64,000 nt of DNA, taken from NCBI GenBank assembly GCA_965644265.1, contig OZ286469.1, forward strand, positions 66,526,001 through 66,590,000, read 5' to 3'. Position 1 is the first letter of the stretch, and every line of letters starts with the position of its first letter. The notes under the pieces were generated by a model. That model saw only the letters and a program-made list of their open reading frames with translations. It did no database searches and was not told where the DNA came from. Source of the DNA: Glycera tridactyla (Eukaryota). The position numbers and the translations under genes are program-made. Below are positions 1 to 64,000 of this stretch, one piece after another.

Positions 1-1087
1 GGCACTTTATCCATAATATTACTTTTATCAGAAATCTCAGAGTTCCTTGCAAATATTGCTGTTACCACTCTTGGAGATTGGCATCATTACTATTTTGTCC
101 ATTGAAGGATGGCATCACTGCCGATCGGTTTTCATTTGTCAGCAGTGTGAAATAATTCAAATTGAAACTCACATGAGCAATACTGGTGGATATGAGACTT
201 GAATTTTCCTTGATTGTTCATTGACTGCCCAGTTTGCAAATGAAGAATCACGCAATATGAAAGAAAACAGATTGCATTCATTTTCTGGATTTCATCCGAT
301 TTTATCAATTTGTAGTTTGGTCGCATCCTGATCTGGTTTGCAGTAAATTAAGAGTACTGGTTGACTTCAGTTGAAAAGAGTTTGACACATCTATAATCAG
401 GTATAGCCATTTGAGATTAATCGAAGCACTATCGAGGCAGAGATTTGCCGGTATTTTAAGTTGGACAATTTTGCGTCGGACTTAGTCAATTTGAGTTGCC
501 ACTTTTAAGAGATTTGTCGTTAGAGGTTGTTTCCTATCACATGAGAATGAAAAATGTCCTGCCTGCAAGGGTTTTATGCAGCATGACCATGAAGCGTATG
601 ATGTCAAGTTGTTTGTCTAGATGGTGGTTTTAGTTCTGAACTGGTACATAGGGTTGCTTCTTCTCTTGCCTAATTTCCATCTCAATCAAGAGATGTAGGT
701 AAAAATTGAAGCTCAACACTTGAGTCAAAGGTCGATAAGAGTGATTATCATCCGATGTTGAGTCTAGCGTGTTGGTAAGCGTCGTTTTCCCATACTCCTC
801 GGCGCTGGGCAGTAATCTGAGAGCGTACCACCTCCGAGCTGGTATTTTAATTTTTTGCGCTTAGATCACGTGATGTTTGTGCGCCAATGCTGATTGGTCA
901 TATAACAATCAAGTTCAAAGGTCAACTGGCAGTGACGCACGTTCGATTGTCACGTCACGGCAATAAACAAACCCTACTTATCGCTGCCGTGAGTAACGCC
1001 GTGTGAAAATTCACTCACTTATCTTGGTAAATTGCATTATAAACGGATTCATTGGATGATAAATTCAGAATTCTACTCATACCTGTC

Positions 1088-1194
1088 ACGTTGAGAGCGT
1101 ACACCGCCTCGTAGTAAGCCTCGGGGAAGCACTCGTGGCCTCCGGCCACTCGTGCCTCCCAGGGGCTCGCTACTCGGTGGTACGCTCTCAACGT
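1088..1194. repeat. Imperfect ~107-bp palindrome (probable non-autonomous DNA element core)
   Basis: ACGTTGAGAGCGTAC (1088-1102) is the exact reverse complement of GTACGCTCTCAACGT (1180-1194). Inner arms gtagtaagcc/ggctcgctac, gggaagcac/gtgcctccc and gtggcc/ggccac also pair. Confidence 0.75.
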
Positions 1195-4100
1195 ACCAGG
1201 CACTCGGTGAATTCTTTATAAATGCTTGCTACCGTCAGTTGGTAGTCAGACACAATTCAAATGAGATTGTGTGCCAGGACAAGATAGAACTCAGAAGACA
1301 ACAGATTCAGATGGTCACACACATTGGTCAAAATCATGACACTCTGGACAGGTTGACTTGTAAATCTGACATTGATTAGATGCAGGTGCAATTGAACAGA
1401 GATAACTATATGACATGCTTTTCAAAAACTTTTTTTTCGGTTGTTTTTCAAGTATGATTGCATAAAATTTTATATGTGCGAGGGAAATGAGGATGACCCC
1501 ATAGTGGTTTGTGATGTCTGAATGAGGAGGGGAACAAAAACCAAACATGCCTTGAGCAGAGGGAATGACTTACTGAATACAGAGTGTATGTATAGTTATG
1601 TAAGGTATACAAAACTAGATACGATGGATATTGATACATGCCTTCTGAATTTTATTGGCCGCGGAACTGACTGGTATGTGCCAGTAGATCCTATGCCGTC
1701 TTCACACAATGTGGACTATATTGCCACTTGAAGTTGGGGAATAATTTCAAGACTGAGCTACCGAGATGTTACACATGCCCTTTGATCCAGCAGGCTGTCA
1801 GATACTACCTGTATTAAGAAACCACCTGTCCAGGACCGTCACATTTCCATGCTGGTTGGGAGTGACTGTTGCAGACCCGTCTTCTCAATATTCAGTCTGC
1901 GGTTGAAGGCATCATCAGGTTGCATCTATGGTGGTACTGATAAGCTCTTTTCAGATTGCAAACTGAACTGAGAGTTGAAATGGATTTTTCACGCCGGTTT
2001 AGACTGTATCCATATTGTAGACCATACATTGTCCACAAATATTTATGACTTCAACTGTTTCAGACTTAATGTAGGCAGGTCGCTTTGGCAGCCAGTTTTA
2101 GCAACATATCATTGCCATTGTCTTGTGTATGATGGGTGGGCCGCATGACTGCTATCCATCATGGAGTCTGTCCGTGTTCCTTTCACTGCTGTCTTTATTT
2201 GTTGCACCTGTTGGATATTTATTCACGTAGCGGATCATGAACTGTGTTAGTTGATGTGGCAAATGTTGATGATCTGCATGAGGAGAAATGTAGCCTGTGA
2301 GAGCACAGAGCAAGATATTAGATTTAGAAGTGGCAGCTTTTGGAAAATTTTGTCCGAAAATCTGCCACATTCTGATCCTATGTATGATGCCAAGGGGATT
2401 TGTGTTGCAATCTGTAGTTTGTTTGAAATGGGTTATTTAACATCATGAAGTTTTGCTTTCACTAAGCAAGACATTTACTGAGCTAGTTATTGCTCACAGT
2501 CACCTGGTTCCACCCCTGGTCATCATGATTTGAGCTTGAGAGGCCAGATAACTCCATAATTTAGAGATTATCAATTACTTGACTACAGACATGCTACTGA
2601 AAATCTGTGTTGACTCAGTTTGACCATTGGTCATTCCAACAAATCTTCGAGCCCTAGGTCTCTCAAATGGATTGAACATCATGATGTGTATCATTGCCAA
2701 ATATTTTTGTCTTGCGTATGTTGCCATTTGACGTATGGGAGAATATTTGGGGTTTAATTTGTTCATTGTTAGCACCATAGTGTGGCGCAGCACAAGTGAT
2801 AATTGACACGCTGGCTCCCATGATAAACACAGCTTCTCAGAAATGTGGTAAAACTTATCTTGATTTGTAGATACCACTTTCTCACCTACAATTCTTTTTC
2901 CAACTAGTTAAAGATTGTAGAGCACAAACTGGAAAGAGAATCTTATTGATATTGGTTCATCTAGAATGCTATATATGCTAACATAATTTATGATTAATTT
3001 TGTGTTGACGATGCTGAGATTTCCCGACTGACATTATATTAATGTTACATTGTAAGAAAACTGTTGAAGGCTTTGGAGGATTGTGTTTGGTTATACTGTC
3101 TGGCAACCACCCTTCAGGCCTGTGGTTGCTATGTATCTGTAGTGTTTTGTGAACAATGTTATCAGTAAATCTGACAATGCATTACCTGTATTCCGATCAG
3201 AAATTTTATGAAAAGTGCAATAGAGGTGCACCGAGCACTTCAGGGGAATCAAATAGATCCGTTTTTGCAAAGGTGCCATGATATTGTCATGATGTGAGAA
3301 AATGTCTCTGAGATGGACACCTTTACAAAGTGGCCCGCCACGTGTATGAGAATGAAATGCACATGAATAAAACATTAGAATTATAGATGAGGCTCTCATT
3401 TTAGTATCAGGTTCACCTTTGTGCAGGATAATAGGCGCTCAAAAATTCTGTGAGTTTTGGTCACTCTGGTGAAGAATTGGTTGTGTGCAGATCCCGAATA
3501 TGATTCAAATATATCGTTCCATTCTGCTTTCAATTGTCTCCTATCTATCTCTTTACTGAGCAATGATATCAATCTTGCAGTCTTGCTGGGAGTTCTGCAA
3601 CGGATATATTCGAGAATTTGTGCAGGTATTTCTTTCAGTCATTGTATTCATGTATCCTGAAATTTACTTCCAAAGGATGCTGATTCCTGTGAGAGAGATA
3701 TTTTGGACAGCTCATGTTTGCAGAGCTGCAACATTGAGATAAATCCACTGTGACTGGAACTATTTCAGCATTTCAAGCCTTTTGCCTTTTATTCCTGGCT
3801 TTACAGTGTTCACCATTGTCTGCCAGCCACTATTGCCTGAGATTGATTTTTTTTGGGTCAGCTCGTGGAAGTCTTGATTTTGGCATAGTTGATTAGGCAA
3901 AAGTGGCCGCAACGGAATGGTGAAGTGTGGACAGAAATGGATGCTATGATTTGGAGAGAATTTGAAAATGTGGGAACAGGCAGCTAAGTGTTAAGCTTTG
4001 TCATTTGTATCAGTGTCCCTGTTGTAAATGATCATATAATGGAGGGTAAAACAGATAGCATAATTTATAAGTTTTTATTACTTTGTTCTTTGTGCTTCTA

Positions 4101-5562
4101 TTTTAATGTCATTACCTCTAACTATCCATGTTTGGTTTTATGATTTACTCATTTTATTCGATGAGTTTGAGCCTGTATTTATTAGACATGCTTTACACTT
4201 TGTTGCAGAGTTAGTCCGTCCATTGTTGTGTTTTTTTCTTGTCATTTTACTTGTCACTTTATCAAGCACCACATCCATTTGCAAATCCTAACATCTAGAT
4301 GCTGAACAGTATTTTGCCGATAAGCTAGGAGACATGATCTCGTGAGGTGATCATTGTTGCACTTTCAGAAAAGCTAGTGGTACCTTAATTATTTATTTAT
4401 CACAGCCAGTGTCAGTATAATATTTAGCCAAATGACAATTCACTGGGTGAATTCATGTGCAATTCGATCATTATTCAAGAAGTTTCATATAAAGCGAATC
4501 TGAACTGTGTTTCTAGTTGACAAAGTTTGATGGAAAACACTTTGTCTCTAAACATTAAGCTCTGTAAATATTGCTTTCATGGTGAATATTTGAATTACCA
4601 TATTGTCATCTCAAGATCTTTACCAGTCTTTTCATGGGAAGTAAAAAGGCCATGGTAATCATACATGATATGGTAGGCCAATGTTCTGTCAAGAAGTTTT
4701 CATGAAACACCCGTCTCCTTTCATCAGCTCGTGGCTACTGCGGCGTTGCTATTACTACATTCATCACTAATATAAGCTGGCATATCAGCAAGTTACTTTA
4801 GACAATCAAGGTTTGATTCAGCTGACTGCAAAAATGACAAATATCGAGATCAACTGAAATTTGTAGAGATATACATGGTCGGTATCAGCTAATAAACGCG
4901 TCTGGGAACTGACCTAATATTTATTTTCAAAATTCTCATCTCTGAGAGGATTCAAGCTGAAGTTCTTTTGCTTGTCATTTCAGGTCTCAAATGTGGAAAC
5001 AAAACTTGATTTATATTATATGTTTTTCAGTTGTGTTTTATAGAATATTTAATAAAATGAACTTACATATGTACTTACTATAGTATGCTTCAATAGTCGA
5101 CCAAAAAGTGTATACGAGGTATCCTCACTATGATATCAGTACTTGATTGATTTCTTCTAGGTGCTGTAGTTCATTTTATTATTGGCATAGCTCTACATTT
5201 TCTCCCTCTCATCAGTCTCTTTTGCTGTGTAAGACTTTGGGATTTCAACCACCATCATTTTTAATACTCGTGTTCATGAAGAAAATCATAAATCATAATT
5301 GGGAAGATTACCTGAGATTCTCTCTGCACGCCAATGAGTTTAGTGACCAGAATGATTCACATTTAAACTATGTTTGTGTTTTTGTGTGTGTGTGTGACCT
5401 CAATGTTTAAGTGTATATCGGTTATGTTGAGGTAACATGGTTATTTTACGAGTGTAATGAAGTGTGATTGAGTTACTATCCATGATATGTGACATGCCAC
5501 ATCTACAACTCCTATAGGGTGAATCACTCCACTTATATATGCTAGATTACAAAACTTTCATT

Positions 5563-5718
5563 NNNNNNNNNNNNNNNNNNNNNNNNNNNNNNNNNNNNNN
5601 NNNNNNNNNNNNNNNNNNNNNNNNNNNNNNNNNNNNNNNNNNNNNNNNNNNNNNNNNNNNNNNNNNNNNNNNNNNNNNNNNNNNNNNNNNNNNNNNNNNN
5701 NNNNNNNNNNNNNNNNNN
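5563..5718. other. Assembly gap (N run)
   Basis: 156 consecutive N. Confidence 1.
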
Positions 5719-6985
5719 TGCTAGAAGCATTGCTATCATGCCAGATGTTGAAATTTGTGTTTATTTTCACATGCCCATTGTTGATTGTGTCTCAGGTTTT
5801 GTATATAATAGTCTTAAAATCATTCATCCATACTTGTCCTAATATATGAAATGGGTTCACACCACACATACACACACTCCATATTATCAGTGCTAGTTAT
5901 GTTGAAATCTCACCAAGCATTTTATACGTTTTGATGTAATGAATAATGATAACAGGTTTCTGAAAGACTTACAAGTACTGCATGTACATAGAGTTGACAT
6001 AATTTTGGAATTTTTGTAATAGATTGCATTGTTATTACATATATATATTTGTCATAAAATTATTGTTTACTTCTGGCTCCTGCATGCTTTTTCAGTCAAC
6101 AATATTCACAGCCCGGAATGAATATATTTGTACATTTATCCTCGTATTATATATATAAGTGTTATAACAATAGGTTGATTTTTCAGGAGGTTGCGATAGT
6201 TGCTTTTGTGGTATATATGTGTTATGAGATACCTCTATAGTCCTAAAGGAAGGGAAATATAAAACTCCACACAGATACACCTCATACAGTGTGACCTGTG
6301 ATAAGGGACCTTGAATTTCGGCTTGAAGATGACATCTTTCACTACATTTTGAGTAGCCTCTCTTATTGCAGGTTCCACTGTATCCCAAATGGACCCGATG
6401 GCTGAAATGCATGTGATATCCTTGGAATTTCAGACAGTTTCATCATTGGGGTAGAGGGAAGAAACATTTTTATGAAGTGGAATAACCAAGGAAAATGTCC
6501 ATGATAGATGTAGGGGTGAGTTTTCCCTGACCCTGGTGCGATACAATGAACCAAATTTATTTGACCCAAAGTGGACATTTCGCTGACCAGGATATAGACA
6601 TCCGAAGGGCAATTCCTCCTATGGACAGCCAAACTGATCTATTAAATGCCTCTTAGAAAACATTATTATAACTAAGCCTGCCTATCTAGAATGTATATCT
6701 ATGATTATTTTCCATCGGGCCAGAGATAGGCTATGAGACACCATCCGACATAGATTCGGTTTGTAGTGGAATATTATATATCATTCCGAAATTGTCCCCG
6801 CAAGTGAAGACGGATTTCTATCATTCTGGTCAGTCATATTTATTGGCTATGCAGTTCAAGCCAGTATAGGTAATGTCATTTCATTCAAGAATGGTGCTTG
6901 TATAGTGAGTGCTTTATTTGTTCCATTTGTTTGGCAATCATTAGCCAATATTTTTCTGTTGAGAACGTTGGTACCACATGAATTG

Positions 6986-7144
6986 TCAGCTACTTCCACT
7001 TGACAACCTTTCTGTTCCCCATCATCTTGTGTTGAGGGGTTGTGAAAGTGATATCTGCAGGGGAGAGAACATTCAGCTTTCATTGACCAGGAACACATGG
7101 CATACATATTCCTCTGAGTTGATACATGCTGTTAAACGTCAAAT
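6986..7144 (+). mobile_element. Family C short retroposon, diverged copy
   Basis: tcagctacttccacttgacaacc...gttgatacatgctgttaaac matches the copies at 13809-14135 and 57551-57895. Confidence 0.75.
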
Positions 7145-7200
7145 GATTCAATATCTGTTTAGACTATGTTTTATGATCACCCATAACTTCAGTCTCGAAT

Positions 7201-7252
7201 AATCCTGACTGGATTGAAAAGAGATGTAAAGCCCTATTCAGTCAATCAATCA
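7201..7252 (+). mobile_element. 3' tail of a further LINE/SINE family
   Basis: gatgtaaagccc followed by caatcaatc, resembling the GACGTTAAAC+tetranucleotide tails of families A-C. Confidence 0.35.
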
Positions 7253-7693
7253 GTTTACTGAAGTCTTCAAATGATGTTCAAATTTGCAAATGCCAGTTCT
7301 TACGACTTCTATCTACAGAAGTTATGTCTTGGTCATTTCCGAATCAGTTCAGTCATCTAAAGAAATGAAATTGGACAGATTTTGGGATCAGGTACCGGTA
7401 TCAGATGCCCAGGATATTTTACTATATGAATGAATGAATTCATAGTGCTGCCTTCATCTAGGTGTCGATTTCAGGAGAATGATAGCAGACTTGCCAGAGA
7501 AACATCATTGTAATTATGAAAAGACTATCATGTCTTATCAGGTTCTTGTCCTCTGTTTGAATTAGGAATCTTTTCACAGGTGTATGCATGATTTCTGAGA
7601 GTTGTTTTGTAAAGGCTATGCATATTAAATGGGTGAATTGTGGTTGCAAATGTGTTGTTCTTGGTTCGAAGACGATCCATGATGAAGATGATT

Positions 7694-7768
7694 CACCCTA
7701 CTTCGGAATGATTTGTTGAGACGTTTCATCATGTTTCCTCACGTCTCAACAAATTATTCTGAAGGGTG
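7694..7768 (+). other. Long stem-loop (pre-miRNA-like geometry)
   Basis: Perfect 14-bp stem ATTTGTTGAGACGT (7711-7724)/ACGTCTCAACAAAT (7741-7754), 16-nt loop, extended by 10 more pairs including two G:U. Confidence 0.5.
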
Positions 7769-8402
7769 TAAATTGGGGTTTGACTCAGAAGTTGGATGAT
7801 CTGTAACTCAGACACCATTCAACAAGTTATATGTGGTACTAACGTTCTCTTGCCTTTTCTGTCACTATTCAATCATCTTAGTGTGGAGGAAGTCATGCCA
7901 GTCATACGGTTATTGGAGGGGGGGGGGGGGTCATCTCTGAGTATTTATTATATTACAAGAGTTGAATTGTGACTAGTCTGGATCAGGATATATGTAGAAC
8001 GGTCCCCGTGGGATGGGGTGGAATGTGCCTGCAGTGTTTGTACTCAATGCTATGTGCGTCTCTGTGATATATGTATATATGTCTTGGTTTACACATAAAC
8101 TGCTGTGCATTTTGCCGTCACCTAAGTCATTTGTTTTATCCCATTGTTATCACTGCTATGTCTTTAGCATGTTTCCCTCACAGTTTATGTGTGTGCTGTG
8201 TGAAACAAGAGTACCTCATCTGTTATATATTTAGATATCAATGTGTTGTCAGCTGATGGTTGAATCTGGACAGGGATGAATGTGTGGCTGGTGCTTTGTG
8301 TCAACTATATGTCTCAAGGGTACAAGAGTCTTCTCAGACTTGCAGTAGTAAGGTGGAATGATTATAATGTTACTTTCTCCCATTCTCCTCATGCACGCCA
8401 TA

Positions 8403-8580
8403 CAGTGGAACCTGTATTAACCAATCACTGTATCGATCAACAACCTGTCCTATGCTGTCTTTTTTTCAATTTCCCTTTTTCAATTTCCTTTCATATGATC
8501 CACCAATATCAGGCATGCACCTGTCTTGAGCTCCCACTTTTTGGCTTCCAAAAAGTGTTTGCTTGATACAGGGACTACTG
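8403..8580. mobile_element. TA-flanked MITE (Tc1/mariner/pogo-type TIR), degenerate right end
   Basis: ta-CAGTGGAACCTG at 8401-8414; degenerate counterpart ttgatacagggactactg near 8563-8580. Confidence 0.4.
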
Positions 8581-8884
8581 TTGTTATCCCGGCACGTTCA
8601 TAATGGATGATACATATTTTGGTGAGTAAATTCATGCCAGATGGGATTTTAAAGTGGTACATGTAATTTTAAACTCCAGAAATGCTTGATGGAATGCTGA
8701 AGGTCGAATAAGGCACATGTAGCATTGTCATGATTATGTCATCATGGTCATGGATGGCGTTGCTTGATATATTATTCAAAGATGTCACTGACTGGGTACA
8801 AAGTATTTCGTTCCCATAGATATAAAACACATCAGAAACATCATTCCTTAATCTGGTAGATATCAATCAGTAGATATTGCAAGT

Positions 8885-9060
8885 AATGAGCCCTTCGACA
8901 AGAGACCACCTTAAATGTTAGCAAGGAATGGTCTCTCAAAACAGGTGGTCTCTTATCAGAGGTATATTTGATTATGATAAATACAGAAGCTGCCCTGGAA
9001 AAGCGGTCTCCTGTTGGAGATGGTCTCTCGTCCAGGGTTCTCTCATTGCAGGTTTCACGG
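8885..9060. mobile_element. MITE with internal gaggtggtctct repeats
   Basis: Right end gcaggtttcacgg-ta; internal sequence similar to 58994-59172 and 59270-59451. Left end unclear. Confidence 0.6.
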
Positions 9061-10875
9061 TATTGATATTCATTTGACAGTTTCATCATATTTAACTGAC
9101 TTACTTTGCAGTTAAGAGTCCCCAACTTGCTGACTAAAGCATGTGTCATACCTTACCTGCCTCATACTGTTGATATTTTATGAACAATTCTTCTATATCT
9201 TTGTAGAAATCAAGTGTATGATTGACCTTAGAACATCATGGACAAATTTGAAACCTGTCTGAATTTATTAGAGACATGAATTCATGGTCTGAATTCACTG
9301 TCTGAATTTCATTCATTTTCTCTGCCAGGGATGCACAGTCAGTCCTTCATCAGTTTAGAATCATGACTGGATATTGGGATGAAGGACCCAGCTTTTGCCA
9401 TTTTGCTTTGGGAAACATGCACATATATTAATTGAATGACTCTTATTGCGAATGTCAGCACCTTATCATGTCATCCTTGCGGAATTCAGTGTTTCTCCAT
9501 GGTGCATCACATGATTTTCGCCATAATTCAGGGTCCTTTGTTTCTTATATTTGTAATTAAATAATATATGTACTTGGTGTAATTTTGTTCACTGATCGAA
9601 GTGGTGCAACTAGAACCAACAGACCCTTGAATGCAAATATAGGATGGTATGTTCAAAGGCACCTCTCAATTATATGGTATATTTGGTAACTTCATCATCA
9701 GTGTAATCCATCAGAGCCATTACCCGCTCATTCCTAATGCTTGTAATGGTTGCCATGGACAACACCCAAAACTAGCTGTATCAGAACAAGAAGTGCTATA
9801 TATTCATCAAGTATATCCATGAAACACTTTAAACGTATTGCCTGAGTTCATGTTAATGATATTCTCGCATTTTTGTTCAGAATTATAGTGTGTATTGTAT
9901 CCATGCCACTTGCACTTCTGTGGGTGTCCGAACATCATTTTATGTGATGCTTCTCTGTATTGAGAACTATCCATCATGTGTGCATGCAAGCATACGCATA
10001 CATACACATGAGCACAGCTTGTAGCTCCCCGCTAATTATCACATGAATGTCCTCGATGCAAGTCTACAACTCATGTGATTAAGCTTGTTCACATGTTAGT
10101 CTAGTTAGCTCATAATCTAAAATGCTAAGTTTGAGTAACTAATGTTGCATTTAGTGCATTATCGCTATGTTGTTAAAACAGATGAGTTAATGGTAGTTAC
10201 TTACCATGTTTGTAGCTAAGATCACTAGAGCACAGTATGCAACAATTTTGTGGATACGTGACTGTTCGAACATGTTAGACTTAGCAATACATGTGCCGGT
10301 TCTGTGTCTTAACTGGTCTCCGAGGAATTATAGGGTATTCCAGCACCTGTCATGTGTGTGGGCCATGAACTTATCAACTAACATAGATTTCGATATATTC
10401 AGGCGGTGAATTGCAATCAATTTCTACATGATTTCCCACCCACTAGGTGTGATGAACACCTATTTTCAGTTATTAAAGTGGAAAAGGATTAGTTTGAAAG
10501 TTCATGGTCACAGAATAATTGGTGCTCCCCTTGTGATAATTGATTTGCTAGTGTCAAAATTATTCCATCATTTTCTGGCATGGCACTGATTGTGTGACTT
10601 GTATCAACTTGTCCATATGATCCCGACCAAATAAGCACCATTGCTCCAAATCCCAACCTCTGTCTACAAGATTATTTCAACCCATTCTAATCTATTCAGT
10701 CAAATATACCTCTAGTTTGCACCTTGGCCTATTTTGTCAATACTCCACCTTTGTGAGAAACATTGCTTCAGGCATTAATGCTCGCTTATCGATTCTGTGG
10801 TTCGATATATGATACATAGAAGTCTCTATATATATGTACCACAACCTTTCATCTCTGCCCCTCCCCCCCAATATA

Positions 10876-11130
10876 TTGTGTTCAGGGTCTGTGAGTGGTA
10901 CTTGCTGGGGGAGAGAGCTCTCATAGATTTGCAATAGAAGCATACATGTTGTAATCCCAGTGGGTTGTAAAATGCCATTCAACCCTTGTCAACCAGCCAT
11001 ATGGCTTCATCCTTCCCCAATCAGCCATCTTCATTCTTCTGGTTCCCCCTCATCGTGGGATCAGGGTTTGTAAGAGGGAGGTCTGTTGGGGACAGAACAT
11101 GCTGCTTTCAGATCAGAAACACACAGCATG
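10876..11130 (+). mobile_element. Two old family C fragments (10876-10986, ~11065-11130)
   Basis: ttgtgttcagggtctgtgag...taatcccagtgggttg...atgccattcaaccc and cagggtttgtaagag...gaacatgctgctttca...aacacacagcat align to the C consensus. Confidence 0.55.
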
Positions 11131-12134
11131 CATGATATTCTTGGTTTACACACATTGAGCTCCTCCCTACCCTGCCAGTAGAATCCACTCATTATCACTC
11201 ACTAATATCCGAAAAAGGCTCCACAAAATTTCACAATTTCACACCGCACATGAAGATGAGGCAGCCAAACAGGCCATGGTACTATTTCTATGTGGCACCC
11301 ACACTGTGAATGTTGCATGAAATTTACACTTTTTTTCCACTTGACGGTTTAAATGTACTCAAATAATTCTTCAATAGTGACACATATTCAATTGTTGCGG
11401 ATTTCACTGGAGCACATCCACAGGTTTCATGTTGAAATGCTGCCGATCACCAAAGATAAGATTCTAAAACATGCACGCAAGGTTTTCAACTTAACAGATG
11501 TGTATGATTATAATCTGCAGATTACAGCAGTATAGGGGAGATTCCACTTGTGATATATCAGCCAGTACCAACCAGTGAGATTCTCATTGTATTCATGTGC
11601 TTCATTTTGAATGATATCAGTTGCTTTCGTTTCATTTCCACATCTACACATAATGTCAAGTAGATTGTCCCATGATATTTCTCCAAGCCAATCATTGATG
11701 TATAGACAGATATCAGTTGGCCAAGTAGATTGGAATTTTTGAGAAGAAATGTACTGGTATTTATCGTTTTGTCCCACCACGTCAGTGTTTTATACATTAT
11801 ATGCATGTTTCTGTAAATAAGGGCCTGTATTGAAGAATGCAATGTGTTTTCACAATATGACTTAAAATTGTTGATGTTTGAAATAGTGAGATATTTATTT
11901 GTTTCTTTTGAATATCTGTTTAAAATAAAAATGCTGAAGAATTTTGACTGGTGCCTTTGTTATTTTCTGATTGAATGCCTTGATAATATGAACACATACT
12001 TGTGTATAATAATGTTCACATGTTCACTGCTAATATGTTACCCTTCGCAATCTTTGAAGCATGTCATATTCTAGTCATAATTACACATATCGGCACTAAC
12101 ATGGCATCGCTATAGAGATTCAGTCCCAAATGTT

Positions 12135-12490
12135 CCATGACACTGAGTGTCTAGACATTTTGATCATTTCATTCTCCGTGGGGGACCCAAAAGTAGAAGT
12201 ATTGAATGATTTCTCCCATGTAATTTGCACCCATGCCAGTACTGCCCAGTTTTTGTCGTGTGTGATATATATTGGGGCCTCTACCAATCTGAAATGACAC
12301 ATTGTGTGTCTGTGAATTTCATAAACTTTCGTAATTTGATGATCGAGGAAGAGAAAGCGGATGATCCCACCCATGACATGTGTCTGTGAATTTCATTTAT
12401 TCACCTTTCTTTGGGACCCTAGAGGAAAAGTTAAGTGACCCTACCCATGGCCATTGCTTTGACGTCTTGATGTAGCCCAGGTGGTGCCCA
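12135..12490 (+). mobile_element. Cluster of 3-4 degenerate family A fragments
   Basis: gaaatgacacattgtgtgtctgtgaatttcataaa (12291), gatcccacccatg, gtgtctgtgaatttcat, and cccatggccattgc...tagcccaggtggtgc. Confidence 0.65.
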
Positions 12491-12659
12491 CTGGACAATT
12501 GAGAATAGACATAAACTCCATGCAGACCAGGCGAGTACTGTAATGTAGAGAATTGTACAACGTAGGATACATCGGCTGATAGAATTCATTGGACTTGATA
12601 CCTCATCTTCGACTATAACCTGTAGAATGTTCGTTGCAGCTAACTGAAATAGGGCTCCT

Positions 12660-12760
12660 TGTCTGCAGGGGAGAGAGCATCTAGCTTTCATTTACCAGGA
12701 ATACACGGTATACAAAATCCTGTGGGTTGATACATGCCGTTAAACCTCAAACAAACAAAC
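12660..12760 (+). mobile_element. Family C short retroposon
   Basis: gtctgcaggggagagagcatctagctttca...aatcctgtgggttgatacatgccgttaaacctcaaacaaacaaac. Confidence 0.85.
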
Positions 12761-12804
12761 ATTTCTTTTACACACCCAAGGTAGAGAATATCAAGTGGGG
12801 GAAT

Positions 12805-12962
12805 TGAGTGTGTGACATTGTCTGTGAATTTCATAAATTTTCGCCTTCTGTTGGGGATCCAGAAGGAGGAGTCTCGAATGATCCCTCCCATGCCCATCGC
12901 ATAGGCGTCACAATATAGCCCAGATGGAGCTGACGTGACGTTAAACCCCCCACAAAAAAAAC
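12805..12962 (+). mobile_element. Family A short retroposon
   Basis: Full A body (ccttctg...cagaagg; cccatgcccat; cgtcac...gtgacgttaaac) with an A-rich tail. Confidence 0.9.
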
Positions 12963-13417
12963 ATCATATCTTCTGAGCCACTGGTTCCAGCTATCGGGAG
13001 ATAAAGTAGAGGTGTCTTGAATATTACCATTGTAATAGGGCTAGGACGGAAACATATGCAACATAAGGAAGTGGTCAAGATTCATCAGTGTGAGCCCACC
13101 TGTTTCGCAATGAAATGACTTGGAGAGCCTTGTTTTGTCGCATTTGCAGTTGATGACTCTCCTTGTTAGACAAAGTGTGAAAGACGGTGTCACAGTAACT
13201 CAGCACTGACAAAATCGTGGATTCATATATCATCTGAGCTTGTTTACTTCCCTTGCCTCAGTAAGCATATAGAGAGGTGGACTAGCCTTATTTGAGTTAT
13301 ATGACACATGACTTTCAGAGGATAGACTTGAATCCAGCATGAACCCAGGTATTCAAATTCATTCACAACTTCCAATGTCTCATCGTTCATCGTGACATTC
13401 AGTGGCTGTTACTGGGC

Positions 13418-13476
13418 TCAGTCCGATATAACCCAAGCGGGTTTAAGTGACGTTAAACTCAAACAAACAAACAAAC
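13418..13476 (+). mobile_element. Family B 3' tail only
   Basis: tcagtccgatataacccaagcgggtttaagtgacgttaaactc(aaac)n, same as the end of the 16146-16364 copy. Confidence 0.85.
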
Positions 13477-13558
13477 TAGCTGTTGTCTACCTCCAAAAAG
13501 CTTTGCCTTTCGTACATCGAGAAAAAGCTTATTTGTATTCAGCCACTGGAGAGAACAG

Positions 13559-13653
13559 TGGAGAGAACATCTAGCTTTCATTGACCAGGAACACACGGCA
13601 TATATAATCCTGTGGGTTGATACATGCCGTTAATCCTCTAACAAACAAACAAA
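13559..13653 (+). mobile_element. Family C short retroposon
   Basis: gagagaacatctagctttcattgaccaggaacacacggca...tgccgttaatcctctaacaaacaaac. Confidence 0.85.
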
Positions 13654-13808
13654 ATGCAAAACGTGGGTACCCGGCACAGCATTCCTGGGTTACTAGGGCT
13701 GCGACTAGGTTTACTAGGTTGTGTGATGGCATTGCACTGCAAGCATGGGGCAAGCCATGATTGTGAAGCTGGTTTGAAGTTGACATTTCGTTATTGAACA
13801 CATTGTTT

Positions 13809-14135
13809 GAGTATTCTCTTAACCTATGCTTTTCTTTGTTTCAAGTACTGCGCTTTGCGTCAAAAAAAGCATAGCCATCAGGCTTGAGTGTTAGCTTCCA
13901 GCCATTTACATAGTTAGATATGCCATCATTAGGTTATATATGTCTTTTTTGTAGAGTTGGTAGAGGTGTGTCTGAACCATCAGCTACTTCCACTTGACAA
14001 CCTTTCAGGTTCCCCATCATCTTGTGTTCAGGGTTTGTGAGAGTGATGTCTGCAGGGGAGCGACCATCTAGCTTTCATACATAATCCTGTGGGTTGATAT
14101 ATGCCGTTAAACCTCTAACAAACAAACAAACAAAC
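13809..14135 (+). mobile_element. Family C long copy (~330 bp)
   Basis: Colinear with 57551-57895 from gagtattctc to the (aaac)n tail. Confidence 0.85.
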
Positions 14136-14860
14136 CTCCGAAACCATATTTGCTGTGCTTATTTACAAGTCTGTCACGATTCATGGTATTGTAGGCCTTT
14201 GCAAGGTCCAAAAAGGTGAAAGCAGTAGAATATCCATCATCCATTATCTGTGAATTGAATCAATGCTGACTCTGGAATGTTTTGGTCAAAATCCAGACTG
14301 GAAGAGGGTCAGACTATCATTCAAGAGGAGATACTCGTATAGCTGAGTGTGCATAATTTTCTCTGCAATTTTCGAAACAAATGGTAATACTGAAATTGGC
14401 CTGTGGTTTGATGGATCCGAGCGATGGCCATCTTTGAATAATGGTGTGACTTGAAAGGTTGTCCAACTTTTAGAGACCAGAGAAACCAGTAGACTTGCTT
14501 TATTTCATTTGAAATAATAAATTTTCGAATTTATCTACATCTGGCATCATGAATTTGAAACTCAGGTGTAGAATTGATTTTCATTGTATGTATTGAATTT
14601 ATTGGCCATATCTCTCGCCAGGCGAGTGCTGTGTCATCGTGTGTGTTGAAGGTGAGTGCATGTTTTTGTTTTAGTTCGTGAATGCGAGGATTCTCCTGCA
14701 ATATATGACTCCTTTCTCGTTAGTGGACAGTGGAAACCACAGCGTAGCTATTAATACTGGCAACGTTGCGGTGCCCAATGTATTGAGCTATTTTATTTGC
14801 TTCAATTCCGCTATGGACGAGTTTCTTGATAGCCCTTTTTCTCACACTGTGGCTGTTATA

Positions 14861-15038
14861 CAGTCGAACCTGTCTATAAAGACCGCCTTCGGTGGCATCA
14901 AAAAGTGGTCTTTATAGGCAGGTGGTCTTTATAGAGAGGTCATTTACTGTTGAAAATACTACCACGGTCGCAGCTCAGGGTGGTCTTTATAGAGAGGTGG
15001 TCTCTATAGAGAGGTGGTCTTTAGAGCAGGTTCGACTG
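14861..15038. mobile_element. 178-bp MITE, TA TSD, ~28-bp TIR
   Basis: ta|CAGTCGAACCTG...CAGGTTCGACTG|ta; inserted in the Crypton ORF just upstream of HSVR. Confidence 0.9.
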
Positions 15039-15298
15039 TATTTCTGAGATTTCACCTTCCACACACATTCGTTTCATCATTTCGCCTGGTGTATGTTGCC
15101 CTCGAGGCTGGAACTTGTACCATTTCTTGCAGTCGATGATTGGTTGAGGATTTTCAATGGTAAAGCTCTTTGGTTTCAGACTGTGATTTTTGCAATTTAG
15201 AATGGGGAATCGGGGCTGAGCCTAGCATCTGGCCATCGCAAACGATACAAATTATAAGCAGTGATCATACATTTGGTAGGGTCTTCAACATAGGGGTA

Positions 15299-15463
15299 AC
15301 AGAAATGACACCTTGAGTGTCTGTGAATTTCATAATTTTCGCCTTCTGTTGGGGATCCATAAGGAGGAGTCTTGAATGATCCCACCCATGCCCATTGCAT
15401 GGGCGTCACAATATAGCCCAGATGAAGCTGACGTGACGTTAAACCCCCAACCAAACAAACCAA
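15299..15463 (+). mobile_element. Family A short retroposon
   Basis: 13-bp TSD CAACATAGGGGTA at 15286-15298 and 15464-15476. Confidence 0.95.
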
Positions 15464-16145
15464 CAACATAGGGGTATATGGTGGGTACAAAATGGCGAGT
15501 GTCAGTTGCATCTTGACGTGTATTCGTTAGACGCTCCCTCCACCTCAATGCTTCTTCCTCTGCCATCCTCTGTTACAATTTCTTCTAACTGCATATCACC
15601 CCAACACATCTGTCTAGATTCGTGGCTACCCCTGAGCCCCAGCAGTTAGTGTTCGGGAACCAAATACAATTTAAAAGGGCAGTTGCATTGTGCATGCCCA
15701 TTACTCCACGTCCCCATAGCAGATCAATAGTTTTCTCATCAATAGGTGAAGCTCTATCAGGTTTATTTCCTAGCCCTTGACTCTTTAATTGCTTCCTTTT
15801 GGCTGCCAAAACATCATGACTTGTGCTAAAACGTACATCTTGGACAATACAGCATGGATAGCCTACACTCCGCAAGTATCGTGAAAGAGACCTATAAAAA
15901 GAGGTCAAAGAATCAGGCTTGTACTCGTTCCCGTCCGGCTTTTTGAAAGACATCATCCACTCGCCTATTGATGTGTAGCTTCTCAGGTTCGATGTATTTA
16001 ATGTCACAAGTCATCCCATGTTCGGAAGCCAGCCACGAGCGGAATTTAGATATACACGAATCAGTCTTTTTCTTGGTGCCTGGGTTGCTTGGGCATTGAT
16101 AAACTCACGGAGACCGGCTTCTGCCCCGGTATTGCCTGACGGCCC

Positions 16146-16364
16146 AACCCAGTGCATGCCGACTGGGATATCAAAGGCCGGCCGTGTATTTAGGAGCCTT
16201 TTGCTTATACGCATGTTAAAGATCCACTGCTGTCTTTCGCAAAGAGTAGGGACGGCCCCCAGCAGGCAGTGACTTTTCTTCAGCATTTTCAGTTTTTTCA
16301 GTCCGATATAACCCAAGCGGGTTTAAGTGACATCAAATTAAAACAAACAAAACAAACAAACAAA
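16146..16364 (+). mobile_element. Family B (Nimb LINE 3' UTR) copy
   Basis: 11-bp TSD CCTGACGGCCC at 16135-16145 and 16365-16375. Confidence 0.95.
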
Positions 16365-17123
16365 CCTGACGGCCCCGGTGAGGGATCACTTTGCGGCGGG
16401 GCACTGCTACACCTCGCGGTCTCCACATCTTGCAAGGAGCGTCTTCCGTGTGATGCTCGGATGGTGTCAGGATGGGTTCACATAGCGGCGGGCCACTACT
16501 TGCGGTCTGCTCCTTCCCGGTCTCAACGTCAGCAGCGTTCGCGTGCCCCACTTCAACCACAATAAATTCATCTCCTTCACATCTGATCATCGCCTGAAAC
16601 ACACAAGTTAATTTCGCTATTTAATGTAGGATTCATAGTGGCTTAGAGATCGGATAAGTATTTACCACAATTTTGATGAATCAGTTGAATAGTTTTCTAT
16701 TTGAGACACAAAACAATTCTTCTTTAGACATTTTGCTGTGTTATTCTTTTCATTCCTCAAAATTCTGACAGGTTAAATGTTGGCAAGTTCACCAGTCCTC
16801 CTTGCAGCCCGCTTTGCATCTTTGAATTCATGTAGAATAGAAATATACTCATCATTTAATTAACCATGGAGAATTTTCTTCTCGCACATGTATGTTTTTG
16901 AATGGGCAACTGCATCACACCCACTCATGAGGCCATAAAACAATGGTACCGAGAGGGGTCATTATCAGGTACATGCAGGTCATCAATAAATGTTTGCTAA
17001 ACGTGTGCAGTTTGTCTTGGTTGACATGTATCATGATCTGTATGATCTTCTAGAAAAGCGTCGTAACTGGATGGAACTTCAGTGGTAATTGTGATTTTTG
17101 TTTTGGGGGTGTGTTCGTGTGTG

Positions 17124-17460
17124 TTTTTTGTCCCGCCTGCTTTAGAAGTGGTGGGACATAGATGTTACCACTCTGTTGGCGTCGTCGGCGGCGGCGGCGA
17201 CATAGTTAACATTGGTTGAAGTCTTGGTTGAGATTTTGGTGAGGTTTTTTCTCTGAAGCCTCACTCGATTAATATTGTACCAACATTCTTGAAATTTGGT
17301 ATACATATGCATCAGTAGTTGGACAATATTATAGGCATATCTTTTTCCATATTCCATCAAGTATAATTGAGTAATTTCGAGGGAGAGGAAGACTTTGAAG
17401 ATTTGTGAGTTTGGAATTTTTGAGAAAGCGAGGCCCAATAGCTGTCTGCATTGTGTAAGA
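17124..17460. mobile_element. Possible Helentron-associated (HINE/DINE-like) non-autonomous element
   Basis: T-run followed by hairpin tgtcccgcc...ggtgggaca and a cgtcgtcggcggcggcggcg microsatellite, a layout typical of HINE-like elements. Right end uncertain. Confidence 0.4.
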
Positions 17461-18917
17461 CACGGAAATGTACACCACCTCTCTTGGCTTGCCTTCCTTT
17501 GCTATGTGAGGCTTTCCGTAACTTACACTGCTTTTGTCCTTGTCTGAGTTATGTAACATAGTTGTTGATTACTCTGAGCCCTCAACCATTGGATAGATAG
17601 GGGAGGTTGGTGGAGGTGAGATTTGATGATTTCTGCCTTCAGCAGAGGTAAGTCATAGACATATTCTGTTGTTGCCATCATTCTCATCATCAACATGGAT
17701 TAAGATCCCAATTATGATTCCAGTTAGTTTTTGTCCTGCCGGCTTTATCGCTCCATGGAGCAGCTTGTTGTACCTAGGTGTGTGCGGTTTTGTGTCTATG
17801 TGTGCTTGTTCTTGTTTAGATGAGTCATAAGTTCATATAGTATTGACCATTTCAGGATGACGTATCAGAGACGAGTTTTCTTGTTCTTCCTATCGGAGAG
17901 TCATTAACAGCATGGCAAGATGGAGCTCTATCAGTCACTCTTTTGCATGATGAGTAGGAGTTGATCATAATATCTCCGATGGCTTGCTGTTCCGATTTGT
18001 CCCACCTGACTCTAGTCTGTCAGTCTGTGTACTTAATTTTCAAATTATCGTGATATTAGATATTGGGTCATAGATATAGACGCTAAACAGTTTGGAAAGA
18101 TGATATCTCATATTCTTAGTGGGTATCAGTCAAGTAGGATTTCATGCATTACCGATTTTCTGTTGCTGGTATGACTTTTACATTGTTGAATGGAAAGAGC
18201 GAATGATATACATCATGGTGGTATACGTTGTACGGTACAGTCAGCTTTCGCAATCCGATTCATTAATGTGGATATTCTCTACACTTCTTGCATTTTCTGT
18301 AGAGATGGGTTTCTCGCGAGGGATTGAGATTTGGGCAGCTTTTAGACGCAAGTCATTTGTTCCATCAACCAACTCTGTGGATCAGACGCGGGTGTCTGTC
18401 TGAGTAATAGCTGTTCTGATTTTTGGATAGATAACTTGAGTAGATGCATTTTCAGGGGTTCTATAGGGGCATCGAATGTTGAGTCTGTACTCAATACTTC
18501 TGATAGTTGTGAGCGAGGAGTTAATGCTTCTCGAGAGTAGATAGATGCTGAGGCTCTGGTCATTTATCAAATTCATTACTGACAGCCGTTTTATGTGATA
18601 GACATTGCTGAGCTCATCAGTGAGCTTCCAGAATGTCATTTACAAAAATCGCACATTGAGTGTCTGTGAAATTTTATAATTTCAACATATTTGCGCTGAT
18701 GTGATGTTGAACCAAAACCAACCATCTTGAATTTCTTGTCATGTCCCGAAGCCTGGAAGTATTTGGCTGATATTTGAATGTTTGACTTTGTCAGTCTGGT
18801 CATGGGCATAATTGTATGAATGTCATAGTCCACATTGCAATGACTTGTTGCCCAACTTTCCGAAGTTTCACTTATTTGTATGGAGTTGAGGCACTTTTGA
18901 AGGGACTGGTAGTGTTC

Positions 18918-19199
18918 ATATTTGATTATTTGCATGAATTGGGAATATTTAGACAAATATGAATCGTGTGCATGCTAACCCAGTGCATGCCGACTGGGAT
19001 ATCAAAGGCCGGCCGTGTTGATAGGAGTCTTTTCCTTGACGCACGTTAAAGATCCACTGCTGTCTTTCGCAAAGAGTAGGGACGGCCCCCGGCAGGCAGT
19101 GACTCTTTTCTTCAGCATTTTCAGTTTTTCAGTCCGATATAACCCAAGTGGGTTTAAGTGACGTTAAACTTAAACAAACAAACAAACAAACAAACAAAC
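18918..19199 (+). mobile_element. Nimb LINE 3' end (last ORF2 codons + family B UTR)
   Basis: atatttgattatttgcatgaattgggaatatttagacaaatatga (IFDYLHELGIFRQI*) then the UTR; absent from the duplicate at ~21550. Confidence 0.9.
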
Positions 19200-19451
19200 T
19201 GTATTATCAGTTACCTGATATTGATGTAATGCTGCAAAAGGAGATATTAATCGTACTATGAAAATACTTTATATTCTGGTTGTAAGAACGTATTGAATAC
19301 ATTCTATCCTCTCGATACGGAACAAGAAGTCAAGAATTATCTCACTCATGGTCATGTGTTGCTTTTTGACTGAGAAGTTGGTTGTGATAAATGGGCAGAA
19401 GTACGATGGAATGTTGGCACACACTTGATAAAATGTTTTCTACTTGTAAAC

Positions 19452-19640
19452 ATAGATAACAGAAATGACACCTTGAGTGTCTGTGAATTTCATAAATTTT
19501 CGCCTGCTGTTGGGGATCCAGAAGGAGGAGTCTTGAATGATCCTACCCATGCCCATTGCATGGGCGTCATAATATAGCCCAGATGGAGCTGACGTGACGT
19601 TAAACCCCCCAAAAAACAAAAAAACAAACAAACAAAACAA
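19452..19640 (+). mobile_element. Family A short retroposon
   Basis: Full body and tail; empty site in the duplicate at ~21815. Confidence 0.95.
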
Positions 19641-20539
19641 CCTTATACCAGCCAATTTCACTCAAAATTGCAGCTGTAGGATAATGTTTTGGTAAAGATC
19701 CTTGGTTTCTGTTTGACATGTTTCCGAATGCTACTCATTTCTCCCCATATGCTAGAGCTTACCCTCTTATTGTAGATCAGTTTGTCCCAGCATACAATTT
19801 GTATTGGAGAGACCTACAACATGTACGATCTACTCAACATTTTGTGACCAGGCACCACTGTCACTTCATTTCCCATGAGTTTCGTTGTCATCAGTAGGCA
19901 TGCATGTGAATCGTTCTAGTCATAGGTCCCATGATTATCATCCTTTCTGCTTCATCTGCTCTATCTGCCCAGAGAGTGTATAGGTGCCACGAGAGTATTT
20001 CACTGCCTCATTATGGAACAGATTTTCTCTACACTCTGTATGCCCAGACACCACCGATCGGCAGAAGGCAGCATGTTTGTTTGATAGTGTTTATTGAAGG
20101 TTTTGCAAACCATGTTCTTCAGCTTGTAAAATGTATTTATTACCTCATTGAAGGCATGTCCTGCACTTGAGATCACGTTGGCGGAAGCTGCTAGGGCTGA
20201 GTTCCTGTACATGTGTCAACACATCAATTTGGATGTTGATACATGTGCAGCTGTCCCATACAGTTGAGTCTGATATCTGGATTTTTGGTCTTGATAGTGC
20301 TGCCATAACTCATCACTAACAACCGTAGACACTACACCCCATTTGATTCACTACTTATGTGGGAAAGCCTGGGTTGAGATTAGGATATTAACAAACCACA
20401 TTGACTTGTAGCCTAAACTTCCGAAGTTCTACATTTTTTTATTGGATCTCCCACACCTTTAGGATGTTCCCCTGTGAAGGGTTTGCACATCATCTGCAAT
20501 ATCGTCATATTGTTATTAGTTCGAGCCTATGCAGGAAGG

Positions 20540-20705
20540 CAGTGCATGCTGACTAGGGTACTAAAGGCCAGCTGTGTGCCTGGAAGTCTATTCCTGTATG
20601 CATGTGAAAGAGCCACTGATGCCCACAGCCTATCATTTTTTTTCAGTCCGATCTGAATCACGGAGGTTAAAAATACATCGAACCCAAACAAATATTCAAA
20701 CAAAC
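20540..20705 (+). mobile_element. Family B diverged copy
   Basis: cagtgcatgctgactaggg...aaagagccactg...tcagtccgat...caaacaaa. Confidence 0.7.
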
Positions 20706-21269
20706 GCTTATTTCCGAAAAGGGTAGGTATTAGATGTTATACCCCGTTTTCATGAGTTTCAACCTTCAGTTAGTGACCAGGACAGAGGTGTTTTGAAGGA
20801 TCCCATCCATGTCCATCGTGCGCTGGGTGAGGATATCAATGAAATGTGGATTTCATTGCTGTTGTGCATTTTGCTTCGCCTATGTTATTGGCAAATGATT
20901 AAATAACCATTCTCCACCAGCGTTGTCCACTTGATGCATGATATTGTTCATCTGTTTCTTATTGAATGAGTATTTTCCTTTCATTCGTTTCCATGGCCAT
21001 TTGTAATCAATCCTTATGAATATAACCCAGATGGTGCTCAGGGAATAGGGAATATTGAACAGACAATCAAGCAACCATTCAAGTGCAGTCAGTATTGCCT
21101 TCAAAATGGGAGACAACCAATTGATCATCCAACCATCTGACCAGCCAATCTGCCCGGATGCATCTCACTGAGGTCGGATTTAATTGAAAAGCTGTAAAAA
21201 GAAAAACTTACAGCCTAAGTTGCTGAAGTTCTACTTAGTTTGATGCATCCCTTCTCAAATGGCCAATTA

Positions 21270-22860
21270 CACATACTTCTCGAAAAATCGGAATCTGTCA
21301 AGTTTTGAAGCCTTTGCAATCATCCTGACGTGGCTTTGAACCATAACCAACCAACCATCTAAAATTTCTTGTCTTAGCTGTGTCCCAAAAGTAATTGACT
21401 GATCTTTGAGTGTTTGAGGGGTCAGACTGGTCATGGACACAATGGTATAGATTTCATAGACCACATTACAATGGCTTGTTGTCCAACTTTCCGAAGTTTC
21501 AATTGTTTGTATGGAATTGACGCACTTTTGAAGGGACTGGTAGTGTTCCCCTGTATTATCAGTTACCATATATTGATGTATTGCTTCACATGGTGATATT
21601 GTTGGTATAGATTGCACATGTAGGAGCGCCAACCAATGGAGGCAGTATGTGAACTTTATATTTTAGTTTTAATAAAGTATTGAATACATTCTTTCCTTTC
21701 GATATGGAACTAGAAGTCAAGAATTATCTCATTCATGGTCATGTGTTGCTTTTCGACTGGGCAGAAGTAAGATGGAATCTTGGCACACACTTGATAAAAT
21801 GTTTTCTACTTGTAAACTACCTTATACTCGCCAATTTCTATTTTGTAGGGGCGTCACTCAAAATCGCAGCTGTAGGACAAAACTTTGCCAATATCTGATT
21901 TTTTTATTCCATTGATGTTTTGGTAAAGATCCTTGGTTTCTGTTTGACATGTTTCCAAATGATACTCATTTCTCGCCATATGCTAGAGCTTACCCTCTTA
22001 TTGTAGATCAGTTTGTCCTAGCATACAATTCGTATTGGAGGGACCTACAACATGTAGGATCTACTACACATTTTGTGACCAGGCACTGCTGTAACTTCAT
22101 TCCCATGAGTTTCGTTGTCACCAGTAGGCATGCATGTGAATCGTTCTAGTCGTAGGTCCCATGATTATTATCCAATCTGCTTTATATCTGCCGAGAGTGT
22201 ATAGGTGCCACGAGAGTATTTCTCTCCACACTCTGAATGCCCAAACACCACCGATGGGCAAGATTGGCGGGAGGCAGCATGTTTGTTTGATAGTGCTTAT
22301 TGGAGGTGTTGCAAACCATGTTCTTCAGCTTGTAAAACGTATTTATTACCTCATTGAAGGCCCGCACTTAGGATCACGTTGACTGTAGCTGCCAGGTATA
22401 GCTTCTTGCACGTGTCAACACATTAATTTGGAGGTAGATACATGTGCACTTGTCCCAGAAATGACACCTCGAGTGTCTGTGAATTTCATAAATTTTCGCC
22501 TTCTGTTAGGGACCCAGAAGGAGGAGTCTTAAACGATCCCACCCATGCCCATTGCATGGGCGTCACAATATAGCACGGATGGAGCTGACGTGACGTTAAA
22601 CACCCAACAAAACAAAAACAAACATCCCATACAGATGAGTCTGATATCTGGATTTTTGGTCTGATAGTGCTGCCATAACTCCTATCACCAACAACCGTGG
22701 ACACTTCATACACTCCATTTGATTCACTACTTATGTGGGAAAGCCTGGGTTGAGATTATGGCATTGCAAACCACATGGACTTGTAGCCTAAATTTCCGAA
22801 GTTCTACTCTTTTGAGTGGATCTGTTGTGTAAGATCACCAGCTTCCCACACTTTTAGGAT
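21270..22860. repeat. Segmental duplicate, copy 2 (partner 18645-20470)
   Basis: See copy 1. Also carries an A-type tail at ~21325-21360. Confidence 0.9.
22458..22624 (+). mobile_element. Family A short retroposon
   Basis: TSD TCCCA (22453-22457 and 22625-22629); empty site ctgtcccatacag at ~20253. Confidence 0.95.
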
Positions 22861-23380
22861 GATCCAGGCTGGCCAATTGACGAGCTCGAGACAATCTCCA
22901 ACACCTAGTTTGTCTTTCAAGATGCCGGACATGAGTTGAAAGTTGGATTACCCGTATGTGCACGTGTTACCCTATGGCGGAGCATACAAATTGTAGTGGT
23001 AGACTAATCCTCTCTATAGTCAGGCATAGAGATACTATGCACCTCCTGTAAGAAGGGACATTAATTAGTTTCGACATTAATGTAATTGCACATTCGATTA
23101 AAGAAAAGGTAGAATGTAGGTGACTGTGTAAGTAGGGCTGAGTCTGTAAGCAAAATGACTCCCTTTTAAACCCTATCCCCCAGTATGCCCCCAGTATAAG
23201 CCTTCCCTTTTTTAATTCCTGTTTGAACGACTGGAGTGATTCACTGGATCTCAGTGAGGCGTTCGTAGCACTCCGGAGGACAGCTCCATGTTGCCCAACT
23301 TCTTACTGTGAAAACAAGGATAGATATTGGAACCAGAAGGTCATTATTTTCATGACTTGATTTGCTGAGGCAAGTTATGA

Positions 23381-23428
23381 ATAATCCTGTGGGTTGATAC
23401 ATGCCATTAAACCTCAAACAAACCAAAC
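23381..23428 (+). mobile_element. Family C 3' tail only
   Basis: ataatcctgtgggttgatacatgccattaaacctcaaacaaac. Confidence 0.8.
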
Positions 23429-24022
23429 CTGCTAGGTTTGGCAGTATTTTGTGGAAGTTCTCGGCTGGGCAAAAGAAACCCTATTGGTTGGATCGATGCT
23501 TGATAGACTTCAAGCAGCATATTATCTTTGCAGACATCTTTTGAAAGAGGGGCTATCACTTTCAGACAGATATTGCTTGGGCCAGATGCGGATGAATCTC
23601 CCATTTTAGGCATGCATTCACCACACATGCCACGCATTACAGCCAAACACGGACTCTAGTAATCCTATGTTTCAGTCTGAGTCATTGCCATTTATGAGTC
23701 CCATTCAATCACCAATTTATGTTGATATCTCTGGATATTCACATCATTGAGACTGGAAATATGTTTCGATGTGGATTATGGTTATAGGAAAAGACAATAT
23801 GTATCTGATAACTTTATGGATCAACGAAAAGCTATCAGATATACTGATGAATGTTCTCAGTCATCCAGAAGCTCTAGCCTTCAGCCCGAAGAACTCTCTG
23901 TCCGTCGAAGGCTAGAGGTTCTAGCCTCAACATCACTTTCAATGTCCAGTTTTTTTTCATTGATCCATATTGGATTTCGACTGGATGACTGAGAACATTT
24001 ATCAGTATATCTGATAGCTTTT

Positions 24023-24520
24023 TTGAGCCATTCACCTCCATGGACCAGGCAGCTAATGAGGTCAGTGGTTCTAACCCCGGCTGAAATTGAGCGTGTGATG
24101 GACCTTCAAGGTTCAAATATGGTGAAACTGGATGCAAGAATGGATCAGTCTGAGAAGAATGATAGACTAGCTGTTTTGATAATTGATGGTCTCGTGAATG
24201 TCCGTGGTGTGCCCCTACCACAACAGATAGTGAATATGCTTAGCAAAGAACTGAAAATTGTAACTACCACAAGATGTATTTTACAATGTCATAGGTTTGG
24301 CCCTGATGGTAAAGATGGCCTCCCCAAATCAGTCAAAGTGAGGTTTTCCGATCCAGCTGTTAGGCGTGATGTCATTAAAGCCAAAGGTCTCCTTAAAGGC
24401 AAAAAGATCTTCTTGAGGGAACACCTGACACCACCAATGACATTTTTTTCCAAACAAGATCAGCTAAGCAAAAAAGGCAAATTCATAGCATATGGACGCA
24501 GGATGGTACCGTTTTTGTAG
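24023..24520 (+). pseudogene. LINE ORF1 L1-type RRM/CTD region
   Basis: LIIDGL...CHRFG...SVKVRF...IKAKGLLKGKKIFLREHLT. Confidence 0.75.
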
Positions 24521-25055
24521 CTGCTACTCCGGATAGCAGACGTTATGCTGTTGATAACATGGCCGATATGACTAAAATGAAAATACCACTTAGGAAACCA
24601 GCTAAAGATTTATCGCATAAGAAAAACCCAGTTGAGTCCAACCCACCACCCCCTGTTCCATTGGAAACCAACATTATGTCCAGTGGGAACTCAATGCTAC
24701 CTTTGACTCCGCTACTCCACGGACTTGATCTTGCAGCAAGTGGTGCAGGTGCTACGGGGGCACTACAGCATGCGCCTGCTCACTCGCAGGTCGATATCGT
24801 AGGCAATAATTTGAAACAGGACGCGCTGGCGAAACATGACATTGGCTCTCTTGCTTTGTGTGCTAACGAGCGTAACCTGGCAGCTCCTGACTCGCTGCCA
24901 ATTTACAAATACTTTGAGACACCAGGCTCAACTTTGAGTCCATGTTATGGCGTACATACTGCATTCCAGCGAGGTTTACAGGCAAAAGCATGTCTCTAAA
25001 TCGGTAGGTTTTCTAGTACTACTATAACTGCATAGCTATAACTGTCCGTCCTCTT

Positions 25056-25424
25056 TTGAATCACTCTGATTTGGCCCCACCAGCTAACACACACCGACCT
25101 CTGTCATTTCAGAAATGCCGGCTCGAAGATGAAGATATTGCAGTTGAATGCAACATCAATGATATTGACCACTGCCCGGTTAACATAAGGAGGCACATCA
25201 CCGATGTGAAGGGTTTTCATAATGTACTCTTGATAGGCTCTAGTCATGTTGAAAGGAGTCATGTTTTCCAGTGTAGGCAAACTCGCAAACGGCAAAATCA
25301 GTACGGTACCATCCTGCGCGGCATGCATCATCCGGATAGGGTCCATTTAAATGATCAGGGTATGATCGCCCTCGCTCTGAGCATTACTGGCCAATTGATT
25401 GACATGTGGGATGATCTGTCCTAG
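25056..25424 (+). pseudogene. LINE ORF1 SGNH/GDSL esterase remnant
   Basis: VLLIGSSHV (block I) and PDRVHLNDQG (block V, DxxH), apparently with an internal deletion. Confidence 0.65.
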
Positions 25425-26399
25425 CTCCAAGCAAAACGCAGAATATTCAACCGTAAACTCAAAATTATCACGCATTCATTGTGATGCCATCCCAACACTT
25501 GTCTTGAGTGACCACCCTGATGGCCTAATGGATGTTTGGGTCTTTTACTCTTGATGTGTGGAATGTTTGTTACTATACATCATGTGAAATCTGAATTCCA
25601 TCTCCATTATGTCTTGCCTGTCGTGATTGGGACAGCATAGTACTTCATTTATTACAAACTGCCAGTTGCTTGGGCTAACTTCTCAAAGTTAACTTTTCAA
25701 ATTCCCGAAGGTAGATAGTGTAGCTGACATGAATATGTGGGTTGGTGTGTTTGAACTACTGGCAACTGCTCTGTTATGATCACAATGTGCTACTGGCTAC
25801 AGCATCAACTAATCATGGCCGTATCATCCGAACCCTGGTTCTTTATTGGTAGATCTACTACGAGCAGCCGGAAGTTTGGCAGAGAGTGCCTATAACTGCA
25901 CTGTTCTCATTCTGTGTATTCACCAATATCTCATTATGCTTATCTGTTTCTGCCTTTATATTCGGGAGCCTGTGTATTTTTCTGAGGGTCACATGGCTAT
26001 CTGCAGGACTCACAACAACAAGGTAAAACCTCATTTCATTTAATCTATGAACACTCATCCATGAGATGGTCGGTCAGCTGTGCATATACGGACAGAATAC
26101 AATTCAGAGTGTCTTGGTGGTTGACGCTTGATATGCAGGCTGGTTTGCTATTTTGTACGGACACATTTCTACAATTCTTGTTAATTCTTCGTTATTACTT
26201 GAACTCTACTACTTGGAATTCGTCACTATTGAACCTAGAACTTCACTTGTGATCGACGAATGCCATATATTTTGACTTATTTTATTTTATTAATCTATTG
26301 TGATGTGTGCTCCCACAAACTCTTATTTTCCTACTCATTTGAGTAAGATCTCTCTCGCTACCCCTCCTCATTATTCTACCTGCACTAGATCCTGACTGG

Positions 26400-29287
26400 T
26401 TGGAGTCTATTGAGGCAAATACTCCCAAATCAGCAGCTATCAAATTATCTAAACTCAAAGGAATTTCATTTGCACGCTTGAATATTCGAAGTTTACTGAA
26501 GAACATAGATGACCTTAGAATCTTTCTCCAGCAGAGCAATATTGATTGTATTGGTTTCACTGAAACATTCCTGACTCCTAATATTCCTGATGATACTCTC
26601 CAAATACCTAAATACATACTGTATAGAATAGATCGAACAGCTGATACTGGCAAACGAACTGTTGGAGGCATCTGAATTTACTGCCGATATCATTACACGT
26701 TTAGCTATGAGGCACAGTGGAGCATTGTCAATAAAGATATCGAGATGGCTTGATGCAAATTATCACTACCTCATACCAGGGCAAACTATATTGGTTTTAT
26801 CTATCGGCCACCAGATGGTAATGTCGACAACGCTCTCGAGCTTCTTGAACTAAGGTTGGGAGACATGTACAGTGACCGGGTTGCTGATGTGTGGGCCCTC
26901 GGTGACATAAATATTGATTTTAATTCACGCTCAAGCTCTCTGACCAAATATAAGAACCTGCTCAGAATCTATCATTTAGAACAGCCTATTAAGGAACCAA
27001 CAAGAATAACTTCATCCACGAGGTCCCTGATTGATCATATTGTCACAAATCATGCTGAGATATGCAAATTTTCTGGGGTATTAGACCTCGGCTTTAGTGA
27101 CCATTGTCTCGTTTATATGATCAGGAAAAAGAATTGTAAAAAGGGCCAGTATATTCAAATAAGGAACTACCGTGATGTTAATGTTCACCTATTCAACCAA
27201 GCCATTACCAATGCTGATTGGTCATCCTTCATGGCAGCCCAAACTGTTGACACAGCTGTTGATTCATTTTATCAGAATGTGCTCGCCATTTGTAATAATT
27301 TCTACCCGTGGAAACGGATTCGAAGAAGGAACGAATGTCCTGGGTGGATCACCGGGGATTACTTGAGTCATGTGGACGAAAGGGAGTACTTGAGTGAAAG
27401 ATTCAGATTGAACCTAACTCCAGAAAATGCCCTACGTAAGAAAAATGCCCAACGCCAGACAAACAGACTGAAGTTAAGCCTTCAAAGGTCCTATGTGAAA
27501 AACGAATTGTCGGAAGCAGAGGGTGACATGAAGAAACTCTGCCGAATAATACGTGAGTTTTGGCCTAGTGGTAAAGGACTTAATATTATTACGAAAATTG
27601 GACAGGAATCTGCACCTGTCGAAATAGCTAAGCTTTTGAATGAGCATTTCAGTAGTGTTGGCCAGAAAATTAATGACACCCTCAATGATGGCAAACAACA
27701 ATTTCTACCCAATTTTAACAATCGAGTAACTGCCAACTTTACATTCCACGATGTTGGCATCAAGGACATTCTAGAAATCATCAGCAGGTTCTCGGCATCA
27801 AAGAGCGTCGGCAACGATAATCTTCCACCAACTATTCTTAAATGGCTTGCTCCCACTATCAGCCCTTTCTTGAAACGTATTTTTGACATGAGTATCCAGA
27901 AAGCTGTTTTCCCATCGACTTGGAAAAACGGAGTCATCACCCCACTTTTCAAAGATGGCAGTCGTGCAGATGCCTCTAACTACCGACCAATGACTGTTCT
28001 TTCACCTGTCAGTAAAATCCTCGAGCGTCTCATACACAACCAACTATTCAGTTATTTTGACAGAATGAATATACTTTGCCAAGAACGAGCGGGGTTCAGG
28101 AAGGGTCACTCCACTGTGACTTGCCTTCATCAGTTCCTGGATAGAATCGACCAGGGACTGGAGAGGGGAATTCCTAGTGGAGTGCTCTTCCTGGACCTCC
28201 AAAAAGCATTTGACACTGTCAATCACGATATAATATGTCACAGATTACATTGTATGGGACTGAGTGCACAGGCGACAAACTGGATTAAATCCTATTTATC
28301 AGATCGCACTTGTTCAACCAAAGCCAACGGTATCATTTCCGAACCACTTGCAGTAAACTGTGGTGTGCCCCAGGGTTCTATCCTGGGGCCGCTACTTTTT
28401 ACAGCCTATATAAACGATCTACCAGCCCTCTTTGACAATATCAATGTGAATCTGTATGCAGATGACACGGCGCTCTCCTATGTGTCTGACTCTCCAGATG
28501 ACATGCAACAAGTTCGAAATGAAAACCTGACACGAGTTGCCTAGTGGCTTGTGACCAACAAGCTCATGTTAAATGTCAACAAGACAAGGTCCATGTTGTT
28601 TGGCACCCAGACATCCCTGCAACGCTTCTCAGACGTGGTGCTTGAATATGGGGGTAACCAGATTATCAAGGTTGATTCCTTTAAATATCTTCCTTGATAG
28701 CAAGCTTAGTTTCTGCAAACATGCGGAATATGTAAAGCAGAAGAAAATAGGGAAAGTTAAGTTTTTAGGCCGAATTCGGCCAATTATGGATCAGCAAACG
28801 TCGTTAATGCTTTACAAAAGTCTGGTTGCCCCCATGTTCGATTACTGTGATATCATTCATGACAACTTGTCGCAGCTAGACGCTAATATGTTGCAACGGG
28901 TGCAAAATTGCGCAGCCCGTACAATCTTAATGAAGGAGTGCAGTTTTACATAAAGAGCTATCTCTGGACACACTAGTGGTTCGGAGAAAAAAACATTCGG
29001 CAGTCTTTATGTACAAGGCCCTGAAATCGAATTCTCTTCCGAAACATATAGGTGATATGTTCACACATGTACGCAGCATACATAATAGAACTACAAGAAC
29101 AAGTGCAAACAATGCACTGAAAATTCCCAGGATGAGATTAAGCAGGTCCAAAGGTAATTTTTCATACCGGGGTTCCAAAAATTGGAATAGCCTCTGCAGA
29201 TCATTGAAAGATTCTTGTTCTCTTGATACTTTCAAGAAGTCTATTAAAGAGCTCAACTCACCATGGGAACTAGGGTCTGTAACATAA
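26400..29287 (+). pseudogene. LINE ORF2 (APE endonuclease + RT), few stops/frameshifts
   Basis: LNIRSL, GFTETFL, LGDINID, SDH; LDLQKAFDTVNH, GVPQGSILGPLLF, YADDT. Split across ORFs 26400-26675, 26856-28544, 28573-28953 and 28976-29287. Confidence 0.95.
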
Positions 29288-29749
29288 TTGGGAGTCTTTA
29301 GTTATTTTCGATAAAGTCATGTGTTGTGAATTCTAAAGCTCCAACCTAGTGGCTGTTAAATTTAAAAGTGTAAATGGATTCTGTCCCCGGATCCCATCAG
29401 AGAGCACCATTAAATGGGTGCTTTACCCCCACATCTACTATTCTGTATAATCGTGCTAATGTTTGTTTATTTTTTGGGGATATGATTGAGTGGATAATCG
29501 TGCAAATGTGTGTTTATTTTTTTGGGTAATGATTGAGTGTATGCATGCTTGAATAATTTCGAAAACTATCTTAGGTTTTCTCATTTTTCCATATCTTGTA
29601 AATTACTGTACATATGTGATTCCCATTACCCCACTCGTGTGTACTGGATAAAGATGCTCTCATCTAACTGTGCACCTGTACATATACACTGTATTTGTAT
29701 TTTACGAGTTTAAATAAAGATTATTGTATTGTATTGTATTGTATAGATG

Positions 29750-30755
29750 TGTATACATAGGACATCATTCTGACCTTGATGAGATTACCAGTTTCTTTTT
29801 GAAAGTCGGTGCAAGCGTTATTTGTCAAATATTAGTTCATATCTTCAACCAGTCTTTAGAACGTTCCGTCTTCCCGAGTAAATGGAAACATACCATTGTC
29901 AGTGGGATCCACAAGGGGGACCGGCTGATGACTACGGCAATTTCAGGCCGATATCCATTCCACCTGCCCTGGGCAAGCTTCTGGAAAAATTAGTACACTG
30001 TCAAATTTGTGATTTTTTCAATAGTACCAGTGTCCTAAATTCAGCACAATTTGGGTTCAGGAAGGGGATTTCCGCTGGGTCACGCGTCGTCTGTGCGTGA
30101 GTGGCTGGTTCTACTCAGCAACAGAGTTAAATCTATTCGAGGAATCAAGGCGCGGCAGCACCGTCATTGAAACTTTTAGATGTTTGAAAACACCTCAAAT
30201 CGTTGCTTCCCCCATGGGTAATCTCTTCACTAGAGAAATGCCACATGTAACCAGGACGCACTTCTATTGCCATAGACAATTTGCTACATGTTTGTTACGT
30301 ACTTGATCAGTTTGTCAAGCACATATTTCCTCGGCAAAGTCCGGTTATATATAATTTCTCTGCGGTACCTTTTAACTATTGAGAAACTTCTGTCGTTTTT
30401 CGCCACAATTGCTCCATGTACGAGGAGCTTCATGCCGAAACTTTGATGTGCTTCCCCTTACACGTTATATGCTCTCCCCTGTCTCCTGTTTACTTATTGT
30501 TATTGGTGTCTGTTGGAAGCTATATACGTATACATGTATACATATCTTTGTTTTGTACCTACTGGAACCCTGTGTATTTCTACTGAGTGTATATGTCACG
30601 TTTCAAATTTTATAGTAAATGATGGTATTGTTATTGTTGCTACTGACCACATGTTCGCGTAAGCACCTAATACGACCAGATTTGGTCACGTGTAAATATA
30701 TTTTATGTACAACTTACGCGATAAAGAATTCTGGATCTGAATCTGAATCTGAATC
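29750..30755 (+). mobile_element. Second CR1/L2-type LINE, truncated and internally deleted
   Basis: HIFNQSLERSVFPSKWKH; NFRPISIPPALGKLLEKLVHCQI...QFGFRKG; ends gataaagaattc + (TCTGAA)n. Confidence 0.75.
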
Positions 30756-30882
30756 ATTCCTAGCTCGGGATTTTGGAAAGTTTAGCACCCTTTGATGATT
30801 CTATCAATTTGAGTTTTAAAATTCTAATCTGCAAGCATGTATGCCTTTTGCATGATTCTTGAGGGAATCAAGTGTCTGGGGG

Positions 30883-31086
30883 TAACCCAGTGCATGCAGA
30901 CTGGGATATCAAAGGCCGGTCGTGTTTATGGGAGTCTGTTCCTGTATGCACGTAAAAGAACCACTGCCGTCTTCTGCGAAGAGTAGGGACGGCCCCGGAA
31001 GCAGTGTCTCTTTTCTTCAGCATTTTCTGTTTTTCAGTCTGATATAGCCCAAGGTGAATGAAAGGACGTCAAACACAAACAAACAA
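30883..31086 (+). mobile_element. Family B copy
   Basis: taacccagtgcatgcagactggg...gcacgtaaaagaaccactg...gacgtcaaacacaaac. Confidence 0.9.
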
Positions 31087-31636
31087 TCATACATGCCAAG
31101 CCAATCAGAACCCAAAAGCATCAAAATTGGCCAGTTTGATGAAAAAAAAACCATCTCATTGTTCGCTCATTCATATCCATGAACATGGTCACACATGTCT
31201 CATCTGGATCCCTTTCTATCCTGTCTACAAACACGTGCTAAATCACAACCTTGGGTACTGACAAACTGGAGCAAGTGCATAATTTTTGTGATGCCCAACT
31301 CTGCAGAGAAGAAAGGCGAATGGCAATTGATGAAAGGGACACACTGTTATTCTTCTCCCTATAATCATGGCCAAGCTCATCTATTCCATGCCCGTTTGAT
31401 ATATGGCGTCCGATATATGTCTGTGCCTAGTTGTTGGAACATCATACCAAGGAAGGTGTTCCCAAATGGCATGCTTCAAATGTTTGGAGATTTTTCCACA
31501 CAACTGACACTCATTGGAATTTATGTTTGATGTTTGATGTAGTCAGGCCCAAAAGCAGCCTCTAGGCATTGTAGGGTGTCATCTACAATACAGATTATGG
31601 AGCCTCCTGTATACCTCATGCAAATATGTCACCATA

Positions 31637-34166
31637 CTAAGGTACAATTGAGTGGGGTACTAGAGTGACAGGGGTGAGAGAATGTGTGGGTTTCATTTTT
31701 GCCTGAACTAGGATGTCTCGCAGGTTTTGGGAGCGCTTGTAAGCCGTGATGAATTTGTCTGCTGCGATTTTCCTGGTGGTGGGTGATCTCTCAAAAAGTT
31801 CCCAGTTCTTCTTGGTGATTTTCTCTAGGTGGTTGAATTTAGGGTAGTAGGTGGTGGTCATAATAACTGGGAGTTCCTATTCAGGTTCGCATTCATTGTC
31901 TGTCTTGGGTTTCAGGAGGTCTTCTCTGCCTTTTAGGGAGGCTTTCCTGAAGCTGTCTTCTAGGATTTGGGGGGATACCTGCGTTTCCTGAGGTGGTAGA
32001 GAATCATACCACTGTTGAGGTTGAAGACGTCCTCTTTGCTGAAGATGCGCTTAACTCTGAATAGCTGACTCCACGGTATGCTCTTTTTCATATGCAGGGG
32101 ATGTGCTGATTGGAAGTCAAGGTAGTTGTGGCTGTCAGTGGGTTTGGAGTACAGGGTGGTCCAGAGATGACCGTTGTCAATGTGGACAGTGGTATCAAGG
32201 AAGTGTACGTGCGATGTGGATTCTTCAAGGGTGAATTCAATGGAGGGATGAGATGTGTTCAGATGTTGGACAAAGGATTTAATTGTCTGGGGGCCATGGG
32301 TCCATCTTATGAAGATATCATCAATGAATCTGCCGTAGAGGAGTGATTGTAGTTCTTGGGTGTAAACAAGTATTTCTTCAAAGTCGGCCATGAACAGGTT
32401 GCCAAAGCTGGGAGCTACTTTCGTGCCCATGGCGGTCCCCCCAATCTGTAGGTAATTCTCACTATCGGTCTGTGTGTATCAAGTATGTGACTGTTGGCTT
32501 CTTGATTGGGGATTTTCGTGTTCGTGTAGTGACATCAAGGGAGGCCAGGATGGTGTCTGATAGGAGTTCTGGGACTTCCTGTAGTTTTCGGAGGAAGTGG
32601 ATCGTATCTTTAAGGTATAATTTGGTTTTGACAAGAAGGGGGTTGGAGGAAATGGTCTACAAAGGCTGATGTTTTCTCGGTTGGGCTTTCATCGGCCGAG
32701 ATGATAGGCCTGCCTGGGGGGGGGGGGGGGGGTTTCTAATGAATCTTGGGTAGTAAGTATAGTAGGGAAGTTCTAGGCTTCCTGTTCACTAAGTGGTTGT
32801 AGGTGTTTAGATGCGTCTCATTCTGTTTGACCAGGTCGTCGAGTTTGGAAGTGATGGTGGTGTTGTAGTCCTTGGTCGGATTGTCGGTCAAGGGTTGGTA
32901 GAATTTGGTCTTGGAGTTGGGAAAGGCCTTCCTCAACATAATTGGCTCGATTGAGCAGGCCTACTGCAGAACTTTTATCCGCTGGTTTAATGACGATATA
33001 TCAGATCAGAGAGTTCTTCGAGGGCATTTCTCTCAATTTTGCTGAGGTTCTGTGGTTCATGAATAGGAGTGAGGAGATGATGTGAGATAGGGGAGTGGGG
33101 AGAAGATTCACTATTTCTTCTGGCTTCTTGAGGCCAGGACCACTGCCAATTCTGACGGCTCGCAGTAAACCGGTACGGGTGGTTCGGGTTGGTTCTGGTG
33201 CCATGTGTTTGTTTGAAGTGGTGGGTACTGTTCTGGGATGAGTGCCCGCTGAGGTGGTGGTGGTGGTGGGGGTGGTTGATAATAGTTGTTATTGTAGTTA
33301 GGTGTGTTTGGCTGAGCCCATGGTCGCCAGTTGCATGGTGGTGGGTCTCTTCTTTGTGGTGGGCATGTGTAGGTGCTTGCTGGTTCAGGTCACGGAAATG
33401 GCACCGTGAGTGTCTGTGAATTTTATAAATTTTCACCCGTTTGGGACCGAGTAGGAGGAGTCTTGGATGATCCCACCCATGCCCATTGCGTGGGCGTCAC
33501 TATATAGCCCAGATGGTGCGGACGTGACGTTAAACAAGAACCAACCAACCAACTTGCTGGTTTGAGGCAGTAGCCGCGGCGAAATGGTTTCTGCTGTGAT
33601 TTCTGTTAGGGCATAGTGTTTGATTGGCTTGAAAATGCCTGGCGGCTGGTGGATGGACGTGGGGCCTGTTGGCGGTTGTCTTTGGGGGCCTGGAGAGAGG
33701 TGGTAGATGGTTGCTTGGCAGCGGTGGTTGGGAGCTTGACAGACATCAGGGACGGGATCTGTTTTGGTTTGCACGGTGGGGCTGTGGAGGTGGCATTGGC
33801 CGGTATATATGGAGTGGTCCTATTGGTGGAACACTTGTTTTCAAGAGCAGATTTTTGTACAATCGGCTCAGTGGACAGCTGGTAATTGGAGTCTGCAGGT
33901 ACTGAAGTGTTAGTGAGAAATCTGGTGATGACTTCGTCAGTGACCGGATTGCTCTGTGTTTTGGTGAGAACCTTATTAAGTGGCTTGATGTCTCTCATCG
34001 TCTTCTTATAGAGTAAGTCCATAGCAAGGTCGAAGTTGACCTTGTTTTTGTCAAATAAGTTCTTCAGGGTGAGGAGATGGGCCCGGGCCTGATGGGCCAC
34101 ATCATCCATGTCTGAGTTTATGAGTGTGGCAACAAGATCTAGACCGACTCGTGCTTGTTGTCTCAC
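31637..34166 (-). mobile_element. Penelope-like element (RT), degenerate; GIY-YIG endonuclease not seen
   Basis: YLLPKIH, PGRPIIS, LASLDV, GTAMGTKVAPSFGNLFM, RFIDDIF, HFLD, LYSKPTDSHNYL, SAHP, AYKRSQNLRDILV; low-complexity N-terminal region 33000-34166. Confidence 0.9.
33395..33552 (+). mobile_element. Family A copy inserted antisense in the Penelope-like element
   Basis: Flanking duplication cttgctggtt at 33376 and 33553. Confidence 0.9.
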
Positions 34167-34240
34167 AAGGGGAGTGAACTCTTGATATTTTATTTATTTA
34201 TTTATCTATTTTTTATATATATATATATATAAGACCTCAA

Positions 34241-34857
34241 GGTTTGCCAGTCACTGAGATTGAAATCCACTATTCAGACTTATAACCAAGAATAAAGCTC
34301 TATATTGACCAACTCTGGCAGAATGAACGGGGAACCAAAAAGCGAAATAAATTATATTGTTTCGAACCAAAACTGGAGGACAGATTCCCTGTGAGAACTA
34401 TGAATAGAAGAGAGGAGATAGTACTTTCCGGTCTGAGGATAGAACATACATATCTCACCCATTCACACCTTCTGAAAAAATGAGGCAATCTTAATTGCTT
34501 TGCATATGGATGCCATCTCACAGTCAAAGATTTATTGTTGGATTGTAGAAAATTATCGCAGACCAGGGTTAAGTATCACAGTGTAGAAAATATGACAACA
34601 CTTTTCACGAAAGTCGATCCAACAGACATATTTGATTATTTGCATGAAGTGGGAATATCTAGACGAATATGAATCACATGCATGCTAACTCAGTGCATGC
34701 CGACTAGGATATCAAAGGCCGGCCATGTATATAGGAGCCCTTTCCTGTATGCACGTAAAAGATCCACTGTTGTCTTCGCAAAGAGTAGGGGCGGCCCCCG
34801 GCGGCAGTGCCTCTTTTTCAGTCCAATGTAACCAAACAAACAAACAAACAAACAAAC
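34241..34857 (+). mobile_element. Nimb/I-clade LINE 3' fragment + family B UTR, within a (TA)n tract
   Basis: EIVLSGLRIEHTYLTH...CFAYGCHLTVK zinc-knuckle region; highly similar to 51225-51874. Confidence 0.9.
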
Positions 34858-36110
34858 TATATGTATATATATGTTCATTATATATGTAAATGTATATATA
34901 TATATATATATATATATATTCATACTTCGCCTATTGAAGAGTCTATGTTAGCGTTGAAATTGTGCCATTCATCCAAGAGTACTCCAAGTTACTTAGATGC
35001 CCTAACACAATCTAGAGGACTTTTTTTTAACCTGGGAGATTTTTGAATTATTTTTGCGAAATAAATTGACAACTATAAACATTATTGCCTGATTTATGAA
35101 CCATATAAATCAGTATTGGAAAATTACCAGAATAGGTAGATCTTTTTATTTCTTCAACATTACATTGCTTTGTGTGCTAATTGATTCAGAGTGGGGTCCA
35201 TGTTTTGTCATCAGTTTACCATTCTGGAAAATGCGTTGCAAACATAGCACTTGCAGCTGTTCTGTTTCGAATTTATGGACACATTCATTCAATTTTTCCT
35301 TTATTTCCAAAGCCATGCTTTTCTTATTGGTATCTCGGAAATGTAATCGATTCGGACCACATTCTCTTACATCAAGCTCATCTGTCAATTCCACTATCTT
35401 TACGAACCACAAACCAATCATTTTCTTGAATCAGATAGTCAGCAATCTTTTCTAGGTGGGCTTGCACAAAGCTGTGGCGGGTTTTCAGTACAACGTCCTG
35501 GGCCTCTTTGGCAACGATTGATCCAACATTGCACTGGCTATGGTCACATGCAGTTCGCTGAAAATTTAGACGGAATTTTGTCGCTTGGTCTTGAGCCATC
35601 TTGAGCCATTATAAAAACATATGTCAGGAACACTCACTAGACCACAGTGCTCAACTCTTAGCTCATCCTGAAGCTGTGGTACACTTCTTCCCTTCAGCAC
35701 AGATAGTTTCTGGCTGTCAACTCAAAAAGAAGCTCACTTCATTTCAAATTGGAAGGCAGCACTCTGGGTTTCTTGTCCCAACAGTGACCCCCCACTATGA
35801 CATGTACCCTGTCTTCAAGGGACTTGACTGTGAAACACTGGGTTGCACATTCACATACTTTGCTTCCGGCTACTTGGCATCAGTCAAGTATGTGGCCCTG
35901 TCCCATAAGGATTGGATGGGGTGGAGATAATGAGACTGGCTCATCACATGACCATGATCACTCCATTCTTTGAGTAAATCATGTGCAATGAAGGGCCTTA
36001 AGCTTTGAAATCAGAGAATTCAATTCGTTATCACGATGTGGCTTCAATCTCGGACAATTCAGCCCTCACTTTATTATTAGTCATTGAATCATAATGGGTA
36101 GTTTCTCATC

Positions 36111-36289
36111 AACCCAGTGCATGCTGACTGGGATATCGGAGGCTGGCCATGTTTATGCATGTAAAAGAACCACTGTCCGTCGTAAACATAGGGATCGCCC
36201 TCGGCAGTGGTAACTCTTCTTCAGCATTTTCAATTTTACAGTCTGATTTAACCCAAGAAGGTTGAAAGAATATTAAACTCGAACAAAAA
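36111..36289 (+). mobile_element. Family B copy
   Basis: aacccagtgcatgctgactggg...attaaactcgaacaaaa. Confidence 0.85.
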
Positions 36290-36804
36290 TTAGACACTTG
36301 AAGAAAATTTTTCTGAATTTGCCTCGCCAATTACTCTCAGAAGTTTTCTTGAGAGGGACCTCACAACTGAGGATCAATAACAAATGTTTTGAAAATCTTT
36401 CGTGGAGCTACTTCCTACTCATCGATTTCCCCACTCTCCATTTTCCTCTTCAATACTTGTTGATCTTTTAACTGGCATCAAAACACCTTTTTCTGACAAG
36501 GCTTCTTACCTGTGTGGCTCGGTGGTTTTGAAGGGTAATTGAATTTCTCAATGATTCATCAATGTTTCCAGCAGCATATCAAAATCTGCCCGAATTTAGC
36601 AAATATATTTCCGGATTTGTCAAGAGCAGGGAAGCGATTTTGAGCCAAATGTGACCAAACAATATTTTGGATGTTCATGGGAGAGATTATTGCCATTTGC
36701 TATGAAAGCATCAGAACGGAAATCATAGCTTTTTGACATTTCAACAGGATTTTTCTTCACTATGGTTCCTTCATCCTCATTTTGGAGATGTGAATGCAAT
36801 CACA

Positions 36805-39800
36805 ACTGAGCAGTCTCTTTCTCTGAACCACTGCTGTCTTCTGCAACGGTGCCTCTTCGGTTCTATAGTCCGATGTAACCAAGGTGGTTGAAAGGATGTT
36901 AAACCCAAACAAACTTCAAAAGAAATGTATGATCTCGATCTATCATGTTCACTGGGTAGCACCTCACCTTACAACTGCTCCATCAAATCCTTATCCTTGT
37001 CTTCCCACTTTTCCTCAATATGTGTGCCTGTTTCATGCTGAACGTCAGCATATTCAATGATATCTTGACTGAACTCAGAGGATTCTGGACAGGTTTCAGA
37101 CCTTAAAGACTGTCAGAGTGTCTTGTAAATTGTGCGGCAAGCAGCACAACGTTTCAGTAAGTGCTGCTGCTGGTCCTCAATATCTATTTGCAAAAGAATT
37201 TGTGTTGAAAGTTTTGGAGAATATTGCTTTTCTTCATTCTTGTTGAAATTCATGAAATTTTTGGAATTTTGAACAATTTGATCAAACCTGTCTACTACGA
37301 AAACAGAATCATGCTGATTGGAAGGCATCACATACCGATCCTCTCTCTTTACAATTGAATACCTGTCCAATGTTCCAGCTGTTTTGATATATGGATTCCA
37401 TCTCTTTTCACACTGCAATGCACCTTTTCAGTCTGATATAACCCAAGAAGGTTGAGAGGATGTTCAATTCAAAGTCACCAATAATCACCTCATAAAGACA
37501 CTTTTGCTTCAAGGGAGTCTTCATTGCAACCTTAGCATAGTGAGAAATGTGATTCTTTCCAATAACTGCCGTGATGCTGCATCTGACAGCAATGCAAAAG
37601 CAGTGCTAGGTACTGTGTCCACTTATTTAGTCTGCAAACACCAGTCTTCTCGCCATGGTAGTGTGTGATCGCATATATATATATATATACAGGATATTAT
37701 TGCAGGGTAGAAAATTACAACAGGGCATACTTGGCTTCCTAATAGCAGATAATGATACTGTAATGAATCACATTGGTTATTTTGTTTATAATGCATTACA
37801 GATCATCAGTTTGAACTAAGTGCATGCCAAAGGTCGGCCATGTGTATCAGAGTCTGCTCCTATATGCAAGTAAAAGAACCACTGCTGTCTATCGCGAAGA
37901 GTAGAGACTGTCCCCAACAGTCCTCAACTCTTTTTGATGCGTTTTCAGTCTGATAGATGGTTGAAAGGACGTTTGACTCAAAGAAACATCAGACACGGGC
38001 AACGTCTTCCTGAAATCGCCTCGCCAATTCTCTCAAAAGTTTTCTTGAGAGGGACTTTACGACCAAAGATAGTCTTTCCTTCATTCCCCATCAATGAGTG
38101 AATGTTTTGAAAATCTTTCGTTGAGCATAATCCTCCTCATCATCAAGTTTCCTGCTTTCGATTTTCCTCTTCAATTATTGTTGATCTTTCAATATGCATC
38201 ACAGCACCTTTGACAAGGCCTTCTCAACTTTTTGGCTGGGTGGTTTCTGAAATGTAATAGCATCTCTCAATGATTCATCAATTTTTTCAGCATCATATCT
38301 GATTTTGAGCTAAATGTGACAAAACATTATTTCGGATCTGTTCATGGGAGAGATTATTGACATTTGCTATGAGAGCATCGGAAGGGAAATCATAACTTTT
38401 TGTCTTCACACAGGATTTTTCTTGACTATGGTTTCTTCCGCCTCTTTCTGGAGATAGCAATGCAATCGCAGCTAAGCAGTCTCTTTCTCTTCAAAATAAC
38501 TTCCCTGTGTGCACGTAAAAGAACCACTGCCACTTTTCGCAGAAGTAGGGATGGCTCCTGACAGTAGTGCCTCTTTTCTTCAGCATTTTCAGTCCGATAT
38601 AACCAAAGTTGGTTGAAAGGACGTTAAACCCAAACAAACAAACTTCAAGAGAAGTTAATCTGGATCTATCATTTTCACTGAATTTCACCTCGCCTTACAA
38701 CAGCTCCATCAAATCCTTATCACTATCTTTCCACTTTTCCTCAATTTGTGTGCCTATTCCATGCCGAACGTCAGCATATTCAATGACTTCTTTACTGAAC
38801 TCGGATGATTCTGGACACGTCTCGTCTTTGAAATAGCACCTTGTGTGTCTGTGATTTTCATATTATTTCTCCTTCCGTTGGGACCCAGAAGGAGGAGTCT
38901 TGGAAGATCCCACCCATGCCCATTGCATGGGCGTCACAATATAGCCCAGATGGTGCTGACGTGACGTTAAACCAGAACCAACCAACCAATCAACCTGGAC
39001 AGGTCTCAGAATTTGAAGATTGTCGAAGTGTCGTGTAAATTCCAAGGCAAGCAGCATAATGTTTCAGTGAATGCTGCTGCTGGTCCTCACTGATTATTGC
39101 CGAAAGTTCTGAAGAATATTGCTTTTCTCCATTCTTGTTGACATCCATAAAAATTTTGGAATTTTCAACAAATTGATCGAACGTGTGTACTTCGAGAACA
39201 AAATCAAACTCATAAGAAGTCCCACAACAAAAGTTAAATCAGTAACTCAGTTCTCAATCTGGATGTGCACGATTGAAGATTTTCTGACTGGTACAGCGTA
39301 CATGAACAGAATTTTGTAGATTTCAAACCTGATTACAACACTAGGATTGTGTAACCGGACGATTCACATAACATGTCTAATGATGAAGAACACCTGTCAA
39401 TCCACAGAATGAAATAGATCATTTCCCCGCAAAACCTACGGAGACATGGCGCCAGGACCAAATGTGAACTTTTCAAGCATTTCTTCCAATAATGGAACAT
39501 CACTCAGGGTTCGCAATGGCAACAGCACTCAGAATATTATCCAGCATGACCCCAGTCGATGTGAGTGCAGAGTATAGTTGGATATTGTAACTGACCGAGC
39601 ACAACAGAAAGCGGATTGGACACCAAGGAACGCAACTACAGATTTTTAAATAACTAACAATGTATCTAATCGATAAGAACATTAGGTCGTCAGCATCAGC
39701 CACTTAGCTTAAGCGCACTCACACTTAGGTCACAGTCTTACCAATAGGCAGCCAATATCCGCTCACAGGTACTCAGCCTCATCTGCTTACACAGTCAGTG

Positions 39801-42800
39801 AAATGCCACACAAGACACATCTGCTCACAGCCACACAGTCTTTTACCGACAGTCAACAACAGAGAAATAACACCTCGAGTGTCTGTGAATTCCATAAATT
39901 CTAGTTTTGGAAGATCTCACCCATGTCAATTGCATGGCTGTCACAGTATAGCCGAGATGGTGCTGACGTGACGTTAAACCAGAACCAACCAACTATCTCG
40001 TAACAGTGTTCAATAATCACGATTACTCAAATGTTTATTATCGTGGCACAAGAAGGCAGTAATAACTTCATCCTGCTCCTCAAATTACTTCATCCTGCTC
40101 CTCAGAAGCAAGTGTCTGAAATGGCACCTTGAGTGTCTGTGAATTTCTTATCATTTCACCTTCCGTTGGGGACCCAGGAGGAGGAGTCTTGGAAGATCCC
40201 ATCAATGTCCATTGCATGGGCGTCACAATATAGCCCAGATGGGGCTGACGTGACGTTGAACCAGAACCAACCAACCCAAACCAATCAACCAACCGTCTCG
40301 TATCAGTGTTCAATAATCACGATCACTCAAATGTTTATTATCATGACACAGGGAGGCAGAAATTACTCCATCCCCCCTTGGAAACGATACAGAGATCTGG
40401 CTCTGATCAGGTGAGTACTGCGTTTAGTAGAATGAACAGACATGACATTGTTATCAAGCCACGTTGCCTTCTGGCCCCCACCAGGAGCAAAGCTTAGTTG
40501 CGATGAATCCAATCTGAGCCCGTGGGTGGGGGCGAGCAAAGAATTCAGAACGCCAATCCACCTCGAGGGCAAGCAAGTTATACCACAATATGAGGTTCAC
40601 TATACTCATCCAACTGTAAGCATCTAGTTATGCAGTTACGGATGATTCCACGATACATTTTTCCCGGTCATTGACATCACTGGTTCCTACAGATAACATC
40701 TCATAATCAGGATCGAAATCTCTGGACAAGTATGATGACAGTTGATCACCATACTTCTCATATCTCTTCCGTGAAAGGCCAAGACCATTCAATTCTAGCT
40801 CCAGTGTCCAACATGTCGAGCCACCGATGCTCAAGGATTTGAAATTACATACAAATGGATGGATCTCTGCTTTGTGATCCAGTCTGTCAAGAGCCTGGAA
40901 CATTCTACGTGCATGGCTATAACCTGCTAAAATTCTCGGAGCACCAACCTCCACCAGATGCAATTTTACTTGTATCAATGTACTTGGCCAAGGTGGAAAA
41001 AGCTATGGGAGTCAGTTAAATCTTCATCTTCATCTTCAACGGAAGTGGTTTGATTCTTGCGTATATCATCTTGTGGATTGGCAGGAATATTTGCAAGTGT
41101 GTCAACTTGGTGTATGGTGTATGTGAACACCATCAAGATTTGCTAGCGGAGGTCAGTTAAGTGATCCCATGTCCACTGCGTAACACTGTGGCCAAAAATA
41201 ACTGACAGTGGAAGCTATGTGAATCAATCTCATGTTCACATGGTAATACCAGGGTCAACATTTTTGATAAAAAGAAATGACATGAATTTTTGCATTCTGT
41301 TAGGGACCCGGAAGGAGGAGTCTTGAATGATCCCACCCATGTCCATTGCATGGGCGTCACAATATAGCACAGATGTATCTGACATGACGTCAAAACCCCC
41401 AACGAAACAAAACAAACAATACGGCAGGAGGTTGATGCACACACTTAGAATGACAGAGGGCGACCTGGTTGGTACTTAGTACTTAAAATGCATAAAATCA
41501 GTCATTTGAAAGGCGTGGGTAGGCCAAGATCGATTTCACAGTGGAAGGCATATGAGGTACGTCGAAAAAACTGACAAATATTCACAAGCCAGGTTTGAAC
41601 TCGAGTTCATTCAGGTACGACTGAAATCATACGATTGATCAGACAGGGCAACTTGATTTGATGTCCATCGAATGGAGACACATGAAAATCAATTGATTGA
41701 GCGGGCCAACGATAATTCCACAAGTGTACGCAGATGTACCACAGGTGCAAAGATAGATAAGCAATCAATCGATTGGCGAATCTGAATGAGTCAAGATTAA
41801 TCTCAGGTCAAACCGAGATCAAGCTGAAGTTATGCATTTGTCTAATTGGCACACGTGAGTAAGCCAAGATCAAGCTGGGAGTGTGTGATACACGTTAGAT
41901 AAGAGATGAACTTGAATGAGACAAGATATGATGCTCTGATGCTCACTGTACGTGCCTCGGAAATCATCATGACATTCATTTGTTGTCCCTCTGCAGCAGA
42001 TAACATTGGTTTCAACTACCTGATATTATGAGACTGAAATTCATCTTAGCTTCACAAGACATGGCAATAATACGTGCTATTACTTTGTCACGGGCTTTCA
42101 CTATTGGAGTATCAGCCACGTGACATATCCTATCCTCATTGACGATGATTTCTGAGTGCCAAGCCAAGTCGGGATCCTCCTGCGAAGTCTCTTTGCTGAT
42201 CTGGATTTCATGATTCAAATGATTTAGAGACTAGATTTCTGACAATGTAGCAGTTTGGCTCATTGGCACCAGTTGCCATTCCTTGACAGCAGTGGATTGT
42301 TGTACCCCATCCTGATTGAAGTGGAATTTGTTTCCGTCCGCGTGTGTGGTATGGGCAATCAAACATTTGACTGTCTCGATTGGAACAAAGGTTTTTTAAC
42401 AGTTATGAATGAAGGACCTGTATACTCGATGAAATAAACCACCACAAGATCTGGCAGAGAAGTCTGCCACAAGTTGATTTGATGTGAGCATGACCTTTTC
42501 ATCGTCACCATTTTTAACCCAACGTACTCGATCCACCCCAGTGTTGTGCACCCAATGTGAGATCTTTCATCAAGAGGTATTGCAGACAGAGGATAAAGTT
42601 AGGTCCTATTTACTGTCTGAAATTGGAAGGTAACCCATCAAAACTAACTCATGAGTGTATTCGGGCCAAAATATACTCAGCAATTTTCAAGAAAATCCAA
42701 AAGGCATTGCTCCTTTTGAAATAAAGTTAAAAAATCACTTTGGAAGTTGTGACTACGACACACTCCAAGTATCACAAATGGACCTTGCTCAGATTGCAGA

Positions 42801-42915
42801 CTGGTACTGTGACTCAAATACCTCAACTTGACCCAGACCACAAAGGAGACCACCAACCCATCCCTATATAAAAGTAGATACCTAGAGATCAGGTCACATA
42901 GTGATCACGAGGCCA
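36805..42915. repeat. ~6.2-kb tandem segmental duplication, copy 1
   Basis: Colinear with 42916-49100 (e.g. 42255 vs 48448). Contains B pieces (36825-36914, 37425-37470, 37819-37987, 38501-38644) and A copies (38830-38994, 39864-39993, 40118-40294, 41274-41419), all +. Confidence 0.9.
42000..42700 (-). pseudogene. PIF1-family helicase C-terminal relic (Helitron/Helentron-like)
   Basis: PDLVVVYFIEYTGPSF (~42407-42454) and RKQIPLQSGWGTTIHCCQGM (~42278-42337), matching the PIF1 motif RxQxPLxxAWAxTIHKxQG. Confidence 0.75.
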
Positions 42916-45900
42916 GCTGATCAGTCTCTTCCTCTTCAGAATAACTTTCCTGTGTGCACGTAAAAGAACCACTGCCCCCTTTTACAAAAGTAGGGATGGC
43001 TCCCGACAGTAGTGCCTCTTCTCTTCAGCATTTTCAGTCCAATATAACCAAGGGTGGTTGAAAGGACCTTAAAGCCAAACAAACAAACTTCAAAAGAAAA
43101 GTTAATCTGGATCTATCATGTTCACTGAATTGCACCTCGCCTTACAACAGCTCCATCAAATCTTATCATTATCTTCCCACTTTTCCTCAATTTCTGTGCC
43201 TGTTTCATGCTGAACGTCAGCATATTCAATGAATTCTTGACTGAACTCTGTATGATTCTGGACAGGTCTCAGAATTTGAAGACTGTTGAAGTGTCTTGTA
43301 AATTGCAAGGCAAGCAGCACAATGTTTCAGTGAATGCTGCTGCTGGTCCTCAATATTAATTTGCAAAAGAATTTGTGTTGAAAGTTTTGAATGATATTGC
43401 TTTTCTCCATCCTTGTTGAAATTCATGATGGTTTTGGAATTTTCAACAATTTGATCAAGCCTGTCTATCACGAAAACAGAATCATGCTTATTGGAAGGCA
43501 TCATTTTCAGATTAACTCTCTTTATAATTGAATACCTGTCCAATGTTCCAGCTGTTTTGATATATGGATTCCATCTCTTTTCACACTGCAATGCACCTTC
43601 TCAGTCTGATATAACCCAAGAAGGTTGAGAGGATGTTTAATTCAAACAAAGTCACCGATAATCACCTCACGAAAACATTTTTGCCTCAAGGGAGTCTTCA
43701 TTGCAACCTTAGCATAGTGAGAAATGTGATTCTTACCAATAACTGCTGTGATGCTGCATCTGACAGCAATGCAAAAGCAGTGCTAGGTACTGTGTCCACT
43801 TATGTCTGCAAACACCAGTCTTCTCACCATGGTAGTGTGTGATCGCATGTATATACAGGATATTATTGCAGGGTAGAAAATCACAACAGGGCATACTTCG
43901 CTTCCTAATAGCAAATAATGATACTACAATAAATCACATTGGTTATTCTGTTTATAATGCATTAGAGATCACCAGTTTGAACTAAGTGCATGCCAAAGGC
44001 TGGCCATGTGTATCAGAGTCTGCTCCTGAATGCAAGTAAAGGAACCACTGCTGTCTATCGTGAAGAGTAGAGACTGCCCCCAACAGCGGTTCCTCTTGTT
44101 GAAGCATTTTCAGTCTGATAGATGATTGAAAGGACGATTCATCAGACACTCAGGAAACAATTTTCTGGATTTGCCTCGCCAATTCTCTCAAAAGTTTTCT
44201 TGAGAGGGACTTTACGACCAAAGATAATCTTTCCTTCATTACCTATCAATGAGTAAATGTTTTGAAAATCTTTCGTGGAGCATAATTCTCCTCATCATCA
44301 AGTTTCCTGCTTTCGATTTTTCTCTTCAATTATTGTTGATCTTTTAATAGGCATCACAGCACCTTTGACAAGGCCTTCTCAACTCTTTGGCGGGGTGGTT
44401 TTTGAAATTTAATAGCATCTCAATGATTCATCAATATTTTCAGCATCATATCTGATTTTAAGCAAAATGTGACCGAACAATATTTCGGATCTGTTCATGG
44501 GAGAGATTATTGACATTTGCTACTAGAGCATCGGTAGGGAAATCATAGCTTTTTGACTTTCACACAGGATTTTTCTTGACTATGGTTTCTTCAGCCTCTT
44601 TTTGGAGATAGGAATGCAATCACAGCTGAGCAGTCTCTTTCTTTACATAATCCTGTGGGTTGATACATGCCGTTAAGCCTCAAACAAACAAACAAACAAA
44701 CAAACTCTTTCTTTTCAGAATAACTTTCCTGTGTGCACGTAAAAGAACCACTTCCACCTTTTGCAAAAGTAGGAATGGCTCCCGACAGTAGTGCCTCTTT
44801 TATTCAGCATTTTCAGTCCGATATAGCCAAAGGTGGTTGAGAGGATGTTAAACCCAAACAAATAAACTTCGAAGGGAAAGTTAATCTGGATCTATCATGT
44901 TCACTGGATGGCACCTCGCTTTACAACAGCTCCATCAAATCCTTATTATTATCTTCCCACTTTTCCCCAATATGTGTGCCTATTCCATGTTGAACTTCAG
45001 CATATTCAATGAATTCTTGACTGAACTCGGATGATTCTGGACAGGTCTCAGAATTTGAAGACTGTTGAAGTGTCGTGTAAATTCCAAGGCAAGAAGCATA
45101 ATGTTTCAGTGAGTGCTGTTGCTGGTCCTCACTGATTATTGCCGAAAGCTTTGAAGAATATTGCTTTTCTCCATTCTTGTTGACATCCATGAAGATTTTG
45201 GATTTTTCAACAAATTGATCGAACATGTGTACTGCGAGAACAAAATCAAACTCATAAGAAGTCCAACGACAAAAGTTAAATCAGTAACTCGGTTCCCACT
45301 CTGGATCTGCACTATGGAAGATTTTCTGACTGGTACAGTGTACATGGACAGAATTTTGTGAATTTCAAAGCTGATTATACTAGGATTGAGTAACCGGAAA
45401 ATTCACATGTCTGAGGATGAAGAACACTTGTGAAATCACAGAATGGAATAGAACATTTCCCCGCAGAACCTACGGAGACATGGCGCCAGGACCAAATGTG
45501 AACTTTTCAAGCATTTCTTCCAATATCAAAGGCCGGCAGTGTTGATAAGAGTCTCTTCCTTGACGCACGTTAAAGATCCACTGCTGTCTTTCACAAAGAG
45601 TAGGGACGGCACCCGACAGGCAGTGACTCTTTTCTTCGGCATTTTCAGTTTTTCAGTCCGATATAACCCAAGCAGGTTTAAGTTGTTAAGAAACAACAAA
45701 AAACAATCAGAATATTATCCAGCATGACCCCAGTCGATGTGAGTGCAGAGTATAGTTGGATATTGTAACTAACCGAGCACAACATATTGCGGATTGGACA
45801 CCAAGGGACACAACTACAGATTTTCAAATAACTAACAATGTATCTAATCGATAAGAACATTAGGTCGTCAGCATCAGCCACTAAGCTTAAGCGCACTCAC

Positions 45901-48900
45901 ACTTAGGTCACAGTCTTACCAATAAGCAGCCAATATCCGCTCACAGGTACTCAGCCTCATCTGCTTACACAGTCAGTGAAATGCCACACAAGACACATCT
46001 GCTCACAGCCACACAGTCTTTTACCGACAGTCAACAACAGAGAAATAACACCTCGAGTGTCTGTGAATTCCATAAATTCTAGGAGGAGTTTTGGAAGATC
46101 CCACCCATGTCAATTGCATGGCTGTCACAGTATAGCCCAGATGGTGCTGACGTGACGTTAAACCAGAACCAACCAACTATCTCGTAACAGTGTTCAATAA
46201 TCACGATTACTCAAATGTTTATTATCGTGGCACAAGAAGGCAGTAATTACTTCATCCTGCTCCTCAAATCACTTCATTCTGCTCTTCAGAAGCAAGTGTC
46301 TGAAATGGCACCTTGAGTGTCTGTGAATTTTTTATCATTTCACCTTCCGTTGGGGACCCAGGAGGAGGAGTCTTGGAAGATCCCATCCATGTCCATTGCA
46401 TGGGCGTCACAATATAGCCCAGATGGTGCTGACGTGACGTTAAACCAGAACCAACCAACCCAAACCAATCAACCAACCGTCTCGTATCAGTGTTCAATAA
46501 TCACGATCACTCAAATGTTTATTATCGTGACACAGGAAGGCAGAAATAACTCCATCCCCCCCTTGGAAACGATACAGAGATCTGGCTCTGATCAGGTGAG
46601 TACTGCGTTTAGTAGAATGAACAGACATGACATTGTTATCAAGCCACGTTGCCTTCTGGCCCCCACCAGGAGCGAAGCTTAATTGCGATGAATCCAATCT
46701 GAGCCCGTGGGTGGGGGCGAGCAAAGAATTCAAAACGCCAATCCACCTCGAGGGCAAGCAAGTTATAACCACGATATGAGGTTCACTTCACTCATCCAAC
46801 TGTAATCATCTATTTATGCAGTTACGGATGATTCCACGATACATTTTTCCCGGTCATTTTCATCACTGGTTCCTACAGATAACATCACATAATCAGGATC
46901 GAAATCTCTGGACAAGTATGATGACGGTTGATCACCATACTTCCTATATCTCTTCTGTGAAAGGCCAAGACCATTCAATTCTAGCTCCAGTGTCCAAAAT
47001 GTCGAGCCACCGATGCTCAAGGATTTGAAATTACATACAAATGGATGGATCTCTGCTTTGTGATCCAGTCTGTCAAGAGCCTGGAACATTCTACGTGCAT
47101 GGCTATAACCTGCTAAAATTCTCGGAGCACCAACCTCCACCAGATGCAATTTTACTTGTATCACTGTACTTGGCCAAGGTGGAAAAAGCAATGGGAGTCA
47201 GTTAAATCTTCATCTTCATCTTCAACGGAAGTGGTTTGATTCTTGCGTATATCATCTTGTGGATTGGCAGGAATATTTGCAAGTGTGTCAACTTGGTGTA
47301 AGGTGTATGTGAACACCGTCAAGATTTGCTAGCGGAGGCCAGTTAAGTGATCCCATGTCCACTGCGTAACACTGTGGCCAAAAATAGCTGACAGTGGAAG
47401 CTATGTGAATCAATCTCATGTTCACATGGTAATACCAGGGTCAACATTTTTAATAAAAGAAATGACATGAATTTTCGCTTTCTGTTAGGGACCCGGAAGG
47501 AGGAGTCTTGAATGATCCCACCCATGTCCATTGCATGGGCGTCACAATATAGCACAGATGTAGCTGACATGACGTCAAAACCCCCAACGAAACAAAACAA
47601 ACAATACGGCAGGAGGTTGATGCACACACTTAGAATGACAGAGGACGACCTGGTTGGTACTTAGTAACTTGGAATGCATAAAATCAGTCATTTGAAAGGC
47701 GTGGGTAGGCCAAGATCAATTTCACAGTGGAAGGTATATGAGGTACGTCGAAAAAACTGACAAATATTCACAAGCCAGGTTTGAACTCAGAGTTCATTCA
47801 GGTACGACTGAAATCATACGATTGATCAGACAGGGCAACTTGATTTGATGTCCATCGAATGGAGACACATGAAATCAATTGATTGGCTAACAAGAGTGGG
47901 CCAACGATAATTCCACAAGTGTACGCAGATGTACCACAGGTGCAAAGATAGATGAGCAATCAATCGATTTGCGAATCTGAATGAGTCAAGATCAATCTCA
48001 GGTCAAACCAAGATCAAGCTGAAGTTATGCAATTGTCTAATTGGCACACGTGAGTAAGCCAAGATCAAGCTGGGAGTGTGTGATACACGTTAGATAAGAG
48101 ATGAACTTGAATGAGCCAATATATGATACTCTGATGCTCACTGTACGTGCCTCGGAAATCATCTTGACATTCATTTGTTCTCCCTCTGCAGCAGGTAACA
48201 TTGGTTTCAACTACCTGATATTATGAGACTGAAATTCATCTTAGCCTCACGAGACATGGCAATAATACGTGCTATTACTTTGTCACGGGCTTTCCCTATT
48301 GGAGTATCAGCCACGTGACATATCCTATCCTCATTGACGATGATTTCTGAGTGCTAAGCCAAGTCGGGATCCTCCTGCAGTCTCTTTGCTGATCTGGATT
48401 TCATGATTCAAATGATTTAGAGACTAGATTTCTGACAATGTAGCAGTTTGGCTCATTGGCACCAGTTGCCATTCCTTGACAGCAGTGGATTGTTGTACCC
48501 CATCCTAATTGAAGTGGAATTTGTTTCCGTCCGCATGTATGTCCGCAGGTATGGGCAATCAAACATTTGACTGGCTCGATTGGAACAAAGATTTTTTAAC
48601 AGTTATGAATGAAGGACCTGTATACTCGATGAAATAAACCACCACAAGATCTGGCAGAGAAGTCTGCCACAAGTTGATTTGATGTGAGCATGACCTTTTC
48701 ATCGTCACCATTTTTAACCCCACGTACTCGATCCACCCCAGTGCTGTGCACCCAATGTGAGATCTTTCATCAAGAGGTATTGCAAACAGAGGATAAAGTT
48801 AGGTCCTATTCACTGTCTGAAATTGGAAGGTAACCCATCCAAACTAACCCATGAGTGTATTCGGGCCAAAATATACTCAGCAATTTTCAAGAAAATCAAA

Positions 48901-49100
48901 AAGGCATTGCTCCTTTTGAAATAAAGTTAAAAAATCACTTTGGAAGTTGTGACTACGACACACTCCAAGTATGACAAATGGATCTTGCTCAGATTGCAGA
49001 CTGGTACTGTGACTCCTCAAATACCTCAACTTGACTCAGACCACAAAGGAGACCACCAACCCATCCCTACATAAAAGTAGATACCTAGAGATCAGGTCAC
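42916..49100. repeat. ~6.2-kb tandem segmental duplication, copy 2
   Basis: See copy 1. B pieces 42946-43088, 43597-43648, 43984-44140, 44725-44868, 45523-45706; C tail 44643-44705; A copies 46042-46177, 46302-46478, 47459-47604; all +. Confidence 0.9.
48190..48870 (-). pseudogene. PIF1 helicase relic, duplicate
   Basis: Same motifs at ~48471-48530 and ~48607-48654. Confidence 0.75.
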
Positions 49101-49816
49101 ATTATAGTAATCATGAGGCCATCTTCACTGATGAATCCCAATTGGACAGCAAAACACCAGCAGCTGTTCATACAGAATCACAAACCTATCACTGTAGGTC
49201 ACCTGATTGGTCAACAGTATTTTCAGCTGAATTGAAAGCCTTACTAATGGCTTCCAAATACATATTCGAGTCAGAAAAACGAAAGTCTATAATTTTCACA
49301 GATTCCCTGTCATCTCTGTAGGCCTTGCAGGGAAATCCCAGGAACAGTTTACTCTTGCAAATCTTAGAAGAGTATCAAATATTCAGAGATCATCAGAAGA
49401 CAGTCAGACTTTGCTAGATTCCAAGCCACATTAGAATTCTAGGTCATAAGGCGGCCAAAATTGCAGATCGCAATCATACTGTCAAGCATTCATTGCTTGA
49501 TGGTGAAACTAGTTCCCAAATTAGCGTAAAGCATCATAATGTGGAAATTAGAACATAGCTATTCATGAAAGTTGATTTTTTGCATGAATTTTAAGTATTT
49601 AGACAAATATGAATGGTATACATGCTAATCCAGTGCATGCCGACTGGGATATCTAAGGCTGGCCGTGTGTATGGAAGTTTTTCTGTATGCACTGCTGTCT
49701 TTCACAAAGAGTAGGGATGGCCTCCACCTGCAGTGCCTCTTTTCTTCAGCATTTTCAGTTCTCAGTCTGATATAACCCAAGGTGGTTGAACGGACGGTAA
49801 ACCTGAACAAACAAAC
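49031..49816 (+). mobile_element. Nimb/I-clade LINE RNase H fragment, internally deleted, + family B UTR
   Basis: IFTDES...STVFSAELKA...IFTDSLSSL...IPSHI; jumps to the LINE end and UTR. Confidence 0.9.
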
Positions 49817-50486
49817 ATTCAATGCAACCAAAAAAAGTGTCTCCCCCCCCCCCCCAATCAGACCCTAGGTTGGCGTCATATCTTTTGTGAGTTTTGCATT
49901 TGTTGGAACTTCAAGGAAGCTATGGAATATCACTCGAAGAACCTTTTCACTGCTACCAGTTGGGCACAGGACCTGCACTGATTTGTTGGTATTCAATATT
50001 GTATAGATGGCCTTCCTCAATTATTATATTCCTCAATATCTTCATTCTGTCTGTAGTCCAAGAGAGTTAAAATTGTGACATTGAATGCAAATTGCTGTTC
50101 ATAGCTTAGGGATTGGAATGGAACATCTGGAATTTGAACTGTATCATATGGCTCATATGTCCTTTCTGTTATTCAGAAAGCTATCCATGACTCATATCAT
50201 CTAGATAGAGAAGTGTTGTTGATGCCCAAATATGTTCTGAGCAATCTCTCCTGAGATATCTCCTGGGTGCTTCATCACAGCATTTGGATGAATGAGATTA
50301 AGCCAAAAAGGCTGTAGGTCAGTATTGGATTGATGCTGTGATCCAGCATCTGAGACTGGCATTGTCTTCTCTTGGCCTTTTCAACATCAGCCTTGACAAA
50401 ACGGACAAGCATCGAACTCGAGGAAGATGACAACAGACAATAGACAAATCTTTATTTTACGAGGCGACATCAGCATATTGATACAA

Positions 50487-50686
50487 CCAATGCATGCCGA
50501 CTGGGATATCAAAGGCCAGCCGTGTACATAGGAGCCTTCCTGTACGCACGTTAAAGATCCACTGCTGTCTTTTGCATAGAGTAGGGAGGGCCCCCGGCAG
50601 GCAGTGACTCTTTTCTTCAGCATTTTCAGTCCGATATAACCTAAGCGGGTATAAGTGACGTTAAACTCAAAGAAACAAACAAACAA
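50487..50686 (+). mobile_element. Family B copy
   Basis: 13-bp TSD CATATTGATACAA (50474-50486, 50687-50699). Confidence 0.95.
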
Positions 50687-50780
50687 CATATTGATACAAG
50701 GTACATTCATATAGTGAATACAAGCGATCAGAAACGAGTCTGATATATCTGCTGAGACCTGCGATCTGACTTCCTACGTA

Positions 50781-50954
50781 ATAACAGAAATGACACCTTG
50801 AGTGTCTGTGAATTTCATAAATTTTCGCCTTCTGTTGGGGATCCAGAAGGAGGAGTCTTGAATGATCCCACCCATGCCCATTGCATGGGCGTCACAATAT
50901 AGCCCGGATGGAGCTGACGTGACGTTAAACCCCCAACAAAACAAAACAAAACAA
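50781..50954 (+). mobile_element. Family A copy
   Basis: 12-bp TSD ACTTCCTACGTA (50769-50780, 50955-50966). Confidence 0.95.
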
Positions 50955-51124
50955 ACTTCCTACGTAGTCTTTACTATGGTGTTGTATAATACTATATATA
51001 ATAAAGAATTTATTTCAAATTATATATTTACTATTGTAATAGAATGATCTCCACCCATGACTGGCTTCCAATTGCAATATCCTGAATTGAGCGCCACTTT
51101 AGCCAGTGGAGAAACAGTAGTATC

Positions 51125-51874
51125 TAATCAAAGATCATCAAAAGACTGTTAGATTTTGCTGGATTCCGAGCCATATTGGAATTCCTGGAAATGAGGCAGC
51201 CGATAAAGCGGCCAAAAGGGCTCTGGGTTTGCCAGTCACTAAGATGGAAATCCATTATTCTGACTTCAAACCAAGAATAAAGCTCTATATTGACCAACTC
51301 TGGCAGAATGAATGAGGAACCAAAAAGCAGAATAAATTATATAGCATCAGACCAAAACTTTAGGACAGATTCCCTGTGAGAACTATGAAAAGAAGAGAGG
51401 AGATAGTACTTTCCCATCTGAGGATAGGACATACATATCTCACCCATTCACACCTGAAAAAACAAGGCAATCCTGATTGCTTTGCATGCGGATGCTATCT
51501 CACAGTTAAACATTTATTGCTCGACTGTAGAAAACTATCGCATCTAGAGTAAAGTATTACAATGTTGAAAATATGACGGAACTTTTCATGAAAATCGACC
51601 CAACAGACATATTTGATTATTTGCATGAATTGGGAATATTTAGACAAATATGAATCGTGTGCATGCTAACCCAGTGCATGCCGACTGGGATATCAAAGGC
51701 CGGCCGTGTTGATAGGAGTCTTTTCCTTTACGCACTTTAAAGATCCTCTGCTGTCTTTCACAAAGAGTAGGGACGGCCCCCGGCAGGCAGTGACTCTTTT
51801 CAGTTTTTCAGTCCGATATAACCCAAGTGGGTCTAAGTGACGTTAAACTTAAACAAACAAACAAACAAACAAAC
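51125..51874 (+). mobile_element. Nimb/I-clade LINE 3' end (RNase H C-terminus, CCHC knuckle, UTR = family B)
   Basis: [21 protein letters not shown]...LRIGHTYLTH...CFACGCYLTVKHLLLDC...DYLHELGIFRQI*, then UTR and (AAAC)n. Confidence 0.92.
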
Positions 51875-51969
51875 CAGCCCAACAAAATAGCTGAAGTAAA
51901 AGGAGATTCTTGTATCGGGATTGATGATGAGAGTTTCATCCTTGTGCAGTTTGGCGTTCATCAGCCCAA

Positions 51970-52499
51970 TTCTCGTCATGATTAGGACTGCAAACACCAA
52001 CCCAGTGCATACCTACTGGCCTTTGATATCTCAGGCGGCATGCTCTGGGTTTGTGTTTGCAGTCTTTCTGTATGGACGTAAAAGATCCACTGCTGTCTGT
52101 CGTGAAGAGTAGGTATCACCCCACGGCGCTGGTGCCTCTTTTCTTCAGCATTTTCTGTTTTTCAATCTGATATGACCAAAGGTGGTTGAAAGAACGTTGA
52201 GCCCTATACAAACAAACTGCAAAACAAACAAACTGCGAAATGCTGGATCCATCAATCAGAAATCGTGATGATTAAGACTGCAAACACAAACCAGTGCCTG
52301 CCGACTGCGATATCAGAGGCCGGCTGTGTATATAGGAGTCTTCCTGTATGCATGTAGAAGATCCACTGCTGTCTTTTGCAATGAGTAGGGATGGCCCCCG
52401 GCGGCGTGCCTCTTTTCTTCAGTATTTCAGTCCGATATAACCAAAGGTGGTTGAAAGGACGTCAAATCCTAAACAAATAAACAAACTGAATAAAAACTA
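51970..52499 (+). mobile_element. Two family B2 copies with an alternative 5' segment (51970-52235, 52262-52499)
   Basis: Both start tcgt(c/g)atgatta(g/a)gactgcaaacac. The second has TSD GATCCATCAATC(A/G)GAA at 52246 and 52500. Confidence 0.8.
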
Positions 52500-52505
52500 G
52501 ATCCA

Positions 52506-53460
52506 TCAATCGGAAGTGCAATGGAAGTTTCTCCAACCATTGGTATCATAGTAGGAAATCAAACAACGGTATCCTGTTATTCCTCTTTCGCTTGCGCAAA
52601 TTGTAGATCTCAAGTTCTGTTCTGCTTTGACTTTTCTTCCCGCCACAGACACTGATTGCGCATCCTTCCCTGCTAGTCTTAAATGTGAATATTTATCAGA
52701 GACTACCGAATGAAAGGATTGTGCGCGTGAATTGCAAGGGCATTTGATCTCAAGTAGGCCTTCCCCACAACATTTGCATGTCACGATTCCATCTTGGGAG
52801 CCACCTATGAAAGGCTCTGTCCTTGATATATGGAACCCAACTTTTTAACTTTGATGTTTGGTGGGATTGTTTCATCAATTTAGCATGTGAATTTCGAGCG
52901 ACACTTTCCTTTGTCTTTCCATATGTGCATGATTCCCTTTCAAAACCATCATGATATCCCATAACATCAGTTACAACACTGTTAACTTCACAATGTATTT
53001 TATCCTTTTCATCCACATGATGAATTGCATCATGGATGACTGAAGCTGTTATTCTTCCTTCTCGCTTGTCAAACCAAAATGTTTATATCGATTGTCAACA
53101 AGTTCTACTCTCAATCTACTCATTTCATCTTTTGAATGACTCACATGTGTAACAAGTTCCTCGGCATGAGCACAATTATTTGAGATCATCTTTAATGCAT
53201 CAGGGATGGATATTATTCTCCCTTCAGTTGTGATGACCTCTTGGCCATCAACATGCTAAATGTCAGGGATTCTATGTTCAACTTTGAGCTCGAAGAATTC
53301 CTTGCCGAATTTCAATATGGCTGCATTCTGCTCACCACCAACTAAATTGTTCAGTCACTCAAGCTCCATATCCACAAGTGTTTCGAGTCTTCAATGACAA
53401 ACAGCACATGGATCAAAAGTTCTCCTGCTGCTGCCACTTTCATCACTTTCAGCAATAGAT
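52506..53460 (-). pseudogene. YqaJ/lambda-exonuclease-like (PD-(D/E)XK) ORF relic, probably transposon-borne
   Basis: WFDKREGRITAS (~53041-53080), YGKTKESVAR, GFHISRTEPFIGGSQDGIVTCKCCGEGLLEIKCP (~52738-52840). Confidence 0.8.
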
Positions 53461-54863
53461 GAAAGTGCATGCCGACTGGGATATTAAAAGCCGGCCATTT
53501 GTACAGGAGTCTTTTCTGTACACACATAAAAGTACCACTGCTGTCTTCCGCAGAGTAGGGATGGCCCCCGGCAGCAGTGCTTTTTTTATTCAGTATTTTC
53601 AGTCCAATATGACCCAAAGTGGTTGAAAGGACATTAAGCCCAAACATACAAACAAACAATCGGTCAATGATCTATTGAAGATGAATTGGGGTCTGACTGT
53701 CCCCTTGTATTACACTGGGATATTATGTTGGGGAGCACCTCTGGATCGCAATGGGCTTGGCTTTGAGAAATTTGGTATGATTGTGAGCTCATTTCAATGA
53801 TTGGTATTGCCTCATTCAGTTCTCGAGAGAGCGCAATACTTGGACGTAAACAAATAAAGCAGCCATTATCCAGAAGTAGATGAAGAGTGAGTTGGTGCAA
53901 ACATGAAGTTTGGGCAGTGGATGGTGTGTGTGTTGTAATGTGCCTCATAGTCGTTTCTGATGTCATTGAGAATGTGTTTGATTATGATTTTGAAGTTGAT
54001 ATTGAGAATTAGAGCTGGTGCTTGCTGTTCACACCGGGTGGCCCATTCGCTGCCATGAAACATCCTTCTATCATATGCATATTACTATATTCCAGGGATA
54101 TGGTGCAACTCGGCAAACTCGACAGTCATTCCAATTGTGCAGAACATGGGCAACAATCATGTTTCGTTATAATCTGCTCGACCTTTGATTCAAATACTGA
54201 GATGGTCAAAAAAGCAATTTCCATCAGCAGGAACCAGTATCTGATTACAGTGAACTTCATTGATCACCTTCACTGAAGCTCCTGTCAGAAGGTCTTTATA
54301 CAATGCGAACAGAGATGCACTCAGAGCTATATGTGCATGATTCACTTTTAAAACCTTCATAATATCCCATAACATCAGATACAGCACTGAACTTCACCAT
54401 GTATTTCATCCTTTTCATCCACATGATGAATTGCATCATGGATGACTGGAGCCGATATTCTGTCTTCGCTGGTCAAACCAAAATGTTGATATCGATTGTC
54501 CACAAGTTCTACTCTCAATCCACTTTATATTTCATCTTTCGAATAACTCACATGTGTAAAAAGTTCTTCGGCTTAAGCACAATTATTTGGAATCATCCTA
54601 AATGCATCAGGGATGGAAATTATCCTCTCTTCAGTTGTGATGACCTCTTCTTTGGCACCAACATGCAAAAGGTCAGGAATTCTATGTTCAACTTCGGGCT
54701 CGAAGAATTCTTTGCCAAATGGCTGCATACTGCTCACCACTCACTGTTATCATCAAAACTTGATTGCAGAAGAGCCGAGAAGAAGGCGTTCACTGATTCT
54801 CATCGTCATCGACCAACCTGCCCCAAGCAGCGGTGCAGAGAACCATAACCTTGTCCTCGTCCT

Positions 54864-55560
54864 GAAAGGCATCTTGAGTTTCTGTGAATTTCATATTTTT
54901 TCACCTTCCGTTTGGGACCCAGAAGGAGTCTGGAAGATCGCACCCATGCCCATTGCATGGGCATCACAAAATAGCCCAGATGGTGCTGACATGACTTTAA
55001 TCGAGAATCAACCAACCAACCAAACCGTCCCGACTGCTAGATTTCGAAATGGTTGCTCAATATATCAGCTGTGCGATCTTCAACTACTCGAAAGAAACAC
55101 CCTACCAGAGTCTTTCTCCACTTGGCCGAAGACCCAACATCCATCGACTCAATGACCTTACCAAATTTACTCTCATCAATTTTGACAACTTTCCCTATGA
55201 CGACAATTTGTTCATTTTCTCTTATGATGACCTCACTGCAGACTTCTCTCGCGAAATGACACCAGTCTACTACAGTTTCATTGCTGATATCCAGCCAAAT
55301 CTCAATGCATGAACTGGGGAGCTTTTATACCCAATGATAAGTCAACATCAATATAGCTGATATTGACAAATGAGATCCTTCAAACCCCAAACCTTCTCGG
55401 ATTGACAGCACATCTTGTTGCTGAACCTTCTTCTTTCCATAACAATAGTCCTTGAAAGTAAAACTCCTGTCAGATCCCACCCATGCCCATTGCATGGGCG
55501 TCACAATATAGCTCAGATGGTGCTGACGTGACGTCAAACCAGAACCAACCAACCAACAAC
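54864..55560 (+). mobile_element. Two family A copies (54864-55026; 5'-truncated 55473-55560)
   Basis: A body and gacgt(c/t)aaaccagaaccaacc-type tails. Confidence 0.85.
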
Positions 55561-55959
55561 ACAACAGTAGATACACTTCTTACTGAAATTCCCAATAAGT
55601 CCCAAATCAACAATCCAGCTCAGTAAATAATTGAAATCCAGGCATATCCCATGCAAATCATCATACTTTAGGTGAGGCATGCTGCTGTCAAAGAGCACAT
55701 GGCACTGTTTTTTGGGGTTATCCAAACCTCCTCCCCTGAAACAGCAAACTAATCAGATTCTACTGTAGCTCCATTAACCTAGTCATCAAATCACTGCTAA
55801 CTAGGTCATAACATACCGTATCATGCAAATGAGGCCACCTTGAATTCTCAAACCTTCACAACAAAACAAAATGGATGCCATCACATCGGATCTTCACAGC
55901 TCCAGCATTCATTACATGCTTCATTCATTCTAGTTTTGGATCATTGGTCTACCATGTAG

Positions 55960-56160
55960 AGCACACTTTGCCAGAAAGTTTCGACCAGGAAAGGAGGGTC
56001 CCACAAGAGAGCATTTTATCGGTCACCCTTTTTAGCATTAAAATGAATAATATCGTTGAATGCCTCTCCCAGGACACCAATTGCTTCTTATACGTAGATG
56101 ACTTTCTTATTTGTTATAGAGCTAGTCAAGTTTGTGTAGTGGGGAGGAAACTACAACGAA
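55960..56160 (+). pseudogene. Nimb/I-clade RT fragment
   Basis: VPQESILSVTLFSIKMNNIV...LYVDDFLICY. Confidence 0.85.
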
Positions 56161-57229
56161 GAATTCCTTGCCAAATTTCAATATGGCTGCATACTGCTCA
56201 CCACCTGCTAAATCGTTCAGTCACTCAAGCTCCATATCCACAATTGTTTCGAGTCTTCAATGACAAACAGCACATGGATCAAAAGTTCTGCTGCTGCCAC
56301 CTTCATCACTTTCAGCAACAGATGAAAGTGCATGCCGACTGGTATATCAAAAGCCAACCGTTTGTACAGGAGTCTTTCCTGTACGCACATAAAAGTACCA
56401 CTGCTGTCTTCTGCAAAGAGTAGGGACAGCCCCTGGCAGCAGTGCCTTTTTTCTTCAGCCTTTTCAGTTATTCAGTCCGATATGACCCAATGTGGTTGAA
56501 AGGACGTTAAACTCAATCAAACAATTGATCAATGATTTATCGAAGATAAAGTGGATTCTGGCTGTTAGGCATTGACCTGTCCTTTGTATTACACTGGGGT
56601 GTATTGTTGATGAGCACTTCTGGATCTTAGCAATGGGCTTGGCGTTGTGAGAAATTCGGTATGATTGTGAGTTCATTTCAATGGTTGGTATAGCTTCATT
56701 CAGTTCTAGAGAGGGCAATACTTGGACGTTGTAGAGTAACGTGGCCATTATCCAGAAGTAGATGAAGAATGAGTTGGTGCAAACATGAAGTTTGGGCAGT
56801 GGATGGTGTGTGTGATGTAATGTGTCTCATAGTCGTTTCTGATGTCATTGAGAATAATACCTGTGATTTTGAAGTTGATGTTGAAAATTAGAGCTGGTGC
56901 TTGCAGCTCACACAGGATGGCCCATTCACTGCCATGAAACATCCTCCTTTCATATGCATATTTCATTATACCAGGGATATGGTTCAACTTGGCCAACTAC
57001 ACACAGTCATTCCAATAGTGCAGAACGTGGGTCACCATCACGTTACGTCATGATTACAAATGAAAAGAATGAGAGAATAAGTATTTTGATGCTGTGAAAA
57101 TGACTGTGCTAGACTGAAATCAACATTTCATGACACTGTGAAGTGAACCATATAGCATCTAATTAAGTCCTTGAAATTCTTTGGTAGATGAGATAATAGC
57201 TATTATCGTGTCTGTACCCACTGTCCAGC

Positions 57230-57535
57230 GATGGGAATCTGTAGTCTAAACCATCTCTGTAAAACAATTTGGCATCTTTTGCAACGCAGTCGGCCAGCTG
57301 CACAGTCAATCCTGTCATTGCCTCAGGGAACAAATGATCCAAACCAGGGAATTTTCTGCTTTGAAATATTCCACGAGCATCCTGTGTACCGTCAGCTCCA
57401 ACTGGCGGCTAGTTTTATATTTGGTGACAGTTTATTTTGATGAGTGCATTCATCGAAATGATTGGTGCACACTGAACATCTGCATGTAGCCCTGCACACA
57501 TCACAGCATGTGTGGTGTCCACTCTTCCCTGATGA
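57230..57535 (-). pseudogene. Possible RecQ-type C-terminal Zn-binding relic
   Basis: GHHTCCDVCRATCRCSVC (~57460-57520) resembles the CCDxC RecQ zinc motif. Confidence 0.45.
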
Positions 57536-57550
57536 TTGAACACTTCGGTC

Positions 57551-57895
57551 GAGTATTCTCCTAACCTAATATTTTCTATGTGTCAAGTGCTGCGCTTTCG
57601 AAAAAAAAATGCATTGCTATCAGGCTTGGGTGGTAGCTTCCAGCCAGCTATATAGGCAGATATGCCATCATAGGTTTATTATGTATATGTTCAGATTAGG
57701 TAAAGGTGTGTTTGAACTGTCAGTTACTTCCACTTGACAACCTTTCAGGTTCCCATCATCTTGTGTTCAGGGTTTGTGAGAGTGATGTCTGCAGGGGAGA
57801 GAACATCTAGCATTCATTAATCAGGAACACACGGCATAAATAATCAGGTGGGTTGATACATGCCGTTAAACCTCGAACAAACAAAAACAAAAAAC
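57551..57895 (+). mobile_element. Family C long copy
   Basis: Colinear with 13809-14135. Confidence 0.85.
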
Positions 57896-58993
57896 TCCCC
57901 TGATGGGCTGCATCCAAAATATGCCAGAAGATGATTTCTGCGGCATGACGAGATGGTGCAGAATTGACGCATTGATTCTTGCAGATGTTTCATTCGAAGC
58001 AATATCTGACATGTTGAAGTATATGGAAAACATTCTGCAGCAATGGTTAATGGTGTTATGCAAAATTATCAATCAGGATTTCAGTCAATCAGTGACAAGG
58101 ATAGTCCAAAAGTAATATTTGTGAGCAATGTATGTATCAGGTGGCTAAACTCATGCTTCCTTCATTCACTTGCATTTCTCTCAGATTCAGGGATGATTTG
58201 CACACAATTGATCACTGAAAGAGTTTTAATTCCACCCAATTGAGCTGTACTGACAATTCTTTAAGAATCCGTCTGTATTCTGAAGATACTTCGTAGTGTC
58301 ATAGTAGCGTAGTATAGCCAATTCTTTTGGGGCCATTTGGCTCATAAATTTGTAGTATAGTGAGAATTGTACATAGTTGACCTTTACATTGGCCAAAGTA
58401 TTTAGGAGCCAGTTGGTCCCTAATTTTGAGTATTTGGTTGCCAATGCTAAATTATTCAAGTTCGACAACTGTTTGAAAATATTTTGTATTCAGAAGGTAC
58501 CTTATAGAATAGCAGTATAGCTAAATTGTAAATAGCTGGAGTCTATATTGGCCGAAATGTCTAGGGGCCGGTTGGCCCCTAGGTTCAAGTATATGGTGGC
58601 CAATACTAAATTTCTCAAATATTAGTGTAATCTGTGTCAATTGATTGTCATTCATGCTGGAAGCTGTTTATTGAATGACATTTTCCTTGTTCTTGTATAG
58701 AATTACCATGTTTTACAGGAGCACACCTCTGTGTGTAATATTTACTTACTCTCCATGCTGGTTGGTGGCTTGATATGTATGATCTGCCTCACATCAGGTG
58801 CATCCACTCCCATCCCATATGCTTCTGTGGCAAGAAGTAATCGGAGCATGCTCTTGGTGTCCTTCATTTGAGGTGTTATGATAGTCTTCATCTGTCAGAG
58901 GAGATAATGTGATTTTTTTCTAAACCGCTATACATGTACACATATTACCTTTGATATCATGTGGCCTAGAAGTGCGATGACTTTCACTTCATA

Positions 58994-59172
58994 CAGGGAA
59001 ACCTGTGACAAGCAACTGCCCTTAATGTCACCAAAAAGCGGTCTCTCAAAAGAGGTGGTCTCTTGTTGGAGGTATATTTGACTATATCAATTGAAAAAAT
59101 GCTGTCAAGAAAAAGCGGTCTCCTGTTGGAGGTGGTCTTTTGGCAGGGGGTCTATCGTCGCAGGTTTCACTG
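58994..59172. mobile_element. TA-flanked MITE
   Basis: ta|CAGGGAAACCTG...CAGGTTTCACTG|ta. Confidence 0.85.
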
Positions 59173-59269
59173 TATTGATAAGTAAAGCAAGCCCCAGTTG
59201 AGTTAGAAGAAACCTGATTCTTGTTTCACCGAATTCATTCATGATCATGGTCCCACTGATGGATATGTA

Positions 59270-59451
59270 CAGTGAACCCTATTATGAGAGACCACACTTA
59301 ATGTCTTCATAAAGTGGTCTCTCAAACGAGGTGGTCTCTCATTAGAGGTATATTTGACTATGTTGAATAGAAAAGCTGCCCTAAAAGACTAGTTTCCCAT
59401 CGGATGTGGTCTCTTGTCGGGGGTAGGGGGGTCTCATCGCACCTCTCACTG
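59270..59451. mobile_element. TA-flanked MITE, same family
   Basis: ta|CAGTGAACCCT...CTCTCACTG|ta with internal gaggtggtctct repeats. Confidence 0.75.
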
Positions 59452-59729
59452 TATAAAGTGATTCATTCCAAAATACTATGCTCTCTACGTGTTTTTATGC
59501 CACATTGTGCAATTATGAGTGGCTGAAACTATACATTCCATGCCTGAAGTTAGGTTAGCCTCACATTCTCATCTGATTTATGTATATTAGAAGCTCTAGT
59601 CAGTCATTCATACATGAATTGTTGGTTTTTGTTGAAGTCTTTGTGAATATGTATGTAATTCATGCATAGCACTTCATAATTATGCATAACCACTGATACT
59701 GAGTCAAGTCATTGATGAATGGTTGTTCA

Positions 59730-61148
59730 TTAAATGTACATAAGTTGGGCCTGCTGCAGCTGCAAGATGTGGGACATCTCTCGCTGCTGGTTGGTTGATT
59801 CCATGACCTTGTGGAGCAACTGAGTGATTTCCCTCTTTCTAACGCTATGATTTGTGAACTTTTGCTTGATACCACCTTCATCGCACATGTGCCTCATCAT
59901 CTTGCCAATCGTATGTTGGCCCAATGCTTGTGCTTTCTACCAAATTTTACCAGGAACAACAGGTTGGGGTTTCTCGATCGAGAATGACTTGGGTGATAAA
60001 CCATGATTGAGTCCGAGATAGTAGGGAGAATCTGGTGATAACAAAGATACTGGTCGTTGTGATTTGAATAGCTTAATAGCATTCACCATACATTTTTTTG
60101 GGTCAGTTTTGTTAGGGTAGATGGTAGGGATGAAATCTCCAGTATCTGAACCGTCCTGCCGTGTTTTTGTCTGCCGTTCTGTCCAACGAAGGACTCCCTC
60201 CACTTCACCCTCTTCATTGACAATTTCATCCATATTCAGATCTCCCCATTTCATTTAACGACTCATGACTTCCCCTTAGGCCAAGCTGCTGAGTGTTCTC
60301 GAACCAAACCATGTTCAACAATGCACTGACGTTGTGTGCTCCCATGACTCCTTTCTCCCTCAATGTATCCAAAGAAATATCATCAAGAGCCATTGCCCTG
60401 TTAGGCCTGTTGCCCAAAACCTGCCCCTTCGATTGCTTCCTTTTAGCAGCTAGCACCTACCTGCTTGTATAGAAAATGGGATTTTGAATGATACAATGTT
60501 CGTAATTTGCTCGAAATGACACTTTGTGTCTGTGATTTTCATATCATTTCACCTTCAGTTTTGGACCCAGAAGGAGGCGTCTTGGAAGATCCCACCCATG
60601 TCAATTGCATGGGCGTCACAATATAGCCCAGATGGTGCTGACGTGACGTTAAACCATGACCAACCAACCAACCATTCGTAATTTGCATCACGGAGATAGC
60701 AAGATAGTGGTCGATAATATGCAGTTAAGCTGTCTGGTTCGTAGTCTGAGTTGTCTTCCTTCTTCAATGCAAGAATCCACTCGCCAATATATGTATCAAG
60801 TGCAGCGCCATTGATATTGGTAATGTCACAAGTAAGTCCATGTGTACGGCCTAACCAAGTACGGAATTTGAAAACACATGCGCTGGCCTTCCTCTTAGTA
60901 CTCGCATTTGCTTGCTTTGTGATGAATTCTCGTAGATTTTCATGGCCGCCGTTAACAACGGCCACCTCCTTGGATGGACCAGCCACAGGCTCAGCATCAG
61001 GCTCGCTTTCTCCCAAGGGCCGGGCAACAGGCTCGCTGCTCACCGTCTCCGAGTAGCCATGCTCGTTCGCGACAAGTACATCTACGGTAGGATCGATTAC
61101 AACGAACTCACTTCCATCATACTCGAGAGTCACCTCATCTGCAAGCAC
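59730..61148 (-). mobile_element. Second Crypton-like DUF3504 YR element, pseudogenised
   Basis: GEWILALKKEDNSDYEPDSL; QLGLRGSHE; KWGDL; ERQTKTRQ; FIPTIYP; TNHSVRK. Homologous to 14670-16602. Confidence 0.9.
60511..60674 (+). mobile_element. Family A copy inside Crypton 2
   Basis: 12-bp TSD TTCGTAATTTGC (60499-60510, 60675-60686). Confidence 0.95.
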
Positions 61149-61792
61149 ACAGATTGTACCGCTGCTTAGACAGTGTTTATTGGGATGTATTCATTGTGAG
61201 AATACAATAATAACGCTCAGAATAAACAATACCTACAGTCGGCCTACTGACGGAAGCCTCGCAATGACAGCTCCATCCAGTGAAAGCTACAGAACATTCG
61301 TTTGAAATCGAAAATCAATTACTTTTGTCCCCCCTTTGGAGAAAAAACGCTAAGATGTGAAATGCTTTTAATAATACAATAAGTATACGTTTATCAAGTG
61401 CTCCAATAATCTAATTTTAAAGTATCCCTGCACTGCACGCTTGCTGCTTGGCTATACCAATAAGTGTATAAATTGCAGATCAAAGGTATATATAAATAGG
61501 CGGTATGTCAATTCAGATATCATCGGAAGGCATGCAATTATACACTTTTGTAGAGCACTTAATTATCCATGTTGACTATTTCTGTTGTAGATAGATAATA
61601 GAATAAGTTATAATCACAATATATATACATTGTAGTTAATTCTATAGGCACAGGTGTGTATTCGGTATATGATTATCGCTGATGATAATACTGCAATGAA
61701 CACAACAAAGTTGTGTCATACACCAAATAACGACGTAGGAAAATATAGTACAAGGGTGAAAAACCAGGTATACGCAATATATTATAATAAGT

Positions 61793-64000
61793 CTACCTCC
61801 TTATGGCATCAGGCCGGACATATCCTCTATACCCATCAGACTCCCATCTTCCTGCAATCCTCAATTGCATGTCACTTGCTCCTCCTACAGCTAAGTCAGA
61901 ACAGGCCCCTATTCTAAAGCTGTGTGTGCTGAAATCACGTGGATCCGTGCAATTGAGGTACAAGACATTAGACAGACTCTATTCACCTGCCTATGATCAA
62001 CTGGAGAACCGTTGTATGTAACGAACAAGAAGGGACTATTACCTTTCCTGACAATAATATAATCAAGAAGGGCATGTACAGGACAGAGAGATGAATTGTC
62101 CTTTTTTGATATGATTATAGAGGATGAATGCCCTTCAGAAAACTTATATGATTGCAAACAAATAGTAATGGATACCGCAACCCTTCCCTTGACTCCAACT
62201 GTGACATCAGAATGCCTCAAGGTGTGTTTATCGCGTATTGGATAACACTAGTTCTCCGACCCGAAAAAGGCCATAATAAAGAAACAAGAAGATACAGGAA
62301 TACAACTTTCTATCGTAAATTGAGATGCCAGTAACATCAAGAGCCCCAATCAGATTCTCTAATAAAGACAAAGATATACTTTTCTTGCTCTTCTTAGCGC
62401 CTGAAAGACAGATACCCCGAACCAAGTATGCTACAACTGTTTCTCTAGTGGGATCAGTAATGTTCCTAATTTTGTGTACAAAGGACAACACAGAAAGTGC
62501 ATTCCTCACGGTAGAAATGGAATAACTTTTAGAGAAAAGATAGGCAATATATTTACAGACGATATCTGACAAGATGGGGAGTGTAACATTCCTACGAGTA
62601 ATATTATGATGAAAAGTTGGAAAAAATTCCAAGACTTTTCGTAAGATACAACCGTAGTACTTGCAAGTGAGTTGTTTATGAGTGAGTTCACTATAATATC
62701 CAATTCGCCGGGATCATCCGCCATGGCACGACCTCAGGAACTTCTTTGAGACCATATAATGAAGAATTTCTGGAATCGATCTTTCCCCTTGAAAGTGAAC
62801 CTGCAATAGTGTTTTCCGCACCAGGCAAATGCACACTCGTGACCATTATGTTGAAAAATAAACAATTTAATACAAACTGGCGCAATAGCTTTAATAAACC
62901 TTTGTCTTTGGTGGTCTGATTATTAATAACGTTGACTACTGCCATGTTGTCGCAATTAAAGACAACATGATGGTTGGCTAATTTATTGCCGAAAATATGG
63001 GTGGCAACAACAATAGGGAGAAATTCTTTAGTCAATATGTGATGAGACTGCCATTCATCGTTGAAATGTAACACAAACCAAGATTTACCCATGTATCCTG
63101 CGCCAGCGAAATTGGAGGCATCAGTGAAAAGATTTATAGAATTAGAATATATGCGGAGCTTGTTCATAAACAGAGTCACACCATTGTAAGCGTTCAAGAA
63201 AGAAAGCCAAAGGTTAAGGTCTTCTTTCATTTCATAGTTCAACACAATCCGATGAAAGGGTTCACTCAAGAATTTTGTAGAATTAATCAATCTCCTCAGA
63301 AAAGGCCTACCAGGAATCACAGCAGCACAAGCCCATTGCAGTTTCCCTATTACACTTTGCATCATTTTTAGTGTACACCAGTCCCTATTTAACAAATCAC
63401 GAATTGCTATCTGATAATCAGAAACTTTCTATGGAGGAATAGAACAAGACATATTCAAACTACTCAGGCTGAAGCCTAGGAAAACAATCGTATTGGTAGG
63501 AACTGTGGTCTTTTCTGGAGCCAAAGGTAGCCCCACATAATCAGCAAAATGGAGGAACCGGGAAAGATCTGACTGACATCCAGAGAAAGAATCTGATAAC
63601 ATTAAAAAATCATCAACGTAGTGCACAATATGATATATTTTAAGTTTACTGTTAAGAATCCAATGAACGGAAGGATGAATGGGGAGCAAACGAAAGGCTG
63701 ATTTAATATCGGTTTTGGCCATGAAACAATTCCGTCCTGACTATTTGATTATATGTACTGCATCCTGAACTGATTGATACGAAACAGAAGTAAAACTACT
63801 ATCAATACCATTATTAACAGAGGATAAATCATAAGGAAAAGAAAGATCATGAATAAGACAAAACTTTCCCGGTTCTTTTTTGGGCCTTGAAGACAAAGGA
63901 GATATTAGCATATCTTCAAAAGGCATGGTTGAAAATGGCCCTGCAATTCTACCAGCAGACACTTTGTCCACCAAAGACTGGGCAACAGCAATATTTTCAA
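61793..64000 (-). mobile_element. DIRS-like YR retrotransposon (RT, RNase H, YR), truncated by the window edge
   Basis: RT: CLIHDLS, KTDIKSAFR, YVDDF. RH: LFTDAS, TKEF, CDNMAVV (62691-63395). YR 61793-62724: GLFRVGEL, CPVHAL, THSFRIG, GRWESDGY. The RH end overlaps the YR start. Confidence 0.92.

Follow-up and report, generated by a model that had tools for sequence, protein, structure and literature searches.

Near-uniform orientation of LINE and SINE-like retroposons in a 64-kb stretch of the Glycera tridactyla genome: a possible rule of sense placement relative to host transcription

The orientation of transposons relative to genes normally shows a weak antisense bias that is taken as a trace of selection, and selection-driven orientation bias of intronic transposons is well established. 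Antisense survivors are the canonical pattern in the introns of vertebrates and insects. To our knowledge, the strongest mammalian intronic biases are a few-fold at most. R2 elements gain co-transcription by sequence-specific targeting, and the insertion strand of human L1 is reported to be modestly linked to replication, an effect that is weak and in which the nick falls on the lagging-strand template. Expression of promoter-less non-LTR elements requires that they sit in sense within a transcript of the host (PMC3383444). Cichlid SINEs are moderately sense-biased, and the LINEs and LTR elements of the same fishes are antisense (PMC4353498). The cichlid SINE bias is the nearest precedent found for the pattern described here; no description of a near-total sense bias turned up in a literature search.

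The window, meaning the whole 64,000-nucleotide stretch of G. tridactyla DNA that was analyzed, resembles the intronic biases of mammals, fish, and flies in two respects: orientation appears to track the host gene across the transcription unit, and relics of LTR, DIRS-like, and DNA elements appear antisense-biased as usual. It differs in that the LINE and SINE-like copies appear to be sense, in that their bias is ∼95–100% as opposed to few-fold, and in that the bias is complete in the youngest copies. These features are tentatively explained by a domain-scale rule that places LINEs and promoter-less SINE-like units in sense of host transcription. The elements concerned would be those that insert by target-primed reverse transcription, with the SINE-like units carrying LINE 3′ ends.

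Positions are numbered from the first base of the window, and negative values lie to its left; a run of N occupies 5563–5718. Profiles of three SINE-like families, F1 (∼280 bp), F2 (∼170 bp), and F3 (∼350 bp), were searched against both strands with nhmmer --max and returned 57 LINE/SINE pieces on the + strand and one on the − strand, which upholds the claim of an earlier note that about 50 such copies share one orientation. The same note found no reverse-complement copy; this holds for LINE/SINE sequence apart from a single 41-bp exception and fails for other transposon classes, of which five or six coding relics lie on the − strand. The LINE reading frames in the window are also on the + strand. 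Self-BLAST recovered 323 direct and 2 inverted repeat pairs, and (AAAC)n runs number 16 against none of (GTTT)n. Across 264 kb, the 3′ motif CGTTAAAC occurs 27 times on one strand and once on the other, and LINE/SINE pieces number 74 on + and 5 on −, with all of those from −44 kb to +155 kb on +. Every divergence class, from <80% to ≥95% identity with the consensus of the window's own copies, is 100% +. When ∼8 copies that arose by segmental duplication and a few split pieces are discounted, ∼40 independent insertions are left, in agreement with the number previously estimated.

Principal transposon features of the window, with positions in window coordinates
Feature	Position	Strand	Details
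LINE/SINE block, families F1, F2, and F3	6934–60671	+	nhmmer --max, self-BLAST, and tail-motif counts
Full F3 copy	13793–14139	+	Shared 3′ motif followed by (AAAC)n tail
High-copy MITE	14858–15041	.	Perfect 15-bp terminal inverted repeats; internally palindromic
Full F2 copy	15287–15469	+	13-bp target-site duplication
Crypton/DIRS-type recombinase relic	15588–16010	−	33% identical to DUF3504 + Phage_integrase frame at −72 kb
Youngest F1 copy	18917–19199	+	LINE 3′-UTR-type unit with (AAAC)n tail; 279 bp 100% identical on many other chromosomes
CR1/L2-like LINE	23993–29745	+	RVT_1 E=1e-29; FP-like domain in ORF1; (ATTGT)n tail
DIRS-like reverse-transcriptase relic	31963–32478	−	30% identical to RT at +69 kb
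Tandem segmental duplication, 36867–42915 vs 43036–49121	36867–49121	+	6.2 kb, 90–96% identical; copies ∼8 SINE pieces; self-BLAST
Sole − strand LINE/SINE piece	52013–52053	−	41-bp local inversion of F1 head; nhmmer --max
F1 copy inside (AAAC)n tail of preceding F1	52241–52488	+	10-bp target-site duplication within that tail
YqaJ-type exonuclease relic	52509–53082	−	Non-LINE element
Two I/Nimb-like LINE 3′ fragments (RT, RNase H)	53291–56532	+	Each terminates in F1 unit
Full F3 copy	57535–57898	+	8-bp target-site duplication
RecQ-like helicase relic	58745–58894	−	Multi-copy paralogues at +127.8 kb and +145.2 kb
DIRS-like element (recombinase, RT/RNase H)	60280–64000	−	Extends to about +70 kb

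The copies display the hallmarks of target-primed reverse transcription, namely (AAAC)n tails, varied 5′ starts, termini at the 3′ end, and target-site duplications. Clear duplications of 8–13 bp flank the F2 copies at 15287, 33384, 50780, and 60506 and the F3 copy at 57535, so that the copies do have target-site duplications of their own, as had been stated, in at least five cases. The duplications have no common motif, and the targets are diverse. No ribozyme, tRNA, 5S, or snRNA match was found in the SINE-like units with Rfam. The CR1/L2-like LINE ends in a different tail from theirs and therefore represents a LINE lineage other than the partner of the SINEs; its tail occurs in 359 copies (180 forward, 179 reverse), none of them close to the SINE positions listed. 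At −56 kb there is an intact 1045-aa ORF2 (Exo_endo_phos + RVT_1), as expected of an autonomous partner.

The remaining transposon classes are oriented the other way. Other coding relics in the window number 0 on + and 5 on −, compared with 57 and 1 for LINE/SINE (Fisher p=9e-7), and across 264 kb other coding transposons number ∼11 on − and 2 on + (Fisher p=6e-9 against LINE/SINE). If transcription runs on the + strand, these non-LINE transposons show the classical antisense bias. The MITE was tried as a non-LINE control and rejected: its palindromic interior aligns both ways, and its orientation is uninformative for that reason. A MITE family may have the same orientation relative to the gene in three of three dynein genes. 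Matches to RecQ_Zn_bind and Helicase_C on the − strand were considered as host-gene exons and rejected, because the flank carries the helicase in multiple copies and its identity with the window fragment is just 46%.

The one-way arrangement extends beyond this locus. The shared SINE tail is strand-balanced over the genome as a whole (5051 forward, 5241 reverse), whereas nearby tails tend to lie on the same strand. Along the first 19 Mb of contig C1, another chromosome, the same-strand share of tail pairs is 94% at <2 kb, 81–87% at 2–30 kb, 71% at 30–100 kb, and ∼50% at >100 kb; 41 of 50 adjacent pairs separated by <30 kb are on the same strand (p=6e-6). The window may thus be one dense instance of a genome-wide rule, with co-oriented LINE/SINE domains of roughly 50–200 kb, a view held with reserve. 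The + domain around the window runs from ∼44 kb to its left, through the gene CCDC142, to about +155 kb, and orientation switches near about −45 kb and +156 kb. Between +60 and +150 kb this domain traverses an LTR-rich stretch that is possibly intergenic. Two judgments of the earlier note are affected. Its probability of 1e-12 for the shared orientation presumed independent copies with a 50:50 choice of strand, which is invalid in this genome because neighboring copies are co-oriented throughout it. Nor is its proposal borne out that the locus represents an undescribed system of a special kind, since co-orientation is found genome-wide.

Genic DNA was compared in the window flanks and at 30 dynein loci. 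In dynein heavy-chain genes of known strand (n=6), all seven intronic SINE fragments are sense, one of them a weak match (E=0.15). The exons of CCDC142 are collinear on the + strand from −23152 to −15137, 15–23 kb left of the window, and a 568-bp intron of this gene holds F1 copies on +. Taken together, the intronic LINE/SINE copies are sense in 8 of 8 cases in 7 genes (p=0.008). These eight copies suggest, as a provisional generalization, that LINE/SINE elements are sense to the host gene wherever a gene can be identified. Pfam scans of 484 ORFs of at least 44 aa revealed no host exon on either strand of the window. From −52 to +60 kb, unique sequence on the + strand has T>A and slight G>C, like the dynein sense strand; this skew is a confounded strand marker, given that the SINEs are rich in T on their own sense strand. 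Four small sequencing runs from one study (word share 0.07) covered only SINEs and MITEs, and no unique sequence, at 14001–20000; being confined to repeats, the reads are silent on expression and strand. We infer that the window is transcribed on the + strand.

Several mechanisms could produce such a rule. The one favored here, as a possibility, is that insertion itself is strand-biased relative to transcription. The first nick and the priming step would occur on the template strand, so that new copies would come to lie in sense, and promoter-less copies would be re-expressed through host read-through. Three observations were counted for insertion bias over selection: the youngest F1 copy, which has identical counterparts on many chromosomes, follows the + orientation, the bias is complete in all divergence classes, and a crude tally of poly(A) and splice motifs points to nothing clearly harmful on the antisense strand. 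Strand-specific insertion tied to transcription or replication, one of three interpretations offered in the earlier note, is compatible with all observations and would be the leading candidate, while the other two, discussed below, fare poorly. We know of no LINE reported to pick the template strand. Comparable dependence on the host transcript is found for R2 in rDNA and for L1Tc/NARTc in trypanosome polycistrons, which are promoter-less and require co-transcription; in the present elements the dependence is presumed. Sense placement would benefit the SINE-like units because they have no tRNA or 5S head. They differ from R2 in that their targets are diverse and no ribozyme was detected. A more ambitious form of the proposal, in which LINE insertion would be mechanistically tied to host transcription and landing almost exclusively in sense, followed by re-expression in host pre-mRNA, would make the life cycle self-reinforcing, is speculative and rather doubtful.

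Almost as strong a contender as insertion bias is purifying selection against antisense copies. The insertion strand would here be random, antisense copies in transcription units would be swiftly purged, and sense copies would survive, an account that is somewhat unlikely on the evidence available. The purging could proceed through double-stranded RNA formed with the many sense copies carried by that transcript or by others, or through unrecognized signals, a route of similarly doubtful standing. Selection has the advantage that it is already the well-established cause of orientation bias in intronic transposons. The non-LINE transposons of this locus look antisense-biased in the classical manner, the moderate sense bias of cichlid SINEs offers a precedent (PMC4353498), and a cut-and-paste MITE family may share the gene-relative orientation; the three-of-three result for the MITEs, if upheld, would favor selection over an insertion mechanism. 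Against this, selection would need to eliminate ∼95% of antisense copies of only 170–350 bp, when mammalian intronic biases are, as far as we know, at most few-fold. Classical purifying selection further predicts that bias grows as copies age, and it is already total in the youngest class and in the copy whose relatives match it exactly. The antisense strand has no excess of poly(A) or splice motifs.

Strand-biased insertion could alternatively follow the direction of germ-line replication forks, with agreement between copies and genes arising secondarily where genes are co-directional with forks. The scale of the domains (∼100–200 kb) suits this explanation, as would the T>A and G>C skew if + were the leading strand, and human L1 supplies a modest example of a replication-linked insertion strand. 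The + domain crosses the possibly, even probably, intergenic LTR-rich stretch and therefore fits replication direction as well as it fits transcription. Replication is nevertheless an unlikely cause, as sense placement of all eight intronic copies in 7 genes would require near-perfect co-direction of genes and forks, the polarity of human L1, weak as it is, would predict antisense copies in co-directional genes, and the opposite bias of non-LINE transposons is not predicted by replication alone. Human L1 and the elements described here are alike in that a directional chromosomal process would set the insertion strand at the scale of domains; they differ in strength, the effect being weak in human and near total here, with gene agreement in all eight testable cases.

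Still less probable is the suggestion of a one-strand piRNA cluster, with transcription of the window on the − strand and accumulation of antisense LINE/SINE sequence. Dense transposon fragments of one orientation over tens of kb are shared with flamenco-type clusters, and the very dense co-oriented fragments of several families, one of them very young, in a window where no host exon was detected would suit such a locus. However, neither a single orientation shared by all transposons nor a discrete specialized locus, the marks of a flamenco-type cluster, was found. The other transposon relics of the window, five or six in number, all have the opposite orientation, and this split of classes between strands disfavors a one-strand piRNA trap. 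Only LINE/SINE elements are co-oriented, as they are genome-wide and inside ordinary protein-coding genes, where they are sense; and the neighboring CCDC142 is on the + strand. The other interpretation that fares poorly is an intron of a − strand gene from which sense copies were purged. It would match the canonical pattern of vertebrates and insects and is very improbable here: the only host gene found nearby, CCDC142, is on +, protein matches on the − strand comprise only YqaJ, DIRS-like RT, Crypton-like recombinase, and multi-copy RecQ-like helicase with no host exon, and in the 7 genes whose strand is known, intronic copies lie in sense. Orientation inherited through local duplication or local re-insertion from one source, suggested by the 6.2-kb tandem duplication, a few smaller ones, and the F1 copy within another's tail, is hardly credible and largely refuted, accounting for ∼8 of 57 pieces: similarity reaches into the flanks only at 36867–49121 and in a few short blocks, most pairs being alike across the element and stopping at its borders with different flanks, the copies bear their own target-site duplications, and local hopping was rejected because their nearest relatives sit on other chromosomes (F1, 100% on distant chromosomes; F2, 97% elsewhere and 84–96% within the window).

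A near-total sense bias restricted to LINE/SINE elements, extending over whole domains and already present in the youngest copies, would mean either that insertion reads the direction of transcription, or of replication, or that selection on orientation is far stronger than has been assumed. If the coupling of insertion to transcription is true, every transcription unit would carry retroposons of a single orientation, the reverse of what vertebrates show. One-way transposon blocks in this genome should not be named piRNA clusters on the basis of sequence alone. Whether insertion or selection is responsible, LINE/SINE orientation would serve in this genome as a marker, readable from sequence, of the direction of germline transcription.

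The one-way orientation of LINE and SINE copies in the window is real. Self-BLAST of the window returns 323 direct and 2 inverted repeat pairs, most of which derive from three SINE-like families, F1, F2, and F3. These families share a 3' end, one short motif plus an (AAAC)n tail, and their heads have no tRNA, 5S, or other match recognizable by Rfam. LINE fragments with reverse transcriptase (RT) and RNase H have F1 as their 3' end as well. A profile search with filters off detects 57 LINE/SINE pieces on + versus one on -, the latter 41 bp long. Across 264 kb, comprising the window and 100 kb on each side, there are 16 (AAAC)n runs versus 0 (GTTT)n runs, and the shared 3' motif occurs 27 times on + versus once on -.

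Features of the window and its flanks (window-relative coordinates; L005, L008-L009, and L019 are flank pieces)
Feature	Position	Strand	Remarks
F1, reference copy	18917-19199	+	~280 bp
F2, reference copy	15287-15469	+	~170 bp
F3, reference copy	13793-14139	+	~350 bp
Nested F1	52226-52488		in (AAAC)n tail of preceding F1; 10-bp target-site duplication is tail sequence
LINE fragments ending in F1	53.3-56.5 kb		RT, RNase H
CR1-like LINE, separate	23993-29745	+	(ATTGT)n tail
Intact LINE ORF2	-56261 to -53127 (L005:3739-6873)	+	1045 aa; endonuclease, RT
Tandem duplication	36867-42915 / 43036-49121		6.2 kb; 90-96% identical
CCDC142 homologue	-23152 to -15137 (L008-L009)	+	at least four collinear exons
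Crypton/DIRS-type recombinase relic	15588-16010	-
Crypton/DIRS-type recombinase relic	60280-60824	-
DIRS-like RT relic	31963-32478	-
DIRS-like RT relic	from 62 kb to +70 kb	-
YqaJ exonuclease relic	52509-53082	-
RecQ-like helicase relic	58745-58894	-	paralogues at +127.8 and +145.2 kb
RecQ-type open frame	L019:1241-2311	-	357 aa; Helicase_C, RecQ-type zinc motif; paralogue at ~+127.8 kb
MITEs, two related families	14858-15041; 8897-9068; 58991-59180; 59268-59424		14-15 bp terminal inverted repeats; internal palindromic units
~120 bp repeat directly upstream of three F2 copies	-25278 to -25165; 41159-41270; 47334-47456		flank copy inverted relative to window copies
Compositional stretch	32001-34000		local GC 0.49; GC skew +0.35 on +; overlaps - strand frames (DIRS-like relic; proline/threonine-rich frame)

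The roughly 40 independent insertions proposed in the earlier note, all on +, hold up. The tandem duplication and a few smaller blocks explain ~8 pieces, similarity is confined to the element itself in most repeat pairs, and private target-site duplications of 8-13 bp are clear at five copies. The + fraction is 100% in every divergence class. The F1 copy at 18917 is very recent, since many other chromosomes carry copies that match it at 100% over 279 bp. The nested F1 suggests that tails already in place can serve for priming, a process that would set new same-strand copies close to old ones.

Several further observations concern the repeats themselves. The best 40 of 488 candidate genome matches to F1 18917-19195 show 99-100% identity, and every one lies on the genome - strand; the window copy is not among them. 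This pattern probably reflects the ordering of ties. The intact ORF2 possibly belongs to an active autonomous element. The ~120 bp repeat is also present in two dynein introns. The summed contig depth of the first MITE family is very high in runs X1-X4; the sequencing runs contain repeats and none of the locus's unique sequence.

Co-orientation extends through the 2.04 Gb genome of this animal. Genome-wide, the shared tail pattern shows no overall strand bias, with 5051 forward and 5241 reverse occurrences. In the first 19 Mb of C1, another contig of the genome, copies lie in one-strand runs, such as 12 on + within 88 kb and 8 on - within 66 kb. Same-strand pairs make up 94% at distances below 2 kb, 81-87% at 2-30 kb, 71% at 30-100 kb, and about 50% beyond 100 kb; 41 of 50 adjacent pairs closer than 30 kb share a strand (p=6e-6). 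The probability of 1e-12 previously attached to the window therefore rests on the wrong null model, since neighbouring copies are co-oriented elsewhere too. Around the window, LINE/SINE matches are on + throughout -44 kb to +155 kb; one LINE and one SINE on - lie at +157 to +162 kb, and to the left of -46 kb both orientations occur.

The polarity of the rule is revealed by host genes. Dynein heavy-chain genes were found with the AAA_6 profile, in 30 short loci of known strand stored in genome orientation. Their intronic SINE fragments are sense in seven of seven cases, in six genes, one match being weak (E=0.15). In a Pfam scan of left-flank ORFs, three on + match CCDC142 and none on - has a match. 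This homologue is the sole copy found by genome search, and + strand F1 copies fill most of a 568-bp intron. Combined, 8/8 intronic copies are sense to the host gene (p=0.008), the reverse of the earlier suggestion that the window is an intron of a - strand gene purged of sense copies. Within the window, Pfam scans of 484 ORFs of at least 44 aa, covering both strands, detect no host exons. Unique sequence on + from -52 to +60 kb has T>A and slightly G>C, resembling the sense strand of dynein genes; this only faintly suggests that + is the sense strand, because the SINEs are T-rich in their own right. CpG is more depleted between -100 and +60 kb than between +60 and +124 kb, a contrast that would fit a methylated, transcribed body but also young LTR elements on the right side.

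Other transposon classes run the opposite way. Of the non-LINE coding relics in these 264 kb, ~11 lie on - and 2 on +, versus 74 LINE/SINE pieces on + and 5 on - (Fisher p=6e-9; p=4e-6 by a conservative count). If the domain is transcribed on +, the non-LINE classes display ordinary antisense bias and LINE/SINE a sense bias. The paralogues of the RecQ-like helicase make it multi-copy; the 357-aa frame exists in at least two copies, 89% identical and adjoining LTR-element sequence, and the helicase is possibly carried by a transposon.

Two candidate causes are left for the sense rule, strand-biased insertion and rapid antisense loss. Insertion bias is tentatively favoured: first nicking and priming on the template strand would make insertion strand-biased and leave copies in sense. 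Rapid loss of antisense copies, with sense copies remaining, is a near-equal rival, placed slightly behind because the bias is already complete in the youngest copies, the elements are small, and poly(A) and splice signals, in crude motif counts, are not enriched on their antisense strand. A hint that the rule is not purely insertion-based comes from the second MITE family, flanked by terminal inverted repeats of its own, which in three dynein genes is oriented to the gene as the window copies are to +, a sample too small to weigh. Orientation following replication direction would fit the domain size and a + domain that crosses an LTR-rich, possibly intergenic stretch, but is improbable, as it explains neither the 8/8 sense copies nor why other classes are biased the opposite way. 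A one-strand piRNA trap transcribed on -, also raised earlier, is not supported, since a flamenco-type trap would put all classes in one orientation. Local duplication or hopping is ruled out as the principal cause, since the nearest relatives of window copies lie on other chromosomes and not within the window.

Bias in transposon orientation with respect to host genes is a familiar finding, usually antisense and few-fold at most, whereas the LINE/SINE bias here is sense and near-total. Cichlid SINEs, with their moderate sense bias, are the nearest precedent found (PMC4353498), and the literature covered, itself incomplete, yielded no published report of a near-total, domain-scale LINE/SINE sense bias. 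R2 and L1Tc are non-LTR elements that lack a promoter and depend on co-transcription (PMC3383444). Rfam detects no ribozyme in F1-F3 units; being head-less, these units would likewise gain from sense placement. What the copies follow is a genome-wide strand rule of unusual polarity and strength, of which the window locus is not a unique case.
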